Shown here: positions 1 to 64,000 of the stretch, piece after piece
Layout of the letters: each line of letters opens with the position of its first letter
How positions within the stretch are numbered: position 1 is the first letter of the stretch
Source of the DNA: Candidatus Binatia bacterium
GTDB lineage: Bacteria > Desulfobacterota > Binatia > UBA9968 > CAXXLF01
DNA length: 64,000 nt
Direction of reading: 5' to 3'
Assembly: GCA_963664015.2 (NCBI GenBank)
Contig: CAXXLF010000002.1
Location: 1,504,001 to 1,568,000, forward strand
Program-made: the position numbers and the translations under genes
Notes under the pieces: generated by a model
The model's database searches: none
What the model was told of the DNA's origin: nothing
The model's input: only the letters and a program-made list of their open reading frames with translations

Positions 1-1
1 G

Positions 2-757
2 ATCTTACCGGACGTCACGGATCAGTCGGCCTGGTTCAAGAAACAGCACCTCTATGCGGATTTCAAAAAGACCCTGTTTATTTTACAGGGGAACGTTACC
101 ACTACCATTGCGGCCTACAACACCGCCAAGCACAAACCCGGTGAGCTCAAGAGCCACCGGGACCTTCTCGACCCCAAGTGGCGCGGCAAGATGGTATCAT
201 TCGATCCATCGGGGCGGGGAGCGCTCGGGTCCTGGAAAGGCGTCTACTACAACAAAAACCTCGGGCCAAAGTTCATCCAGCGGTTGTTCAGCGAGATGGA
301 CGTGATCATCGCGAGCGACTTCAGGATGGCGGTGGACTGGGTCGCCTCGGGAAAATATGAACTCTTTATTAAGGGCCGGTCCACCGAGGTGTCGGACGCC
401 ATGAAAAAAGGGATGCCCATTGACATCTTTCGCTCCCCGCCGGAAGAAGGGTATCTCTCAGGAGGGTACGGCCACCTAGCGGTTATGAACCGGGCACCGC
501 ACCCCAATGCAGCCAAGGTATTCGCAAACTGGATTCTTTCCAGGGAAGGTCAAACGGTCTGGCAAACCAAGTCGGACAACAATTCCATGCGCATGGATAT
601 TCCCAAAGACATGCTCACCAAAAAGCATTCCATCGCCAAAGCAGGCGGCGGATATCTTGTTAGCAGTTTGCCCGAATACAGGGATGTTAGCGGCCTTAAG
701 AAACTCGTCCGCAAAGCGAGAGCCGACGCGGCCAAAGCGGCTAGAAAGAGAAGATAA
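2..757 (+). CDS. ABC transporter substrate-binding protein (Fe3+/thiamine-like extracellular solute-binding family), 5' part outside window
   Basis: Frame is open from base 2 (ILPDVTDQSAWF...LLDPKWRGK). Carries the APHPNAAKVFANWILSREGQ and NSMRMDIPKD motifs shared with the other SBPs here. Confidence 0.85.
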   Translation: MLPDVTDQSAWFKKQHLYADFKKTLFILQGNVTTTIAAYNTAKHKPGELKSHRDLLDPKWRGKMVSFDPSGRGALGSWKGVYYNKNLGPKFIQRLFSEMDVIIASDFRMAVDWVASGKYELFIKGRSTEVSDAMKKGMPIDIFRSPPEEGYLSGGYGHLAVMNRAPHPNAAKVFANWILSREGQTVWQTKSDNNSMRMDIPKDMLTKKHSIAKAGGGYLVSSLPEYRDVSGLKKLVRKARADAAKAARKRR

Positions 758-936
758 ACGGGAAAGGAAAAAGGAAGAACGAAATTAGCTATCAGCTTAA
801 TGCGAGAACAAACAAAAGATACTTAACCGCAGATACACAGAGAAAGATAACTCGCGCAAAGGCACAAAGGGCGCCAGGTTTGGAGAAGATACCATAACCG
901 CAGATTTTCGCAGATTCATGAATTAGGGGTAGGCCG
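758..936 (+). repeat. Purine-rich mosaic linker (AACCGCAGAT, CGCGCAAAGG, GCTATCAGC words)
   Basis: Shares words with 5696-5707, 14604-14629, 16043-16150 and 39301-39360. Confidence 0.75.
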
Positions 937-1299
937 TTATTGTCCCGGCTCGGCTCCAGTATTTACGCCCAGGTAGGAAAGCCTGCTTTCGCCCGTGTTG
1001 CGGGGAACGACGAGAAACTGGCCGGCCTTGATGGGTAGCGGCGGGGCTCCATCCCTCAAGACCTCCCCGCTTCCCTCAAGGACATAGAGGCAGTGGGCGT
1101 TTTCCGGATGGATGTGGAGATCCGAAACCTGCCCTGGCTCAAAATTCCTGATGGTGATGTGTCGAATATCGATCCCATCTCGATAGACCCCAACGATCAT
1201 GGGCCCGTCGGGATGAAAGGACTGAAACTCTTCAGGGTTTAACACTGCGACGTCCCCTGCCTCTATCTTCACCTCTTTAGTGTTGTCTCTAGGCATCAT
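937..1299 (-). CDS. Cupin domain protein, probably with a small internal deletion
   Basis: AGGAGG RBS before the ATG at 1299. Cupin motif HIHP...YVLEGSG is present, but the second motif reads VVPR-NTG and lacks the usual His-containing segment. Confidence 0.7.
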   Translation of the reverse strand: MMPRDNTKEVKIEAGDVAVLNPEEFQSFHPDGPMIVGVYRDGIDIRHITIRNFEPGQVSDLHIHPENAHCLYVLEGSGEVLRDGAPPLPIKAGQFLVVPRNTGESRLSYLGVNTGAEPGQ

Positions 1300-1756
1300 G
1301 CTCCTCCTGCAAGCTGGAATGGTACCGAGCAAATACGGAGTATACCCTCACCGCCGCCTTCCGACCTCACTGGTTTGTTCAGACGCCATCACGGGTCGAG
1401 AGCTACGCGATCGCCACCATCCCGAAGCCACGCTTGAAGAGCGGCTTGCTGCCCTTCTCAGTTACTACTATGCACCTCCCCAGACGTCTACAATGCAATG
1501 GGGGTCGGGCATAACAACCTTATCATACTGCATTACCTGCACGGTTACGATAAAGCGGTCGCCTATGACAAACGCCGTCAAGAGGGTAAAAGCCTCCTGA
1601 GCAACATCGACTCTTGGCTACGGAAACAGGAGGGCGCAAAGGGAATAGCGCCAAGCCTAGAGAGGCATAAGGCAACAAAAACAGCTTTGAGCTCTCAGCA
1701 AGAAAATCAGAAGAACAATCCAAAAAGATGCGTAGGAACAGGGGAACAGCCCTGGA

Positions 1757-2072
1757 TTAGGCTACGTGACGGCGATTGTCTTCAAGACCGACCACTAACC
1801 TGACCCCGAGGGCGTGAGCGATCTTCTCCAGGGTTGTTAGAGAGTAGTTTGTGTAATTTGGGTTCTCCCGTCGCGCAATTCCTGAGTGAGTTTTACCCAC
1901 CTTCCGAGCAAGCTCCGATTGTGTTAGCCCTAAACTTTCCTCGCAAATTGGTGATCTGGTCAGCAAGGCATGTCCAGCTGAATTCTCTTTGAAACGCTCT
2001 CTTGAATGCCGGAGTTTTCAACTCTTTGCCGAGTCTTAAATCCAATGGCATGGCTTTTCCTTTTTTCTTCAT
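1757..2072 (-). pseudogene. HTH (XRE/HigA-like) antitoxin, frameshifted
   Basis: MKKKGK...AFKRAFQRE continues in another frame as GLTQSELARKVG...YSLTTLEKIAHALG. Lies directly after the toxin relic. Confidence 0.75.
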
Positions 2073-2073
2073 G

Positions 2074-2395
2074 TTATACTTCCCGCTGTCTGCTTCTCGC
2101 CAGGTCCAACTCCTTGCGCGGGATGGCCCGACTCTTCTTATTAAAGGCGTGTAGCAATATGATGCGGTTGCCGGGCTGGAAACAAAAGAAGACCCTATAG
2201 GACCGCACACGCAACTCGAATAGGCCACCACCCAGGCTCTTTGTATGGGGTTCCCTTAGCCTGTTCCCTCGTTATTGTAGATAATACAGCTGGGCTTTTA
2301 ATACCGCACGCCCCTCCAATGGTAAAGATTCTATAAACTTCTCAACAGGGCGGTAACCTCTAGGATCCTCGTATTGCTGTAGAACCCAGACCACA
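2074..2395 (-). pseudogene. RelE/Gp49-like type II toxin with internal stop
   Basis: Manual translation gives RPVEKFIESL...LQ*RGNRLREPHTKSLGGGLFELRV...IILLHAFNKKS. Confidence 0.75.
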
Positions 2396-2536
2396 ACCAA
2401 GTATCATATTGTTGCGATGTTATGTAAAGCCCGATAAAAAAGGGTCGGATGAAAAATGGCGTCAGTGAAGGGGGCGACGTGTAATGGGAGCCTACCATAG
2501 GATTTTGCAGATTGCAGGACATTAGGGGAGGGAGTG

Positions 2537-2580
2537 ATGGGGGTCAGGTCTATGGATTCTTGTTTTTGACCTAATCAATA
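2537..2580 (+). repeat. Left copy of ~44 bp imperfect direct repeat flanking SelO
   Basis: ATGGGGGTCAGGTCTATGGATTCTTGTTTTTGACCTAATCAATA aligns with 4259-4302. Confidence 0.85.
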
Positions 2581-2732
2581 CATCAAAGGGTGGGTGACGA
2601 TTCCAAACATCAAAGATGAGATCGGACTGTTCACTATTGACCTACGAAACGGTGATATATAGATATTTCTATAGATATCGAGAATAATGGAGCCAAGGAT
2701 TCACTAATCCCCCTGACCAAGAAAGACACACG

Positions 2733-4229
2733 ATGACGTACGTCCCTAACAACGCTGCCGCCGCGCGATTCGCTTTCGACAATACGTATGCGCGTGAACT
2801 TGAGGGCTTTTACATAACCTGCAAGGCGGCGCATGCGGCGCAGCCGAGGGTGGTTCAGCTCAACCGTGAGCTGGCTGAAGAATTGAAGCTGGATGCCGAT
2901 GCTCTCGATTCAGAGGAAGGCGCGAAAATCTTTGTGGGCAATGAGACACCCGAGGGAGCGGTCCCGCTGGCTCAAGTGTACGCCGGCCACCAGTTCGGCG
3001 GCTTCTCGCACCAACTTGGCGACGGGCGGGCGTTGCTCCTGGGTGAGGTGATCGACCGCAACGGCCGGCGCCGTGACATTCAGCTCAAAGGCTCTGGCCC
3101 CACTCCCTTTTCGCGCTCCGGCGACGGCCGGGCAGCGCTTGGACCAGTGTTACGTGAATATTTAATCGGTGAAGGGATGCACGCGCTTGGTATCCCGACG
3201 ACACGGGCGCTTGCCGCAGTGGTCACAGGTGAGCCTGTCTATCGCGAGATCAGGCTGCCGGGCGCGGTTTTGACGCGCGTTGCTGCCAGCCACATTCGTG
3301 TTGGCACCTTTCAGTTCTTCGCCGCTCGCGGGGAACAGGCCCAGGTGCGTCGCCTGGCCGATTACGTGATCGATCGACACTACGGGGAGCTAAAGGGCCA
3401 CGCAACCCCCTATCTGGGATTGCTTGAGCGCGTGTGTGATAGACAAGCGGCGCTCATTGCTAGCTGGATGCATGTGGGCTTCATTCATGGCGTGATGAAC
3501 ACCGACAATATGACGATCTCCGGTGAAACCATCGATTACGGCCCGTGCGCCTTTATGGATCATTATGATCCAGCGACAGTCTTCAGCTCCATCGATACGC
3601 AGGGCCGCTATGCCTACGCCAATCAGCCAAGGATCGCGCAGTGGAACCTTGCACGGCTTGCGGAGACGCTTGTACCCCTGATCGATGCTGATGAAAACCG
3701 CGCCATGGCACGCGCGACTGAGGTCCTCAATGCCTTTCCAGAACAATACGAACTGCAGTGGCTAAAAGGCATGCGCGCGAAGCTCGGACTGGTCAGTGAG
3801 GACGAGGCCGATCTCAACCTCGCCACGGGGTTTCTCGCCGCAATTGAGGGCAAGAAAGTTGACACCACGTTGGCTTTCCGTTACCTCGCTGATGCCGCCT
3901 TGGGCCAAGAGGAGCCGATTCGCTCCCTGTTTACCGATGCGTCGGCCTATGAGCTCTGGAGCGGACGCTGGCAGGCGCGGCTTGCCCGCGAGGCGGCGAC
4001 GCCTTTGGCGCGGGCGCAGGCGATGCGGCGTGTGAATCCCGCGTTCATCCCGCGCAATCATCGAGTTGAGGAGGCCTTGAGTGCTGCAACGGAACGCGAC
4101 GATTACGCGCCTTTTACAACACTGCTAAATATCGTATCGCACCCTTTCGACGATCAGCCGGAGTTTGCCGCCTTTGCCCAACCTGCGCCAGACGGACGAC
4201 CGCGCTACCAAACCTTCTGAGGCACCTGA
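2733..4229 (+). CDS. selO: Protein adenylyltransferase SelO (YdiU family). Ends at 4220 unless TGA 4218-4220 is read as selenocysteine.
   Basis: GHQFG, LGDGRA, QLKGSG-TPFSR-GDGRA, HGVMNTDN and TIDYGP motifs are intact. C-terminus reads YQTF-TGA-G-T-TGA. Confidence 0.92.
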
Positions 4230-4234
4230 CTAAC

Positions 4235-4249
4235 GCGTCCGGGCGACGC
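4235..4249 (+). promoter_or_regulatory. Candidate bacterial SECIS hairpin
   Basis: GCGTC-CGGGC-GACGC. The loop starts 19 nt after the TGA and has G at loop position 2. Confidence 0.5.
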
Positions 4250-4258
4250 AAAAACGTC

Positions 4259-4302
4259 ATGGGGGCAGATCTATGGAATCTTGTTTTTAACTTAATCAAA
4301 TA
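4259..4302 (+). repeat. Right copy of direct repeat flanking SelO
   Basis: ATGGGGGCAGATCTATGGAATCTTGTTTTTAACTTAATCAAATA. Confidence 0.85.
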
Positions 4303-4470
4303 GGTCGACGAACCGGTGCATCGCCAGAATCCATCGAAGCAAAACCGCGATTTTCACCAAATACACGTTGGCTTGACGACCCGCCGGTTCGACGCTATAT
4401 CTTTCGACAGAGTAAAAGGCCATTTAAATTTCCGTTAAATACAATCGACACAAGACCAGGAGGTAAGATT

Positions 4471-5067
4471 ATGGCAACCACAACAGAGCGCCCTCTCGCC
4501 GATGCGCTCACAGCAATCAGGACACGCCGTGCGATGAAAGAATACCTTCCCACCGAAATTCCTCGGGAGTGGATCGAGGAGCTGCTCGACGCCGCCCATT
4601 GGGCACCCAACCACAAATTGACCCATCCCTGGCGTTTCCACGTGTTTTGCGGAGAGGGGCGCGAGCGATTGGTCGAAGCCCGACAAGCAGCAGTACGTTG
4701 GGGCGCGGAGAAAAAGGGTGAGCAGGTGACCGAAGAGGCTCTCGGCTTCGCTCGGGCTAAGTGTTTTTCGTCCCCAGTCGTGATCATCGTTTCTATGGTG
4801 GGCGATGAGAACAAAATCATGGACCAGGAGAACTTCGCGGCCTGCTGGTGCGCTATTGAGAACCTGCTGGTCGCCGCGACCGCGCGAGGCCTGGGCAGCT
4901 ATCCCAGCACGGGCACCTGGATCGACGAAAACTTCCTTGGCCCAATCCTCGGACTCACAGAGAAAGAGCGACCGGTGGCGTGCGTTTTCTTGGGGTACTC
5001 GGAGCAGGAGACTATGGCAAAGCGCCTGCCCGTGGATCGCCATACCACCTGGTACACAGACAAATAA
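4471..5067 (+). CDS. Nitroreductase family protein (YdjA-like)
   Basis: AIRTRRAMK, AAHWAPNHKLTHPWRF and AIENLLVAATARGLGS motifs. AGGAGG RBS. Confidence 0.9.
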   Translation: MATTTERPLADALTAIRTRRAMKEYLPTEIPREWIEELLDAAHWAPNHKLTHPWRFHVFCGEGRERLVEARQAAVRWGAEKKGEQVTEEALGFARAKCFSSPVVIIVSMVGDENKIMDQENFAACWCAIENLLVAATARGLGSYPSTGTWIDENFLGPILGLTEKERPVACVFLGYSEQETMAKRLPVDRHTTWYTDK

Positions 5068-5117
5068 TAGGAAGACAGTTAGCAGCCACACGGTTGAGAG
5101 GTCAGGGGGCAACCAGC

Positions 5118-5705
5118 ATGGCGACGAACGTTGCGACCATTGGTGAACTGCGAAGTAAGGTCGCCCTATCGTGCAGAATCCTACCGATGGCGCTCGGCCG
5201 AACGGCCGGGCACGTGAGTGCGCGAATACCGAGAACGGATGAGATGCTGCTGCGTTGTCGTGGCCGCGGAGGGGCCGCCCTCGACGCGACTGACGTTCAT
5301 CACATCCGTCGCCTGGACTTCGATGGGGAGGGCACTGGCCTTGGCGACGGGTACGCGGCGCCCCATGAGACTCCATTGCATGGAGAGATTTATCGCGCTC
5401 GGCCAGACGTGCATGCAGTGGTGCACGTACACTGCATGTTTGCCCTCTTGTGCGGCGTAGCCGGCGTAGAGTTCCTTCCCGTGTTCGCCAGTTACAACCC
5501 GGGACTCCTTAGAATCATCCTGGATGGCGTGCCGATTTACGAGCGCGCTGCCACCGTTGTGAATCTCGAGATGGCGGCGGAAATGATCGAGGTCATGGGG
5601 GAGCGCGACCTAGTACTCCTGCGTGGCCAAACTAGAGCGGGAGGTTGGACTGCCCACGGAAGAGGCAGGGGGCAAGGCAAAAGTAAAAAGGTAAAACGAA
5701 ATTAG
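5118..5705 (+). pseudogene. Class II aldolase/adducin family protein, 3' part deleted
   Basis: GHVSAR, ETPLHGEIYRARPDVHAVVHVH motifs. Breaks at VLLRG just before the third His and runs into linker DNA. Confidence 0.75.
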
Positions 5706-5966
5706 CTGCCAGCCATCAGAATTAACCTCCATGACTTCAAAACACTTTTTTGAGTCTTCAGCCAGCGAGTCGGCTACTACACCCCGCTACACGAGTCAAG
5801 GACGGCTTTGGGGATTGACTCAGTAGAACTTCTTTGGCAATGTTGCCGCCAGCGCCCCACAGCGTTAGTGTAGGGCAGCGGTTTGAAGGGTACCTCCTGG
5901 CGCGTCCGCGCAGAATGACTGGCAACGACATGTGCCGGGATTCGCAGGTGGTACTGGCCAGGAGCA

Positions 5967-6368
5967 ATGTGCAGGAGCAAGGGAAGGTTGGTTAGTTTCG
6001 ACATCGATGGCACGATGGTGTTCGGCGACCCGCCCGGAGATATTACGGTGGAGGATGTTCGGAAGGTAAAGGAGCTCGGGTTCATAGTGGAAAGCGCGTC
6101 GGGTCGTACCATAGTGGAGCAGTCGGAGATGTGGCATGATGCCGGGATCGAGGTCGAATTCGCTTCGCTGAAGCATCGGCTCGCGCAAGTAAAGGAACAT
6201 TTTCCGGTCACACGGTACGTCCACATCGGAGATACCATGGCCGACAAGCGGCTTGCGGAACAGGCGGGGTTTGACTTCGTCTGCAGCAGCGATGTACGAC
6301 GAGGGGACTTTTTGCTTTTACTAGCTGGAGAAGTAAGTTTCGGACCGGGTCCCGCAAAGTATGGGTAG
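5967..6368 (+). CDS. HAD-superfamily hydrolase
   Basis: FDIDGT motif I and HIGDTMAD motif IV. Confidence 0.8.
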   Translation: MCRSKGRLVSFDIDGTMVFGDPPGDITVEDVRKVKELGFIVESASGRTIVEQSEMWHDAGIEVEFASLKHRLAQVKEHFPVTRYVHIGDTMADKRLAEQAGFDFVCSSDVRRGDFLLLLAGEVSFGPGPAKYG

Positions 6369-6389
6369 ACACCCACGTTAGAAAACGAG

Positions 6390-7571
6390 ATGGTAGACAA
6401 TCCCATCAAGGACAAGACGGCTGTTGTGGGGATCGGTTGGACGGCGTTTACCCGACGGTCGGGTACGTCCACGGCTGCGCTGGCGGCTCAGGCAAGCCTC
6501 ATGGCGATTGAAGACGCGGGCCTGCGGGTTGAGGACATCGACGGTGTCGTGAGCTACTACCACAAGCACAATGACACGGTTGATCCTAAAGAGCTAGCAC
6601 ACTACCTCGGCATACCGCGATTAGACTACCACCTGCTCCACGACGGTGGCGGGAGTTGGAACGCGGGCTCCATTGTCGCTGCCGCCGCGCTGGTGCACGC
6701 CGGCCTTTGCAAGAACGTCCTGGTGTATCGATCCAAAAATACCTATAGCGAGGGACGGGCGACCGCTCCCAAGCGGGCCCACGAGGTGACTGGTGCGGAC
6801 CAGTTCACCACTCCGTTTGGCATGCATCATCCAGCCGCAAATTTCGGGCAATACGCGACAGCACACATGGCGAGATATGGAACAACCACGTTGGACTTTG
6901 CCCATCTTGCCGTTACAGAGCGGAAGCACGCCATGTTGAACAAGAAGGCCCAGATGCGTAAGCCGATGACCATTGAGGATCATCAGAATTCTCGCTGGAT
7001 CGTTTATCCCTTCCGATTGCTTGACTGCTGTCAACAAACCGATGGATCGGTCGCCGTCGTGGTGTCATCGGCGGAGCGTGCACGTGACCTTCGGCACAAT
7101 CCCGTCTACATCATGGCGGGGATCGGAGGGAACGCCTACGTGGCGGACCTGTGGCAGACTTACGGGGTCTACAGCGGGCCTCGGCTTTTCGAGATGGCGG
7201 AGATCACGCCAAAGGACGTGAGCGTAGCCGAGGTCTACGACCCGTTTACCTTCATGTGTATGACCCACCTGGAGGACTTCGGGTTCGTCCCCAAGGGTGA
7301 GATAGGACCGTGGGTCCGAGAGGGGCACAACGCCCTGGACGGAGATCTTCCCGTCAACACGCACGGTGGCCTGCTCTCGGAAGCCCACATTCACGGGCTC
7401 AATCATATTATTGAGGCGGTTCAGCAGCTCCGCACCGAGGGAGTGGTAGATGATCTTTGCGACGGACCTCACACCTTTGATCGATCCGTCTGCCGCCAGG
7501 TCAAAGAGCCGCAGATCGCCTTCGTGTGTGGTGAAGGAGCAGGGAGCGCTATTCTGCTGCGCAAAGGGTGA
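6390..7571 (+). CDS. SCP2/Ltp2-like thiolase-fold protein
   Basis: LLDCCQQTDG, AEVYDPFT and PVNTHGGLLSEAH motifs. Coupled to a DUF35 gene. Confidence 0.85.
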   Translation: MVDNPIKDKTAVVGIGWTAFTRRSGTSTAALAAQASLMAIEDAGLRVEDIDGVVSYYHKHNDTVDPKELAHYLGIPRLDYHLLHDGGGSWNAGSIVAAAALVHAGLCKNVLVYRSKNTYSEGRATAPKRAHEVTGADQFTTPFGMHHPAANFGQYATAHMARYGTTTLDFAHLAVTERKHAMLNKKAQMRKPMTIEDHQNSRWIVYPFRLLDCCQQTDGSVAVVVSSAERARDLRHNPVYIMAGIGGNAYVADLWQTYGVYSGPRLFEMAEITPKDVSVAEVYDPFTFMCMTHLEDFGFVPKGEIGPWVREGHNALDGDLPVNTHGGLLSEAHIHGLNHIIEAVQQLRTEGVVDDLCDGPHTFDRSVCRQVKEPQIAFVCGEGAGSAILLRKG

Positions 7572-8002
7572 GAGGGATCATGGTCATGGAGTACACAAAG
7601 CCGTTGCCGACCCCGGACCAGGACACGCTGCCCTTTTGGGAGGCGTGCAAGCAGCACGAGCTTAAGGCTCAAAAATGCTCTTCCTGTAGTTCATATCGTT
7701 GGCGGCCCCGAGGACTGTGTCCCAAATGCCGATCATGGGAGTTCCAGTGGGTGCCTTTGAAAGGGACAGGGACGGTATACTCCTACGTGGTCGTGCATCA
7801 CGTTACTGTTCCAGAGTTTGCAGACGATGTACCCTACGTGATTGCCCACGTAACGATCGACGGCACCGACGACGAAGTGCGAATCACCACCAACATCATT
7901 GACTGCCCTTGGGAGAATGTTCAGGTCGGCATGAGGGTAACGGTTGTATTTGACGACGTCACACCCGAGTTCACGCTGCCCAAGTTTCGTCCGCTCAAAT
8001 AA
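7568..8002 (+). CDS. DUF35 Zn-ribbon/OB-fold protein (ChsH2-like); true start may be a few codons downstream
   Basis: PFWEAC, CSSC...CPKC, GTVYSY and VGMRVTVVF motifs. Confidence 0.88.
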   Translation: MRGIMVMEYTKPLPTPDQDTLPFWEACKQHELKAQKCSSCSSYRWRPRGLCPKCRSWEFQWVPLKGTGTVYSYVVVHHVTVPEFADDVPYVIAHVTIDGTDDEVRITTNIIDCPWENVQVGMRVTVVFDDVTPEFTLPKFRPLK

Positions 8003-8187
8003 GGGATCAAGTCTGCTCTTGGCTTTTTAGTTATCAAGTTCGATTTGATTTGCGTCGTTCGCCGCCCCCCCCACTCAAGAAGTCATCAGTGTCCCATAGC
8101 AAGAAATTGTTTATCCCGGAATTTTTCTGATATAAGCGAAACGAGGGCGAGAGGACAAAGCTCGACAGCAGAGAGGAGAAGACACCG

Positions 8188-9209
8188 ATGCCTGTGAAAT
8201 TCGGATTCTCTATCCGTGGGATAGAGCCAATAACCAGAATGGCTGAGCTCGCCCAGCGAGCCGAAGAGGCCGGGTTTGACCAGCTCTGGACAGCCGACTC
8301 ACATGCCATCTTCAAGGAGCTCTACGTCACTTTGACCGCGATGGCTCTCAGGACCCGTCGTCTGAGTATCGGGCCGATTGCCACGAGTAACCGGACACGG
8401 CATCCGACCGTAACAGCCGCAGCCATGGCTGCTCTCGATGAAGTGTCTCGAGGCCGCGCCCTCTTGGGGTTCAGCGTTGGTGGTAGCGCAAACAGGGCCA
8501 TCGGTGCAGAACCATCCAGGATCAAGGAGTGCGAAGAGTTTATTGGGCTGATCCGAAAATTCTGGCGCGGTGAGCCGGTGACAACTGCAAATCCCCCTTT
8601 TCGCTTTCCTTGCCGCCAGATTCCTCTCTACTTCACTGGTTCAGGGCCGCGCGTTCTGACCATGGCGGCAAGGGTGGCCGACGGAGTGATCATCAGTGCC
8701 ACCGCTTTTCCACTAGCTGTTCGGAAAAAGGTCGGAATGGTCCGGAAAGCAAGCCAGGAAGCGGGTAGGAGTCCTACCAGCTGAAAGTAGGTTGCGAGGT
8801 TCACTGTTGCGTTTCTGAAGATTCCCAAACGGCAAAAAACTTGGTGAAACCCCTAATCGTCCACCTGGGAGTGACTCAGCCTGAACTTTTCCAACTTGCC
8901 GGCTTTGACATTGATATGAACCAGTTCCAAAAGGCGCATTCCAGTCAGGATGATCTGATGCATTCCAGCCGGTGGGAGAATGCTATTAAGGCGTCAGACT
9001 TTGTCACAGATGAAATGGTGGAACAATTCTTTGTGGCAGGCACCGCCGCGGAATGCCTCAGTAAGGTCAAGGCCCTTGCGGCCGAAGACCTCGACCACAT
9101 CATCATACGCCCCTTTCTCTCCTCCCCAGACCCGTCACGGTTGGAATTCGACCAGTCTTACATCATAGATAGCTTCGGGCGGGAAATCATCCCACGCCTG
9201 GCGGGCTAG
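8188..9209 (+). pseudogene. LLM-class flavin-dependent oxidoreductase, frameshift near 8775
   Basis: AEEAGFDQLWTADSH, RHPTVTAAA and GPRVL..AARVADG motifs. Continues in another frame (LKVGCEVHCCV...FGREIIPRL). Confidence 0.8.
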
Positions 9210-9405
9210 CCCTGCCTCTTAGCGCCTTGCCCGGTGACAGGGTCGTATCCAATATCAGTTCTCAGCTAATCAGGACCGGATCCTGACGATATCGTTGCCT
9301 GATTGCGACCACCGGGATCGAGCACCGGAGGATTCCAGGCTACTTGACAAACGAAAGAAAAAAGTGAAAGGTGCCGGGAAATCGTGATGACAGGAAGGAG
9401 TCGCG

Positions 9406-10158
9406 ATGGGCAGCACCGCGCAAACCAGTACATACAACCGGACATCATTTACCCGGGATGACCTTCATGGCCGCGACCGATCTAAGGCCGACTTCCAACC
9501 GAACCTGCACGTTGGCATGGAAGCCGTGGATTTCCCGCTGGTGGATCTGGACGGCCGAGCCATGCGGCTGTCCGACTATTGGGACAAAAAGCATCTCGTC
9601 GTGGAATTCGGTTGCATCACCGCACCGGTCTTTATTAACGACCTGAGCAGTCTCCACCGGATGCAACGGCAATTCAAAGACCAGGGAGTCCAGTTTCTGA
9701 TCATATATGCGCGGGAGGCTCATCCTGGAGCTCATTATCCGGCGCATACCTCCTTCGAACAAAAATTGAAACACGCACAGGACCTCAAGCATCAGGAAAA
9801 AGTGGACATCCCCGTTTTGGTCGATTCACTGGAAGGCCACGCACACCACGCTTACGGCGTCTCGCCAAGCCCGGTATACGCCATCGATAAAAACGGTATC
9901 GTGGTGTACAAATCGTCCTGGCTTAATCCCGGAGACCTCAAGTCCTTCCTCGCGGAGCTTCTCAGGAGCGAAGCCCTGAAAGCCAGTAGCGAACGGATGT
10001 CTCGGGTTGTCTACTCGGAAAAGCTCATGACGGTCCGGAGCAATTACGAAGTGCACGAGCAGGTATTTGAACGGGCTGGCCCCGGAGCCCGCGAAGACGT
10101 TAATAAGGCCTTCGGTGTAGACCCGGTGGAACTTGCCCGTAAGCAAAACAGCCGATAG
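9406..10158 (+). CDS. Thioredoxin-fold deiodinase-like/peroxiredoxin-like protein
   Basis: EFGCITAPVF and FLIIYAREAHP motifs; the YxREAHP-type motif is typical of the iodothyronine deiodinase-like family. Confidence 0.75.
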   Translation: MGSTAQTSTYNRTSFTRDDLHGRDRSKADFQPNLHVGMEAVDFPLVDLDGRAMRLSDYWDKKHLVVEFGCITAPVFINDLSSLHRMQRQFKDQGVQFLIIYAREAHPGAHYPAHTSFEQKLKHAQDLKHQEKVDIPVLVDSLEGHAHHAYGVSPSPVYAIDKNGIVVYKSSWLNPGDLKSFLAELLRSEALKASSERMSRVVYSEKLMTVRSNYEVHEQVFERAGPGAREDVNKAFGVDPVELARKQNSR

Positions 10159-10259
10159 CAACCATGCAAAGTAGTGGCTCAAGGATGCTCTTAAATCTTA
10201 TGAACTGCCGGGATTAAGTTTATTGTTGGTATTAACTTCACCCAAATAACTATCAGTCA

Positions 10260-10440
10260 ATCGCAAGAGAAAGACAGTAAGCAGCAAGCAGGGGGCAGCA
10301 AAGCAGAAACTACAGACTAACGACAACTCCAAGGCAAAGCGCATAGAGCAGAGCGAAAATAGGTGTCAGCGATCAACTAATAGTAAAGGATTAATAAGAA
10401 TAAACCACGGAAGAGCAGTCAGGAGAGAATTTAAGGAGAA
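10260..10440 (+). repeat. Purine-rich mosaic linker
   Basis: GCAAAGCGCATAGAGCAGAGC, ACTACAGACTA and TCAGCGATCA words. Confidence 0.7.
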
Positions 10441-10446
10441 AGTCCT

Positions 10447-11892
10447 ATGAAAACAGACCTTGTGATTGTTGGCGCAGGATTGGCCGGTCTGGTGGCAGGG
10501 ATCGAAGCGAGGTCGCATAATGCAACGGCGCTGATCCTCGACAAACTTCCCCCACCCGAGGAGTGGAACGCCGTAACCCAGCTTCCCGGCGGGACCGGCA
10601 ACGACACCTTCCGGGCAGGGGGTGGCGGGTTAGCACGGTTCTCCGCCAAGATCCTGGCGGAACATCTGGAGCACGGCCTCGAGGAGGTCTTGGCTGGGGA
10701 TGATCCGGTCGAGATCCTGCTGCGGCGCCACAAAAAGTGGGGCTGGGATGCTGTTGACACCGATCTGCTCAGGACATACTTCGCTCACATCTTTGAAGAC
10801 TGTTGCTGGTTGAGAGACGAGCTAGGCTTGCCCTACGCCGGTCGGTCAGTCAAGGGCAGGGGTATTGGGCTCTATCGCTGCCTGTACCAGGAGGCTAAAG
10901 CCAGGGGCGTGGAGATGATGTTCAACAGCAGGGCCGAACGCTTGCTTGTCGACGACACGGGCAGGGTCTACGGCGTGCACGCTGCCCGGGAGGGGGAGGC
11001 TCTGCTGGACATTGAAGGGAACGCGGTGGTCTTGGCGACGGGCGGCTTTCAAGGTGACCGGGAGATGCTCTCGAAGTATGTCGATCCGAATATCGCCCAG
11101 CGTATTCAGACGGTCGGCAGCCCAGATAACACCGGGGATGGTCATCTGATGGCCCAGGCCCTCGGAGCTCAGGTCCGACATCTCGGCACCTGTCACGTGC
11201 GTACAACGGACATCTTCTTCGGACAGGGACCGTCTCGCCACATGCTGAACATCTACCGCATGGGCGTTTACTTCAACGAGCGCTTCGAACGGTTCGTGGA
11301 CGAAGGTGCGGCAGACAGTGACACCATTGCCAATGCCATCGCCCGTCAACCGGGAAATCAGGCCGGGTTGGTCTTCGATGAGAAAGCCAGGGTGCAGTAC
11401 CCGCGCGAATACGAAAGCTACCCTCGCCGGGACCAGGTAATCAAAGCGGCCGGCTCAATCGAGGAACTCGCTACCAAGATGGGGGTTTCATCTGATGGGC
11501 TGAGCAGGCTCATCACCTCCTTCAATGCTAACGTGAAAGAGGGTGAGGCATCGGGTCCCAACCTGCCAAAAACCGGGTCCGCCTACAAGATCGACACCCC
11601 ACCTTTCTATGGCTTCTATCCGGTACGACCGGCTTTGAACCACACGCTGGGCGGGTTGGTGATGAATGCAAACTGCCAGGTGATGAACTTGGAAGGCAAT
11701 CCGATTCCGGGGCTGTACGCGGCGGGTACTGTTACGAACTGGGCCTATGGACAGACATACGATATAAATGGCGTTACATCGTATCAAGGCAGCTATCATG
11801 CGGGTGCGACCAGCGGTGCGGGCATTGCGCTTGTGTTTGGCCGTCTCGCCGGCAAACACGCCCTCGAATCGGCTAATGCCGCTCCTGCATGA
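10447..11892 (+). CDS. FAD_binding_2 flavoprotein (fumarate reductase/TcuA/KstD-like)
   Basis: VIVGAGLAG, VVLATGGF, NTGDG, HTLGGL and PIPGLYAAG motifs. Confidence 0.85.
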   Translation: MKTDLVIVGAGLAGLVAGIEARSHNATALILDKLPPPEEWNAVTQLPGGTGNDTFRAGGGGLARFSAKILAEHLEHGLEEVLAGDDPVEILLRRHKKWGWDAVDTDLLRTYFAHIFEDCCWLRDELGLPYAGRSVKGRGIGLYRCLYQEAKARGVEMMFNSRAERLLVDDTGRVYGVHAAREGEALLDIEGNAVVLATGGFQGDREMLSKYVDPNIAQRIQTVGSPDNTGDGHLMAQALGAQVRHLGTCHVRTTDIFFGQGPSRHMLNIYRMGVYFNERFERFVDEGAADSDTIANAIARQPGNQAGLVFDEKARVQYPREYESYPRRDQVIKAAGSIEELATKMGVSSDGLSRLITSFNANVKEGEASGPNLPKTGSAYKIDTPPFYGFYPVRPALNHTLGGLVMNANCQVMNLEGNPIPGLYAAGTVTNWAYGQTYDINGVTSYQGSYHAGATSGAGIALVFGRLAGKHALESANAAPA

Positions 11893-11935
11893 GATTCTCG
11901 TCTTATGATCAGCCCCAATTGACAACCTCAACTCC

Positions 11936-12072
11936 ATGGCGGTTCACTGCATCGAGTTCCCCCCATGGACGTATAAGAAGAAGCATCGCCACGGTGTCGG
12001 CGCCCACGTCATTGTGCTGAACGGACAGGGATACTCTCTGTTATCTTTCGAGGGTGAGAAGGAACCCCGGCG
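11936..12072 (+). pseudogene. Cupin fragment
   Basis: EFPPWTYKKKHRHGVGAHVIVLNGQGYSL, truncated on both sides. Confidence 0.6.
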
Positions 12073-12209
12073 CAGCGACAATTTAAATTCAAAGGTGGAC
12101 GTTGGATCCGATCTTTTGGTATGCTTTAATGCCGTGATGAAAAACATGTGCGCCTGAGACAACGCTTCTTCCAGACTATAAATCCGTTGAATCCACAGAA
12201 GGTACCCCT

Positions 12210-14573
12210 ATGACCCAAAGCATTTCAGAAACCACACAGATGAAGATTGTGCGACTGATCGCTACGGAACTTGCGGTGAGGCCAGGGCAGGTCGCCGCCG
12301 CCGTGGCCCTCCTCGACGGAAGCTCGACCGTCCCTTTCATCGCGCGCTATCGCAAGGAGGCCACCGAGAATCTCGACGACACGCAGCTACGCACTTTGGA
12401 GGAGAGGCTGTTTTATCTGCGCGAGCTCGAAGAGCGGCGCGCGACAATCCTCGCCTCCATCGACGAGCAGGGCAAACTCACCGACGAACTGCGTGCCTCC
12501 ATCGAGTCGGCCGCCACCAAGCAAACTATGGAGGATCTGTATCTGCCCTATAAGCCCAAGCGCCGCACGCGGGCGCAGATTGCCCGTGAGGCCGAGCTGG
12601 AGCCCCTTGCCGATACCCTGCTCGCCTATCCCATGCTGAGTCCGGAGCAGGAGGCAGTGAAGTATGTGAACGACAGACCTGCTACTGAAAACGGCGTTCC
12701 CGACATCAAAACCGCGCTCGAAGGCGCCCGCGATATACTTGCCGAGCGGTTTGCCGAGACAGCCGAACTGCTGTCTAAACTGCGCGCGCGAATGTGGAAC
12801 GAGGGCCTTCTCACTTCCAAGGTCATGAAAGGCAAGGAATCCACCGCGGAAGAAAAGTTCCGCGACTACTATAATTATTCCGAGCCCATATGGAATATTC
12901 CCTCCCATCGCGCGCTGGCACTGTTTCGCGGCCGCAGCCTGGACGTCCTGACCCTCAATCTGACTTTACCCGAGGAACTCGAAGCCGCCGTGCCGCATCC
13001 TTGTGTTGGGATGATCGCGGCGCACTTCGGCATCGAAGAACGCGGGCGTCCCGCCGACGAGTGGCTAGCCGATGTTTGCAACTGGGCCTGGCGGGTCAAA
13101 GCCCATCTACATATTAGCACCGAGCTGCTCGTGCAATTACGCGAAGCGGCGGAAGCGGAGGCGATTAAAATCTTCGGACGTAATCTGCATGAGCTTATGC
13201 TGGCGGCACCCGCAGGCGCCAAAGCCGTGCTCGGCATCGACCCCGGCATACGCACGGGCTGCAAAGTGGCGGTGATCGATGCCACCGGAAAACTGCTGGA
13301 AACTGCAACCATCTACCCACACCAGCCACGCAACCACTGGCAGGAATCGCTAGGGACGCTGGCGCGCTTGATCGTCCATCATGGCGTGAAGCTGATCTCC
13401 ATCGGCAACGGTACCGCTAGCCGGGAGACCTATAAGCTCGCCGCCGAGCTAATCAAGTTTCTAGCCGTCAAAATGCCGGAGAGGAAGATCGATAAGATCG
13501 TCGTGAGTGAAGCCGGAGCTTCGGTCTATTCGGCGTCGGCATTTGCCGCTGCGGAATTTCCCCAGTTGGACGTGACCTTGCGGGGCGCCGTTTCCATCGC
13601 ACGGCGCCTCCAAGACCCTTTAGCCGAGCTAGTAAAAATAGATCCTAAATCCATCGGTGTCGGCCAATATCAACACGACGTAAACCAGCGTGCGCTGGCG
13701 CGTTCTCTCGACGCCACTGTCGAGGACTGTGTCAACGCGGTGGGCGTGGACGTGAACACGGCGTCGGAGCCGCTGCTCGCTCGCGTTTCGGGACTGAACA
13801 GTTTGATGGTGAAAAACATCGTTGAATTTCGTAATGCCAATGGCCCATTTCCAAATCGCAAAGCCATACGCAAGGTGCCACGCCTGGGCGACAAGACCTT
13901 CGAGCAAGCAGCGGGATTTTTGCGGATCAACGACGGCGATAATCCCCTCGACCGCTCAACGGTCCACCCAGAAGCCTATCCTGTGGTCGAGCGAATTCTG
14001 GCTCGCGTCGGCAAAGACATCGGCGAAGTGATGGGGCAGGCGGCACTGAAAGGGCTTTCACCCGCCGACTTCACCGACGATAAATTCGGTGTACCGACGG
14101 TTCAGGACATCTTTGCGGAGCTGGAAAAGCCCGGCCGCGACCCGCGCCCAGAATTCAAAGCCGCTACCTTCAAGGATGGCATCGAGACTCTCGCCGATCT
14201 GAAGCCGGACATGATTCTCGAAGGCGTTGTGACCAACGTTACTGCCTTTGGCGCGTTCGTCGACATCGGCGTGCACCAGGACGGCCTGGTTCACGTGTCC
14301 GCGATGGCCAACAAATTTGTCAAAGACCCCCAGGAAGTCGTCAAGCCCGGTCAAATCATCAAAGTGAAGGTCATGGACATCAACGAGAAACGCCAGCGCA
14401 TCTCGTTGACCATGCTCATCGAAAACACGGGCGGTGTTACGCCGCGCTCAAGTGAAATCCGTGCGGATGTTGCACGAGGCCCACGTAACCGGCGCCCCCT
14501 CGAACCCCAACGCGCTCCCCAGCCCAGGGGGGTTATCGCGTTGGCGCTGGAACGGGCCAGGCAGAAAAAATAA
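12210..14573 (+). CDS. tex: Tex family RNA-binding transcriptional accessory protein
   Basis: TVPFIARYRKEAT, GIDPGIRTGCK, DPKSIGVGQYQHDV motifs and a C-terminal S1 domain. Confidence 0.95.
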   Translation: MTQSISETTQMKIVRLIATELAVRPGQVAAAVALLDGSSTVPFIARYRKEATENLDDTQLRTLEERLFYLRELEERRATILASIDEQGKLTDELRASIESAATKQTMEDLYLPYKPKRRTRAQIAREAELEPLADTLLAYPMLSPEQEAVKYVNDRPATENGVPDIKTALEGARDILAERFAETAELLSKLRARMWNEGLLTSKVMKGKESTAEEKFRDYYNYSEPIWNIPSHRALALFRGRSLDVLTLNLTLPEELEAAVPHPCVGMIAAHFGIEERGRPADEWLADVCNWAWRVKAHLHISTELLVQLREAAEAEAIKIFGRNLHELMLAAPAGAKAVLGIDPGIRTGCKVAVIDATGKLLETATIYPHQPRNHWQESLGTLARLIVHHGVKLISIGNGTASRETYKLAAELIKFLAVKMPERKIDKIVVSEAGASVYSASAFAAAEFPQLDVTLRGAVSIARRLQDPLAELVKIDPKSIGVGQYQHDVNQRALARSLDATVEDCVNAVGVDVNTASEPLLARVSGLNSLMVKNIVEFRNANGPFPNRKAIRKVPRLGDKTFEQAAGFLRINDGDNPLDRSTVHPEAYPVVERILARVGKDIGEVMGQAALKGLSPADFTDDKFGVPTVQDIFAELEKPGRDPRPEFKAATFKDGIETLADLKPDMILEGVVTNVTAFGAFVDIGVHQDGLVHVSAMANKFVKDPQEVVKPGQIIKVKVMDINEKRQRISLTMLIENTGGVTPRSSEIRADVARGPRNRRPLEPQRAPQPRGVIALALERARQKK

Positions 14574-14603
14574 AATGTATGAAAGGCCGACCGTTAAGAG
14601 TTT

Positions 14604-14629
14604 TTAACCGCAGATTTACGCCGATTATC
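14604..14629 (+). repeat. 26 bp word, identical copy at 16125-16150
   Basis: TTAACCGCAGATTTACGCCGATTATC on both sides of SBP 14815-15948. Confidence 0.9.
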
Positions 14630-14814
14630 ACGGATAAGGATTCGGATATTTCATCGCAGAGACACACGAATAGACAGGGACAGGAAAAATGGACAAGACA
14701 AAAGGCAATGAGCGCGCCAGAATCCTAGCCACGGAGCAAAGTTAAGCAGCCACCTTTACCGTTGACTTGACCTCAAAAAAGCGGTAAACAGCCAACCTCG
14801 ATAGGAGGGAAGCA

Positions 14815-15948
14815 ATGAATACTACTATAGGCAAGTTTCTAGGTTTTTTGTTGTTCTCCTGGCTCGTTGCCGCACCTGTTTTTACTGGAGCCGGGAAGGC
14901 GCATGCTAACTGGGAGGCCGAATGGAAAAAAACGGTGGAGGCAGCAAAAGAAGAAGGCCAGGTCAGGATCTACCTCTCCTCTAACCAGAACACCCTGCTT
15001 ATAAAATCGGGGGCTTTTCAGAAGAAATTTCCGGAGATCAAGGTGATTCTCGCGCTGGGAAGTCCACTCCAACGCATCATGACCGAACGAAGAGTTGAGA
15101 AATATGTCGCGGATATCGCGTTCACCGGTCCAGGCAGTCTTTGGCAACTCTATCTAGCCAAGGTCCTGGACCCGGTTAGAGATACCATTATTTTACCTGA
15201 GGTCGCCGATGAATCGAAGTGGTTTAATGGAAAACACTACTACGTGGACAAAGAACGAAAATACATTATTGCCGGTGTTGGGAACGTCGACCTTGGAGCT
15301 ATTTTCTATAACACCAAACTCATCAACCCCAAGGATTTTAAATCCTTCTGGGATTTATTCCGTCCCGAATTAAAAGGGAAGATAATCTCCCGAGATGTGC
15401 GAAGCCAGGGCCCGGGCAGCGTTACCATGAGAATGTTCTATCACAATCCCAAGTTAGGGACAAAGTTCATCCATCGCCTCTTCAGCGAAATGGATATTAC
15501 CCTTTTCCGTAATCAACGGCAAGGAATCGATTGGCTTGCCACCGGGAAGTATCCTATCTGCTTGTTCTGCAGCAACTCGCGTATACATTTTGCCAAACGT
15601 CAGGGACTCCCGGTAGACAGTTTTGGACTGATGAAAGAAGGCGCAGGGCTAATTGTGAGTGGGGGGAGTATCAGCGTTGTGAAGGGGGCTCCTCATCCTA
15701 ATGCGGCGAAAGTTTTCATCAACTGGTATCTCTCCCGGGAGGGACAGATAGCGCTGCAATTGGGAGGTGGCGGCACGGCCAATTCGCGCCGGATAGACAT
15801 CCCCAAAGACATGGTCCAGCCTAATCGGCGCCCACAGAAGGGCGTCACGTATATCGATACTGAGACTTGGGATCGGATCTCCATGGAACCCGTGCTCAAG
15901 GTGTTAAAAGCTGCTTTGGCGGAAGCAGACAAAAGAAAGAAAAAATAG
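14815..15948 (+). CDS. ABC substrate-binding protein, 377 aa paralog 1
   Basis: Signal peptide, WKKTVEAAKEEG and APHPNAAKVFINWYLSREGQ motifs. Confidence 0.9.
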   Translation: MNTTIGKFLGFLLFSWLVAAPVFTGAGKAHANWEAEWKKTVEAAKEEGQVRIYLSSNQNTLLIKSGAFQKKFPEIKVILALGSPLQRIMTERRVEKYVADIAFTGPGSLWQLYLAKVLDPVRDTIILPEVADESKWFNGKHYYVDKERKYIIAGVGNVDLGAIFYNTKLINPKDFKSFWDLFRPELKGKIISRDVRSQGPGSVTMRMFYHNPKLGTKFIHRLFSEMDITLFRNQRQGIDWLATGKYPICLFCSNSRIHFAKRQGLPVDSFGLMKEGAGLIVSGGSISVVKGAPHPNAAKVFINWYLSREGQIALQLGGGGTANSRRIDIPKDMVQPNRRPQKGVTYIDTETWDRISMEPVLKVLKAALAEADKRKKK

Positions 15949-16053
15949 GCGACGGGACAGGAAAGGTTAGCTGTCAGCCGTCCGCCACACAAGCCAGAGA
16001 ACAGAGGTCAGAAGTCGGAGGTTAGACCACAGAGACAAAATGCTCGCGCAAAG

Positions 16054-16092
16054 AGCCTACTCCGCCGGAGCAGCGTCGGCTGCGAAGGCCGG
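16054..16092. mobile_element. 39 bp palindromic mini-insertion (REP/MITE-like)
   Basis: Absent from the homologous linker at 851-916. Imperfect hairpin GCCT..GCCG..CGGC..AGGC. Confidence 0.65.
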
Positions 16093-16299
16093 GCACAAAG
16101 GGCGCCAAGCTCGGAAAAGATAAGTTAACCGCAGATTTACGCCGATTATCGCAAACAAAGGCCAGGCCATTCAAAGCGGAAACACAACAAATAGATAGAG
16201 ACAGAGACAGTGCGTGAGAAGAGAAAGACAGTAGACAGGAGCGGAGGGCAGAGCGCAAAGCCTAGTTAGCGATCAGCTTCCAGCGAGCAGCAAGATCTC

Positions 16300-16342
16300 A
16301 AACGGGCGCCTCATGCTCTATTCACACGAGGCGCCCGTTTTT
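16300..16342. terminator. Intrinsic terminator hairpin between convergent SBP genes
   Basis: AAACGGGCGCCTC ... GAGGCGCCCGTTT followed by T residues. Confidence 0.8.
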
Positions 16343-16351
16343 ATAGGTCGC

Positions 16352-17485
16352 CTATTTTTTCTTCCTTTGATGCGCTTCCGCCAAAACAGCGTTGATTATC
16401 TTGAGCACCGGTCTCGTTGATATCCGATCCCAAGCGTCGACTTCAATATACTTGCCGTCTTTCATGAGCCGCCGGTTGGGTGGGATACTGTCCCTTGGGA
16501 TGTCCATCCGGCGGGAATTTGAGAAACCGCGTTTTAATGTTTGCAACGCTATCTGTCCCTCCCGGGAGAGATACCAGTTGATGAAGACTTTCGCCGCATT
16601 AGGATGGGGCGCCCGGTTGACAACGGTGAGACCGCCTCCTCCCGAACTCAACGCCGCGCCTTCTTTCATCAGCCCAAATTTTTCTACCGGGAGTCCCTGA
16701 AACTTGGCGTTTTCTATCCGCGAGCTGTTGCAAAAAAGACAGATGGGGAATTTGCCTGTGGAAAGCCAATCGATTCCTTGCCGTTGATTGCGGAAAAACG
16801 TGAGATCCATTTCACCGAACAGACGCTTGATGAATTTAACCCCGAGTTCGGGATTGTGATAGTAGAACTTGATGGTCACGCTACCCGGACCAGGGGATCG
16901 GATATCCCGGGCCGCCATCTTCCCCTTCATTTCAGGACGGAGAAAATCCCACATGGAACGAAATTTTTTAGGTTTAATCAAGTTGGTATTGTAGTAAAAA
17001 TTTCCCGAGTCCGGGTTCCCAATAGCGACAAAGATGTATTTTTCTTCTTTGTCTACGTACTGGTGTTTCCCCCTGAACCACTTGGACTCATCGATGACCT
17101 CAGGTAAAATCATAGCGTCCCTTACCGGATCCAGGACCTTGGCCAGATAGAGCCGCCAGAGGGTGCTAGGTCCGGTGAGTGCAACATCGGCGAGGTATTT
17201 TTCCACTCTTCGCTCGGTGAGGATGCGGTGGAGCGGGTTTCCCAGCGCGACAAGGAGTTTGATCTCCGGGTACTTTTTCTGAAAAGCCCCCGACTCTAGA
17301 AGTAGATTGCTCTGCCTGGACGAGGTGTAGATTGTAACCTGGCCTTCTTCTTTTGCGGCCTCCACCGTTTTCTTCCATTCGGCCTCCCAGTTAGCATGCG
17401 CCTTCCCGGCTCCAGTAAAAGCAGGTGCGGCAACGAGCCAGGACAACAACAGAAAACCTAGAAATTTGCCTATAGTAGTATTCAT
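16352..17485 (-). CDS. ABC substrate-binding protein, 377 aa paralog 2
   Basis: Same family motifs; 5' end nearly identical to paralog 1. Confidence 0.9.
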   Translation of the reverse strand: MNTTIGKFLGFLLLSWLVAAPAFTGAGKAHANWEAEWKKTVEAAKEEGQVTIYTSSRQSNLLLESGAFQKKYPEIKLLVALGNPLHRILTERRVEKYLADVALTGPSTLWRLYLAKVLDPVRDAMILPEVIDESKWFRGKHQYVDKEEKYIFVAIGNPDSGNFYYNTNLIKPKKFRSMWDFLRPEMKGKMAARDIRSPGPGSVTIKFYYHNPELGVKFIKRLFGEMDLTFFRNQRQGIDWLSTGKFPICLFCNSSRIENAKFQGLPVEKFGLMKEGAALSSGGGGLTVVNRAPHPNAAKVFINWYLSREGQIALQTLKRGFSNSRRMDIPRDSIPPNRRLMKDGKYIEVDAWDRISTRPVLKIINAVLAEAHQRKKK

Positions 17486-17732
17486 TGCTTCCCTCCTATC
17501 GAGGTTGGCTGTTTACCGCTTTTTTGAGGTCAAGTCAAGGTCGCGAATAGGGGGTTAAGTCTACGTTTGATTGGGCCCATCCTCTTCTCTATCTTTTGCT
17601 CCCTCCACTTCTTCCCTTCGAAGCTGTTGAGCTTCACTTGACGGCTATGCTAAAAGATATCGAAGTACAATCTAGCGCGCACCAAGCAATGGTGTTGATG
17701 ACGCGCTCAGACCATATGGAGGGAACCCAATT

Positions 17733-18341
17733 ATGAAACTTTATTATAAGGCAGGTGCATGTTCCCTGGCCTCGCATATCGCGCTCCGCGAGTCAGGACT
17801 GAGCTTCGAGCGCGAGGCCGTCGATACAAAAAGCAAAAAGACCGATAAGGACCGTGACTACCTTGCGATCAATCCAAAAGGTTACGTGCCGGCGTTGGGA
17901 CTCGACAACGGCGAAGTGCTCACCGAAGGTCCAGCCATTCTGCAGTATATCGGCGACCAAATACCCGAATCCGGGCTCGTACCGGCGGCGGGCACATGGG
18001 AGCGCTACCGTGTCCAAGAATGGCTCAATTTCGTCACTTCGGAGATCCACAAGGGTTTCAGCCCACTGTTGCGGCCGACAACGCCGGATGAATATAAGGC
18101 GATTGCAAAGGAGACACTCATCAAGCGCCTGGGCTACATTGCGCAGCACCTAGAGGGCAAGACCTACCTCGTCGGCGACAACTTCACGGTAGCCGATGCC
18201 TATCTTTTTACGATTCTAAACTGGCGCACACGTATCGGCCTGACTTTAGACCGTTGGCCGGTGCTGGAGCAGTATCAAGCCCGTTTGGCCGAGCGACCGT
18301 CCGTTCAGGCGGCGATGAAGGCAGAAGAATTGATAGCTTAG
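17733..18341 (+). CDS. gstA: Glutathione S-transferase, beta class
   Basis: GACSLASHI, INPKGYVPAL, TEGPAILQY and FTVADAYLF motifs. Confidence 0.92.
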   Translation: MKLYYKAGACSLASHIALRESGLSFEREAVDTKSKKTDKDRDYLAINPKGYVPALGLDNGEVLTEGPAILQYIGDQIPESGLVPAAGTWERYRVQEWLNFVTSEIHKGFSPLLRPTTPDEYKAIAKETLIKRLGYIAQHLEGKTYLVGDNFTVADAYLFTILNWRTRIGLTLDRWPVLEQYQARLAERPSVQAAMKAEELIA

Positions 18342-18408
18342 TTTGTCAGTGCGATTTGATTTATACCGTGGGCTCCGGGTCGGACGGCAAAAATAGCAAA
18401 TTTGACAC

Positions 18409-18445
18409 CGGTCCAGCACCATTCTCATTCCCAGGTGCTGGACCG
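18409..18445. terminator. Hairpin between convergent genes
   Basis: CGGTCCAGCACC ... GGTGCTGGACCG. Confidence 0.6.
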
Positions 18446-18462
18446 ATTCGGATCTAGTCACC

Positions 18463-19091
18463 TTAATTGGGCAGCATCTCGGCTGTTATCTGGCGCGGAC
18501 CGATACTCTCCTGGTATTTTTTAGTCTCCAGATCATACCGGCCGTGGAGATTGGTTGATATGCCGTCCTTTGCGCTTCGAATAATCACAGCGGCTGTTCG
18601 CTCGCCGATGTTAACCTCCAAATGGATGTCCCGTGGCCTGGCCAGGTGACATCCCCCGGCGCCGCCAGGTAATCAGAGGTCTTTTCCACTTCGGCGTGGT
18701 CAGGCTTGGACCCATCGTCGGTCCGCTTGTACAGCGTGATCCGCTCGTGCCCGTCCAACAAGCCGTAGGCAGTGTAGATGGCGCCATGATCGTGAGCACG
18801 TCTCGGCTCGCCCTGCGGCCGGCTCGCTTCATGGACCTGACCGTTTATGACAAACCCATAGTCCGGATCCTCGTAGAACAGCAGATTCCCGGCACGACGC
18901 TCTTCCGAACTAACAACAAAACCGGAGACTGGCCACCCCTTTGAGGCCTCACGAACCTCCGGATCTTCCAGAAGCTCCTTCAAGATGGGCGGCAGCGCCG
19001 CCCATCGTTTATCCAGGTCCGGCTCATCGGCGAACAGCTACCGCGTTTTGCGAATGAACCGTTCAAGTGCATTTTCGCCACGAGTTTCCAT
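18463..19091 (-). pseudogene. Cysteine-dioxygenase-like cupin protein with internal stop and frameshift
   Basis: YEDPDYGFVING, HDHG..YTAYGLL.G.E motifs. TAG near 19038 and frameshift near 18650. Confidence 0.65.
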
Positions 19092-19107
19092 AACTACGGG
19101 ACCCTCC

Positions 19108-19938
19108 CTATCGAAATGACTCTAAACTTGTTATTGCCTGGTTGCTTCGGCCGGCGCCAGCTAAGGACGAATCGCTAATTGCATAGAAACGGGCGCAGTT
19201 GTCCCACAGGATCTTCCGCTTGTCCTCTTCAGACAGCGGCAGTTGCAGGAAACTCTCCGTGGCTTGCGGATAGCGAGAATCGCCGTGGAGATAGTCGGTG
19301 GAGTACACGAGGTTATCGTTACCGAGGAAGTCGATGGTGTAGCGTGCCGGAGTTTCGTCCGGCTCCACCGAGGCGACACACTGGCGCTTGAAGTACTCGC
19401 TGGGTACCATGGTAAGCTCAGGCATGTCGAGGTCGCCCTCTAACTCGTAGGCTTCATCCAAGCGCCACAACAGCCACGGCAGCCAGGAGCAGTTGGCCTC
19501 CAAAAAGGCAACCTTGAGGGTCGGGTGCCGCTCGAGGACACCGCCGCAGAGGAAGCTGCCCACACCGAACATCTGGCCGATGGGCTGGCCGTAAGCCCGC
19601 TGGATACCAGAGAGCTGGCCGAACCAGGGTTTGCATAGTTGGGGGATGCTCGACCCAGAAGCCTGATGAAAGCCGAGCGGGATTTGCAAACGTTCTAGGG
19701 TATTCCAGAGGGGCTCGTAATAGGAATCGTGCCAGGCTTTGCCGTTGATGACATTGGAGCGCAGGAAGACCGCCTTGAAACCCAAGTCTTTTACCACCCG
19801 GTGCGTCTCCTCGACAGCGTCGTTGATGTCGTACACTGAGATCATGCCGGCGCCCAGCATGCGGTGCGGATCGGCCTGACAGAGCTCGTACAGCCATTCG
19901 TTGTAGGCTCGCGCGATAGCAGGGGCAAAGGTTGTCAA
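19108..19938 (-). pseudogene. Amidohydrolase_2 family protein lacking its N-terminus
   Basis: ARAYNEWL, VLERHPTLKVAFLEANCSW and STDYLHGD motifs; the N-terminal DxH motif is missing. Confidence 0.75.
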
Positions 19939-20055
19939 CCGTCATAAACCCCAATGGCTTTGCCCTACTGTCCCATTGTTGACAAGACCACGGGTGCAGG
20001 GATATGACTCACGGGTCAGGGCATCATCGATCAGCTTACAAAGAGGTAAACCAAT

Positions 20056-20886
20056 ATGGCGACAAGTATAGTTCTGGATTCGCGCGCGTCAGGAGCAAGA
20101 CGTTTTGTTGACAAAATCGCGGTCGTGGCCGGTGCAGGTCAAGGAATAGGAAGGGCAACGGCTCGGCGCCTTGCACAGGAGGGGGCAACGGTAGTGGTTG
20201 CTGATATCGTAGAGGCGACGGCTGAAAAAGTTCACAAGGAGCTTCAGGAGTTCGGTGCTTCTTCCGTCAGCTTCGTGGGTGATCTCTCCAAGCGGGAGAC
20301 CGCCCTGGCCCTGATGGCACATGCCAAGGTGACCTACGGGCGTATCGACGTCCTCGTGAACATTGTGGGAGGCACCATATGGGCACAGCCATTCCATCAC
20401 TACAATCCAGATCAGATTGAAGCCGAAGTTAACAAGTCATTCTGGGCACCCATATGGCTGAACTGGGCCGTGCTGCCGTATATGATCGAGCAGAAATCGG
20501 GTTCGATCGTTAACATGGGTTCCCATGCTGTCGTGAGTACCGATCGGGTCCCCTACGCGGCTTCCAAAGGTGGAGTGATTGCTCTGACCACGTCTCTGTC
20601 GAAGGAGGTCGCCCAATATGGCATTCGCGTCAATTGCGTCGCACCTCACGCTACCGTCGCCCAAGACCGGGTAACACCCAGAAACCCAAACCAAGCACTA
20701 AGCCCCGAGCAAAAGGCCGCGAAGGAAAAGGAACTAAACGAACGGCGGTGGCGTGAGATTCCAATGCACAGGACCGGCATACCGGAAGAACAGGCGGCGG
20801 CCATTGCATTCCTCAGTTCGGAAGACGCTTCATTCATCACCGGTCAGGTTCTGCCTGTCGGGGGGGGAGCCACTTTCCCCTTTTGA
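20056..20886 (+). CDS. SDR oxidoreductase, BenD/XylL-like cis-diol dehydrogenase
   Basis: GAGQGIG, GGTIWAQPF..Y...QIEAEV and PYAASKGG motifs. Confidence 0.8.
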   Translation: MATSIVLDSRASGARRFVDKIAVVAGAGQGIGRATARRLAQEGATVVVADIVEATAEKVHKELQEFGASSVSFVGDLSKRETALALMAHAKVTYGRIDVLVNIVGGTIWAQPFHHYNPDQIEAEVNKSFWAPIWLNWAVLPYMIEQKSGSIVNMGSHAVVSTDRVPYAASKGGVIALTTSLSKEVAQYGIRVNCVAPHATVAQDRVTPRNPNQALSPEQKAAKEKELNERRWREIPMHRTGIPEEQAAAIAFLSSEDASFITGQVLPVGGGATFPF

Positions 20887-20968
20887 CCGGACCTCCGGGT
20901 TTTTACCGCCTACGTACGAGTTCATGTGGAATGTAAAGGGAACCCACGGGCGTAAGCCAGTGGAGACT

Positions 20969-22306
20969 TCATTTGACTCCAAGCGACTGGTCTGCCTGGC
21001 GGACAAGCTTTTTCGCCGTAGTCTCCGGTGCGAGCTCCACGGTCTGCTGCATACCCCGGCCGTGCTCGATGATCAGCCTTCGGAACTCAACCATGAAAGA
21101 GTCCGTGGAAGATAGGAACTCGGGGTGTTGGTACTGAACGGAGCGCATGGCATCGTAGTCCTGGTCCGAAAAATTGAAGTGGATCTCCCAGTTGTGCAAT
21201 GGCCAGAGAATTCGCTCACGGATCTTGGCCCAAACGCTTGAAGGACGAGAAGAGCGTAGGTAGACAACTCGGGTGAGGTTCTCATCCACGGGGATGCACC
21301 AGCGGGTGTACATATGATTCCAATGATTATTCCGCACCATGGCGGGCAGTCGTTGCCCTTCCCATTCCTGCGGGGCCTCAAAACGTGGCTCGCGCTTTCT
21401 CATACGCTTGGCTAGGAACTCAAAATACCAGCTCCACAACAGGCGCCAGCGGCTCCGCGGCCAATAGGCACCGACTCGAGGGTAGTATAGCTGGAAGGGC
21501 ATCTTACCGTCCTTGGCATAATAATTTTCCGTGCCCCAGATCATCTGTGCGACTTTATTATTTATGATCTTGGCACGATACCCAATGGGAGTCCTCGGTC
21601 TGCCGCCCGTACTTCGTTTCGAAACGCGAAATGAATTCCGGTGGACGAAAAAACAGTTATGGGCATCGTGGGTATTTTCCACCGCGATTATCCAGTTAAC
21701 CTGCCAGTATCGCCACGCCCTCTGCACCAATGTATTCGCCTCGAAGAATTCGGGCGGCACATCTTCCTCAATGGGTACGGGTTTTTCTTCCCCCATCCAG
21801 ACGAATACGATGCCTTTTAGGGTCTGGGTTGGGTACTTGCGCACCTTGAGACGGCCAACCATCCTGGAGTCCGGCCCTTCAGTGATAAACTCAACACACC
21901 TGCCATTCCCATCGAAAGTAGCACCGTGATAAGGGCAGCTTAGGTAGCCCTTCCAGAAGCATTTTCCCCAGGAAAGATTTACGCCACGATGAGGACAGGT
22001 GTCCCAGAGTGCCTGCACCTCCCCGTTGGTGTCTTTAAAAAAAGCCAGGTCGGTCCCAAGCAAACGAAGGGCTACTGGTTTTTTCCAACCCAAGCCCTTG
22101 GCCGGTAAGGCCGGATACCAATATTCCCGAAGTCCTAACGGTGGGATAAAACTACGCACATCATCCCGGGAGGTTGGTTGGACAAAGGGCGGGGTTCGTC
22201 CCCAACGCATTCCGTCCGTGCCTCGAGCGTACTTCTTCCAGCCACCCGGATAGCCCGCCCGAATTTTACCAAGTCCCCTAATGACTTCTCGCAGAACTTC
22301 TTTCAT
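20969..22306 (-). CDS. Rieske non-heme iron oxygenase alpha subunit
   Basis: CPHRG...CPYHG Rieske ligands and ENTHDAH..FVH iron site. Confidence 0.88.
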   Translation of the reverse strand: MKEVLREVIRGLGKIRAGYPGGWKKYARGTDGMRWGRTPPFVQPTSRDDVRSFIPPLGLREYWYPALPAKGLGWKKPVALRLLGTDLAFFKDTNGEVQALWDTCPHRGVNLSWGKCFWKGYLSCPYHGATFDGNGRCVEFITEGPDSRMVGRLKVRKYPTQTLKGIVFVWMGEEKPVPIEEDVPPEFFEANTLVQRAWRYWQVNWIIAVENTHDAHNCFFVHRNSFRVSKRSTGGRPRTPIGYRAKIINNKVAQMIWGTENYYAKDGKMPFQLYYPRVGAYWPRSRWRLLWSWYFEFLAKRMRKREPRFEAPQEWEGQRLPAMVRNNHWNHMYTRWCIPVDENLTRVVYLRSSRPSSVWAKIRERILWPLHNWEIHFNFSDQDYDAMRSVQYQHPEFLSSTDSFMVEFRRLIIEHGRGMQQTVELAPETTAKKLVRQADQSLGVK

Positions 22307-22350
22307 GGTTTTCTCTCAGTTACCTTTTTTCGCCAAGGGTGCGCCCCGCT

Positions 22351-23439
22351 CTATGGTAACAATCCGCCTCCCGCCCTGGGAGGGAACAGAGCAGCACACT
22401 TGCACGAGTTCATCAGGTAGCTTTCAATAAACTGGCACCACTCGGGAGTCTGCCCTAGCTGGTGCATCGCTCCTATCATGGGGACCCAGTTGAGAAGTTC
22501 GTGTTGCCCTGCCTCGTCCATCTCTTCTCGCGGGAGATCCCGCCACGCTGCAAAATTGCCCGTTTTGAGTTCCTCAAATCTCCGGCGGTCAGACGGTACA
22601 TCGGGATATAACCAGTGGTTCTTTTCAGTAAGAAATGCGTGAGACCAACTGGAGGATCCGATAAGGGCAATACGCCAGGGGCTGGCCTTGAATGCCCGGG
22701 CGATGGCCTCACCAAGTTCGAAGCAGCGACGAGGCGAAGGCGCAGGGGGATCCAGGTCCTGTTCGTCTGGGCCATATAAGTGCCCCGTTCCACCTTTGCT
22801 GCGTATGATACTGGAGCCATAGGCGTTAACATGGAACGGGATGATTGGATAATCCCATCCCTTTCGATCATAGTCCAGATAGAGAACGGCGCGAATGAAG
22901 GCATGCCCGAGCCCTTGGGGGTAGCGGGGTCGATAGGCATAAGAAACATCAAAGTTGTTCTGGAGTAGCTCCCTCGTTAGATACTTGGCTACACGGTCCT
23001 GGCCCTTGGTTAGGATGACTTTATCAGGGGGCTCATTCCAGACGTTGGGTTGGGGTTCAGCCCGGCCGCGGCCCTTCAAGAAGGGTTGGCTTTTGAACTC
23101 CTGAGAGATGAAAACACAAAATGACGGGATCACATCCTCAAGAAAGTTCTCGTACTGGTCATCGCCGAAGATAACCACGGCATCAGGTTTGAAGTCGTCG
23201 AGCGCCGCGCGTAGCCGACGGACCCCGGAGACGAACTCTTCCCGGTGCTTCTTCGCAAAGGTGAGTCCTCCGTCCTGGCCCCACTCCGCCTGCATCGGCT
23301 CAGGCCAATTTCGTACTTCCTTCAGCTCAGCGGGAATCTTGTTGCTCTTCATGGTCTGAGCCACACGCATAGCCATATCACTATCCGGGTACATAAACCC
23401 GGGATAATGGCTCAGGCCCAGTCCTAAGATTTCAGCCAT
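22351..23439 (-). CDS. LigB-like extradiol ring-cleavage dioxygenase
   Basis: GLSHYP, FGDDQYENF, LGHAF, SSSWSHAF and QHELLNW motifs. Confidence 0.85.
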   Translation of the reverse strand: MAEILGLGLSHYPGFMYPDSDMAMRVAQTMKSNKIPAELKEVRNWPEPMQAEWGQDGGLTFAKKHREEFVSGVRRLRAALDDFKPDAVVIFGDDQYENFLEDVIPSFCVFISQEFKSQPFLKGRGRAEPQPNVWNEPPDKVILTKGQDRVAKYLTRELLQNNFDVSYAYRPRYPQGLGHAFIRAVLYLDYDRKGWDYPIIPFHVNAYGSSIIRSKGGTGHLYGPDEQDLDPPAPSPRRCFELGEAIARAFKASPWRIALIGSSSWSHAFLTEKNHWLYPDVPSDRRRFEELKTGNFAAWRDLPREEMDEAGQHELLNWVPMIGAMHQLGQTPEWCQFIESYLMNSCKCAALFPPRAGGGLLP

Positions 23440-23731
23440 ATCCCCGTCGCCGCTCCTTCCGCACCCCTGACATTTGATATAATATAGGGTCTAAATGCAG
23501 ATAATCTCAAAACCTGACGAAACCTATCAATAGGATATGAGGCCTGTCCATACAGGGACAACGGACTACGGAGAGACAGAGACAGAGTAAGAGAGGGAAA
23601 AGACAGTATGCAGTAGGCAGCAAGTCAGTACTGAGTGAGGAGTGCTGAGGAGAGTTAGCACTCAGCGAGCAGCAATATCTCACTCCAGCGACTCGTGACC
23701 TATTCGCTTGATGCCCTCACCTGTTGGTCAC

Positions 23732-24865
23732 TTATTTTTTCTTTCTCTTTTCCGCATCTCTTACACCAGCGATGAACGCTTTGAGCGCAGGGCGCATGGA
23801 GATCCGTTGCCAGTTTTCAGTATTGATATACCTGACACCCTTCTGAGGCAGCCGTGAAGGCATAATTTTATCTTTCGGGATGTCGATTCGACGCGAGTTT
23901 GTGGAGCCGCCTCCTACCGATTGCAGCGCTATCTGCCCCTCGCGGGAGAGGAACCAGTTAATGAAGACCTTCGCCGCGTTAGGGTGACGCGGCCTATTAA
24001 CAATACTTATAGCGCCCCCACTTACAATCAACCCTGCCCCTTCTTTCATCAATCCAAAACCTTCTACCGGAAGCCCCTGAGTCTTGCCTGTTTGTATGCG
24101 AGTGTGGTTACAGAAAATGCAAATAGGGTATTTGCCAGTAGCAAGCCAATCGATTCCTTGCCGTTGATTCCGAAAAAGGGTGATATCCATTTCGCCGAAG
24201 AGACGCCGGATGAATTTAGGGCCCAATTCAGGAATGGCATTGAACATTCTCATGGTAACGCTGCCTGGGCCTGGGGTTCGGACATCTCGCGCGGACATTT
24301 TCCCTTTCCATTCGGGCCGGAGAAAGTCCCAGAAGGATTTAAAATCCTTAGGATTGATTTGTTTGGTGTTATAGAAAAAAGCCCCCAGATCGACGTTTCC
24401 AACCGCAGCAAAGATGTATTTTTGTTCTTTGTCTACGTAGTAGTGTTTTCCCTGAAGCCACTTTGATTTATCAGTGACCTCGGGCAAGATAAACGTATCA
24501 CTAATTGGGTCCAGGACCTTGGCTTGATGGAGTCGCCAAATACTGCTGGGACCGGTAAACGCGACATCCGCGAGGTATTTATGGACTCTTCGCTCGGTAA
24601 GGATACGGTGGAGCGGATTTCCAAGCGCGACAAGGAGTTTGATCTCTGGGAACTTTTTCTGAAAAGCCCCCGACTCTAGAAGCAGGTTGTTCTGCCTGGA
24701 TGAGGTGTAGATCGTAACCTGCCCCTCTTTTTTTGCTGCTTCCACTGTTTTCTTCCAGTCGGCCTCCCAGGAAGCCTGCGCCTTTTCGGCTCCAGTGAAA
24801 GCATACGCGGCAATGAGACAGAGCCACAACAACAATCCCGGAAATTTTCGAACAATAGTATTCAT
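23732..24865 (-). CDS. ABC substrate-binding protein, 377 aa paralog 3
   Basis: Collinear with paralogs 1 and 2. Confidence 0.9.
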   Translation of the reverse strand: MNTIVRKFPGLLLWLCLIAAYAFTGAEKAQASWEADWKKTVEAAKKEGQVTIYTSSRQNNLLLESGAFQKKFPEIKLLVALGNPLHRILTERRVHKYLADVAFTGPSSIWRLHQAKVLDPISDTFILPEVTDKSKWLQGKHYYVDKEQKYIFAAVGNVDLGAFFYNTKQINPKDFKSFWDFLRPEWKGKMSARDVRTPGPGSVTMRMFNAIPELGPKFIRRLFGEMDITLFRNQRQGIDWLATGKYPICIFCNHTRIQTGKTQGLPVEGFGLMKEGAGLIVSGGAISIVNRPRHPNAAKVFINWFLSREGQIALQSVGGGSTNSRRIDIPKDKIMPSRLPQKGVRYINTENWQRISMRPALKAFIAGVRDAEKRKKK

Positions 24866-25097
24866 GACTTACCTCCTATTCAAGGTTGCCTTTTTTACCA
24901 CCTTATTCGAGATCAAGTCAAGGTCGCGGGTTAGGTCTTGCAACACGGGAATTTGCCAGGGGTAGCCATTCTTTATACACTGCTCGGCTTTTTAATAATC
25001 CTACCGTCTGAGGTGGACACCCCATGTTCACGAGAGGCGATGATTGTGTCATGGATGGCCTCGCACGCATCACTATGGTTGCCAGGAAGGAGCCGGA

Positions 25098-26164
25098 ATG
25101 CGCGACGGGTTTAAGATTTTTGATTCGGACACGCACCTCAGTCCAAACGCCGAAACCCTGGCCCCCTACTTTGATGCCGCCATTCGCAAGCGGCTACCCG
25201 AGTGGGAGAGCTGCAAGGTTCCCTTTCGCGTCGGCTGGGCCGGCGAGATCCTCGAACCGCCTTACCGCCACCGCTACCAGTTCAAGAAAAGGGCCGGCTG
25301 GCGTGAGCGCCTGCGTATTTTAGGGGAAGCCGGTCCCAGGGAGCCAATCGAGCATCATTTCCCAACATTCATGGGAAGCCGCTTTTTGACGCCCGGCTCG
25401 GCTGATGACGACGTCGAGGTGGAGATCGGTTTTATCCGGGCCAACCATCGCTTTTCCAACGACTTCTGCAGCAAGCACCCGCACCGCCTGAAGTCTCTCC
25501 TTGTGGTGAGCAGCAGAGGCATCGGTGCAAGAAATCAAGGCATGGTCCCGTGCGCCATGGGTCGCCGGGATCCATCCCAACTTGGCTGAAGGCGTTCCCA
25601 TCGACCATCCGGACCTGAAGCCGATCTGGGCCGCCGCCAAGGACGCTGGGCTCTGTGTGGCGCATCACAGCGTCACTACCGGCTATCCCGGGTACCCGAT
25701 CTGTGGGACAACCCGTTCATCGGCCGGACCGCCTCGCACCCGTGGGGCGCCATGAGAGCAGTGACGGCATTTTTCGGCGCTGGGATTATGGAGCGCTATC
25801 CTAATATTGGATACTGCATTCTCGAGTCCGGCTTTGCCTGGCTCCCGTTCTTGGCGGCACGCATGGATGATCAATCCGTCTACATGCCTTACGCTCTGCA
25901 AGACAATCTGGCGCGCAAGCCCAGCGAATACATGACCGGCGGACGATTCTTCGCCAGCCTCGTGATCCACGAAGGCGAGAAGATGGCCGAATGGTCAGCG
26001 ACTTCCTTGGCGATGGCGTCTTGATGTATTCGTCCGACTACCCCCATGCGGAATCCCGGTTTCCCGAGTCCACAAACAAGGTGCTGGCGTGGCAATCTCT
26101 GGGCGGCGAGGTCATGGGAAAAATGATGTGGGACAACGCGACGAGATGCTTCGGAGAGCCATAG
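25098..26164 (+). pseudogene. Amidohydrolase_2 family protein with deletion and several frameshifts
   Basis: MRDGFKIFDSDTH, ILESGFAWLP and SSDYPHAES motifs lie in different frames. Confidence 0.8.
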
Positions 26165-26540
26165 AGGGGAAAGTAAAAAGGTCAGACTCATTAGCAAATA
26201 TTTATCAATTGGTAGGAATTGGATCCCGAGCATTCGTTCCTTGGCAATCCGCTCCGCATTCTCATATACGCCGTGCTTACTGATGCGGGGATCTTGTCCC
26301 CTTATTCAGTGTCCGTCAAACCCGAACAACCCCAGTTGCCTGTCAAACCATAGGCTCCGAAATTAGCCTACTGGAGCAGCTATGCTTCTTGTGATATCAA
26401 TGCCTTATTGGCCACCGGGGGTTTCGCCGGGCCTTATTCTAAGCCCAAAATCACTTTTTTTAACGCCTGTGAACTTTTCGTGAGGCTCTGGTGGTTTGTA
26501 GGGGAAAGGCAAACAACTTAGCCGGAAAGGAGAAAACAAA

Positions 26541-26690
26541 ATGAAAAGTATCTACACACTAGTCAGAATGGCGGTTTTGGGAACAATCCTGATGCTCAGT
26601 GCCGGAGCTGCAACAGCTATGGAAGTCGTTGAAGACGCTGGTGAAGAGAGAATCAATGATTCGTTGTACGAGGAAATTTATCATATTTAG
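26541..26690 (+). CDS. 49 aa small secreted acidic peptide (not in ORF track)
   Basis: AAGGAG RBS. Sequence MKSIYTLVRMAVLGTILMLSAGAATA-MEVVEDAGEERINDSLYEEIYHI, with a hairpin downstream. Confidence 0.7.
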   Translation: MKSIYTLVRMAVLGTILMLSAGAATAMEVVEDAGEERINDSLYEEIYHI

Positions 26691-26708
26691 TTTTTACTAA
26701 CCGGCCAA

Positions 26709-26733
26709 GGGGAGGGGCAACACCCCCCTCCCC
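26709..26733 (+). terminator. Hairpin after small peptide gene
   Basis: GGGGAGGGG-caacacc-CCCCTCCCC, without a U-tract. Confidence 0.5.
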
Positions 26734-26913
26734 GATAAGAACATAAGACCGATTGCTAATTCTCAGAGACTTAAAGTCTTTCCACTAGTTCCAGATTTCC
26801 TGTCACGTTCAATTATTCCTAAAAACGAAAGAATAAGGAGTCAAGACTGCCCTTGGCTTAATGCCGCAACGTCCCACCCCTGGCTTAGATTATACTTGGC
26901 TCAAAGCATGCCA

Positions 26914-26942
26914 TTGACACAGCCAGATTGGTGGAATATCAT
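26914..26942 (+). promoter_or_regulatory. Sigma70-type promoter
   Basis: TTGACA-17-TATCAT upstream of 27019. Confidence 0.65.
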
Positions 26943-27018
26943 CCAGTACACTGGAAGACAACACCCTTCGACAAGTTAACAAATTCCACCAATTACGAAC
27001 GCACCAAAGGAGGAACCT

Positions 27019-28260
27019 ATGGCGTCCAAATATATGATTCCACGTATGCCGGAAGTTAAAGAGCCGACATCGGCAAAAGAGATATTGCCGGCGCTGAAGT
27101 CGGTTGTAACCCGAAAGTCCCAGCGTGGCCTTTATGAGGGGCTCGGTCTCAAGCCGGGCGAGCGAGTATTTATGATCTCGGACAGCACCATCAATCCGAT
27201 TTTACCGGAGGCATTCGAACAGGCCATCCGGGATAGCGGCGGCCACTGCGACACGGTCAATCTCGAAGGCTATCCGGTCATGGACGACCCCCTAGAGCTG
27301 GTCGATGGGCCAAACACCACAAACTGGTACCCCGATTGGGTCTGGGAGGGCGCTAAACAATCAGACATTATACTTTGCCTGGCCTTCTTCAAGTTCCCGC
27401 ATACTCCCGCCCTTCCCTTCGGGCGAGAGGCACGCAAGGCTGGCACGGCCATCAAGGCTCGGGGAGTGCAGTGGGAGCTTCCTCCGGACATGCTGCTCAA
27501 TTCCTCGCTCACCTACCCGCTCGACGTCTGGGATGCCATTGATGACAAGACGTTTGACATGATTCGGGGTGCGCGCCGGATCGAGATCACCGAAGAGGAC
27601 GGCACCAACCTTACCTTTGACCTGACTGCCGAGGACTGGGCCAAGCTGGAAATGGAAGACAAGGAAAAGAGCGGCGGACGGCCCTACACACCCGGCCACC
27701 TATTTGTTCCGTTCCCGATGGGATTGAAACTCGATGGCGAGATCGCGCTGCGGAGCCTTACCTTTGGAGGCCCCTTGCCTTTGACTCGCCTCACGGTCGA
27801 GGGGCGCAGGGTGACCAAGATCGAAGGGGGAGGCACATTCGCCGATACGCTCCGGCGTTCCTTCGAGGAGTTCAAGGATAAGACTTATCCGGGTCTGCCC
27901 GGCCCGGGATCCAATTGGATCAGCACGTTCGCCATGTGCACCAACCCCAAGTTCCGTCGCTCGCCGTCATACGAGAGCACCCGAGGTTCGGCTCGAGTCC
28001 ACTCATGGTGCCTGGGGCACCGGCGCTCCGGATTCCTGCACGCCAGTATAGGATCAGGACTATCTTCTCCAAACCACAAGGTCATCCGCCACTTCGACAT
28101 GATGTTCCCCACAGTCGTCGCCGATGGCCGTGTAGTGATCGAAGACGGCCACCTGATGGCGCTCGACGACCCCAAAGTGCAAAGTATCGCCGAGCGGTAT
28201 GGAGATCCAGCAACTCTCCTGCGAGAGGACTGGATACCGGATAGGAACACAGCGATCTAG
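27019..28260 (+). CDS. Hypothetical protein, distant M29 aminopeptidase/NicX-like fold
   Basis: Strong RBS. LGLKPGERV..I.D, DGTNLTFDL, TVEGRRVTKIEGG, LHASIG and RHFD...TVVADG..VIEDG motifs. Confidence 0.55.
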   Translation: MASKYMIPRMPEVKEPTSAKEILPALKSVVTRKSQRGLYEGLGLKPGERVFMISDSTINPILPEAFEQAIRDSGGHCDTVNLEGYPVMDDPLELVDGPNTTNWYPDWVWEGAKQSDIILCLAFFKFPHTPALPFGREARKAGTAIKARGVQWELPPDMLLNSSLTYPLDVWDAIDDKTFDMIRGARRIEITEEDGTNLTFDLTAEDWAKLEMEDKEKSGGRPYTPGHLFVPFPMGLKLDGEIALRSLTFGGPLPLTRLTVEGRRVTKIEGGGTFADTLRRSFEEFKDKTYPGLPGPGSNWISTFAMCTNPKFRRSPSYESTRGSARVHSWCLGHRRSGFLHASIGSGLSSPNHKVIRHFDMMFPTVVADGRVVIEDGHLMALDDPKVQSIAERYGDPATLLREDWIPDRNTAI

Positions 28261-28288
28261 TTCCTCTACTTTCGGGGAAATGATAAAT

Positions 28289-28324
28289 GGAAGAGAGGTT
28301 CGTCGGAAGGCGAACCTCTCTTCC
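28289..28324 (+). terminator. 14 bp stem hairpin after CDS
   Basis: GGAAGAGAGGTTCG ... CGAACCTCTCTTCC. Confidence 0.7.
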
Positions 28325-28481
28325 GCTATTAGGGCTCGAAAACGATATGTGAATATGGCCAGGTCTTTGGTTTCATGTTTTCGACCTGATCAAATCATCA
28401 AAGGCTAAGTAGGTATCAGCCCATTAGGATTTTGGACACCATACTTTGCTCTGGAATTTCACTGGCATCCCTTACCCCCCT

Positions 28482-28521
28482 CCCCCAATTGACAACCCAT
28501 CCCATCGGACATAAGATGCCC
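28482..28521 (+). promoter_or_regulatory. Recurring promoter module, copy A
   Basis: CCCCAA-TTGACA-17-TAAGAT-GCC. Confidence 0.7.
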
Positions 28522-28960
28522 CCGATAAAGGGATAGGGGTATTGAACAGTCGAGTAAGTACCCCAGTAGAAATCAAGCACCGGGACGAGACAATAGACTG
28601 GCGGTGCCTGGATAATTGCCGCGAAGGAATGTACATGTTAGGCTTATTCCGTACTGGAGGCCGTGTTAGCATGAGAGCAGAATCAAAGTAAAAAAACAAC
28701 TTCTGCCTAGGGTCAGACGACAGCAATCTTGCATGGGTTAGAGGGTAAGGCGTAGTTAGTTATAAGCCGTCGGCTATCAGTTTTCAGCGAATTTCTAGGG
28801 CCAGCGGACAGACAGAGATAGGGACAAGAAAGAGCGAAGGGCATAGGGCAAAGCATTCAGATAAGATCTCGGACTTCTGACAACAGGACTACGAGGAAGA
28901 AAACAGCAAAAACAGCTCCCGACGTCCTTGTAGACTTTCACCATTCTCCCCCACTTCCCT

Positions 28961-29010
28961 CCCGTAATTGACAAGCCACCTCACCGGGCATATGATGCCT
29001 GCCGATCAAG
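28961..29010 (+). promoter_or_regulatory. Recurring promoter module, copy B
   Basis: TAA-TTGACA-17-TATGAT-GCCTGCCGATCA. Confidence 0.75.
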
Positions 29011-29074
29011 AGTTTAGCTAGGGGAACAGGGTCATCAAACCGGGCGGTCGTACGCCCGATGGAGGTTAAACCAC

Positions 29075-29910
29075 ATGGCCAAAATTACTCTGGGTATTGG
29101 CTCATCTCATGCGCCGCAGCTCGCGATGCCTCCCGAGAACTGGCGAGAATACGGTGATTGGGCGCGGACTCAGCCGGAACACTGGTTCGAAGGGAAAACG
29201 TACTCCTTCCCGGAACTTGTCGAGGCCCGCGCGAAAGACCACTTCGAAAAGGAATGCACTGAAGAGAAGTTCCGGGCCCGCTTCGAATCTTGTCAGAAGG
29301 GGATCGCCCATCTCCGTGAAACCCTGGGTCGCATCGCCCCCGACGCCTGCGTCATTTTCGGTGACGACCAGAAAGAGGTCTTTGGCGACGACAACATGCC
29401 GCCCATCGCTATTTACCACGGCGCAACCGTCGACGACGCACCCAATGGACGCCGGGGGGGGGGTATAGCGGGGGCGGCCTGCTGTCCGTGACCCGATCAT
29501 CGATAACGCTCCGCCGGACCGCCTCAGCCATCCGGCAGAGGCCGGGTTGGGACAACACCTCATCGAGGCGCTGACCGCCAACGACTTGGATGTGACACGC
29601 ACCAATGCTCTCGGGGGACGCCTCGATGCCGGGATCGGACACGCCTTCTACTACATCTATCGCAGGTTAATGAACAACAAAACGATCCCCCACGTGCCGG
29701 TAATGGCGAACACCTACTATCCACCGAATGTGCCGATCGCTACGCGGTGCTATCGGTTAGGCCAGGCAGTGCGCCAGGTGATCGAGGAGGAGCTTGACTC
29801 GCGTATCCTGGAGAGCGTGCAGAACGACGATATGGCAAAGCTCACTGACTACCCCGACGTCCGGTTCCGTGCCGGCACTTCTGAGATCAAGAATTGGGTC
29901 ACCCTGGCGG
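29075..29910 (+). pseudogene. LigB-like dioxygenase with frameshift, internal deletion and 3' truncation
   Basis: GSSHAPQL, FGDDQKEVF, IGHAF, NTYYPPN and GTSEIKNW motifs; the SGGLSH segment is missing. Confidence 0.8.
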
Positions 29911-30201
29911 GTACCCCCGTTGTTGATGACCACGTCGATGGTGCCGAACTTCTCCATCGCCTCCTCGTACATCTCGTTCACCTGGGATTGGAGCGTGATG
30001 TCTATGACCCCTATCAGTACGTTAGGGTTGCCTTTCAGCTCCTCGCGGAAATCGGAATCGTCGTTCGACACGCCCGTAGGCACCCACGACAGGTCCGTCG
30101 CGACGACCCTCGCCCCCCTCCTTGAGGAATACGCGGACCATCTCGCGGCCCATACCCCGGGCTTCCCCGGTTACTAAGACGACTTTATTTTCAACAGACA
30201 T
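29905..30201 (-). pseudogene. SDR oxidoreductase 5' fragment
   Basis: MSVENKVVLVTGEARGMGRE...KFGTIDVVINNG, which then abuts the LigB relic. Confidence 0.75.
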
Positions 30202-30364
30202 GGTCTCCCCCTCTCGGTGAGAATCGAAACGAGTTTTTCATTGCAACCCGATTTCGGCCCAGACAGTATCCGAGATGGAGCATTTATGTCACGACTCGGG
30301 ATTGGGCAAGTCGGAAAAGTAAAAAGGCAAAAAAGAGGTAGGGAAAGAGAACAGATATCAGCGG

Positions 30365-31537
30365 TCAAGGCACCGATTTGAAGGTTTTCTCCACCGCAGC
30401 TTGCATGAGTTCCGCCTGCCAGCGCAATAGGCCCCCACTCGTCATAATCTCATCGAGGGTCCGGGGCCGGCTCACGGCTATGGCCTCGAGGGCGGCTCTG
30501 GGTGCCAGAGTCGACGGAGCAATCTCCAGTTCCTTGGCGATCTTGGCACACTCGCCGCGCAGCGCGTTAATCTGCTCCTGGCAGTCGATGCGTGGCGTGT
30601 TAGAGCGCACGTGGCTTGTACGTTCCGGCCACTCCGTCGGCTTCAGGCCGGCTGCTCGAATGATCGCCTCCTCGAGCGTCCCTAGCCACGAGCCGACGAT
30701 ATTGCGCGGCAATTTAGGTCCTTGGTCCAAGGTCGCGGCGGGATGAGACTCTGCCCATTGGAGCAAGTCCAGTATTTGCTGGTTTCCAAAGACCTTAAAG
30801 GGCGGCCGGTTGGTGCGCCGGGCGTGCATGTCGCGCCAGAGCCAGATTTCCCTCAGATAGGCCAGTTGGCGACGGGTCAGCCTCCCGGCTCCTTTGATTC
30901 GCCAGGCTTCCTCGGGATCGCGTGAATTTTCACGCTCGGTGGAATCCACCATCGCGCGGCAACTTTCCCTATGCCAATCGACCCGCCCCCGCTGGTGCAG
31001 CTCCTCGTGCAGGCGTTCGGCGAGCTGCTCGAGGAAACGCGTGTCGTTGACCGCGTAGTGCAGCTGTTCTTCGCTAAGCGGTCGGCGCGACCAGTCCGAC
31101 TTCTGTGATCCCTTTCCAATCGTAAACTCCAAGAATCTTTCGATGAGGGCCGCCAGCCCGATCTGTTCGATACCGAGTAATTGCGCCGCTATCATAGTGT
31201 CGAAGATTTCACGGCGCGGCCTGAAGCCCATCCAGGTACGCATCATGCGCAGGTCATAGTCGCCACCGTGCACGATCAGCGGCTTCTCGGCCAGCGCCTC
31301 GACAAAAACCGTCAGGTCCAATCCGGCAAGCGGGTCGACAAGAAAATGCTCCCCTCCTAGGGAGAGCTGGAGCAAACAGACCTTTTCAAAATAGTTATGC
31401 AAACTGTCGGCCTCGGTATCCACCGCTGCCCTTCCGTCCCCCTTGATGCAACCGATCAGCCTTTCCAGCGCGGCGGGTCCTTGGACGTAGATGTAATCCT
31501 CCGACTCCGGCGTACACAACGAATCAATCTCCTTCAT
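30365..31537 (-). CDS. rnd: Ribonuclease D (DEDDy exonuclease plus HRDC)
   Basis: AVDTEADS, HGGDYD, FDTMIAA, SDWSRRPL...YAVND and WRD..AR..NRPPFKV motifs. Confidence 0.9.
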   Translation of the reverse strand: MKEIDSLCTPESEDYIYVQGPAALERLIGCIKGDGRAAVDTEADSLHNYFEKVCLLQLSLGGEHFLVDPLAGLDLTVFVEALAEKPLIVHGGDYDLRMMRTWMGFRPRREIFDTMIAAQLLGIEQIGLAALIERFLEFTIGKGSQKSDWSRRPLSEEQLHYAVNDTRFLEQLAERLHEELHQRGRVDWHRESCRAMVDSTERENSRDPEEAWRIKGAGRLTRRQLAYLREIWLWRDMHARRTNRPPFKVFGNQQILDLLQWAESHPAATLDQGPKLPRNIVGSWLGTLEEAIIRAAGLKPTEWPERTSHVRSNTPRIDCQEQINALRGECAKIAKELEIAPSTLAPRAALEAIAVSRPRTLDEIMTSGGLLRWQAELMQAAVEKTFKSVP

Positions 31538-31762
31538 CAAACTTGAGCCCCTTAGTTTGAACCCTTGGACCCCGAGACCCAAGACCTTAGTGTCTATCTG
31601 TGTGAGGCCTCTCCCGAAGCCAACCACGGTATTTTATTATCATGTGGTCAGGGGCAGGTCTATGGATTTCAGCAGCAAGTCAATGACTACGGGCTACTGA
31701 CGACAGGACTACAAAGATAAGCCCATAGCGATTCGAGAACAGATATGAATGAGAACTTCAGC

Positions 31763-33334
31763 CTAAGATCTGGCAGTGGTCCCTTGTACCGCCGCTTCGG
31801 CGAGGGCGGCTTCCCTACCAGCGATACGACCAAAAACACAGCACCTCGGCAAGCCGTGCAAGGCGAATCCGCCTGCCGACTCTCCGGCGCAGTACAGTCC
31901 CGGTATGGCCGCTCCCTTCATGTCTATCACCTGGCACTTGGTGTTAACTCTCAGTCCGGCCAAAGAATCGTGGAGTATAGGCGTAGACCATGCCGCGTAG
32001 AAGGGCGGCGTCTGGAGCTTAAACAGGGGAGTCGATTTCCCAAACTCCGGGTCCGCTCCCATGTCCGCGTACGAATTGTACTTTGCTACCGTTTCCTCCA
32101 GTGCACGCGCCGGCACGGGTTGTTTCTGGTGAGGGTTGACGATCCTGTGGGCCAACTCGGTGATCGTGTTGGCAGCGAAGAACCATCCGTTGGGATCCAC
32201 GTTTGGCGGTGTAGGCTCCCATCCCTCTCGATTGACGGCTTCTGCGTCAAAGATCGCCCATATGGGTCCGCCCCCGTTGGTTTCACTCCCATTCAGTCCC
32301 AGGGCCGCGTTTATGAAGTCATATGTATTATCGAGCTCGTCCCAGAATCTCAGGCCCTGCTGGTTGACGAGGATTACGTTATGCCAATCCTTTACGGTAA
32401 GGCCGGAAGCACCGGCGAGATGGAACGTGGGGCTGTCCGGTCTCCACTTCAGGCTGACATAACCGTAACGGCACCCGATGTGCTGCGTTTTTGAAACCGC
32501 TCGGCCGCCCTCTGTAGTCTGGTTCGCGGTCCCCCACAAGGATGCCCCGATGGCCATGGCCAGGATCTCCGAGTCACCGTTTTGGTTGGACCAGGGTTCA
32601 CCTGCGGTCTGGTACTCATCGGTCAACCGCGGGTCAAACATTCTACGAAATTCCACATTGCTGGTGTGACCGCCTGTGGCGAGAATGACGCCTCGTCTTG
32701 CCTGGATGTTCACGTCTTTTCCCTCGGACACAGCTTTGATTCCAAGCACTCTTCCCGAGAACGGGCTTGTTCTGATAATGCTCGTCATCTTGTGGCCCAG
32801 CAGAAACCGCACCCCCTTTGCCCTGGCACTGGCCTCCAAATGCCTGACGAGGCCGGAGCCATTCCGTGCATTGATGGTTTCGTTGATGTTATCTGAAAAC
32901 CGCCGGATGACCGCGAGTCGGGGAACAGTCTCGTCCGGCGCGACGATCGGGGGATTATCCATAAACTTGACGCCGTTTTCGACCAGGAACTCAAACGTCG
33001 GTACATTTTCTTCCGCCCAGACGCTTACCAGGTCTCTATCACTGTACTTGGCCTGGCGGCTGAGGAATGTCGTATGGTCCAGGAATACCTGGTCTACGGA
33101 ATCCTCGATCCCGTATTTCTTTTGAAAACTCGTCCCACCGCCAAGGGGAAGTCTCCCACCGCTCAGCATGGCGTGGCCGCCAATGTCGTGATTTTCCTCG
33201 ATAGCGATCACGGTGGCCCCGAGATCGCATGCCATAACGGCGGCGGGAAGCCCCGCTGCCCCTGTCCCAACAACAACGACATCCGCTGCATAGTCCCAAT
33301 CCACCTTGGTGGTGTCCGAATCATTCTGGTTCAT
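31763..33334 (-). CDS. FAD_binding_2 flavoprotein (flavocytochrome c/KstD-like)
   Basis: VVVGTGAAG, VILATGG and IPGLYCAGESAGG motifs. Confidence 0.85.
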   Translation of the reverse strand: MNQNDSDTTKVDWDYAADVVVVGTGAAGLPAAVMACDLGATVIAIEENHDIGGHAMLSGGRLPLGGGTSFQKKYGIEDSVDQVFLDHTTFLSRQAKYSDRDLVSVWAEENVPTFEFLVENGVKFMDNPPIVAPDETVPRLAVIRRFSDNINETINARNGSGLVRHLEASARAKGVRFLLGHKMTSIIRTSPFSGRVLGIKAVSEGKDVNIQARRGVILATGGHTSNVEFRRMFDPRLTDEYQTAGEPWSNQNGDSEILAMAIGASLWGTANQTTEGGRAVSKTQHIGCRYGYVSLKWRPDSPTFHLAGASGLTVKDWHNVILVNQQGLRFWDELDNTYDFINAALGLNGSETNGGGPIWAIFDAEAVNREGWEPTPPNVDPNGWFFAANTITELAHRIVNPHQKQPVPARALEETVAKYNSYADMGADPEFGKSTPLFKLQTPPFYAAWSTPILHDSLAGLRVNTKCQVIDMKGAAIPGLYCAGESAGGFALHGLPRCCVFGRIAGREAALAEAAVQGTTARS

Positions 33335-33399
33335 TAGTTCCCCCCAACCTAGAAGGAAAATATTCGACAACCACCTCTAATGTCAACTCCGGCATGGGT

Positions 33400-33620
33400 G
33401 AGGGGCAAATCGATTAGATGGGACTATTAACTACGGGACTACGGGGAAAAGAGGAACAGTAGGCAGTAAGGAGAAAGCTATCAGCCAAAGAAGAGAAAAA
33501 GCCAGGGAGCATTAGGCAGCAAATCAAGGACTACGGACTGCCTGACCACAAACTCACAAAGCAAAGGGCAGAGCGCATAGCGATAAGGACACCGGACCAA
33601 GACTACTGACTAACCTAAAT
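33400..33620 (+). repeat. Purine-rich mosaic linker
   Basis: GGACTACGG, AGTAGGCAG, GCTATCAGCC and GCAGAGCGCATAG words. Confidence 0.75.
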
Positions 33621-33764
33621 TTCGAACAGCCTGAAAAGAAGGCAGGTTTAGGCTCCAGAATAACCATTTTCATAACAAAAACACGAGGCTAAGAAGGCAG
33701 ATCGGTGCGTTGACGGCAATAGGGCAAAATGTTAGCGTGGCCCTTCTTTTGGGAGGTGTCCGCG

Positions 33765-34814
33765 ATGGCAATTATCGATGCTGACGCTCACGTCATTGAG
33801 ACTGACCGCACCTGGGAACATTTCGACGAAGCCGACCTAAAATACAAACCCTTCAGAGTAACAGAGCCCAACGATCCCACCAAAGAATACTGGGTCATAG
33901 ACGGCAAGATCCGCGACCGGCGCGGGAATACCGGAAAAGATACCTCTCGCGCGTCACAGGAGATGCTGGACATCCCGGCTCGACTTCGCGATATGGACAA
34001 ATACGGCACGGATATTCAAGTGCTGTACCCGTCACTCTGGACGAGTCTGACTTTCAGCAGCCCCCAAATGGAGCGGGCCATTTGCAAAAGCTACAACCGC
34101 TGGATGGCCGATGTCTGGCGCGAGGGCCAGGGCCGATTACGCTGGATTGCGGTGTTGCCCGCTATGAGTATCGACCATGCGATCGACGAAATGGGCTTTG
34201 TCAAGGAAAACGGTGCCTGTGGAGTCACTATGCGCGGGTTTGAAGGAGAGTACCATGCAACGGACCCGCATTTCTTCCCCTTGTACCAGGAGGCGAGTAA
34301 TTTAAATCTTCCCATATGCTTCCATGCTGGTATCGGCAACGCGGAAATAGACGAATTCTTGACTCGGGCGGCTGGCGGGGGCAACTTCCTCCGATTCAAG
34401 TGGCCGGTGTTGGGTGCCTTTCATTCACTGATTATCGGTCGCGTCCCGAGCAAATTTCCCGACCTTCGCTGGGGCTTCATCGAGGTTAGCAGTCAGTGGC
34501 TGCCCTACGTGATCGGTGACATCGCTCGCCGCCTCGCCTGGCGCCAGAGCCGGTACGACGACGACCGGCCGACGGGCGATCTGCTGAAAGAAAACCGGTT
34601 CTACGTCGCTTGCCAAACCAACGACGACATCCCCTATGTATTGCAGTACGCAGGTGGTGAGGACAACTTGGTCATCGGCACCGACTATGGACACGCGGAT
34701 ACCACTAGCGAGCTGACGGCCATCAGGAGGTTCAAGGAAAACTCCAGTTTGCCCCCGGTAATCGTTCAGAAGATCGTCGACGTCAATGCTCGGGCTCTCT
34801 ACGGTCTCGATTAG
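33765..34814 (+). CDS. Amidohydrolase_2 family protein
   Basis: IIDADAHVIE, QVLYPS, YNRW, CFHAG and GTDYGHAD motifs. Confidence 0.9.
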   Translation: MAIIDADAHVIETDRTWEHFDEADLKYKPFRVTEPNDPTKEYWVIDGKIRDRRGNTGKDTSRASQEMLDIPARLRDMDKYGTDIQVLYPSLWTSLTFSSPQMERAICKSYNRWMADVWREGQGRLRWIAVLPAMSIDHAIDEMGFVKENGACGVTMRGFEGEYHATDPHFFPLYQEASNLNLPICFHAGIGNAEIDEFLTRAAGGGNFLRFKWPVLGAFHSLIIGRVPSKFPDLRWGFIEVSSQWLPYVIGDIARRLAWRQSRYDDDRPTGDLLKENRFYVACQTNDDIPYVLQYAGGEDNLVIGTDYGHADTTSELTAIRRFKENSSLPPVIVQKIVDVNARALYGLD

Positions 34815-34974
34815 ACGATGTGTTTCGAAGATAGCTCCTTAACGGGGGAATCGTGGTAATGAACGTTCGATTAGTCTACGGACGGGGTAGGTCAGACATC
34901 AGGAACCGCCGGTCATCGACCACCGGGAATCCCCGTCGCAACGCTTGGCAAGAGCTGAGCGGATAGGAGGAACG

Positions 34975-36180
34975 ATGAAAAGGCAAACAAAGGTAATTTT
35001 CCTGATGGCCGCAATCGCGATACTGGTTGCGGTCTACGGCGGAACAGGGAACCTGGCCCCGCAGACGGCACGATCCCAGACATCTGCACCGGAGTCGTTT
35101 AAGGCCGAATGGACGAAGCTCATCAAGGCCGCATAGACGGAAGGAAAGATGCTCCATGTCCTGGGTGGCTCTGCAAGCAGGCAGTACCGCCCCATTATCA
35201 ATGCGTTCGACCAAAAAGTTTGGGATTAAGTCGATTGTGTCCACTGGCTCTGGAACCGACCAGGTAAACCGGCTTCTGGCGGAGAACGGCGCCGGTATTT
35301 ATGTCGCAGACGTGATCCAGATCGGCGACTCGGGAGCCCTGCGGCTAGTACCAGCCGGGGGACTTGCCCCACTGCGTCCACTTTTGATTCACCCTGATGT
35401 CCTCAACGGAAGAAACTGGTTTGGGGGCCAGCTGTTTTTCGCTGATTCGGCTACTAACCAATAAGTACTAAACCACGGCGCCTATGCTTCTCCGTTCACT
35501 CTCGCTATGCGTTACAACACCAATGTCGTGAGTCAGGCAGATATCGACGCTATAAATTCTGTGTATGACTACCTGGATCCCAAGTGGAAGGGCAAGCTGG
35601 TAGCCCTCACCCCGATCAGCGAGCAGGTGGCGGGTTACTACAGTCACATGGCTCACCCCAGACGTAGGCGAAGAGTGGGTTAGCCAGTGGTTCAACCCGG
35701 CACACGGAATGACCTTTACCGATAACTGCAAGCTCATTGTGGACGGGATGGCGAAGGGGAACTTCGCTTTCGGGGTCTCCATAGGCTCTTGCGGGCGGGA
35801 TCTGGACAGATTGATCCGACAAGGCGTGCCCGCCAAGCGGCTGTACAAACCGTTCAAGAAAGCCCCGGCGCTGTCCGGCGGTGCCGCTGGAAACAACATC
35901 CAATGCGCCAAGAACGCGCCTCACCCCAACGCCGCAAAGCTCTTTATCAATTGGTTCCTGAGCAAAGAAGGTCAGACCCTCAGCCACACGATTTCCAAGG
36001 ATAATCCGGACCCCAACTCTGCGAGAGGACGTTCCGTGTACCGGGAAGGTCGACCCGAACGAATGCCGCAAGCCCGGAGTAAAGCATCTCTACTTGACGG
36101 CCGATCCCCAGTTCGCGTCACACAAAAACGAATACATGGCAAAGGCACGGCGCATCTTTCGCATGCTCCAGAAACGTTGA
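34975..36180 (+). pseudogene. ABC substrate-binding protein with stops and frameshifts
   Basis: EWTKLIKAA*, LDPKWKGK and APHPNAAKLFINWFLSKEGQ motifs lie in different frames. Confidence 0.8.
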
Positions 36181-36304
36181 GCAGGCCCTAGCTTCAGCAG
36201 ACGGGCGTATTTTACATGTGCGAGAGCTCGATGCTCCACTGGGATCTCTTCTGTACGGCTTAAAAGCTGAGAGAAGACGGTAGAAACGACCCGGAGGAAC
36301 GCCC

Positions 36305-36627
36305 ATGCTGTTGGCACGGCCGCTTGCATCCATACTGCCCACCGAGTTAAAAACGCCAGGCGCTCCATTGTTCGTGATGGCGGCGATCTTGTTGACGGTC
36401 GGTATGTATCTGACCGTGCCGGTCCTCCTGCTGCCTCCCGTGGCACGATGGCACTCTCATTGCTTGCTCTGGAATTTGCTTCCCCAGCCATCAGCCAGTA
36501 CGAAGAGGCGAGTATCATTAGCCTGCTCATCATGGCCCTCACGGTGGGGTTGGCAGTGTTCGCCCGCGCGTTTGGTTTGCGTATGTCTGTTCAGCATCAG
36601 CAACTGGTCAACACGGTGAACCGATAG
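36305..36627 (+). pseudogene. FbpB-like ABC permease reduced to its two termini
   Basis: N-terminal FVMAAILLTVG and C-terminal RGTMALSLLALEFA...ARAFGLR match the two ends of 41142-42881. Confidence 0.8.
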
Positions 36628-36820
36628 GCAAAGGGCATGGGGCAAAGTGCGGAGGAAGTAGGCAGCAAGTCACGGACTACAGACTACGGACAACAGGGCC
36701 GCAAGACCAGGAGGCGAATCACTAAGGAAATAGTACAAAGCGTTAAGATGGGACAACTGACTATTGACGACAGGACTACGGACAGGCAGACACAGAGATA
36801 GGAATAGAGCAAGGAAAATC
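36628..36820 (+). repeat. Purine-rich mosaic linker
   Basis: CAAAGCGTTAAGATGGGACAAC (36736-36757) is identical to 42920-42941. AGTAGGCAGCAAGTCA is identical to 23612-23627. Confidence 0.8.
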
Positions 36821-36873
36821 CGGCACCGTAACAGGTGCATTCGAATGAAGAGAAATGCCGGAGGAACCATTCC

Positions 36874-38086
36874 ATGCTCCCGCAAAAGGACAATGAGATT
36901 CTCACCCAAACCGGCCCCGACACCCCCATGGGAGGCCTGTTCCGGCGTTACTGGCTCCCTGCCCGACTGTCCGCCGGTTCAGGTCAGGCTTCTGGGTGAG
37001 GAGCTCGTGGCCTTTCGTGATAGCCAGGGAAGAGTGGGTCTCTTAGACGAGCACTGCTCCCACCGAGGGACTTCCCTTTATTACGGCCGGAACGAGGAGT
37101 GCGGGCTGCGTTGCATCTATCATGGCTGGAAGTATGATATGGACGGGAATGTCCTGGAGACGCCAGCAGCGCCGTCAGGCAGCGATTTCAAAACGAAGAT
37201 CCACCACCGGACCTATCCATGCAGGGAGGAAGCCGGAATTGTTTTTGCTTACATGGGCCCCCTTGAGAAAAAGCCGTTGTTTCCATCGTACGAGTGGGTC
37301 GGCTTATCTGAGGATCAGGTCTTTGTAACCAAGGTTTTTCTGAAGTGTAACTATCTTCAAGGCCTCGAAGGAGACTGTGACTCATCCCATCTATCCTATT
37401 TGCACAAATCGTTTAAGGCAGGAACCAGGGAGTTTGAGAATGAAGCCTACGCAAACGACGGTGCGCCTAAATTAGAAGCCGTGGGGACGGACTTCGGAGT
37501 ACGGATGGTCTCGCTCAGAAAGTCGGGACCTAGCACCAATCTTTTTCGCGTTACCAATTTTGTCATGCCGTGCCAAGGATTCATACCAGGCGGAAGAGAG
37601 GGGCTGACCACCCACTATTACGTCCCCATAGACGATGCCCACGTCTGGAAATAGTACGTGATTATCAACCGGGACCGGCCTCTACGGAAGGAAGAGAGGA
37701 CCCTGGGGAATGACTTGGGTCCCGATTACAAGAAGCTCCGTAATCTCCACAACCATTACCTCCAGGACAGGGGAGCTCAGAGAACTCAAACCTTTATCGG
37801 CGCGGGGCCTTCTTTTTTCGTACACGATTCGTGCGCTACCGAGTCCATGGGCCCCATCTTTGATCGAAGCAGAGAGCATCTAGCGGTAAGCGACACGATG
37901 GTGATAACGGTGCGCAAATCCTTGATCACGGCCGTGACGTCTTTTCAGGACGGAAAAGAACTGCCACACATTGTCACGGATCCTACAAGAAACACCTTTC
38001 AGCACCTGGTCACAACCTCGGAGACATTACCGTCAACGGTTGCAGCTGATCAACAGCTTGATCTGCGCATGAACGAACAGCGATAA
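36874..38086 (+). pseudogene. Rieske oxygenase (LigX/phthalate dioxygenase-like) with 5' deletion-frameshift and internal stop
   Basis: TGPDTPMGGLFRRYWLP, CSHRG..CIYHG and EGDCDSSHLSYLH motifs. TAG at 37652. Confidence 0.85.
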
Positions 38087-38363
38087 GGGAACAGTTTCAA
38101 TCTGCTTTTGCCTGTTTAGAGCCTCTTCAACCCGACCCGCGCGCAAAGTGTGGGAGACAGGAGCTTGCGAGCCAGTGCTGAGTAACGAGCGCTGAGTACT
38201 GAAGGCCAGAGATCGTAGCCTGAGGCTGATCAGCCTTCGGCTGAAGCCGTCAGCTTTCAGCGAAGATGAAAGCAAAGCGGCAACAGCCAAACCAGCAGGG
38301 ATCAGGCACCGGGACAAGGCAACAGGTTGTCGGATTTTTTTCGTTTCTCGTAAGGATTCTCTT

Positions 38364-39248
38364 ATGGCTCAATCAGAACTCAAGCTCTCGCTTCCTGATC
38401 ACGGTGCAGCGTTTGCACCGATACACTATGCTGCTGATAAAGGTTTATTTCGGCAGCGGGGAGTCGATATAGAAGTGGTCATGTTGGAAGGCGGACCCGC
38501 ATGTGCGTCCGCCCTGTTATCCACGAAGGTCGATCTAACTTGCGCCCTGGGCCCGTTGATCAGAAGAGCTATGCGAGACGGGGCAACAGGATTCAAGGGC
38601 ATCTCAGGTTTAAGAAAAACAATCGGTTTCAGTATTGTAGGCAAACCAGGATTGACTTCAATCAACGATTTGCTGGGCAAGAGTATCGAATCGCCAAGTT
38701 CGGATTGGAGTGGTGGAACTTATTTCAAGCATGTGCTCCGAGAGCTCGGGGTGGAGGGTGGGATTCAAGCCAAGTTCAGCTATGTTACGCAGGAACAGAG
38801 GCTGGAAGGTCTGATCAAAGGAGAATTTGATGCCGGCCTACTATCAGCAGAAAAGGCCCTCATTGCTCAAGAGCACGGTTTCAAGATCCTCGTTGCTTTT
38901 GATAAGGTCATTCCGGAGGTTTGCAGTTCAGTCATTGCAACCACTCCGGACCTTATTCGGGAGCGAAGAGAAGACCTCAAAAAGATAATCCGGGCGGTTA
39001 TAAAAGGAATCCAGGAAATGCAAACCTCGAGAGAGGGGTGCGTTAAATATCTTGTTGAGAAGTTTTCGATGTCACCTGGAGCCGCGACATCTCTTTATAA
39101 TCTCAATTGCCCCAACTGGTCGACTGACCTTAGCGTTGCCTCTATCCAGAAGGAAATTGACATCAGTCACAGCGTGCACGGCATGCAATGGTTGCCGGCC
39201 GTGGATATCGTTGACTCATCTTTATTGCAAGAAGTTCTCAATTCATAG
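38364..39248 (+). CDS. NMT1/SsuA-like ABC substrate-binding protein
   Basis: PIHYAADKGLFRQRGVDIEV, DLLGKSI and GEFDAGLL motifs; no evident signal peptide. Confidence 0.8.
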   Translation: MAQSELKLSLPDHGAAFAPIHYAADKGLFRQRGVDIEVVMLEGGPACASALLSTKVDLTCALGPLIRRAMRDGATGFKGISGLRKTIGFSIVGKPGLTSINDLLGKSIESPSSDWSGGTYFKHVLRELGVEGGIQAKFSYVTQEQRLEGLIKGEFDAGLLSAEKALIAQEHGFKILVAFDKVIPEVCSSVIATTPDLIRERREDLKKIIRAVIKGIQEMQTSREGCVKYLVEKFSMSPGAATSLYNLNCPNWSTDLSVASIQKEIDISHSVHGMQWLPAVDIVDSSLLQEVLNS

Positions 39249-39558
39249 GCTACAAGTCTACAGGACGGCAGAGAAGAAAAGTGCAGAGCGTTAAGAGAAC
39301 TTAGCCGCAGATTTACGCAGACTAAACCCCGGCCGTTCACCACAGAGACGCAGAGGCCGCAGAGAATTCACTTTTTGTTTGTCGGGAGATGACGACAAAC
39401 AAGGGATACTTAATCGCGGACGATCAATCATTCGCGGCAACGGGCATAGAGCAAAGCGTTAAGAAAGTACGATTAACGACATTACTGCAAGACCACCAGT
39501 CGCAGGTTGGTTATTGCCTTTAGTAAAGAAGCCCTATTCTTTCCTCGGGTTGCTCTTG

Positions 39559-40773
39559 TTACCGCTGCAAGGCCTTCCACTGTTTGGTTAGCTCTCTCGT
39601 GAACTTCAGAGCCTTCGTTCGGACAGCCATAAAGTGCGGGTCGCTCTGCGGGTAGATGTAGTCGACTCCTTTATGAATCTTGGCCTCCGGCCGGAGCATG
39701 TCGTTGGGAATATCGAGCCGGAAGGACTGGCGCTGGCCGTACCCGTTGTGGATCGCCAGCTGCCCCTCGCGGGACAGCCACCAGTTGATGAACACCTTCC
39801 GGGCGTTTGGGTTCGGCGGGTTGGATATGAGCATGACCATGCTCGCGCTTCCGCCACCGGCGAGGATGTTCCCCTCCTTCATGGTGAACCGGTAGTCCAT
39901 GATCTCGATCGGCGCCCCTGCTTCTTTCATTTCGTACATATCATCGGTGGCACCGACGAAGATAGCGATCGCCTTTTTTCCGGTTATGACCCAGTCCTTT
40001 GCAGTTCTATTGTCATCGATCATGGCAATCCCGGTTTCCAGGAAGAGCCTCTTGATCCACTTGGGCCCAAGCTTCGGGTGCCCGTAGTACTCGGAGACGC
40101 TCCCAGCCTGGCCCTCTCTACCGAGATAGCCACTCACGATCTTACCGTGGTATTTGGGATCCAGCAGGTCCCACAGGGAGGTGATTTCCTTAGGGTTGAC
40201 CAGGTTCGTGTTCACCAGAAGCCCTGCGCCGCGAGGGCTTGCCGAGTGGAGGAATACATAACGGCGCGCATGGTCACCGTAGTGATGCCTGCCGTCCCAC
40301 CACAGGGATTGGTCCCTGACCTCGGGCAAGATTAAATCCCCGGCCATAGGGTCCAGCGCCCCCTGACTGAGAAGAACTTCACCGTTGGTTACCCCACCCA
40401 TGAAAGTATCAACACTGTTCACGCCGGCGCCCTTCTCGGCAAGAATGCGGTTGGCCTCCTGCCCGCCACGGGTGGCGCTGAGGGTGGCCTTAATGCCGAA
40501 CTTTTTCCCAAAAATAGGGAATATCTTCCGGAAGGAGCGGCCGATCTCCCCACCGCCAGCTACGGACAACTTTCCCTCTTTCTTCGCTCCGGCAACGGCC
40601 TCTTCCCACCTGCTCTTCCAGTCCCCTGTTCCCGTTGCCTGAGCTCGCACCGTTACCGCCGGCAGCATCAATAGGGCAACAAGACCCACCATCACCCAGA
40701 AGCGTCGTCCCACTTCCAGCCTGGCGGTTCTTTCTCTGGTCTCTCTGTGAATTACCATGTTCGCTCCCTCCAT
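39559..40773 (-). CDS. ABC substrate-binding protein
   Basis: Signal peptide, AKKEGKL, LLDPKYHGK and PPNPNARKVFINWWLSREGQ motifs. Confidence 0.88.
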   Translation of the reverse strand: MEGANMVIHRETRERTARLEVGRRFWVMVGLVALLMLPAVTVRAQATGTGDWKSRWEEAVAGAKKEGKLSVAGGGEIGRSFRKIFPIFGKKFGIKATLSATRGGQEANRILAEKGAGVNSVDTFMGGVTNGEVLLSQGALDPMAGDLILPEVRDQSLWWDGRHHYGDHARRYVFLHSASPRGAGLLVNTNLVNPKEITSLWDLLDPKYHGKIVSGYLGREGQAGSVSEYYGHPKLGPKWIKRLFLETGIAMIDDNRTAKDWVITGKKAIAIFVGATDDMYEMKEAGAPIEIMDYRFTMKEGNILAGGGSASMVMLISNPPNPNARKVFINWWLSREGQLAIHNGYGQRQSFRLDIPNDMLRPEAKIHKGVDYIYPQSDPHFMAVRTKALKFTRELTKQWKALQR

Positions 40774-41004
40774 TCCTCATGGATATTTTCTTGTTCGGAT
40801 AGCAGTCTCTCTTCCTGCCTCCATGCTGAAACTCAGATACGAAAGCGCGGCATATCAGGTTTGCCACAGCAACCGCCTCGTCTCCAAAATAATAATAGAA
40901 TACGATCGTTGCACGCAGCGTCCTTCCCTGTCCGGCTATTCCTGGCAAGGATATACCGCGGAGCGCCCATGTCAAGTCCCTGGGACGCCCGTGCTACACC
41001 GGGT

Positions 41005-41032
41005 TGACCAGAGCTACAGGGGTGCTAGAATC
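41005..41032 (+). promoter_or_regulatory. Sigma70-type promoter for permease; divergent -35 (TGTCAA) nearby
   Basis: TTGACC-16-TAGAAT with TGn extension. Confidence 0.55.
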
Positions 41033-41141
41033 GTGGCGTTTGATGAAGGGATCGATTGAGAGTTGAGATTGGCCCCCTTAATAGGGTCCGGATGTAGGGA
41101 CAAAGCGCAGCCGAACACATACCGGGCCGAGTCCATTACCC

Positions 41142-42881
41142 ATGCTAACCCGAACTCAGGAACAACATCTTCCGGTTGTCCACGTGCCGGCAATCGGCAC
41201 GTTTGTCATGGCGGTGATCCTCCTCACCTTGGGCTTCTATTTTTTGTATCCTATCTTTCTGATTGGATTAAACAGCTTCAACACGACCAATAGTCTTCTG
41301 GCAACTCCTGCCTATGGGCTGGATAACTGGCGCAGCGCATTCAGCCAGCCCGACCTATTTAAAGCGGTCGGCAACACCTTTCTCATCTTCGGCATTCAAC
41401 TGGCTATCGGTTTTCCCATAGCTGTCGTTATTGCATGGTCGCTTGCGCGAGTGCGTATGCCCTTCACCTATGGTCTGGAGTTCCTCTTCTGGGTGGCGTA
41501 CCTCGTTCCAACTATATCCATTACTATCGGTTGGATGCTCCTCATGGATCCAGTCCTTGGGTTCCTCAACCGGACCGTCACCTGGCTTCCTTTCTTTGAC
41601 AGCGGACCTTTCAACATCTTCAGCGTCCCGGGCATCATCTGGGTCCACATTGTGGGGAGCACTATTCCCTCAGGCGTGATCCTGCTCACCCCCGCCTTTA
41701 GAAACATGGACGCGGCATTAGAAGAAGCGGCTCGCGTCTCCGGCTCATCGAGCCTTCGGACGATGCTACGAGTTACGCTACCGGTTATGATTCCGCCCAT
41801 GGTGGCAGTTTTTACGTTGCGGCTGGTGCGAATGTTCGAGTCCTTTGAGACGGAGCAGCTACTCGGTGTCCCATTCGGCTTTTTCGTCTATGCAACCAAA
41901 ATCTTCGAGCTGGCTCGTGACACTCCACCCCAATTCGGCTCGGCGACGGCACTCGGCAGCATTACGCTGCTCCTGGTGGCACTCATCATCCCCATCCAGC
42001 GATGGCTCCTTACCAGAAGGCGCTATACCACCGTTACTGGGAGTTTTAAGCCCGGGCGAATCGACCTGGGCCCCTGGAGGTGGGTGATCTTCGGCTCAAT
42101 TATCATCGTATTGGTGCTGCTCATTGTCGCGCCGGTTCTCAGCCTGCTCCTCGGAAGCTTCATGCGTCGAGCGGGGATTTTCATCCTGAAGCCAACCTAC
42201 ACCTTGCACCACTGGCAATTCGTCCTGACCGACCCGGTATTCTTGAACTCACTCAAGAATACGTTGTGGCTCGCCACAACGGCGGCCGTATTCAGCCCAT
42301 TGTTGTTTTCCATGCTTGCTTACATCATCGTACGGACAAAGTGGATTGGCCGCGAGGTGCTTGACAGCCTGATCTGGATCTCAGGGGTTATCCCAGGCAT
42401 GCTCGCTGGGCTCGGCCTGCTGTGGATGTTCGTGGGAACGGCGTTCCTCCGCCCCCTGTACGGAACGCTGCTCCCCTTGATCATCGTTGTTATCATTCAG
42501 GGCAACACGACTGGTGTGCAGATCTCGAAGGCCTTCTTTTACCAGATGGGTGCAGACCTGGAAGAACAGGCCAGGGTATCCGGTGCAGGATGGTGGGCTA
42601 CCTATTTCAAAATCTGGCTCCGCCTGATGATGCCGACCCTGGTATTGTTGGCAGTAATGAACTTCATGTTTGCTGCGACGACCACAAGCAGTATCATCCT
42701 GCTGGCACCACGGGGCACTATGACGCTGTCGATCCTGGCCCTGGAGTTTGCAGCCCCGGGAGTCGGCTTACGTGAATCGGCAGGAATTGTGAGCCTGATT
42801 TCCCTGTTCATGGCGGTAGGCATGGCGCTGGTAGCAAGAGCCTTCGGACTGCGATTTGGCATCCGTGAGAGGAAATACTGA
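41142..42881 (+). CDS. FbpB-like ABC transporter permease (two TM domains)
   Basis: Two EAA loops (LEEAARVSG, LEEQARVSG) and many TM segments. Confidence 0.92.
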   Translation: MLTRTQEQHLPVVHVPAIGTFVMAVILLTLGFYFLYPIFLIGLNSFNTTNSLLATPAYGLDNWRSAFSQPDLFKAVGNTFLIFGIQLAIGFPIAVVIAWSLARVRMPFTYGLEFLFWVAYLVPTISITIGWMLLMDPVLGFLNRTVTWLPFFDSGPFNIFSVPGIIWVHIVGSTIPSGVILLTPAFRNMDAALEEAARVSGSSSLRTMLRVTLPVMIPPMVAVFTLRLVRMFESFETEQLLGVPFGFFVYATKIFELARDTPPQFGSATALGSITLLLVALIIPIQRWLLTRRRYTTVTGSFKPGRIDLGPWRWVIFGSIIIVLVLLIVAPVLSLLLGSFMRRAGIFILKPTYTLHHWQFVLTDPVFLNSLKNTLWLATTAAVFSPLLFSMLAYIIVRTKWIGREVLDSLIWISGVIPGMLAGLGLLWMFVGTAFLRPLYGTLLPLIIVVIIQGNTTGVQISKAFFYQMGADLEEQARVSGAGWWATYFKIWLRLMMPTLVLLAVMNFMFAATTTSSIILLAPRGTMTLSILALEFAAPGVGLRESAGIVSLISLFMAVGMALVARAFGLRFGIRERKY

Positions 42882-43258
42882 GATCCCCACGGATAAAGCA
42901 AAGCGCAAAGAGCAGAGCGCAAAGCGTTAAGATGGGACAACGGACGACTGACTACGGGACGAGGGGGGAAAGAGGGACAGTCGGCAGTGAACAGATGGCA
43001 GGATGATGGCTATCAGTAGTCAGTTTTCAGCGATCAGTAAAGAAATAGTACGAAGCTAGGGAGGAGCACAGGGACAAGGTAAATCGCCGCCGGAGCTCTT
43101 TTTTTATATTTTAAAAGAAAGGTATTTGTTTTATGGCTAGCCCGGACTCTGCATGAATGGGGCGTTGGGACAGCCAACCTGTGGTTGGCCGGGGCACGTC
43201 GCGTCTGCGGCGTGCCCATTTTTATGTTAGCATAGAATTCGAATGGTTTGGTCACACG

Positions 43259-43798
43259 TCATTTTGGAAACGTAAGCGCGATACCAAGAGATATTGGTTT
43301 ATCGCCGATGCTCAAAACCGTTCTTGCGTCTGACAACTCCCAGGACGAGAGCTTTTCTTTCGAATATCCTTTTGTTGTGGCGGTATCCGACGAGCCAGCC
43401 TTGGTCAATTTGATGACGTAATTTTCATTGCTTCCGTCGCTCAGAGTTACCGAGAGAGCCATTTGCTTGCCTTCTTCTGTCGCCACTGTTTGCAGTGAGG
43501 CAATTTGAGTCCAGGCTGTTGTCCTGTTCACGGTATCGAAGTACATCCACAAGTGTGACCCAATAAATGCGAAAAGCAGCAACCAAGCATACTGACCAAC
43601 CCTCTGCTGTTTTTTCATATACCGAAATTTATGTAGGTCGAAAACTTTGCGGTACGTTTTTCTATCGGCTTCCAATTTCTTAGCAGGACTTTCCTCCACC
43701 GAACTCACCGGTTCTTCAATTTTAGATCCGAGACTGTTCAGTATCATCCCCACGATTATCAACACCAATGGGATACCGATCACTAGAAATGGATTCAT
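43259..43798 (-). CDS. Hypothetical membrane protein
   Basis: AAGGAG RBS, two hydrophobic segments and lower GC content. Confidence 0.7.
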   Translation of the reverse strand: MNPFLVIGIPLVLIIVGMILNSLGSKIEEPVSSVEESPAKKLEADRKTYRKVFDLHKFRYMKKQQRVGQYAWLLLFAFIGSHLWMYFDTVNRTTAWTQIASLQTVATEEGKQMALSVTLSDGSNENYVIKLTKAGSSDTATTKGYSKEKLSSWELSDARTVLSIGDKPISLGIALTFPK

Positions 43799-44110
43799 TA
43801 TGCTCTCCTTGTTAGGGGCTCTGGAAGGCCCTTGGATTTAGGAAGAGGGAGGGGGTCAGGATCTAGGATCCAAACATCCGTGGGGGGAACCAAAGCCAAA
43901 GGTCTTGCAATCGTTGAACTTATGGCCTGGCCTTCTGCCTCTTACGCGCCGTTAGGACGAAGAAATTATGTCAAAGAAACTCTATAGGACTGGACTCACC
44001 TTAGCAAGGGGGATATTGCGGAGGACATAAGGGGTCAGGCCGGGAAATCTTGACCATCTTTACGAGTTCATTGAAAGCTTCCCTAGCTATATTATCACCC
44101 AGAGATTGGC

Positions 44111-45147
44111 TCACTCAAAATTTGCTACCTTCTTCGGTACAATCTCCGCTGGAATCATATCTTTGGGTATATCTATGCGGAGTGAGTTAGCTTTGGCAAT
44201 TTTCTGCCAGGCAAGCTGACCCTCACGGGAGAGAGTCCAATTGATGTAGGCACGAGCCGCATTGGGGTGCGGAGCATTTTTAAAAAAACTTATGTGGCCT
44301 GAACGTGTCGACATAGCACCCGCCTTTTTTTGACTATAGAGTGGACGAACGGGAAGCCCCTGCTTCATAGCTTTCTCAATGTTTGTTGTTTTGGCCATGA
44401 TATGAATCGGATACTTCCCTTAACCTAGCCAATCCATCCTCTGACGCTCGTCAACGGAAAATCTAACATCCATTTCTTCAATGAATCGCTTGATGAATCT
44501 GGGTCCGAGGTCGGAACTGTAGTAGAGAATTCTCCAGTTCCCAACGTTGCCCCTTGCCTTTGGATCTGTCATTACGATTTTCCCTTTCCACTTGGGATCC
44601 AGTAGATCCCACCAAGATCGGACTTCACCGGGCCGGAGGAGATGGGTATTGTACGCCCCCATGAGGACTGAAACGTCGCCCAGCATCGCAAAAACATATC
44701 GTTTTTCGGGATCCGCATAGTGGTGCCGTTTCTGCCACCAGAGAGAGACATCTTTGACCTCGGCTAGGATAAAAGCAGAGCTTATTGGCTCCAGATGGCC
44801 TGCTCTATAATATTCCTGCATCTGGGTTCCTGATCCCGCGATGGCTATGTCAACCAGATGCTTGTTGGCTCTTTGCTCGGCCATGATCCGCGGACCCAAT
44901 TGACTTCCCCCTCCACCGGTAAAATCGAGCCTGATTTTAGGATATGCCTTCTCAAATGACCTAATGGCAGCACGCCACGGAGACCGCGCTTGACCATAAA
45001 TACTGACGCGCCCTTCTTTGTGGCGACCGCAACTGTTTCTTCCCACTTGGCTTTTGACCCAGACTCGGCCCAACTGGCTTGAGCCCCAATGAAGAATATG
45101 AGTAGTGGGATACTCCATCCAACATGACCTAAAAGTAATCTCTTCAT
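44111..45147 (-). pseudogene. ABC substrate-binding protein with frameshift and stop
   Basis: Signal peptide plus KWEETV, then LLDPKWKGK, TAA at 44420 and APHPNAARAYINW. Confidence 0.85.
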
Positions 45148-45378
45148 TGGTTCCTCCTAAACAAATTGCAGATACGGACAGGAGTCCCCGTTTCTCAATC
45201 ACGGGCTTACTTCTCCGACAGTAGGGAAGAACACGATATCTACTTTTTCAGGGTAGAGTCAAACTTTTAAGGCAGAATTTCGGCTCCCTGCTGCATGGGA
45301 ACTTTTGCGGTATCTGCTACCATGTGTCTAAATGGCAAAGGGTAAGGGTCCGGCAATGCATCCAATTGAGGAGGTTAA

Positions 45379-45930
45379 TTGAAACCTGCCATATCGAACG
45401 AGCCTCACGCTCCCAATCCTAGCTGGGCCCGTTGGACCCGGATCCCCTTTCCGTCTTACCGCTACGTGCCGGGAATCCCCCCCCATCCGCACCGGGATGC
45501 TGAAGGACATAGTTACGGAAAAAGGGAGGAAGTCCATCGACCCTGGAGTCCGCAAGAGTGGCGAACTCTGGAGCGATATCTCTATGGGATCGATCTTTAC
45601 AACTACGGCTACTTTTGGGAGGCCCATGAGTCCCTGGAATCTCTCTGGAAAGCCGCCCAGCGGGACAGGATCCAGGGCCGCTTCATCCAGGGCCTCATTC
45701 AAATCGCGGCAGCAAACCTCCACCGACACATGGGCCACAAAATAAATTCACTGCGACAGGCGGAAAAGGGACTAACTCACCTTGGAGCAGCGCTCCGTGA
45801 GGGACCCATCTATATGGGCATTGCTATTGAAGAGTTCTCCCACCGGGCCCGCGCCTACGCCGGTGGTAGGATTCTGACGCCGCCGCCCATTGAACTCATT
45901 TCCGATGACGGGGGAGACGCCGTTCCGTAA
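45379..45930 (+). CDS. DUF309 domain protein
   Basis: GIDLYNYGYFWEAHESLESLW and QGLIQIAAA motifs. Confidence 0.85.
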   Translation: MKPAISNEPHAPNPSWARWTRIPFPSYRYVPGIPPHPHRDAEGHSYGKREEVHRPWSPQEWRTLERYLYGIDLYNYGYFWEAHESLESLWKAAQRDRIQGRFIQGLIQIAAANLHRHMGHKINSLRQAEKGLTHLGAALREGPIYMGIAIEEFSHRARAYAGGRILTPPPIELISDDGGDAVP

Positions 45931-46021
45931 CATACCTTAGAAGGTCGGGTTCAAGAATACGCAACTCGCACAAGCCGTGCCCTCCCACGATTGGTAAGCC
46001 TGGAGACGAAGAGATTGGGTT

Positions 46022-46654
46022 ATGCTTAAAACGTCTGAAGATTTCGATAAAATCGAAGCCGTTACCCTCGGCCATTACGATCAAAATGCCGCTTCCTTTT
46101 GGGAGGGGACGAAAGACCACGATGTGGCTCAAAACTATAAGGAATTTTTAGCGCTGTTCCCGGAGGGAAAAATCCTGGACATCTTGGACTTCGGGTGCGG
46201 CCCCGGGAGAGATGTCCAATATTTCCAAAACCTAGGCCACCGACCGGTGGGCTTGGATGGCAGTGCCATCTTCTGCAATATGGCTCGCCGATACACTCAC
46301 TGCGAGATCCTTAATCAAAAGTTTCTTAGCCTGCGGCTACCGCACCAGGCCTTCGACGGCGTCTTCGCTAACGCCTCTCTTTTTCACGTTCCCAGACAGG
46401 AACTGTCGCGGATTCTTGGTGAATTACACGAGGCCTTACGGCCCGGAGGAATTTTATTTTCATCCAATCCCCGAGGGGATGGCGAGGGTTGGTCCGGGCA
46501 ACGCTATGGCCATTATATGGAATTGGATGCAAGCAAGGCTTACCTGGAGAAGGCAGACTTTGAAGTGATAAAACACTACTATCGTCCCTCCGGTAAGCCA
46601 AGATCTGAGCAACCGTGGTTGGCCATTGTGAGCCAACGTCTCGAAATAAAATAG
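46022..46654 (+). CDS. Class I SAM-dependent methyltransferase
   Basis: ILDFGCGPGRD, FDGVFANASLFHVP and LRPGG motifs. Confidence 0.9.
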   Translation: MLKTSEDFDKIEAVTLGHYDQNAASFWEGTKDHDVAQNYKEFLALFPEGKILDILDFGCGPGRDVQYFQNLGHRPVGLDGSAIFCNMARRYTHCEILNQKFLSLRLPHQAFDGVFANASLFHVPRQELSRILGELHEALRPGGILFSSNPRGDGEGWSGQRYGHYMELDASKAYLEKADFEVIKHYYRPSGKPRSEQPWLAIVSQRLEIK

Positions 46655-46904
46655 CAGAGCATTAAGATTGGACAACCGACCACGGCCGACAGGGCTACGA
46701 GGCCAAAGAATGACAGTCAGCAGCAGGCAGAGGGCAGCAAGTAGAAGAGAGCTATCAGCCATCAGCCAGATAGGAAAGACAGGGAGCAGTATGCAATGGA
46801 CAACAGGATAAAGCACCGGGACGAGGCAACACGCCGCCGGTACATTTTGGATTTCTTAGCAGTAAAAAGAGAACCGGTTGATCGCAAGACCTAACTCGGC
46901 ATAC

Positions 46905-46960
46905 ACCCCAATTGACAAGCTCATCATTCTGGGTCTAGAATACCTGCCGATCAGAGAGGG
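46905..46960 (+). promoter_or_regulatory. Recurring promoter module, copy C
   Basis: CCCCAA-TTGACA-18-TAGAAT-ACCTGCCGATCA. Confidence 0.7.
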
Positions 46961-47134
46961 CAACAGTTTACAGCGTGCAGAAGGCAATGGGCAGGAATTC
47001 CGTGACGATGGACAACCGACTACTGACTTCTAGGCCAAAGAAAGAGAGTAGGCAGCAAGAAAGCTATCAGCCAAATTAGAATGACGATTACCAAACGCAG
47101 GACACAGGACAAAACAGGAATCAGGAGGTAGAGC

Positions 47135-48169
47135 ATGGCGACTATTGATGCAGACAGTCATGTGATCGAAACGGAAGCCACATGGCAGTATATGGAAGGC
47201 CCCGACACCCAATATAAACCTCTTTCCGTCGTCTCACGGACAGACCCTCCCAAAGAGTTTTGGCTTATTGACGGGAAAGCGCGTTCGAGGGGCGGCAACG
47301 TAGGCCGTGATGCCTTGAAGACGTGCCGGGAACTGTCGGACGTCGCTGCACGACTGCGCCATATGGATGAACTTGGAACAGATATCCAGGTACTGTACCC
47401 GTCGATTTGGACCAGTGTTATCTTTAGCCATCCTGAACTCGAGCTCGCAATATGCCGGAGCTACAACCGATGGCTCGGTGAGGCTTGGCGACAGGGAAAA
47501 GGGCGACTGCGATGGGTCGCTGTGATGCCTCTCATGAGCATGGACAAAGCGATCGAAGAATTGAACATTGCAAAGGACAACGGCGCATGCGGTCTACTTC
47601 ACCGCGGCTTCGAGGGCAATCGGCATCCTTCCGATCCTTACTTCTTCCCGTTGTATGAGGAGGCAAGTCGTTTGAATATGCCCGTCTGTTTCCATGCGGG
47701 CATCGGCTCCCCTGAGCTGCTCGAATTCTACAACAAGGCTCCCGGTGGAGGAAGCTTCATGAAATTCAAGCTTCCCGTGATCAGTGCTTTTGAGACTATC
47801 GTTTCCGGTGGAATCCCGGCCCGGTTTCCCGACCTCAGGTTCGCCTTTGTGGAGGTCAGTGCACAGTGGATCCCCTACCTCATGCACTCCTTCGGCCGCG
47901 CCCGAGGGGAGCACTCGCGCAAGAGCGAGATCCCCTATGAGCTATTTCGGGAAAACCGGCTTTACGTTGCTTGTCAGATGGACGATGATCTCCCAAATGT
48001 GGTGAAATATGCTGGCGAAGACAACATTGTGTTGGGTACGGATTACGGACACTCGGACAGTTCCTCGGATTTAGAAGCCCTGCAAACACTACGTAATGAG
48101 TGCCCCGTGTCTCGAGACGCTGTTGGAAAAATCCTCGACGCGAATCCCAGAGCCTTGTACGCCCTTTAG
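47135..48169 (+). CDS. Amidohydrolase_2 family protein
   Basis: IDADSHVIE and GTDYGHSD motifs; close paralog of 33765-34814. Confidence 0.9.
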   Translation: MATIDADSHVIETEATWQYMEGPDTQYKPLSVVSRTDPPKEFWLIDGKARSRGGNVGRDALKTCRELSDVAARLRHMDELGTDIQVLYPSIWTSVIFSHPELELAICRSYNRWLGEAWRQGKGRLRWVAVMPLMSMDKAIEELNIAKDNGACGLLHRGFEGNRHPSDPYFFPLYEEASRLNMPVCFHAGIGSPELLEFYNKAPGGGSFMKFKLPVISAFETIVSGGIPARFPDLRFAFVEVSAQWIPYLMHSFGRARGEHSRKSEIPYELFRENRLYVACQMDDDLPNVVKYAGEDNIVLGTDYGHSDSSSDLEALQTLRNECPVSRDAVGKILDANPRALYAL

Positions 48170-48437
48170 CTGGTACCTTAATAGATACTCACTTTTTGGA
48201 AGGTTTCATGGCCTGGCGCATGGGCGTGGCACCGGCAGCTGAAAATGGTTCCGTCAGGGTGAACAATGGTGTCTTTTCAAGGAGTTAGCGTTTTGGCTTC
48301 ATAGCTGTGGAAGCGTATTGTTATAGTAATTCTGCTGGTCTTTGCCGTGCTGGGACTCGATCGTACGGTAGCCCTGCTCCCCGACAAATGGGTCGAATCT
48401 TTAATTGACTGTTAACCTGCCCTTCCCTACCCGCCAC

Positions 48438-48475
48438 CACCCCAATTGACAATCTCGCCCCGGCGGGCATAAGAT
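48438..48475 (+). promoter_or_regulatory. Recurring promoter module, copy D
   Basis: CCCCAA-TTGACA-18-TAAGAT. Confidence 0.7.
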
Positions 48476-48672
48476 AACTGTTCACTCTCAGGCGCAAGGG
48501 AAAGAATCGAAACTGCATTTCGTGTTCGTGGGCGTGAATCATGGACATGGCAAAGGTAAAGATATCAATGCGCGAGAAACAGTGTAACTCCGGCTCCTAC
48601 CTCGGTATCGAGCGAGTTTCAACCAGAGTAATAAAAGACCTTCATCCCACTTAGAAAAGGTAACTATCGACG

Positions 48673-50925
48673 ATGTGGCATACCATCGGCCGGGCGCTTC
48701 CCAGAGTGGAAGGAGCCTCAAAAGTAGAAGGGACGTGTGTTTACACGGCGGATGTTATAAGGCCATCCGCGCTTTGGGGCAAATTTCTCCGGAGCCCCCT
48801 CCCCCACGCGCGAATCCTGAGTATCGATGTGAGCCAGGCCCTTCGCCTTCCGGGAGTAAAGGCGATTGTCACCGGAAAGGATATTTCACCGCGACTGGAA
48901 GGATATACACTACAGGACAAACCTGTATTTGCCTTGGACCGAGTACGCTACATTGGGGAGAAGGTCGCGGGAGTTGCGGCTATTGATAAAGACATTGCGG
49001 AAGAGGCCCTCACGCTTATTGACGTGAATTACGAAGAACTGCCGACGGTCTTCGACCCTGTGGAGGCGTTGAAGCCCGAGGCCCCGCTGCTTCACCCCAA
49101 ATATGCGTCGTATCTTGGTCCTCCCAACATGGCACCCCAATTGAGAAATGTTCAGACTGTTATCTCCACGTCAAAGGGAGACATCGCGGCGGGGTTCGCT
49201 GCGTCCGACAGGATTTTTGAAAATACTTTTAGAACTCATATGGTGCACCAGGGTTTTATCGAACCTCGAGCCTGTGTCGTGGAAATAGATAAAGACGGAC
49301 GAATCATGGTTTGGTTCGGGCATCAATCGAGTTTCAAAGTGCGCAGTTGGCTGGCCACCCACATCGGCATCGCCGAGGAAAGGATCGTTGTTCATCCGGT
49401 AAATCTGGGAGGTTCCTTCGGAGGGAAAGAGGGATATGAAGATGCTCTGTGCACCTATTATTTGGCCAAGGCCTCGGGCCGGCCGGTAAAGGTCGTCTCC
49501 ACCTATACGGAGGAGCTGATCGACGGCGAGCCGCGCCACGCTGCCGTAATTACTCTGAGGACAGGGATAAAAAACGATGGGCGGCTGTGGGCCTGGGACG
49601 GGAAAATCCATTACGACGGGGGCGCCTACGCAGCGCGCAAGCCCAGCCCCAGAGCCAACATGAACGGGACCTTCATGCTCGCCGGATCCTACTCCATCCC
49701 CCATACAAAGATGGAGGGGTACGCGGTGTATACCAATCGGATTCCCTGCGGGTACTTCCGTGCACCCGGCGAGGTGCAGACCTTGTTCGCGGTCGAATCC
49801 CATATGGACATGATAGCGGAAACTATGGGGATCGATCCTTTAGAGTTCCGCCTGCGTAACGCCCTCAAGGGAGGCGATACCAGGAGCACGGGAGAATCCA
49901 TCTCTGACCCCCGGGCTCAGGAAACGTTGCAGCAGGTTGCCAAGTCATCGCACTGGAATGGACACGTTCGTGGCAAAACAAATGGACAAAAGCTGGCAGG
50001 CCGTGGATGGGCCTTTGGTGATCGTCATGTAGGGCACGGAGAGTCCAGCAGCGAATTGTTTTTAGAGAAGGACGGAACTCTCTGCTTGACGACGTCCGTC
50101 AGGGACCAGGGCGTCGGCGCTTACACCATGCATCGTCAGGTTGCTGCCGAGGTTCTTGGAATCAATCCGAATCTGATTCGGGTCGAAATCAAGGGTACCG
50201 ACACGGGCCCCTATGACGAAGGAGTGAGAGGGGCAAGGGGAACCCATGTCGAAGGCCAAGCGGTTTTCCGGGCCGCCCAAGCCCTCATCAAGAGACTTTG
50301 CGAAGAGAGCGCCTCCCTGTGGAAAGTGAGGCCTGAGAAGGTGGAGTGGAAGGACGGAAAGGCTGGGTTATCGAAAGGGAAGTCTCGGAAAACCATGGGC
50401 TTGAAAGGAATCGCCCGGAACTGCGACGTACCCATCTGCGGTTTCGGCCACTTCAAGGCTGAGACAAAGCCGGACGTTTATTCCTTCCAGGCTATCGTAG
50501 CTGATGTGGAAGTGGACAGTGAGACGGGAGAGATTGATGTGCAAAAACTCTACTTCGCCTATGATGTAACCCAAGTCATCAATCCAATCATTCACCAGGG
50601 CCAGATCGAAGGAGCGATTATCCAGGGTTTGGGATTTACCGTAATGGAAGAGATGGCCGTGGACGAGGGGCGGATCCTGACTTTGAATCTGGGTGACTAC
50701 AAGATCCCCACGATCAAGGATATCCCTCGCCTAGCAACGACACTGGTCCAGGCCGATCAGGGGCCTGGTCCCTTTGGGACAAAGGCTGTGGCGGAAGCGG
50801 GAATCAGCATCATCGCACCGGCCATTGCCAATGCCGTATACGACGCCACAGGGGTACGGATTTTCGAGACGCCGATTACGCCTGAGAAGATTCTCACTGG
50901 ATTAGCATCCCGTGCCATATCTTAA
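48673..50925 (+). CDS. Xanthine dehydrogenase family molybdopterin-binding subunit
   Basis: RSPLPHARI, GGSFGGK, GYFRAPG, GQIEG.I.QG.G and KAVAE motifs. Confidence 0.92.
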   Translation: MWHTIGRALPRVEGASKVEGTCVYTADVIRPSALWGKFLRSPLPHARILSIDVSQALRLPGVKAIVTGKDISPRLEGYTLQDKPVFALDRVRYIGEKVAGVAAIDKDIAEEALTLIDVNYEELPTVFDPVEALKPEAPLLHPKYASYLGPPNMAPQLRNVQTVISTSKGDIAAGFAASDRIFENTFRTHMVHQGFIEPRACVVEIDKDGRIMVWFGHQSSFKVRSWLATHIGIAEERIVVHPVNLGGSFGGKEGYEDALCTYYLAKASGRPVKVVSTYTEELIDGEPRHAAVITLRTGIKNDGRLWAWDGKIHYDGGAYAARKPSPRANMNGTFMLAGSYSIPHTKMEGYAVYTNRIPCGYFRAPGEVQTLFAVESHMDMIAETMGIDPLEFRLRNALKGGDTRSTGESISDPRAQETLQQVAKSSHWNGHVRGKTNGQKLAGRGWAFGDRHVGHGESSSELFLEKDGTLCLTTSVRDQGVGAYTMHRQVAAEVLGINPNLIRVEIKGTDTGPYDEGVRGARGTHVEGQAVFRAAQALIKRLCEESASLWKVRPEKVEWKDGKAGLSKGKSRKTMGLKGIARNCDVPICGFGHFKAETKPDVYSFQAIVADVEVDSETGEIDVQKLYFAYDVTQVINPIIHQGQIEGAIIQGLGFTVMEEMAVDEGRILTLNLGDYKIPTIKDIPRLATTLVQADQGPGPFGTKAVAEAGISIIAPAIANAVYDATGVRIFETPITPEKILTGLASRAIS

Positions 50926-51012
50926 CGGAACCCACGGGCAAATCTTTTTTGACAGTTCGCCTCAACTATAGATTTTTATTCAAAACTCCCGCCCTTCCCT
51001 GACTACCATCAA

Positions 51013-51051
51013 CCCAATTGACAAAGCTCCCCCACCAGGCATAGAATGCCC
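51013..51051 (+). promoter_or_regulatory. Recurring promoter module, copy E
   Basis: CCCAA-TTGACA-18-TAGAAT-GCC. Confidence 0.75.
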
Positions 51052-51130
51052 GCGACTAGACGACCCGTTACTACTGAGCAAAGCGCATAGGCCACGGCGC
51101 CGAATGACAAGACCAGATAGCAACCGGTTC

Positions 51131-51172
51131 AGGCACCGGGACAAGGCGACAGGCCACCGGTGCCTTTTGTTT
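51131..51172 (+). terminator. Terminator-like hairpin; best copy of a five-copy family
   Basis: AGGCACCGG-17 nt-CCGGTGCCT-TTTGTTT. Relatives at 28573, 38304, 43066 and 46813. Confidence 0.65.
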
Positions 51173-51305
51173 GGGGGTGGTTCGAATAGCACGTACGGTG
51201 GTAGGTCCGTTGGTCTCTTAACGTAAGACAAGGGGGATTGATGAGGCTACTCCCAGATGTGCAAGGCTCGCTTACCGCCATGCAAAAGAAGAAGGAGGAG
51301 ATGCC

Positions 51306-52397
51306 ATGGGACCCATCATCGATGCCGACACTCACGTTTCTGAGTCGGAACACATGTGGTCACTGTTTGAAAAGGAAATGTATCCGAAGCGGCCGGTTCT
51401 CGTGTCGGTCCCGGACGACACCGTATACGGTGGGCACAACGCATTCTGGCTGATCGACGGAAATATCGTACCCAAGCCTGGAGGCAAAGCGGGTAACGTA
51501 TTGATTACGCCTTCGGCGGCAAAATCACAGGCCTCACGAACGGACATCCCTATCGAATCCAGGGAACTCACCGACCCCCAGGTACGATTGCGGGATATGG
51601 ATCGTTTAAATATTCACACCCAGGTGGTTTATCCCACTCTATTCCTTGTCTATCTAACCGACGACGTTGCCCTCGAAGTGGCGTTGTGCCGGGCGTACAA
51701 CCGGTGGATGAGTGAGGCCTGCGCCAAAGGCGGAGAACGATTGAGATGGGTGGCGATTCCCCCGCTTCGGTCCGTCGAGGAATCCATTAAGGAGATCCGC
51801 TGGGCCAAAGAGCACGGCGCCGTAGGGCTTTTCTTCCGTGGGATTGAAAAAGACCTAAACCTTGACGATCCTTATTTCTTTCCCATCTACAAGGCAGCTA
51901 TGGACCATGATCTCTCTATCTGCATCCACACGGGGCCCGGCTCGCCTATTCTTTCCAGCCTATTCAATGTCGAGCGGCATTCGGCCTATGGCCATGGACG
52001 AATCCCGCCAATCATCGCTTTCAGGAATATCGTGGCCAATGGGATTCCCGAACTGTTCCCTACTCTCAAGTTTGGATTTATCGAGGCCTCCGCGGGATGG
52101 GTGCCATACGTGCTCCACGCTCTCAAGAGGCAATCCCTGCTCAGAGAAAAAGAGTTTTCCAGTGAGAATCTATTCAATAAATACAGACTCTTTGTGGCCT
52201 GTGAGGCGGATGAAGACATCGGGTATCTCGCGGGTTACATAGGCGAAGACAACATGATTATCGGCTCCGACTATAGCCATAGAGACCCGTCGGAGGAGCG
52301 GGAGCTCGTCAAGACAATGCGCTCTCGAGAGGATATCCCAGCTTACATTACGGAAAAGATTCTTTCTGATAATCCGAGAAGGTTCTATGGCCTATAG
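51306..52397 (+). CDS. Amidohydrolase_2 family protein
   Basis: IIDADTHVSE, QVVYPT, CIHTG and GSDYSHRD motifs. Confidence 0.9.
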   Translation: MGPIIDADTHVSESEHMWSLFEKEMYPKRPVLVSVPDDTVYGGHNAFWLIDGNIVPKPGGKAGNVLITPSAAKSQASRTDIPIESRELTDPQVRLRDMDRLNIHTQVVYPTLFLVYLTDDVALEVALCRAYNRWMSEACAKGGERLRWVAIPPLRSVEESIKEIRWAKEHGAVGLFFRGIEKDLNLDDPYFFPIYKAAMDHDLSICIHTGPGSPILSSLFNVERHSAYGHGRIPPIIAFRNIVANGIPELFPTLKFGFIEASAGWVPYVLHALKRQSLLREKEFSSENLFNKYRLFVACEADEDIGYLAGYIGEDNMIIGSDYSHRDPSEERELVKTMRSREDIPAYITEKILSDNPRRFYGL

Positions 52398-52479
52398 ATA
52401 TCCTGCCTATGATTTAGGCCGAATCTTACTACCACAGTCATGGGTTGGGAAAAGTGGGTTTGAATCACAGCATCCTACG

Positions 52480-53580
52480 CTAGCCCCACACCTCACGTGC
52501 TGTTTCAACGACCAGCTCCAGTTTGCGCCATTGGTCGTCCTCAGTGAGGAGATTACCTGCTAGCGTGGACGCGAAGCCGCACTGGGGGCTAAGCGCCAAC
52601 CGCTCCACAGGCACGTAGCGAGACGCTTCCTCGATGCGGCGTAGCAGGTGATCTTTCTGTTCGAGGAGCGGCCCCTTGGTACTCACCAGGCCCAGCACCA
52701 CGATCGGGCCGTCGGGGATGAACCTGAGCGGCTCGAACCCACCGGCACGGTCGGTGTCATACTCCAACAGGAGCCTGTCGGCTGCCAGTGACCCAAACAC
52801 CTTTTCTGCAATCGGTTCGTAGCCGCCCTCTTTTTGCCAGCGGCTACGACTGTTGCCCCTGCAGACATGGAACCCCACAACGGCTCCTTCGAGTCTTGCG
52901 GTTTCCAGACAAACATTGTCCGCTGCGATCAATTCGTCGAGCCGATTTTCTATATCAACCCCCGCGTCGGTCAGCTTTTGCCGATGAGCCGTACTGACAT
53001 AGTCCGAGTAGTTGGGTGAGTCCGTCTGGATATAGCTTGCTCCGTCAGCAACCGCAGCCTTGATTTCAGTCTGTAGGATTTGAACAATGTCTGCCAATAG
53101 ATCCTGCGGAGTCGGGTAAAACTGGTCGGTGACTCCTTTTAGAAAAGTACCGGCATACAACTGGGACGCACTTGGCAGAGTGAGTTTGAACCGACCCGGT
53201 GTGTGCTCTCTCAGAAATTCGGTTTCATGGGCTGTGAATCGATGGTGTTTTAGCTTGGCGGCCACGACCCTGGACGCGCTAGGGAGCTTGCCTCCCCCAG
53301 GTCCAAACCACTCTTGAATACGCGGCTCATTCGACGAGGTAAACCCCTCGAGCCAGTCGGTGGGACCCGAGTAGAAGGCACGACGTCGGAACTCGCCATC
53401 GACGAGAACGTCGATCCCAATGTTTCGCTGCATCTCCAAGGCGGCCATGATTGCCTTGTCCTCAACCTTACGAAGTTCCTCGAGCCCTATCTTGCTATCT
53501 GCATAATTCGCACGTGCGTCTAGCAGCTCCCTCGGGCGTAACAGGCTTCCAACCTGGTCTGATCTCAAAACTTTTCCCAT
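52480..53580 (-). CDS. Cobalamin-independent methionine synthase II family (MetE C-terminal-like) protein
   Basis: VGSLLRP, DGEFRR, HVCRGN, LEYD and SPQCGFAS motifs. Confidence 0.9.
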   Translation of the reverse strand: MGKVLRSDQVGSLLRPRELLDARANYADSKIGLEELRKVEDKAIMAALEMQRNIGIDVLVDGEFRRRAFYSGPTDWLEGFTSSNEPRIQEWFGPGGGKLPSASRVVAAKLKHHRFTAHETEFLREHTPGRFKLTLPSASQLYAGTFLKGVTDQFYPTPQDLLADIVQILQTEIKAAVADGASYIQTDSPNYSDYVSTAHRQKLTDAGVDIENRLDELIAADNVCLETARLEGAVVGFHVCRGNSRSRWQKEGGYEPIAEKVFGSLAADRLLLEYDTDRAGGFEPLRFIPDGPIVVLGLVSTKGPLLEQKDHLLRRIEEASRYVPVERLALSPQCGFASTLAGNLLTEDDQWRKLELVVETAREVWG

Positions 53581-53740
53581 CGTTTAGCCTTCTCTGCTCC
53601 GGGGATTCTACGACGTTCGGATTGCATTGTTCCAATGGACATTTGAAAAGAATAGAGCCTCCATGGGCTTATGCTCATGCTCTTCTGCGAAGGCGGATAA
53701 GATCAGGACCTGAACGCGCCTATGTGGCAGCCCCAAATTC

Positions 53741-54820
53741 TTACCGCTTGAAGACCTCTCGCAACAGACCGCCGAGTTTAATTCTCGCCTTCATGGCTTC
53801 CGGCGTATAGGTCTTGATAGAACCTGGGATTGGGACTCTCAATGGAGCATGGTCTATGCGTACATCCGATCGAGCACTGATATATCCAGTTACCTGGGTA
53901 TACGAGGTTTGGCCCTCTTTAGAGAGAAGCCAGTTGAAATAGACCTTCGCCGCATTGGGATGGGGCGCTCGGTTGAACATGGCTGTGGTTCCAGCAGCAG
54001 GATTCACAGCGGATCCCTCCCGCAGATGCCGGGGATCCAGAATAGCAATGGGTACCCCTTGCTTGATAACCGAATCCGCAACCGCGTCGGAACCGCCGAT
54101 TAGAATGGGGAATTTACCCTGGCCTATCATATCAATTTCCTGCCGGTAATTCTTAAGGACCACGAGGTTTTGACGGGCCAGCGCCCGGATAAAGTCGGGG
54201 CCCAGATCCGGATGAAGATAGAAAAAGTGTAGAGTTGCCTGCCCCGCGCCTGGAGTTCGGGGATCGTCCAGGACCAATTTACCCTTCCACTTGGGCTCCA
54301 GCAGGTCCTTATATGACTTGATCTCGTCCAGTTTGACCAGATTAGTACTGATAAAAAGCATGGGCTGCTGCGAGAGACACATAACGAGTAGCTGGCGACC
54401 GGGACCGAGGAATTCCATACCTCCCCCGCGCCAGTGCTTGGGATCTTTGACTTCGGGCCGAACAAGGGCAGGCTCCAAGGGAGCAAACGCCCCAATGGGG
54501 ATTAATGCCCGTTGCGCACTGCCGCTGCCACCGATAAAGAGATCCCAGAGGTAGTAGCCGGCTCGTTGCTCAGCTCCCACCAACGGCGGAATACTTGAAC
54601 TTCTCATCCCCCGGTATTCAACCCTGACTCCATACTTCTTCTCGAAAAGCCGGGTAAGGGCATCGCGCCTCTCGGAACCGGCAGGCCCGATGACGGACAC
54701 CTGGCCCTCCTGCCTGGCAGCTTTGACAACGTCTTCCCACTCTTGCTGCCAAGCGGGCTTCGCAGACACCAAGACCAATGTTGCTGCTATCAAAATCATC
54801 ATAAAGAAATTTCGTTTCAT
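53741..54820 (-). CDS. ABC substrate-binding protein
   Basis: Signal peptide, AARQEGQV, LLEPKWKGK and APHPNAAKVYFNWLLSKEGQ motifs. Confidence 0.9.
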   Translation of the reverse strand: MKRNFFMMILIAATLVLVSAKPAWQQEWEDVVKAARQEGQVSVIGPAGSERRDALTRLFEKKYGVRVEYRGMRSSSIPPLVGAEQRAGYYLWDLFIGGSGSAQRALIPIGAFAPLEPALVRPEVKDPKHWRGGGMEFLGPGRQLLVMCLSQQPMLFISTNLVKLDEIKSYKDLLEPKWKGKLVLDDPRTPGAGQATLHFFYLHPDLGPDFIRALARQNLVVLKNYRQEIDMIGQGKFPILIGGSDAVADSVIKQGVPIAILDPRHLREGSAVNPAAGTTAMFNRAPHPNAAKVYFNWLLSKEGQTSYTQVTGYISARSDVRIDHAPLRVPIPGSIKTYTPEAMKARIKLGGLLREVFKR

Positions 54821-54963
54821 GATGGGACCTCCCGCTCCAATATGACCTCACCTGTATAACGTGCCTATAACTCGTTAGGTTGAGAATGAAATTAGAACAG
54901 AGGGCGGATCATATCAATTGTTCGCGAATTTAAGAGTTGAGGGTAGGCCGGGTATTAACTAAG

Positions 54964-55053
54964 ACAAAGGGGTCCAGTCCGCTCCTGGCTCTTGACGTTC
55001 CCCGTTGGATCTAATACAGGGCCATATGGCTCCTTCGCAACGCATCGAACGTT
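54964..55053 (+). repeat. Left copy of ~90 bp imperfect direct repeat flanking the hydrolase
   Basis: ACAAAGGGGTCCAGTCCGCTCCT...TGACGTTCCCC...CTAAT... aligns with 56319-56411. Confidence 0.8.
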
Positions 55054-55121
55054 AGGGAAAGAATGGTTTTGAGATTTCGTTCCCGATATTTCAAGCCGGT
55101 GGTCCCACCCAATCTACACGA

Positions 55122-56312
55122 TTGAGATCGCCAAGAAACTGCGCACCTAAACGAGTGAAAATAACAGCAGACTACCGAACAGGACAGGATGAACCGATTC
55201 CTCAGGAAGACGAGTTGGCCAAAGATCTATTAACCCATCCTGGGCTTCCAGGTGGGGGGCAACTAGAGATTCGCATGGAGCTTTCGGCAAATCATTCTGA
55301 CCCTGACATCTCGGCGGTTGCTAGTCGATTGAAGCCTTGCGATCCCGAAAGCTGGTACGAGGAGTGACTGCCGGTCGCTGAGAGAAATGAGAACATGGCT
55401 GTCGGATTTGAAACCGTGGGTCGACGGATCACGGCCCATGAGTTTTACCGGCGCGCAGCGGATTTTTACCGCCGGGCTGTTCTTTTCATGCCGGAGTCGG
55501 AACCCCGCATGATCCCGGGCTATAACAGCTTGAGGGAAATGTTCGACAAGGCCTGGGAGATGGTCCCGCCACCTTTCGAGCTGATCAAGGTCCCCTTTGA
55601 AGGGCATAATCTCGAGGGGCTCTTTTACCCCGTTCGAGGAAAACCGGGCGCACGCCATCCGGTATTCTACAATTACGGCGGAGCAAATGGCATCTTGCAT
55701 AGGGGAAACGACGGGGGAGCGGGGGCCGCTCAGTATGTAAGGAGGGGCATGGCCTTTATAGATGTTGACGGTCCTGGACATGGAGGGGCCTTGCGTTTGA
55801 ATGGGCCCTACGCGCCGTCCGATTCGGAAAGGGTAGCCAAGGCCGTCATCGATTATCTACAAACCCGTCCTGATGTAGACGGCAACCGAATTGGCATTCA
55901 TGGTTCGAGCATGGGCTGGTACTCGGCACCGCGATGCGCGACGGCGAAGAAACGGATCAAGGCTGTGGCGGTCTGGAGTGGGGCCTTTAGTCTGCGTGAC
56001 GATATTTTCGATTATTACCCGCCCATTCAGGAACGATTGCGCTGGCTGATCGGTGCTAAGGACTTACGTGAGGCGCGGGGAAAAATAAGCGCCTTCACGC
56101 TGGAAGGTATGGCGGAGCGTATCGAATGTCCCATGCTGATCGGCTACAGCAGAGACGATCGAATTATGGACCCACGGGGAGCGCTTCGCCTCCACCAGAA
56201 GGCCGTGAACTCAAAACGGCGCATGTTGAACGGTGTCGGTCACGGTGAAAAACGCTTTGATCGCAAAACTGACATAGCCGACTGGTTCATGGAGCAGCTC
56301 GGTGCCGGCTAA
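55122..56312 (+). pseudogene. Alpha/beta hydrolase (FrsA/2,6-dihydroxypseudooxynicotine hydrolase-like) with in-frame TGA at 55365; start uncertain
   Basis: ORFs 55122-55367 and 55395-56312 share a frame. DPESWYEE*, VDGPGHG and GSSMG motifs. Confidence 0.75.
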
Positions 56313-56318
56313 TCTCAA

Positions 56319-56411
56319 ACAAAGGAGTCAAGTCCGCTCCTATTTCGTGACGTACCCCCTATGACCTAATGAGAGGGGCAATAGGGCTCATCCGCTACAC
56401 ATGAAAAAGTT
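56319..56411 (+). repeat. Right copy of direct repeat flanking the hydrolase
   Basis: ACAAAGGAGTCAAGTCCGCTCCT...TGACGTACCCC...CTAAT... Confidence 0.8.
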
Positions 56412-56458
56412 GCTGGACTCACAAGAAGACTCTCAGCGATCCCTATAGGAGGCCTACT

Positions 56459-57217
56459 GTGCTCAATGAAAAAGTCGTTATTGTGACCGGTGGTGCAAAG
56501 GGTATTGGACGTTACGCGGCATATGGTTTCGCCGATGCTGGAGCCAAGCTTTCAATCTGGGATATTGTCCTTAATGACGACACCACGAATGAGCTGAAGG
56601 CAAAAGGCGTCGAGGTCTTGCCGTTACAGGTGGACGTTCGGAGCGAGGACCAAATTCAACGGGCGACAACAGAGGTCGCGAAACGCTTTGGAAGGATTGA
56701 TGTACTCTTGAACAATGCCGGCTTGGTCACTCACCCGGCGTGGACGCGGAGCTGGGGCCCTATCGTGGAGATGGGAAAGAGCTTCTGGGATCGGGTCATC
56801 GAAACAAACCTCACCGGGACCATGCTCTGTACAAAGCACGTACTTCCCCACATGATCAAGCAGCAGTCCGGACATGTCATCAACGTCTACGGAGGAACTG
56901 CCAGCGCCAAGCGTATCGGAGCCTGCGCCTACCTGGTCACCAAGGACGCGCTGCGCTCATTCACCAGGTTCGTAGCAGAGGAAGTACGCGAGCATAATGT
57001 CTGTGTGGTAATCGCGGGGCCAGGTAGCGCCATCGCTACGGAAGAGGCCCCCGATGATGTGAGAAGCCGTATGCCGGGCCCTGAATCAGTTGGAGATACT
57101 TACTTGCTTGCGGCGGGAGCACCCATGGAGTTTTCAGGATTTTACGTGCGGCGGGTCGATAAGGAACTGATACTTGATAAGGACCCCGACAGCCTCTGGT
57201 GGTTCAAGACCGAGTGA
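56459..57217 (+). CDS. SDR oxidoreductase
   Basis: TGGAKGIG, NNAG and YLVTK motifs. Confidence 0.88.
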   Translation: MLNEKVVIVTGGAKGIGRYAAYGFADAGAKLSIWDIVLNDDTTNELKAKGVEVLPLQVDVRSEDQIQRATTEVAKRFGRIDVLLNNAGLVTHPAWTRSWGPIVEMGKSFWDRVIETNLTGTMLCTKHVLPHMIKQQSGHVINVYGGTASAKRIGACAYLVTKDALRSFTRFVAEEVREHNVCVVIAGPGSAIATEEAPDDVRSRMPGPESVGDTYLLAAGAPMEFSGFYVRRVDKELILDKDPDSLWWFKTE

Positions 57218-57531
57218 AACCATTGGGGTGGCCGGGTCCCGTTGGCGCAGAAGCTAGGAAGTGGACAGCCACTAGGGACCACAGCCTACAGGACTACTGA
57301 CAACCGTGGGAAGAGGGACTGAACATAAAAGGTTACGTGTGAAGCGAAGAAGAAGGCGTCAAATCGTTTTTTGACAAAGTGCTTCGCACACCTATCTGGA
57401 GTCCAAACTACACCTCTTCGACTTGACTGCGTGGCTGCCAAGACCGATACGCCAACGGATCGAACGACAGGGAAGACCTAGCATAGGAATGCATGTGCCA
57501 ATAGGAGTAGGATAGGTCGCGGGGGAACACT

Positions 57532-59037
57532 ATGGAAGAACATTATGATGTCATCATTGTCGGGGGCGGCTCGGCGGGTTGTGTGGCGGCTACGCGGCTA
57601 TCGGAGGACCCGAAACTAAAAGTGCTTTTGTTGGAAGCTGGGCCCGATCCACGGCCCCTTCCCGAGATCGTAGCGAAGGGAACTCGGGCGGTTCAGGCCC
57701 TTCTCCAGAGCCCCTACCTGAACATGTATCCCGCGCGCAGAAACCTGGACGGCAGCCCGATGCATTTCTTGTCAGGGAGAATCCTGGGAGGAGGCTCCTC
57801 GGTCAATATGATGTCGGCCACGCGTCCTATCGAGGCCGACTTCGTCAGATGGGCTCGACAAGGAAATCCCAGTTGGTCCTGGGAGAAAGTCCTGCCGGTG
57901 CTCCGCCGGCTCGAAGCGGACCAGGACTATCCCGATAGCCCGCTTCATGGCAAAGACGGGCCTATCACCGTGGAGCGCCAGTTCAAATTTGGAGAGTCCA
58001 TTTCCGGTCCGTACAAGGCATTGATCGAGGCGGCCTCCGAATTGGGATTGCCACTTTGCCCGGACCAAAACATTCCTAACCCCTACGGAATCTGCCCGCC
58101 TGCCCTCAATATTAAAGAAGGACTGCGCCAATCGACATCCGTTGCATACCTGGAGCCGGCCCGCTCCCGACCCAACCTGACAATTGTCTCCAACGCCTTG
58201 GCGGTGGGCTTAGAACTCGCAGGGACCAAAGTTCAAGGGGTTCGCTACGAGAGGGATGGAGCCACACACAGGGTATCGGGGAATCAGGTCGGATTGACGG
58301 CAGGTGCTCTGCACAGCCCGCAAATCCTAATGCTTTCCGGGATTGGATCACCAGATGAGCTAGAACGTCACGGCATCCGTATCGTGCTCCCACTCCCGGG
58401 CGTGGGGAAAAACTATCAGGACCATGCAGGAATCTCCATGTCCTACGAGGCGGTTCAAGAGCATATGAAACCCGAAAAGCATCATGGCTTACGGCTCTTT
58501 TTCAAGAGCCGCCCGGAACGGGACCATTTGGACTTTCACCTCATTATGCGTGAACCCACCGTGATTCCCGGCCTCAAAACCTTGCTTGCTTTCACTGCCT
58601 TTCTTCTGGAGCAGCGTAGCCGAGGGTCCCTCACGCTGAAGAGCGCGGACCCTCATGAATTACCGAACATTGATTCGCAGATGCTGACAGACCCACAGGA
58701 CATCGAGGCCGCGACAACAGTCATGAAGTTTATTCACAAGCTCGTCCGGACGGGACCCATGAAGGAGTTTTTTGGTCCGGTCGTTAGCCCCACAGAAGAA
58801 GAGGATTGGGCCCGATTCGCCCGCTCCACCTATACGACTTATCAGCATGCCTCCGGGACGTGCAAAATGGGTCCTGCGTCGGACCCCCTGGCGGTGGTCA
58901 ATGAAAAACTCCAGGCCCACGGCATAGAAAACCTATGGATTGCTGACGCCTCCATCATGCCTACGGTGCCCCATGCGAACACAAACCTGACGACCATTAT
59001 GATCGCCGAGCGACTGTGCGATTTTATGCAAGCTTGA
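57532..59037 (+). CDS. GMC family oxidoreductase (choline dehydrogenase-like)
   Basis: GGGSAG, GRILGGGSSVN, SPQILMLSGIG, HASGTCKMG and DASIMP...ANTN motifs. Confidence 0.92.
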   Translation: MEEHYDVIIVGGGSAGCVAATRLSEDPKLKVLLLEAGPDPRPLPEIVAKGTRAVQALLQSPYLNMYPARRNLDGSPMHFLSGRILGGGSSVNMMSATRPIEADFVRWARQGNPSWSWEKVLPVLRRLEADQDYPDSPLHGKDGPITVERQFKFGESISGPYKALIEAASELGLPLCPDQNIPNPYGICPPALNIKEGLRQSTSVAYLEPARSRPNLTIVSNALAVGLELAGTKVQGVRYERDGATHRVSGNQVGLTAGALHSPQILMLSGIGSPDELERHGIRIVLPLPGVGKNYQDHAGISMSYEAVQEHMKPEKHHGLRLFFKSRPERDHLDFHLIMREPTVIPGLKTLLAFTAFLLEQRSRGSLTLKSADPHELPNIDSQMLTDPQDIEAATTVMKFIHKLVRTGPMKEFFGPVVSPTEEEDWARFARSTYTTYQHASGTCKMGPASDPLAVVNEKLQAHGIENLWIADASIMPTVPHANTNLTTIMIAERLCDFMQA

Positions 59038-59366
59038 GCGTCAGCGGCCGGGTCTATGACAATGCAAGTAAAAAGGGCTTGGGAAAAGAGCTGCCGAAAG
59101 AGATGTTTTTGCAGGACATTCCCACATAAACTTGAGCACTGGGGTCGGTCATACCTTTTTCCGAACGAGAACGGGTTTGCTAATTTGGAGTAGGCGTAAC
59201 ATTCGGACTGACGTCTAGTAGCCTGAATTTACATGACCTGACAGATAGAAAACCGGCTCGACCGTTCTCCTATCTATTAGCTAAACATCGAAGTACGAAT
59301 ACCCAGTAACCGTTGACAGAGCGTAATGCAGAGGCAAGACAATCTCCCCAAACACTCGGAAGTTAG

Positions 59367-59717
59367 ATGTTCGAGATCTTGATAGCAGTAGGCATCTTTA
59401 CGGTGCTCGTCTTGGTTGCCGCCGGCGATCAGCTCTTGCATGGGCACGGGCTTTTAATCATCGGTACCGTCACGGCAGCTTTGGGACTTATCGTTGGTGT
59501 TTCTGTAGGGATCCGCTATCACCTAGCTCTTTACCGCACCCTTGAGCCCTTAGGAATACTGGAGCCTCGCTGGTGGTGACAACCCACGAGCTATAACGCT
59601 CATCTCCCCTCCGCAAACAGCCGCACGGTGATGACGTGGTTTTACGCAGGAGTGGCTAGCATGGTTGTGGTGTTGGTCGGTTGCGCTTTGATTCTCGCCG
59701 GCACCTTGATAATGTGA
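59367..59717 (+). pseudogene. Small membrane protein with in-frame TGA at 59577
   Basis: The hydrophobic frame continues past the stop (QPTSYNAHL...WFYAGVASMVVVLVGCALIL). Confidence 0.6.
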
Positions 59718-59874
59718 AACGTTCGAGCATGGCGCAAAGCGATAAGAGGGGGGGCAACAGGGAAGCTATCAGATCGTTACGACTGGTTGTCAGTTCTGAC
59801 TTCGATCCTCAGGGGATCAATGGACTTAAGGTCGCGGTGCAGGGGGTGTAGTTGTAGCGCAGGGTCGACAGTCT

Positions 59875-60322
59875 TCACGCTTTTTTCTTCATTTTGTTTG
59901 TTCCAGCGGAATAGACGAGGGACAGGTAGGAAGGTTTTTTGGTTTGGGAATCCCCATGGGGATTCAGGAGCCTTTCAATACGATCAATCAGCTGTTCGTA
60001 TGTAAACGGCTTGGCGAGAAAGTCGTTCGAGCCGCTTTGCCGGACTTTCTCTTTATCCTTGAAGGAAACCCTTGCAGTCACGGTCAGCATGGGGATGGAA
60101 ATAGTGCCCGGGTTATGACGAATCAAACGGGTGGCTTGAAGGCCGTCCATTTCGGGCATCAAGATGTCCATCAGAATAAGGTCCGGCTGATGGATTGCGG
60201 CCATATCCACTGCTTCCCTACCGTTCACCGCTACAATGGTTTCATAGGAAGCCTTAAGAATCTCCCGTAATATCATGAGGATATCCGGATTGTTCTCCAA
60301 TATAAAGGATTGTCTTCGCCAT
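59875..60322 (-). pseudogene. Single-domain response regulator, frameshift just after the start
   Basis: PDLILMDILMPEMDG and FLAKPF motifs; the ATG at 60322 (MAKTIL) is out of frame. Confidence 0.75.
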
Positions 60323-60684
60323 GGTCCTGCTTTTTTAGTGCAAAAGAGGTGCCAAGATTCAACAGTTGGAGACCGAATTCTTCCTAATTGACGAACGGGC
60401 ACAAAGCATTTTTATATCGCCCAGGGTGGTACGAACATCGTCGGTTTGTTTGTGGAGCGTTTTAAATAGACAGCTGGCAGGGAGCGGCAATCCGGACTAC
60501 AGGACAACTGACAGAAGTAAAACAGCAGGCAGTAGCTAGGGAGAGACTCCGTGCCGGATACTGAGGACTGATCACTGAATACTGACGACCGAATAGTTAC
60601 GAGCCCGGAGCTGCCATCTGCCCAGTGCCCACTCCTCACGGTGCTCTGCTCTATGCGTTTTGCTTTCTGGTCTTGTGGTCCCGC

Positions 60685-61469
60685 CTATCGGACGGGGACG
60701 AGTATGATTTCTATGCGTCTATTTTGGCTTCGTGTTTCCTCTGAATTGTTTGGGGCGATGGGTCGGTAATAACTGACCCCACTAGCGGTCATTTTTTCCG
60801 GCTGGATATTCCCTTTTTCCTGCAACAAACGCACCACAGCTGCTGATCTGGCAGTGGATAGCTCCCAGTTGGCCAGGAACCTTTCCGTCAATGAATACCG
60901 GATATCAAGATTATCCGTATGTCCTTCCACCACAATAGTCCTACTGGTATCCTCTTCAAAAGATTGCGCCAAGGTCAAAAGGACTTCCTGCCCCTGTCCT
61001 TAATCTTCGTGCTTCCCGAGTCGAATAGAATCTTATCCACAAACGTTACCCTTAGCTTGCCTTCTATCTCTTCGATTTTGACGTCCTTTTCGGCAATCTA
61101 GTCTTTTAGACTGCGCCCTATTTCTCTACGGGTTCGATCCAATTCGGATATCTTCATTTCTTTTTGCTGAACAACGGGTTGGGTTTGCGCCAAGGCAAGT
61201 TTCAACTCACCTATGGCATCCTCTTGTTGCCGGATAGCAGATTGCGCCTGGCTCAGGTTGCGCTTCAAACCTTCTATGGTGCCCGAGAGGCGTGCGTTTT
61301 CACTTTGGAGTTCATTGTGGCGTGTCTGGAGGTCCGATAGGGAATCGTTCTTTTCTTTCAACTGTGAGTTGGAATTCGTTTCCAGGTCCGTATACGTCCC
61401 TTTCGTTACGCACGATGAAAGGAAAAGACAAATGAGACACGAGGTATAAAACAACGATTTATGGAACAT
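60685..61469 (-). pseudogene. OmpA/MotB family lipoprotein with stop and frameshift
   Basis: Lipobox LSSC, coiled coil, TAG at 61098, then VEGHTDN, NWELSTARS and NRRIEI motifs. Confidence 0.85.
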
Positions 61470-61669
61470 AGCTCTTTTCTCTTTAGAGAGCGAATTAAGA
61501 ATAGAACCTTGATTTTAAATTTCAGTCGCCAGGAACTGGAAAGTTTCGAAAACGGTCATCGATCGGTCGGGATTCGAACGGGCAAGTGGTTCATTTCGCC
61601 CTAGATTGGACCTGCGTATAGCTTACGCTTCGAAGATGTAGCATTTTAATTCGGGAAGAAGTCCCAATG

Positions 61670-62100
61670 CACAAGGGGACAGAGCGCCGTAGGCAGTAGG
61701 CCGCCAGTCAATAACAACGGATTACTAACGATAGGACTACGGACAGACAGAGATAGGGACAGAACTAGAAAAGATAAAGCCAACAGGATGGGGGCGACAG
61801 TAGAAGAGAGCCAGCAGAGGTCAACCTTTAGCTAAACAGCGTTGAGTGTTAAGTGGCGCCGTAAGAAGCGAGAGAGCGAGCCAACAACACTGCTTTCGGT
61901 CGGTTTGATTTTGTTGTGCGCCGTTTGTTATAGGATGGAGGCGGCTCGGGAAGGCTAAGCGTAGAGGCGAGAACGTAGTGAGGCAGCAGGCGGATGGTAG
62001 CAGGATTAGTGTTAAGTGTTGAGGGAAGAGAAAGCTGTCAGTCAACGGTCCGGAGATGAAGGCTGTGAGCTGAAAGCCGATAGCTAGTTGACTGATGACA
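61670..62100 (+). repeat. Purine-rich mosaic linker
   Basis: CGGACAGACAGAGATAGGGACA (61740-61761) is identical to 28805-28826. Also GTAGGCAGTAGG and GGACTACGG words. Confidence 0.75.
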
Positions 62101-62176
62101 GATTACCGGTCACCCGTCTTCCTCCCCGGCCGCTTGACGGCGAGAGAACGAGATAAGAACAAGAAGGAGACATGTT

Positions 62177-63121
62177 ATGGCGAATTATGAACCTTTAGAA
62201 ATTCATGGATACTTCCGATCCCATACGCATCTGCCGGTTTGGTATATAGTCGAAGAGACCGGGATATGGGAGCAAATGGGCATCAAGGCGAGTTTTGATT
62301 ATTGTGACAGCTCATCCGAAGCCGAGGCGGCCCTGTTCGAGGGGAGAGTGGATTTTATCTCGGGAAACCACATCTCGCCATATGCCCTGGTCGCTCGCGG
62401 GAAACCGATTGTTTCCCTCGCCTCGCCCAGTAACAGTGTGAACGATAGACTCGTCACAAGGCAGCCTGTTGCGTCGGTTGCCGAGTTACGCGGCAAGAGC
62501 ATCGCCGACACGACGATCACAGACCCAGGGGGCGGATACAACCATATCCGCGGCAACCACATGCTCTACATCCTGCGCGGGGGTCTCAGCCTGGATGACG
62601 TCAAGTGGGTAGAGGTGGCAAATATTAATTCACAAGAAGCCCGAAAGGCCCAATTGCAGGCCATGATTGACAACAAAGCGGATGCCACGATGGTTACGGG
62701 AGGGACGGCGGAATTCGAAAAGGCCGGTTTTCATGTGCTGCCGCTCGGGCAACTCCCCATGGTCAATGGGCCCACGTTAACAACGACAATGGACAACCTC
62801 CAACGAAAGGACCGGCTAGGCGAACGGCTGGTGAAGGCGCTTGTACTAGGAATTCATTATGCCCGAACCCATAAGCCGGAGACAGAACAGATATTGGAAA
62901 AGCTAAAGAAGCAATATGCCGAAGCCGCATCGTTGAACTACAATAGCGTGGCGAAACTCCTGGCCAAACCCTACCCGGACATCCAAGCCATCGCCAATGC
63001 ATATGAGCTTTGCTGCATGAAAACCGACGATGCCAAGGAATTGAGCCCCCTGGCACTCTGGGATCTGCATTTCCTGCGTGATCTGGACAATTCGGGGTTT
63101 ATCGACGGATTATACAAGTAG
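62177..63121 (+). CDS. NMT1/SsuA-like substrate-binding protein
   Basis: AAGGAG RBS. ETGIWEQMGI, GRVDFISG, ELRGKSI and LDNSGFIDGLY motifs. Confidence 0.75.
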   Translation: MANYEPLEIHGYFRSHTHLPVWYIVEETGIWEQMGIKASFDYCDSSSEAEAALFEGRVDFISGNHISPYALVARGKPIVSLASPSNSVNDRLVTRQPVASVAELRGKSIADTTITDPGGGYNHIRGNHMLYILRGGLSLDDVKWVEVANINSQEARKAQLQAMIDNKADATMVTGGTAEFEKAGFHVLPLGQLPMVNGPTLTTTMDNLQRKDRLGERLVKALVLGIHYARTHKPETEQILEKLKKQYAEAASLNYNSVAKLLAKPYPDIQAIANAYELCCMKTDDAKELSPLALWDLHFLRDLDNSGFIDGLYK

Positions 63122-63228
63122 AGGGGCTTATACCCCGCTAGTCAGCGCTGATTACTGGGTATCGCGCAACGCGCATAGCGCGAAGCGTAGGAGAGAAGGT
63201 CAAAGGGAATAATAGGGAGGAGCGGTTT

Positions 63229-64000
63229 ATGGGCATGCTTTTTACATCGCTTGTTCTAGCCGGACTGATGGTTGCTGCAATACCGACGCCAGCAGTGACA
63301 GCAAAGGTCCTATCCGTTGAAGAGATTCGGGCTACCCTGTCGGCATCACACCGGCGCGCCAAGGATCGAGCCAGGGATCGATACCGTCATCCCGCCGGAA
63401 CGCTCGCCTTCTTCGGCCTTGCCGACAATATGACGGTGGTCGAAGTTGCCCCCGGCCGTGGCTGGTATACGGACATCATCGCGCCCCTGCTTCTTGAACG
63501 GGGAAAGTTCTATGCCGCCGGCAATGCACTGGACGTGCCCGGCCAACGAGAATACCGCTACCCGCGCCAGCGGGCCTACAACAAGAAGATCGCGGAAAAT
63601 CCTCAAATATACGGTGCGGTCGAGGTCACCTCTTTAACGCCGCCCAATCATACCAGGATAGCCCCGCCGGGTAAGGCCGACCTGGTCCTTACCTTTCGCA
63701 ACGTGCATAACTGGCTTAAGGAGGATCCCCGGCTCTACTTTAAGGCCATGTATGACGCGCTCAAGCCGGGCGGTTTCCTGGGCGTGATTGAGCACCGCGC
63801 AAAACCCGGGACCTCTGTCGAAAAAATGATCGAATCCGGTTATATGACCGAGGCCAAGGTGATCGAGATCGCCGAGAGCGTAGGATTTAAATTGGCTGAG
63901 AAATCGGAAGTCAATGCCAACCCTAAAGACACCGCCGACCACCCAAAAGGTGTGTGGACGTTACCGCCGAGCCTACGCTTAAAAAAACAGGGTAGAAAAA
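63229..64000 (+). CDS. Secreted class I SAM-dependent methyltransferase (COG4798-like), runs off the window end
   Basis: Manual translation shows a signal peptide, RDRYRHP..TLAFFG, VVEVAPGRGWYT, TFRNVHNW and NANPKDTADHPKGVWTLPP. Confidence 0.88.
   Translation, partial: MGMLFTSLVLAGLMVAAIPTPAVTAKVLSVEEIRATLSASHRRAKDRARDRYRHPAGTLAFFGLADNMTVVEVAPGRGWYTDIIAPLLLERGKFYAAGNALDVPGQREYRYPRQRAYNKKIAENPQIYGAVEVTSLTPPNHTRIAPPGKADLVLTFRNVHNWLKEDPRLYFKAMYDALKPGGFLGVIEHRAKPGTSVEKMIESGYMTEAKVIEIAESVGFKLAEKSEVNANPKDTADHPKGVWTLPPSLRLKKQGRK

Follow-up and report, generated by a model that had tools for sequence, protein, structure and literature searches.

Strand-polarised, one-armed repeat linkers between the genes of an accessory zone in a Candidatus Binatia bacterium

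The window analysed here, a stretch of 64,000 nt from a Candidatus Binatia bacterium (genome G000), raises the question of why the DNA between unrelated genes should be built from one vocabulary of short words lying on one strand, and whether such linkers are the sites of a dedicated gene-shuffling mechanism. An earlier note had read them as accumulated scars of a mechanism, integron-like in effect, that adds and removes promoter-plus-gene units in a fixed polarity. The five exact matches between linkers that it reported were all present, with the positions and lengths claimed. The linkers and modules concerned are given below (D and I numbers are direct-repeat families and inverted pairs from an unbiased repeat search; F is a forward word; W is the core word; z compares folding with shuffles).

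758..936, + strand: one-armed linker between a + gene and a - gene, with a heptamer run, the AGCTATCAGC word and the CCGCAGAT core; AT skew 0.44, word cluster FFF (all forward), fold z +0.08.
10250..10400, + strand: one-armed linker with word types CAGTAAGCAG, ACTACAGAC and GCAAAGCGCATAG; AT skew 0.36, families D3, D5 and D8, fold z +0.03.
14574..14814, + strand: linker beginning directly after the Tex stop codon, where homology to the related genome G004 stops; W at 14604, family D12.
15949..16345, + strand: one-armed linker between convergent solute-binding-protein (SBP) paralogues; W at 16125, AT skew 0.42, families D11, D12, D16 and D19; at its end, by eye, a GC-rich hairpin and then a T run on the + strand (~16296-16340).
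23540..23660, + strand: one-armed linker between two - strand genes; cluster FFFF, families D11, D14 and D17.
28489..28996, + strand: promoter-like module in two copies (TTGACA-N17-TAAGAT at 28489-28517, TTGACA-N17-TATGAT at 28968-28996), family D13.
28770..28900, + strand: one-armed linker flanked by these two module copies; families D3, D4 and D17.
31650..31745, + strand: short one-armed linker between two - strand genes; family D7.
33400..33620, + strand: one-armed linker with a cluster of 7 forward words; fold z +1.08; a related strain (run X7) has a 47-nt deletion here (33467-33515).
36620..36800, + strand: one-armed linker containing runs of heptamers (tandem repeat finder: GACTACA, 3.1 copies); AT skew 0.54, fold z +0.12.
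39249..39470, + strand: linker composed of W, a run of CGCAGAG and the hairpin TTTTTGTTTGTCGGGAGATGACGACAAACAA; it is a breaking point for contigs of independent runs, as a repeat would predict.
42885..43060, + strand: one-armed linker downstream of a + gene, with GCAAAGC in 4.1 copies; fold z -1.67; then, at 43192-43217, a strong terminator-like site of the + strand.
46655..47134, + strand: linker from the methyltransferase stop codon to the next start codon, made up of purine-rich words, a D9 module (46808-46841), a promoter module (46912-46941) and further words.
48438..51024, + strand: promoter module CACCCCAATTGACAA again, at 48438 and 51010, preceding + strand genes; D13.
57260..57310, + strand: short patch of GGACTAC-type words.
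60480..60684, no assigned strand: two-armed site, with words in purine form at 60480-60535 and in pyrimidine form at 60620-60684; pair I10.
61690..61830, + strand: one-armed linker holding the exact 22-mer in common with 28805; families D7 and D17.

The strand polarity of the linker words was confirmed and recurs in a related genome. The seven words of the earlier note occurred 41 times forward and 4 times reverse in the intergenic DNA of the window (binomial p = 9e-9), against 15 and 12 times inside its genes. Eleven curated degenerate words gave 45:1 in intergenic DNA whichever way the flanking genes pointed (13:0 for ++, 15:0 for +-, 11:1 for -+ and 6:0 for --), which bears out the claim of a strand bias that disregards gene direction, and word clusters were net forward in 18 of 19 cases (p = 8e-5). 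The curated words were partly picked from the + strand of the window, a circularity guarded against by the independent result in G004 and by the unbiased repeat search. In that search, linker-to-linker repeats made up 15 of the 20 largest direct-repeat families (D3-5, D7-14, D16-19) and one of the 25 longest inverted pairs, I10, whose second arm (60643-60666) is the one reversed site. Distant linkers have exact matches of 22-26 nt in common, and families of 40-70 nt as well.

The linkers had also been described as A/G-rich and T-poor. In the first 150 nt of all 16 example places T was at 9-19% and purines at 54-71% (22.4% and 53.4% in the whole intergenic DNA of the window), but the places at 5640 (57% purine) and 31670 (54% purine) were weak. 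Among 47 intergenic stretches of at least 80 nt, A exceeded T in 35, and AT skew was 0.35 or more in 7 and negative in 12; the linkers affected number about 19, not every one. Fixed polarity is a property of the linkers only. The proposed units of promoter plus gene were recognisable, in that repeated + strand promoter modules precede several genes (seven copies, on the + strand only and all within the polarised zone), but the genes themselves lie in both directions.

This zone (G000:C2:1,497,908-1,570,875, about 73 kb) includes the window and carries accessory catabolic and transport genes. All 11 of its clusters with at least two words were all-forward. Outside it, forward:reverse counts were 25:31, 26:23, 27:33 and 22:20. 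Because both strands are about equally word-rich genome-wide, the polarity belongs to the zone and is local, neither a property of the words nor of the genome; the orientation bias of the earlier note thus holds within the zone but not over G000 as a whole.

Beyond the zone these words come in hairpin-forming pairs, in which a purine-rich arm precedes a pyrimidine-rich one. Of 22 clusters in the flanking DNA (1.38-1.72 Mb), 15 were mixed, 6 all-reverse and 1 all-forward, and forward words led in 14 of the 15 mixed ones. Four of four paired elements folded as W/W' hairpins (z -1.5 to -7.1), and such elements elsewhere in G000 form hairpins of 100-500 nt; six of six window linkers folded no better, or barely better, than shuffles (z -1.7 to +1.1). 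The island linkers carry the purine-rich arm alone, always on one strand, and the only place in the window where both arms stand together is 60480..60684.

The zone was also compared with G004. The syntenic block there has the words at 1:51, with the same polarity relative to the genes, and next to it lies a block of reversed polarity (72:3). The switch is sharp, within about 3.6 kb: 25 successive copies of the core word on '-' give way to 19 on '+', and a group II intron reverse transcriptase and an IS3 transposase lie at this point. One-arm polarity extends over more than 165 kb. The dense forward block contains toxin-antitoxin-type small genes (ParE, Fic and, by eye, a HicAB-like pair). Genes are 70-93% identical between the two genomes and linkers do not align; polarity was retained in two genera despite this turnover of linker sequences. 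Nearly each gene forms its own homology block, the order is heavily shuffled, gene 39559-40773 is inverted in place, and homology stops within 0-20 nt of stop codons, where linkers start, so that gene turnover in the region was as proposed. Nearly every junction is broken at this evolutionary distance, and no event was captured in progress. At the one clean empty site examined (18341-18419), where G004 has a 2.7-kb insert, the words are absent, and no conserved junction core was seen. On a shorter time scale, a strain about 97% identical keeps the linker at 46655-47127 (X7 record 23), with a 47-nt indel the sole difference in another linker; the linkers are therefore inherited, not remade at each event.

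The core word also occurs beyond these genomes. At least 113 stretches, drawn from many phyla, contained the 18-mer core exactly, where about 17 would be expected by chance (our own arithmetic), and a second 18-mer gave 7 matches against about 17 expected; the evidence for mobility among the words appears limited to the W core. Of 57 non-relative loci, 2 have the core beside PF13366 genes, and at others it adjoins PIN, PemK, ParE, BrnT or Fic genes. Similar word runs flank small selfish genes, of the 23S_rRNA_IVP four-helix-bundle type in G000 and of the GxxExxY nuclease/toxin type in other phyla. The link of such repeats to four-helix-bundle genes that the earlier note mentioned applies in G000, where each of the three PF05635 genes is bracketed, by eye, by a run rich in purines and one rich in pyrimidines, in that order.

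A dedicated enzyme was sought without success. The earlier note had seen no integrase in the window, and our scan of its 61 ORFs agreed, finding no integrase, transposase, Y1/HUH enzyme or reverse transcriptase. The G000 genome yielded no reverse transcriptase and no Y1 transposase (RAYT included) above the cut-off, and its nearest tyrosine recombinase (PF00589) lies about 247 kb from the window, which tells against an enzyme of the proposed mechanism.

The reading we favour, though with rather less than even confidence, is that the linkers descend from a mobile hairpin repeat of which they retain one arm, and that recombination within a flexible gene island has spread them and maintained their direct orientation. 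Single arms would derive from mobile hairpin elements, and direct copies may recombine by ordinary routes (unequal crossing-over, gene conversion, deletion and duplication), which would multiply and mix them locally. As orientation would be copied by duplication, a direct array could be self-reinforcing; purging of opposite-oriented copies is an assumption. The paralogues and the repeated promoter module suggest growth by duplication. Inverted SBP paralogues (14815, 16352) sit between same-strand linkers, and this, with genes in both directions, means that tandem duplication of gene plus linker cannot be the whole story. Counted against recombination is that the arm absent over 73 kb in G000 and over more than 165 kb in G004 is the pyrimidine and not the purine arm.

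A polar functional signal, with the purine-rich strand selected for a role in RNA or DNA, is a less likely competitor. The complementary pyrimidine-rich, C-over-G transcript could serve Rho as a loading site in one direction only (the genome encodes Rho, and the - strand of the linkers has a C/G ratio of about 1.1-2.0 with A at 9-19%); U-poor purine RNA could stabilise 5' or 3' untranslated regions of + strand island genes; or the words could be phased sites of a DNA-binding protein, with CGNNGAT every ~10-11 nt. At least two linkers lie between a + gene and a + strand terminator-like site (43192-43217 and, by eye, ~16296-16340) and are therefore probably transcribed, words at 46990-47134 lie between the promoter module and a start codon, and the polarity outlasted the linker sequences across two genera. 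However, the polarity does not track the direction of neighbouring genes in either genome, with 16 ORFs on the - strand and 12 on the + strand of the G004 forward block; both genomes have unpolarised word pairs elsewhere; and the 97%-complete G000 genome yielded no CsrA, which would be a candidate reader of GGA-rich RNA.

Growth in situ, mostly of heptamer tandem repeats by slippage under strand-biased mutation or repair and without mobility, has reportedly been proposed for cyanobacterial heptamer repeats and seems somewhat less probable still. It would account for the period-7 runs at 763, 36675, 42898 and 46750 (tandem repeat finder; 2.7-4.1 copies), for the 47-nt indel within a linker of a related strain and for a second 18-mer no commoner across genomes than chance, but not for the long matches shared by distant linkers, a W core well above chance in many phyla, the same words as paired hairpins or the sharp switch in G004.

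Doubtful, in our view, is an integron-like platform on which gene units are inserted and excised at the linkers, always in one orientation, by a recombinase whose gene lies elsewhere. Uniformly oriented repeats separating unrelated genes, turnover at the level of genes with homology ending at stop codons, promoter modules belonging to several units and the toxin-antitoxin-type genes of the dense G004 block, as in chromosomal integron arrays, all speak for it; an integrase-free window, the distant PF00589 match, non-palindromic and unfolded linkers, the lack of a visible junction core, the wordless empty site and the two gene directions speak against it. The integron-like reading of the earlier note is thus only partly supported, by polarity and turnover, and the data neither require nor exclude its inference that the linkers are scars of a site-specific mechanism.

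Equally doubtful, and already weakened, is insertion coupled to replication, by which arms would enter one template strand as ssDNA or by reverse transcription and take their orientation from the fork. On contig C7 of G004 the core word lies on '-' where GC skew is uniformly negative, as do all 7 matches listed at 0.74-1.85 Mb outside the dense zone, and the reverse transcriptase and IS3 transposase at the switch could mark an inversion breakpoint. Words and skew are nevertheless related in opposite ways in G000 and G004: the window, which lies to the left of oriC (DnaA-box cluster and dnaN) at a distance of 202-266 kb, has the purine form on the + strand, and C7, also of negative skew, has it on the - strand. 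On C6 of G004 the skew flips at dnaA-dnaN without a matching flip of the words (52:34 left, 47:47 right), G000 shows no replichore bias outside the zone, and it has no reverse transcriptase and no Y1 transposase above the cut-off. An assembly artefact can be dismissed: short-read unitigs break at the W/hairpin repeat (~39340-39400), but contigs from another study span the linkers at 28740, 31670, 33400, 36630, 42890 and 46660 with zero differences (records 9, 12 and 16), the local order is preserved, where covered, in related strains from two seawater metagenomes, and the region is no chimera.

Among known systems, integron and superintegron arrays are alike in their unrelated genes, repeats facing one way, turnover of units and, in the densest G004 block, toxin-antitoxin-type small genes; here, however, no IntI-type integrase lies in or near the array, one-armed linkers lack attC-like folding, a conserved core was not seen, and genes run both ways, several with a promoter module. 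REP/BIME repeats with RAYT transposases are intergenic mosaics of few short motifs with hairpin-capable palindromic units, number tens to hundreds of copies and are frequently co-transcribed with neighbouring genes, and the present words resemble them in all of this; they differ in a larger, partly heptamer vocabulary, in a core word that crosses phyla, in zone units that do not alternate but are single arms facing one way, and in that no Y1/RAYT gene was found above the cut-off. Cyanobacterial STRR heptamers and small dispersed repeats, reportedly described by Mazel et al. 1990 and Elhai et al. 2008, form a comparable class, and intergenic heptamer runs with embedded small modules and no known function are a shared trait, but phylum and words are different; to our knowledge, descriptions of them include neither pairs of purine and pyrimidine arms nor a genus-spanning strand-polar zone. 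MITEs are similarly short, non-coding, multi-copy and palindromic when compared with the paired form; here no terminal inverted repeats with target-site duplications and no matching transposase were found, and the copies do not reproduce one master sequence but are mosaics. Genes of the 23S_rRNA_IVP family (PF05635) are known between operon genes (PMC3936711). All three such genes in G000 lie, by eye, between purine-rich and pyrimidine-rich low-complexity word runs, but the window has no such gene and essentially no second arm, and 2-3 of these genes stand against 45-169 core-word copies per genome (G000, G002, G004).

If the linkers do descend, one-armed, from a mobile hairpin repeat, homologous or illegitimate recombination would both use them as substrates and leave them as by-products; they would not be the sites of a dedicated recombinase, and the same recombination may shuffle, duplicate and delete the gene units that lie between the arms.

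The earlier note had called the linkers, about 20 intergenic stretches of the window, A/G-rich and T-poor, and its 16 example places bore this out, with 9-19% T and 54-71% purines in 150 nt each; T in all intergenic DNA of the window is 22.4%. Across the intergenic DNA as a whole the description holds only in part, since A exceeded T in 35 of 47 stretches, seven of them strongly, and did not in the remaining 12. All five exact matches claimed between linkers were present. Additionally, the seven short shared words listed in the note were indeed polarised between genes, where forward copies (purine form on the + strand) outnumbered reverse copies 41:4 (p = 9e-9), as opposed to 15:12 within genes. 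Polarity does not track the neighbouring genes: eleven curated words were 45:1 forward to reverse, with 13:0, 15:0, 11:1 and 6:0 between genes oriented ++, +-, -+ and --. A repeat search free of any vocabulary connected linker to linker in 15 of the 20 largest direct-repeat families and in just one among the 25 longest inverted pairs.

Word sets were also derived from the data by taking 10- and 12-mers that recur elsewhere in the genome and orienting them by purine content. Chance words and coding paralogues overwhelmed the first two sets, and the third scored 111:34 matches and 20:6 loci in the window, with several other 64-kb windows scoring alike. Because purine content mis-orients the near-neutral core 18-mer word W (TTAACCGCAGATTTACGC and variants), we relied instead on the vocabulary-free search and on the same-family relative G004. 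Windows of 80 nt with at least 85% purine were rejected as a measure of linkers, being almost confined to C2:0-200 kb and thus a different phenomenon. Counted as at least 85% purine or pyrimidine, such windows yielded 34 segments, 33 of them in C2:1-200,000, where GC skew is near zero; these runs are unusual for a bacterium. Microsatellites of the (CA)n, (GA)n and (GGGA)n types also contribute thousands of 11-mers to the genome. A separate repeat family has a genome-wide strand asymmetry of 3-5:1; its 11-mers include GAAGCCTCCAC, GCGAAGGCGGA, CTTCGGCGGAA and CCCTGTTCGGC, each found 24-32 times on one strand and 5-11 times on the opposite one.

The prospect, raised by the earlier note, that the words might be equally common in both orientations applies to the genome at large, where counts are about equal, but not to the intergenic DNA of the window, which is strongly forward.

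Intergenic words in other regions of the source genome (region, forward:reverse)
C1, 22:20
C2 0.2-1.40 Mb, 27:33
C2 1.568-1.77 Mb, 25:31
C2 1.77-2.25 Mb, 26:23

Polarity is a local property of a zone at 1,497,908-1,570,875 of contig C2, in which all 11 clusters with at least two words were all-forward. Of the 22 clusters in the flanks (1.38-1.72 Mb), 15 were mixed, six all-reverse and one all-forward, and forward words stood ahead of reverse words in 14 of the 15 mixed ones. An assembly chimera joined at the repeats is excluded for practical purposes, as contigs from a run of a different study span six linkers with no differences; parts of the window also occur in seawater metagenome runs. Joints in run contigs that skip 1-12 kb (e.g. 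38253 to 39359 and 30333 to 42919) could not be read as cassette deletions, since their sides are short (20-41 nt) and lie within repeated modules or paralogous permease genes. The window also holds two convergent solute-binding-protein paralogues, each 377 aa long and with about 80% DNA identity, whose 57-nt upstream regions (14758-14814 and 17486-17541) share 98% identity; the arrangement is an inverted duplication, and still every word in the linker between them is forward.

Beyond the polar zone the words are arranged as imperfect palindromes, in which a purine-rich 5' arm is followed by a pyrimidine-rich 3' arm. All four paired elements folded as long hairpins through W and its complement, with minimum free energies of -40 to -60 kcal/mol and z-scores of -1.5 to -7.1, whereas six of six window linkers of the same length folded no better, or hardly better, than shuffled sequences (z -1.7 to +1.1). 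The remark that "one half is stacked" in the window was therefore accurate, and both arms are present at only one place in it, 60480-60684. The purine arm stands alone across 73 kb in the source genome and across a stretch exceeding 165 kb in G004, which no reading offered here accounts for. Separately, a 14-bp hairpin with loop GGGAGACGA lies at window 39370-39405 and at about 30 other places in the genome; its stems occur in two versions, GTTTGTCG/CGACAAAC and GCCCAATCG/CGATTGGGC, with both sides co-varying, and it usually lies 3' of the W core and a CGCAGAG run, with no Rfam match.

The syntenic region of G004 (contig C7, 1.30-1.47 Mb) lies in reverse orientation and its genes are 70-93% identical to those of the window in DNA. 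Nearly each gene forms a separate alignment block that ends at the gene ends, and for Tex and a methyltransferase homology stops a few bases from the stop codon, at the start of the linker in the source genome. Gene order is shuffled, such that the methyltransferase and SelO genes adjoin in G004 and are 42 kb apart in the source genome; the gene at 39559-40773 is inverted in place between the two, several multi-kb segments are exclusive to one or the other, and of about 45 junctions no more than one or two are conserved. Over 200 kb of G004, W (at most three mismatches) has 25 copies on the - strand (1,333,647-1,467,252), succeeded by 19 on the + strand (1,470,832-1,497,986), with the same polarity in all contexts of gene direction, and the curated words change from 1:51 to 72:3 past the switch. 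At the switch (about 1.464-1.470 Mb) are a group II intron reverse transcriptase/maturase and an IS3-family transposase (L089:8878-10230 and L089:3961-4779, on a stretch of G004 C7). The forward block is rich in small genes (ParE, Fic; by eye only, a HicAB-like pair) and in tandem units in which a CGCAGAG run comes after W. Among nearer relatives, a strain of about 97% identity has kept linker 46655-47127, and its copy of linker 33371-33728 carries a 47-nt deletion.

The source genome comprises 3.51 Mb in two contigs with 53.5% G+C, and the window occupies C2:1,504,001-1,568,000. Pfam labels for the 61 window ORFs describe transport and catabolic genes with many paralogues, including five Amidohydro_2 genes, several solute-binding proteins, Rieske, LigB, short-chain dehydrogenases and FAD oxidoreductases; the window further encodes Tex, RNase D and SelO. 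The best matches to Tex are in Nitrospira records (75-80% identity), and this query gave no match in the family relative G002 at E <=1e-50, so that the syntenic comparison covers G004. Three genes are split, truncated or reduced, which suggests relaxed selection in the island.

Split or truncated genes (window coordinates)
8188-9209, luciferase-like monooxygenase, split or truncated
35027-36619, ABC permease remnants, with about 1.45 kb of internal loss relative to G004
36764-38086, LigXa, split or truncated

Comparison with known systems gave partial likenesses. In integrons, an IntI tyrosine recombinase lies beside the array, attC sites are foldable imperfect palindromes with a conserved core at cassette boundaries, and cassettes are mostly promoterless and uniformly oriented. 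The integron-like effect proposed in the earlier note held for the appearance of an array, while the three features tested failed: IntI is absent (0 of 61 window ORFs, in agreement with the note's own statement on integrases), the non-folding linkers differ from attC and five junctions after stop codons have no common motif by eye, and the genes lie on both strands, with promoter modules ahead of several. Neither transposase nor reverse transcriptase was found among these ORFs by Pfam, the window has no tRNA, and the covariance models of Rfam 15 gave no match in it at gathering score; at E <=0.5 a single chance-level snoRNA match fell within a gene region. REP/BIME-RAYT systems combine a Y1 transposase with short palindromic units arranged as mosaics in intergenic DNA. 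Elsewhere in the genome, paired forms are both mosaic and palindromic, and the window forms are mosaic but one-armed; no RAYT transposase scored above cut-off, the one PF01797 match in the genome (22.4 bits) being below it and its ORF matching, weakly, only the C-terminal part of DnaA in NCBIfam. MITEs carry terminal inverted repeats and target-site duplications, and none of the latter were noticed by eye. Unlike the regular identical repeats of CRISPR arrays, copies here lie 93-38,177 nt apart, are 60-100% alike and have protein-coding genes between them. Elements of the intervening-sequence type hold a PF05635 or PF13366 gene inside inverted arms, and, as the note had said of four-helix-bundle and GxxExxY genes, no window ORF matched either family. 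The flanking of four-helix-bundle genes described in the note held in this genome, where all three PF05635 genes, on C1, lie by eye between a purine-rich and a pyrimidine-rich run; in G002 a reversed W-like word lies 91 nt downstream of one such gene. A passage of PMC3936711 places 23S_rRNA_IVP genes between cas genes, which is consistent with inserted elements.

Of four family relatives, two are rich in W and two nearly lack it.

W matches at no more than two mismatches
Source genome, 45
G002, 52
G004, 169
G001, 3
G003, 0
26 genomes from other families of the same order, 0-1 each

In the species collection the exact 18-mer was found in at least 113 stretches, against about 17 expected by chance on our own arithmetic, and the matches listed carry labels of Pyrinomonadaceae (Acidobacteriota), Bacteroidota, Verrucomicrobiota, Planctomycetota, Chloroflexota, Nostoc (cyanobacterial) and others. 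This excess in many phyla points to a widespread element. A second 18-mer of the vocabulary, GTAAGACAGTAGGCAGTA, gave seven cross-phylum matches, not above the roughly 17 expected by chance. Near-matches to W number 55 and 29 in two complete Pyrinomonadaceae chromosomes, versus 1-3 for a reversed control, and several of the matches to W form inverted pairs 60-100 nt apart. Among the matches listed, 126 of 191 adjoining ORFs at 57 non-relative loci were scanned; most were ordinary genes or belonged to no family, two were PF13366, PIN, PemK, ParE, BrnT, Fic and YhcG occurred one or two times each, and none was PF05635. The note's link to GxxExxY genes gained direct support, with PF13366 genes (L174:6155-6586 and L183:5903-6307, Pyrinomonadaceae) no more than 700 nt from an exact W; the source genome itself contains no PF13366 gene. 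No description of these repeat words was found in open-access full texts, exclusive of supplements.

Our leading reading, held tentatively, is that the linkers are one-armed derivatives of a mobile hairpin repeat family. Hairpin-forming mobile repeats would have given rise to one-armed copies, and these would have multiplied and recombined in direct orientation inside a flexible gene island, whose genes that recombination would also reshuffle.

It seems unlikely that the linkers instead represent a polar functional signal. Two linkers sit between a + gene and a terminator-like site on the + strand (one of them by eye), another has a promoter module on one side and a start codon on the other, and judging from this arrangement some linkers are probably transcribed. 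Seven copies of the promoter-like module CCCCAATTGACAA ... TAnnAT occur in the zone, each of them on the + strand. RNA run X13 gave contigs over gene parts (39499-40794 and 43790-43939) and is uninformative on linker expression or strand. Rho is encoded in the genome, and the idea of CsrA decoys was dropped, the CsrA gene not being found there. Near the promoter module, a 34-nt module (GCACCGGGACRAGGCAACA...CCGGT) with direct copies at window 28572, 38301, 46808 and 51128 may be an operator or leader common to a catabolic-gene regulon.

Growth of the linkers by slippage in situ is a poorer prospect. Tandem 7-nt units in intergenic DNA characterise STRR-like repeats, and period-7 runs of 2.7-4.1 copies do occur at 763, 36675, 42898 and 46750, where they make up only part of each linker.

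We also regard as improbable that the linkers are strand-polar landing pads of a new gene-shuffling platform with a cross-phylum vocabulary, in which an unrecognised enzyme, or host recombination or repair acting on the words, would insert, excise or flip single gene units that face either way and carry promoters of their own. Polarity would then be an intrinsic requirement of the mechanism and so be conserved between genera despite the turnover of linker sequence. The site between a GST gene and its neighbour, which measures 2.7 kb in G004 versus 79 nt devoid of words in the source genome, is a clean case that argues against word-dependent insertion.

A site-specific recombination system of unrecognised type is very unlikely. 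The source genome has 12 matches to PF00589 tyrosine recombinases, 10 above cut-off, the nearest at C2:1,256,861, about 247 kb from the window; no reverse transcriptase was found in the genome.

The sole five-DnaA-box cluster of the genome lies just upstream of dnaN (C2:1,770,115-1,770,481), where genic GC skew also flips; to its left, the rRNA and S10 operons are on the - strand. Together these place the window in the left replichore, 202-266 kb from the cluster; its purine form is on the + strand and its own genic skew is near zero. On G004 C7 skew is negative from 0.4 to 1.94 Mb, unchanged at the polarity switch, with the purine form on the - strand, and on G004 C6 it flips at dnaA-dnaN (0.88 Mb), with words at 52:34 to the left and 47:47 to the right. 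Polarity therefore has no consistent relation to fork direction, unless the zone in the source genome was recently inverted, and insertion coupled to replication is accordingly a very improbable source of it. As a side observation, dnaA (C1:111,756) is far from dnaN and the sole DnaA-box cluster (C2:1,770,115-1,771,587), and gene direction and skew flip at dnaN, not at dnaA; G002 is alike (dnaA at 18.5 kb, dnaN at 1.817 Mb), and G004 has a second dnaA on C7 in addition to the adjoining pair on C6.

Interspersed intergenic repeats are common and, to our knowledge, neither function nor mechanism has been established for most of them. One family occurs here in a single genome in two states, as paired arms that fold and as single arms that do not, with the single-arm state confined to an island of fast turnover and its strict strand polarity recurring in another genus. 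This provides a handle on two questions, namely how such repeats spread and whether they drive, or just mark, the reshuffling of accessory metabolic genes.

Follow-up and report, generated by a model that had tools for sequence, protein, structure and literature searches.

Putative selenocysteine at the C-terminus of a SelO-type protein in a Candidatus Binatia bacterium and its relatives, with a candidate SECIS hairpin behind the stop codon

The selO gene and its 3' end

The gene described here lies on the plus strand of a stretch of 64,000 nucleotides (the window; C2:1504001-1568000) from a Candidatus Binatia genome of 3.51 Mb in 2 contigs that is 97% complete. Under translation table 11, the selO open reading frame runs from 2733 to 4220 of the window and specifies 495 amino acids up to a TGA codon. 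When this TGA is read through, the protein ends in ...RYQTFUGT and the coding sequence (2733-4229) comprises 498 codons, from Met1 to Thr498 with a putative selenocysteine (Sec) at position 496, plus the presumed true stop; this delimitation was based on the read-through translation, the Pfam match, and an alignment with PDB sequences. The last codons read TAC CAA ACC TTC TGA GGC ACC TGA (4206-4229). The first TGA (4218-4220) is the putative Sec496 codon, and it is followed on the same strand by GGC ACC TGA (4221-4229), which would encode Gly497 and Thr498 and supply the true stop (second TGA, 4227-4229). Gene callers stop selO at the first TGA, and the last three residues will be lost in automated annotation.

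Judged by its sequence, the product is a SelO/YdiU-type protein adenylyltransferase, with the activity being predicted. The protein matched the Pfam SelO family (PF02696) with an E-value of 8.3e-116 and 387.9 bits over profile positions 6-464 of 466, and the four solved SelO/YdiU sequences in the PDB matched it at E-values of about 1e-100. In these alignments the first TGA coincides with the C-terminal Cys of each solved chain (residue 486 of 488 in 6eac, 476 of 478 in 6k20, 480 of 482 in 6iii, and 489 of 491 in 9jym). A preliminary description of this DNA, made from its letters without database searches, had placed a TGA at the conserved C-terminal Cys of SelO with a hairpin downstream, and both the sequence and the PDB alignment confirm this. 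It had also called the catalytic motifs intact, in agreement with the finding that K119, H252, N256, D258, N259, and D268 were invariant in all 94 aligned SelO homologues. We take these residues to be the catalytic Lys (K119), part of the HGVxNTDN loop (H252, N256, D258, and N259), and the metal-binding Asp of a DFG-like motif (D268).

The hairpin, a putative SECIS element, occupies positions 4235-4249 on the plus strand and consists of a 5-bp stem, GCGUC/GACGC (GCGTC at 4235-4239, GACGC at 4245-4249), closed by the loop CGGGC (4240-4244). It starts 14 nt after the putative Sec UGA and 5 nt after the true stop. Since the Sec residue would be only two codons from the end of the protein, a SECIS hairpin at this place falls entirely in the 3' untranslated region, just as had been proposed. 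The distance between UGA and loop is 19 nt, and the 5-nt loop has a G at its second position, as had been noted before, with another G as the next base. According to the legend of Fig. 2 in PMC13188914, the bSECIS model allows a loop of 3-9 nt, an upper stem of 4-16 bp, and 16-37 nt between UGA and loop; the same article asks for a G at loop position 1, 2, or both, in most cases with G or U as the next base, and for a minimum free energy of -7.5 kcal/mol or lower. With respect to loop, stem, G, and spacing, the selO hairpin is within this published model. Its energy in this genome was marginal, at -7.3 kcal/mol when folded alone with its flanks (z -1.3) and -5.8 kcal/mol without dangling ends.

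Hairpins of the same geometry and of equal or greater stability followed the terminal TGA in 47 of the 744 ORFs (6.3%) of this genome that have at least 250 codons and end in TGA. Because of this background level and the z value of -1.3, the hairpin as found in one sequence is not beyond chance. When the sequence of this genome was folded in a 45-nt context with ViennaRNA, a different fold was preferred; this alternative was less conserved in the relatives, where 80% of cells were paired and one of its pairs is disrupted in 17 of 21 sequences. An Rfam scan of window positions 4100-4400, carried up to an E-value of 10, returned no family that matches the hairpin and two chance-level matches, and a kink-turn SECIS of the eukaryotic SELENOO type (Rfam SECIS families) was absent from the same segment. 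The sequence after the hairpin is A-rich and holds no T run, and the hairpin is therefore not an intrinsic terminator on the plus strand.

Selenocysteine machinery of the genome

The genes that the preliminary description had proposed to look for, selA, selB, selC (tRNA-Sec), and selD, are all present, and all four were located inside C2:1306765-1322629. The selA gene (C2:1306765-1307862) was recognized with an E-value of 1.6e-156, selB (C2:1309119-1311005) with 408.7 bits against a cut-off of 242, and tRNA-Sec, with anticodon tca, at C2:1322535 with 74.2 bits. The selD gene (C2:1311134-1312057; 372.7 bits) contains one in-frame TGA at the active-site position (...KAAG-U-AAKLG), which argues that SelD would itself be a selenoprotein and that the Sec system is in use. 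At the level of the order, selA was found in 116 of 123 genomes, including Cys-form and TGA-form genomes alike (this tally takes in three unpublished genomes, G067, G083, and G101). Presence of the machinery therefore does not help to tell Sec from Cys forms within the order.

A hairpin after the selD UGA has the motif GUCCnGnCGAC in common with the selO hairpin. A genome-wide scan for this motif after TGA codons gave 39 matches and no convincing further selenoprotein gene, and selD has a hairpin further downstream that fits the model better (8-bp stem, loop GUU); for these reasons the resemblance was treated as a coincidence. Within the window, nine other TGA-interrupted read-through frames were passed through a Pfam scan, and none of them was selenoprotein-like. 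The molybdopterin oxidoreductases of the genome, considered as further selenoproteins, had no TGA inside their matches. One frame from the molybdopterin oxidoreductase search, on C1 near 691 kb, showed an in-frame stop and later frame breaks.

TGA and cysteine forms of SelO among relatives

A SelO match was obtained in 8 of 41 related genomes, four with a TGA inside the match and four without, and in 47 of the 123 genomes of the order. The C-terminus is reached in 46 match rows of the order, which divide into 24 with TGA (one row has two) and 22 without; the TGA rows correspond to 24 of the 43 genomes in which the SelO C-terminus is covered. These order-wide tallies include an unpublished genome, G065, that contributes only an N-terminal SelO fragment and was used for no other claim. 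A check of the codons in 39 distinct C-terminal fragments gave 22 with TGA and 17 with TGC or TGT, the latter made up of 16 in-clade sequences and one from Rhodoferax. The column occupied by TGA holds a Cys codon (TGC or TGT) in 74 of 74 non-TGA homologues, 16 of them in-clade and 58 outside. All 58 out-of-clade homologues carry Cys in the ending T[F/Y]CGT-stop, with 57 TFCGT and 1 TYCGT, which is the type of ending that had been attributed to many bacterial SelO proteins beforehand.

The TGA forms share 74-93% protein identity with the selO product of this genome, and their frames are full-length and intact, with invariant catalytic residues. All 22 conform to T-[F/Y]-TGA-GGN-ACN-TGA, in which the Gly codon is GGC (11 sequences), GGT (7), or GGG (4) and the Thr codon is ACC in 20 and ACA or ACT in one each. 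The second stop is always TGA, and the nine bases after the first TGA vary only at third codon positions. This conservation of Gly-Thr-stop past the UGA is of small statistical weight, because it concerns two codons only.

The hairpin was present in all 22 TGA forms with 0-2 mismatches over its 15 nt, and all 5 core stem pairs form in each of them. It begins 5 nt after the stop in 21 sequences and 4 nt after it in the remaining one (L044). The hairpin energies were -7.9 to -8.3 kcal/mol in 11 forms, -7.4 in 2, and -5.2 to -5.8 in 9. None of the 16 in-clade Cys forms has an intact hairpin (2-9 mismatches), and the best correspondences in the 58 outgroups had 4-12 mismatches at arbitrary offsets. 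In at least five Cys forms a decayed hairpin stands at the homologous offset, with 2 mismatches in L036, 4 in L029, L031, and L034, and 5 in L023; a typical decayed copy of a Cys form reads GAGTCAGGGAGACGC and has one stem pair broken. Among the TGA forms the stem is nearly invariant, the changes being one U-A to U-G replacement and differences at a potential sixth pair (C-G in 6 sequences, U-A in 2, unpaired in 14). Covariation was accordingly absent from the stem and lends no support to the hairpin, which is supported instead by its sequence conservation and by its association with TGA. Of the homologues with a TGA in this context and a covarying hairpin that had been suggested as a check, the first part was thus realized in 22 TF/TY-TGA-GT sequences with the hairpin, and the second part was not. 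What does go beyond chance in these comparisons is that the hairpin is conserved from genome to genome and occurs with TGA exclusively, so it is the relatives that carry the case. Neither of the two outcomes that had been named as speaking against the Sec reading, a genome lacking Sec machinery or close homologues that all have TGC or TGT and no hairpin, was encountered.

Comparison by blastn with the loci of six relatives delimited a block of homology, from 1411/1467 to 3017/3022 in L020, that corresponds to window positions ~2643-4254, with nothing beyond. The block extends from ~90 nt upstream of the selO start codon, where a 5' leader conserved with the relatives occupies 2643-2732 on the plus strand, to a point a few bases beyond the hairpin, with no synteny in the flanks. 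From this boundary the hairpin can be assigned to the conserved gene unit. Two public runs, each from a different study and one of them possibly that of the source sample, have contigs which cover 4142/4154-4400 with zero differences; the contigs of the RNA run X16 do not cover the selO 3' end.

In a sample of 401 genomes from the phylum, a SelO match was found in 23, and TGA occurred in the present genome only. The 58 named out-of-clade loci likewise included no TGA form. Among the best 150 representatives of 50%-identity clusters, examined by their match coordinates, no match breaks off directly ahead of the Sec site, and the matches that reach query residue 498 all end at the last residue of the protein. 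These searches outside the order did not recover the published Desulfosediminicola gene discussed below, and are hence not exhaustive.

A maximum likelihood tree was computed for 48 SelO sequences (36 in-clade, 12 outgroups) by a quick LG+G4 search with the Sec/Cys column masked. The in-clade sequences formed one group (SH-aLRT 99). Cys is found throughout the outgroups, which come from Nitrospinota, Burkholderiales, Rhizobiaceae, Bryobacter, and Competibacteraceae, and it is also the residue of the two basal in-clade rows, which show no trace of a hairpin. Above these rows, Sec and Cys forms are interspersed and occur side by side in four genera (g6, g10, g20, and g27). The tree requires a minimum of 8 state changes, of which well-supported branches force only 2, and an AU test marginally rejected a single clade of all 22 Sec forms (p 0.026, for a group named after the tree was seen). 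As the simplest reading, this pattern suggests that Sec was gained once, close to the root of the clade, and was later exchanged for Cys again on one or more occasions, with decaying hairpins as remnants. In the family of the present genome (f1), SelO was found in 1 of 4 other genomes, and the present selO nests among sequences of another family (f2), a position compatible with transfer within the order.

The residue five positions before the site also differs between the two forms. It is Arg in 16 and His in 6 of the 22 Sec forms; the full-length in-clade Cys forms have Cys there in 11 of 14 (C-Y-x-T-F-C), the exceptions being the two basal rows (Gly) and L038 (Arg), and none of the 58 outgroups has Cys at this place. 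The additional Cys looks like a compensation for the loss of Sec, and may reflect only one or two events. Supported branches provide 2 independent contrasts between this Cys and reversion, a number too small to give the association statistical power, and monophyly of the 11 forms with the additional Cys was not rejected (p-AU 0.09).

A fuller scenario can be drawn from these observations, which we put forward tentatively and regard as rather less probable than its negation. Sec would have been gained once in the SelO of this order, independently of eukaryotes and possibly also of Desulfosediminicola; a minimal 15-nt SECIS would act wholly from the 3' UTR; and in Cys revertants the hairpin would have decayed while a second Cys appeared five residues upstream. 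If this were true, one Sec would do a redox job for which the sulfur version needs two cysteines, and the clade would amount to a natural experiment on the benefit of Sec to a regulatory switch.

Decoding of UGA496, alternative explanations, and known systems

What the sequences show is the gene, the alignment of TGA with Cys, the Sec machinery, and the fact that TGA, hairpin, and Gly-Thr-stop are conserved as an exclusive combination. Taken together, they point to decoding of UGA496 as Sec, the third-from-last residue of the protein, to which we assign a probability of about 0.88. The ending TFUGT of the preliminary description is in this way supported by the machinery, by the 22 TGA relatives, and by the restriction of the hairpin to TGA forms. 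A ribosome arriving at the UGA (4218-4220) would meet SelB with Sec-tRNA(Sec), presumably held by the hairpin 14 nt downstream. SelB would then deliver Sec, by which termination would be avoided, and Gly and Thr would be added before the ribosome stops at the second UGA (4227-4229), which would escape recoding because it is too close to the hairpin.

For the function of the residue, E. coli SelO offers a precedent, since it is regulated by a disulfide between Cys272 in the activation loop and the C-terminal Cys476, as described in PMC7278666. Sec496 would take the place of this C-terminal Cys. At the place of the E. coli partner, 94 of 94 members of the subfamily have Phe, which is F284 here; conversely, the present protein has its own Cys272 (TGC at 3546-3548, plus strand) in the activation-loop motif DYGPC, which is Cys in all 94 homologues and Phe at the same place in E. 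coli and P. syringae. On the basis of this exchange we propose a selenylsulfide Sec496-Cys272 that would provide redox-switched AMPylation. Given that the E. coli partner position is Phe in this protein, the choice of Cys272 as partner is a guess.

The Sec form was deduced from sequence comparison, and the same TGA could in principle be a real stop, in which case SelO of this clade would be three residues shorter and devoid of the C-terminal Cys, with the hairpin serving mRNA stability or protein binding. The hairpin is beyond the end of the gene under either reading and is by itself statistically not unusual, both of which agree with such a role. A real stop would not account, however, for Gly-Thr being kept after the TGA with changes at third positions only and an in-frame stop always next, nor for a hairpin that is tied to TGA alone and decays where the codon is TGC. 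Moreover, the C-terminal Cys that would have been given up is invariant in all 74 non-TGA homologues examined, and termination of transcription on the plus strand, as a reason to keep the hairpin, is opposed by the missing T run. We therefore consider termination at UGA496 unlikely. Still less probable is a read-through of UGA496 in which near-cognate decoding inserts Trp or Cys and the hairpin acts as a generic read-through stimulator. Although the inserted residue would be indistinguishable in sequence data, the site is a redox Cys and as such a classic position of Sec/Cys exchange, the genome holds a complete Sec system together with a Sec-containing SelD, and the hairpin geometry fits the SelB-type model.

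The preliminary description had itself cautioned that TGC to TGA is one base change and that the window holds many nonsense mutations, which would make the TGA a sign of gene decay; an error in sequencing or assembly would have the same appearance. Two other genes of the window do look truncated against Pfam profiles, and in this part the caution was justified; in a partial check the gene map was otherwise ordinary. The same TGA recurs, however, in 22 distinct sequences from different genomes, all with intact frames and invariant catalytic residues, and the contigs of the two public runs are identical to the window over the segment given above. These comparative data refute both a nonsense mutation and an error as the origin of the TGA, and decoding as Sec is the reading with which we compare the locus to known systems below.

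In eukaryotes, Sec is inserted with the help of a kink-turn SECIS that lies in the 3' UTR at a large distance downstream and is read by SBP2 and eEFSec. The present hairpin differs from this arrangement, since it has 15 nt in total and is separated from the UGA by 14 nt, which is the pattern of the bacterial SelB system. The eukaryotic SELENOO nevertheless belongs to the same family and has Sec near its C-terminus in place of the Cys of other SelO proteins, according to PMC7278666. Since the nearer bacterial homologues outside the clade all have Cys (58 of 58), the bacterial Sec form would have arisen separately from the eukaryotic one. The solved SelO/YdiU proteins of E. coli and P. syringae (6k20, 6iii, 9jym, and 6eac) share fold family, catalytic residues, and the C-terminal Cys column with the present protein; theirs is Cys and not Sec, and the invariant Cys of DYGPC is a property of the present subfamily.

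Bacterial SelO with Sec has been predicted before. A review of 2020 (PMC7278666) restricts the selenoprotein form of SelO to higher eukaryotes and assigns Cys to all prokaryotes, and the preliminary description too had known bacterial SelO as Cys-containing. This view was overtaken in 2025, when the deep-Sep study (mSystems; PMC12013277) predicted a Sec-containing SelO-like protein in Desulfosediminicola ganghwensis IMCC35004, a prediction that is also listed, under WP_136798779.1, in a review of 2026 (PMC13188914). The present case is thus another lineage after D. ganghwensis. In the account given by the deep-Sep article, that protein resembles ours in being a bacterial SelO (COG0397/PF02696) with predicted Sec, with TGA-containing homologues in other Sec-using bacteria beside Cys homologues, and with a bSECIS-like structure downstream. 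The organism is different, the relatives of the present one being deposited as MAGs of Candidatus Binatia or 'uncultured delta proteobacterium'. The article suggests, in its passage on this protein, that Sec-SelO evolved from Cys forms; the present tree and the decayed hairpins are also indicative of the opposite change, from Sec back to Cys. A literature search on 'Binatota' selenocysteine, or on bacterial selenoprotein O and SECIS, returned no paper on SelO of this clade. The locus adds a whole clade of putative Sec-SelO proteins to one previously predicted bacterium, and the occurrence of Sec and Cys forms side by side within genera provides good material for studying what decides between retention and loss of Sec at a Cys that is regulatory and not catalytic.

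The position of the hairpin has a parallel of its own. SECIS elements of bacteria are described by reviews as residing in coding regions (PMC13188914), and in E. coli, proteins with a C-terminal Sec such as thioredoxin reductase can be made with a bacterial SECIS that stands behind the stop codon (as reported in PMC10778597). The engineered thioredoxin reductase (Arner et al. 1999, as cited in PMC10778597) is like the present protein in having Sec 1-2 residues from the C-terminus and a SelB-binding hairpin, a predicted one in our case, just after the stop. That system is a laboratory construct which joins a mammalian enzyme to the E. coli fdhH SECIS, whereas the arrangement described here is natural and has another hairpin sequence. 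Unlike the coding-region elements of the reviews, the selO hairpin would be a natural example of a putative bacterial SECIS that lies wholly after the stop codon.

Repeats around selO and SelO copies in relatives

The selO unit is bracketed by the two copies of a 39-nt direct repeat (positions 2540-2578 and 4261-4299; 87% identical), which lie immediately outside the block of nucleotide homology with the relatives' selO loci (about 2643-4254). Genome-wide, the repeat was found in these two copies only, together with one weak match (8 mismatches) at C2:1532355, and the selO flanks showed no synteny with those of the relatives. Possibly, the repeat is a trace of selO insertion or recombination, or else it represents a shared regulatory site. 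Inside the homology block, the conserved 5' leader carries a tandem pair of the 9-nt sequence TATAGATAT (2658-2666 and 2670-2678, with a 3-nt gap between the copies). This pair precedes the start codon of selO by about 55-75 nt and is possibly a promoter or operator. Two relatives' genomes each contain a second, partial copy of the SelO C-terminus (G087:C29:435912-436154 and G088:C9:295131-295385) that spans residues about 415-498 at 67-73% identity and has a Cys codon at the position of the predicted Sec496. These partial copies are located 3-4 kb away from the full-length Cys-form gene of the respective genome.

In-frame stops elsewhere in the genome

In the source genome, selA, selB and selD adjoin each other, with tRNA-Sec about 10 kb beyond. 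The selD gene (C2:1311134-1312057, outside the window) has an in-frame TGA at C2:1311164, in the context ...KAAG-U-AAKLG, and its product is therefore itself a selenoprotein. A molybdopterin-oxidoreductase-like frame on the other contig (C1, about 690.8-691.6 kb, likewise outside the window) is interrupted by an in-frame stop after ...IRGGTIA, with more frame breaks downstream of this stop; the frame may represent a gene in decay or, alternatively, a further case of recoding.

Other genes in the window

Two genes in the window appear to be truncated or split. One is a luciferase-like monooxygenase ORF (8188-8784, + strand), whose profile match is limited to positions 20-217 of 314; the other is a LigB-like frame (29075-30125, + strand), which matches profile positions 87-168 of 269 and is itself distributed over two ORFs. 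These two genes may be the source of the remark in the preliminary description that the window has many nonsense mutations. Three further ORFs, at 14815-15948 (+), 16352-17485 (-) and 23732-24865 (-), are each exactly 377 aa long and are probably paralogous transporter components; a profile scan of the first of them matched solute-binding protein profiles (SBP_bac_8).

Finally, a 250-aa protein encoded at 9406-10158 (+) has profile matches to iodothyronine deiodinase (PF00837, E 5.2e-15), AhpC/TSA and Redoxin. No TGA is present inside this ORF, and the protein has a Cys (FGCITAP) at the position that is occupied by Sec in some members of such families.
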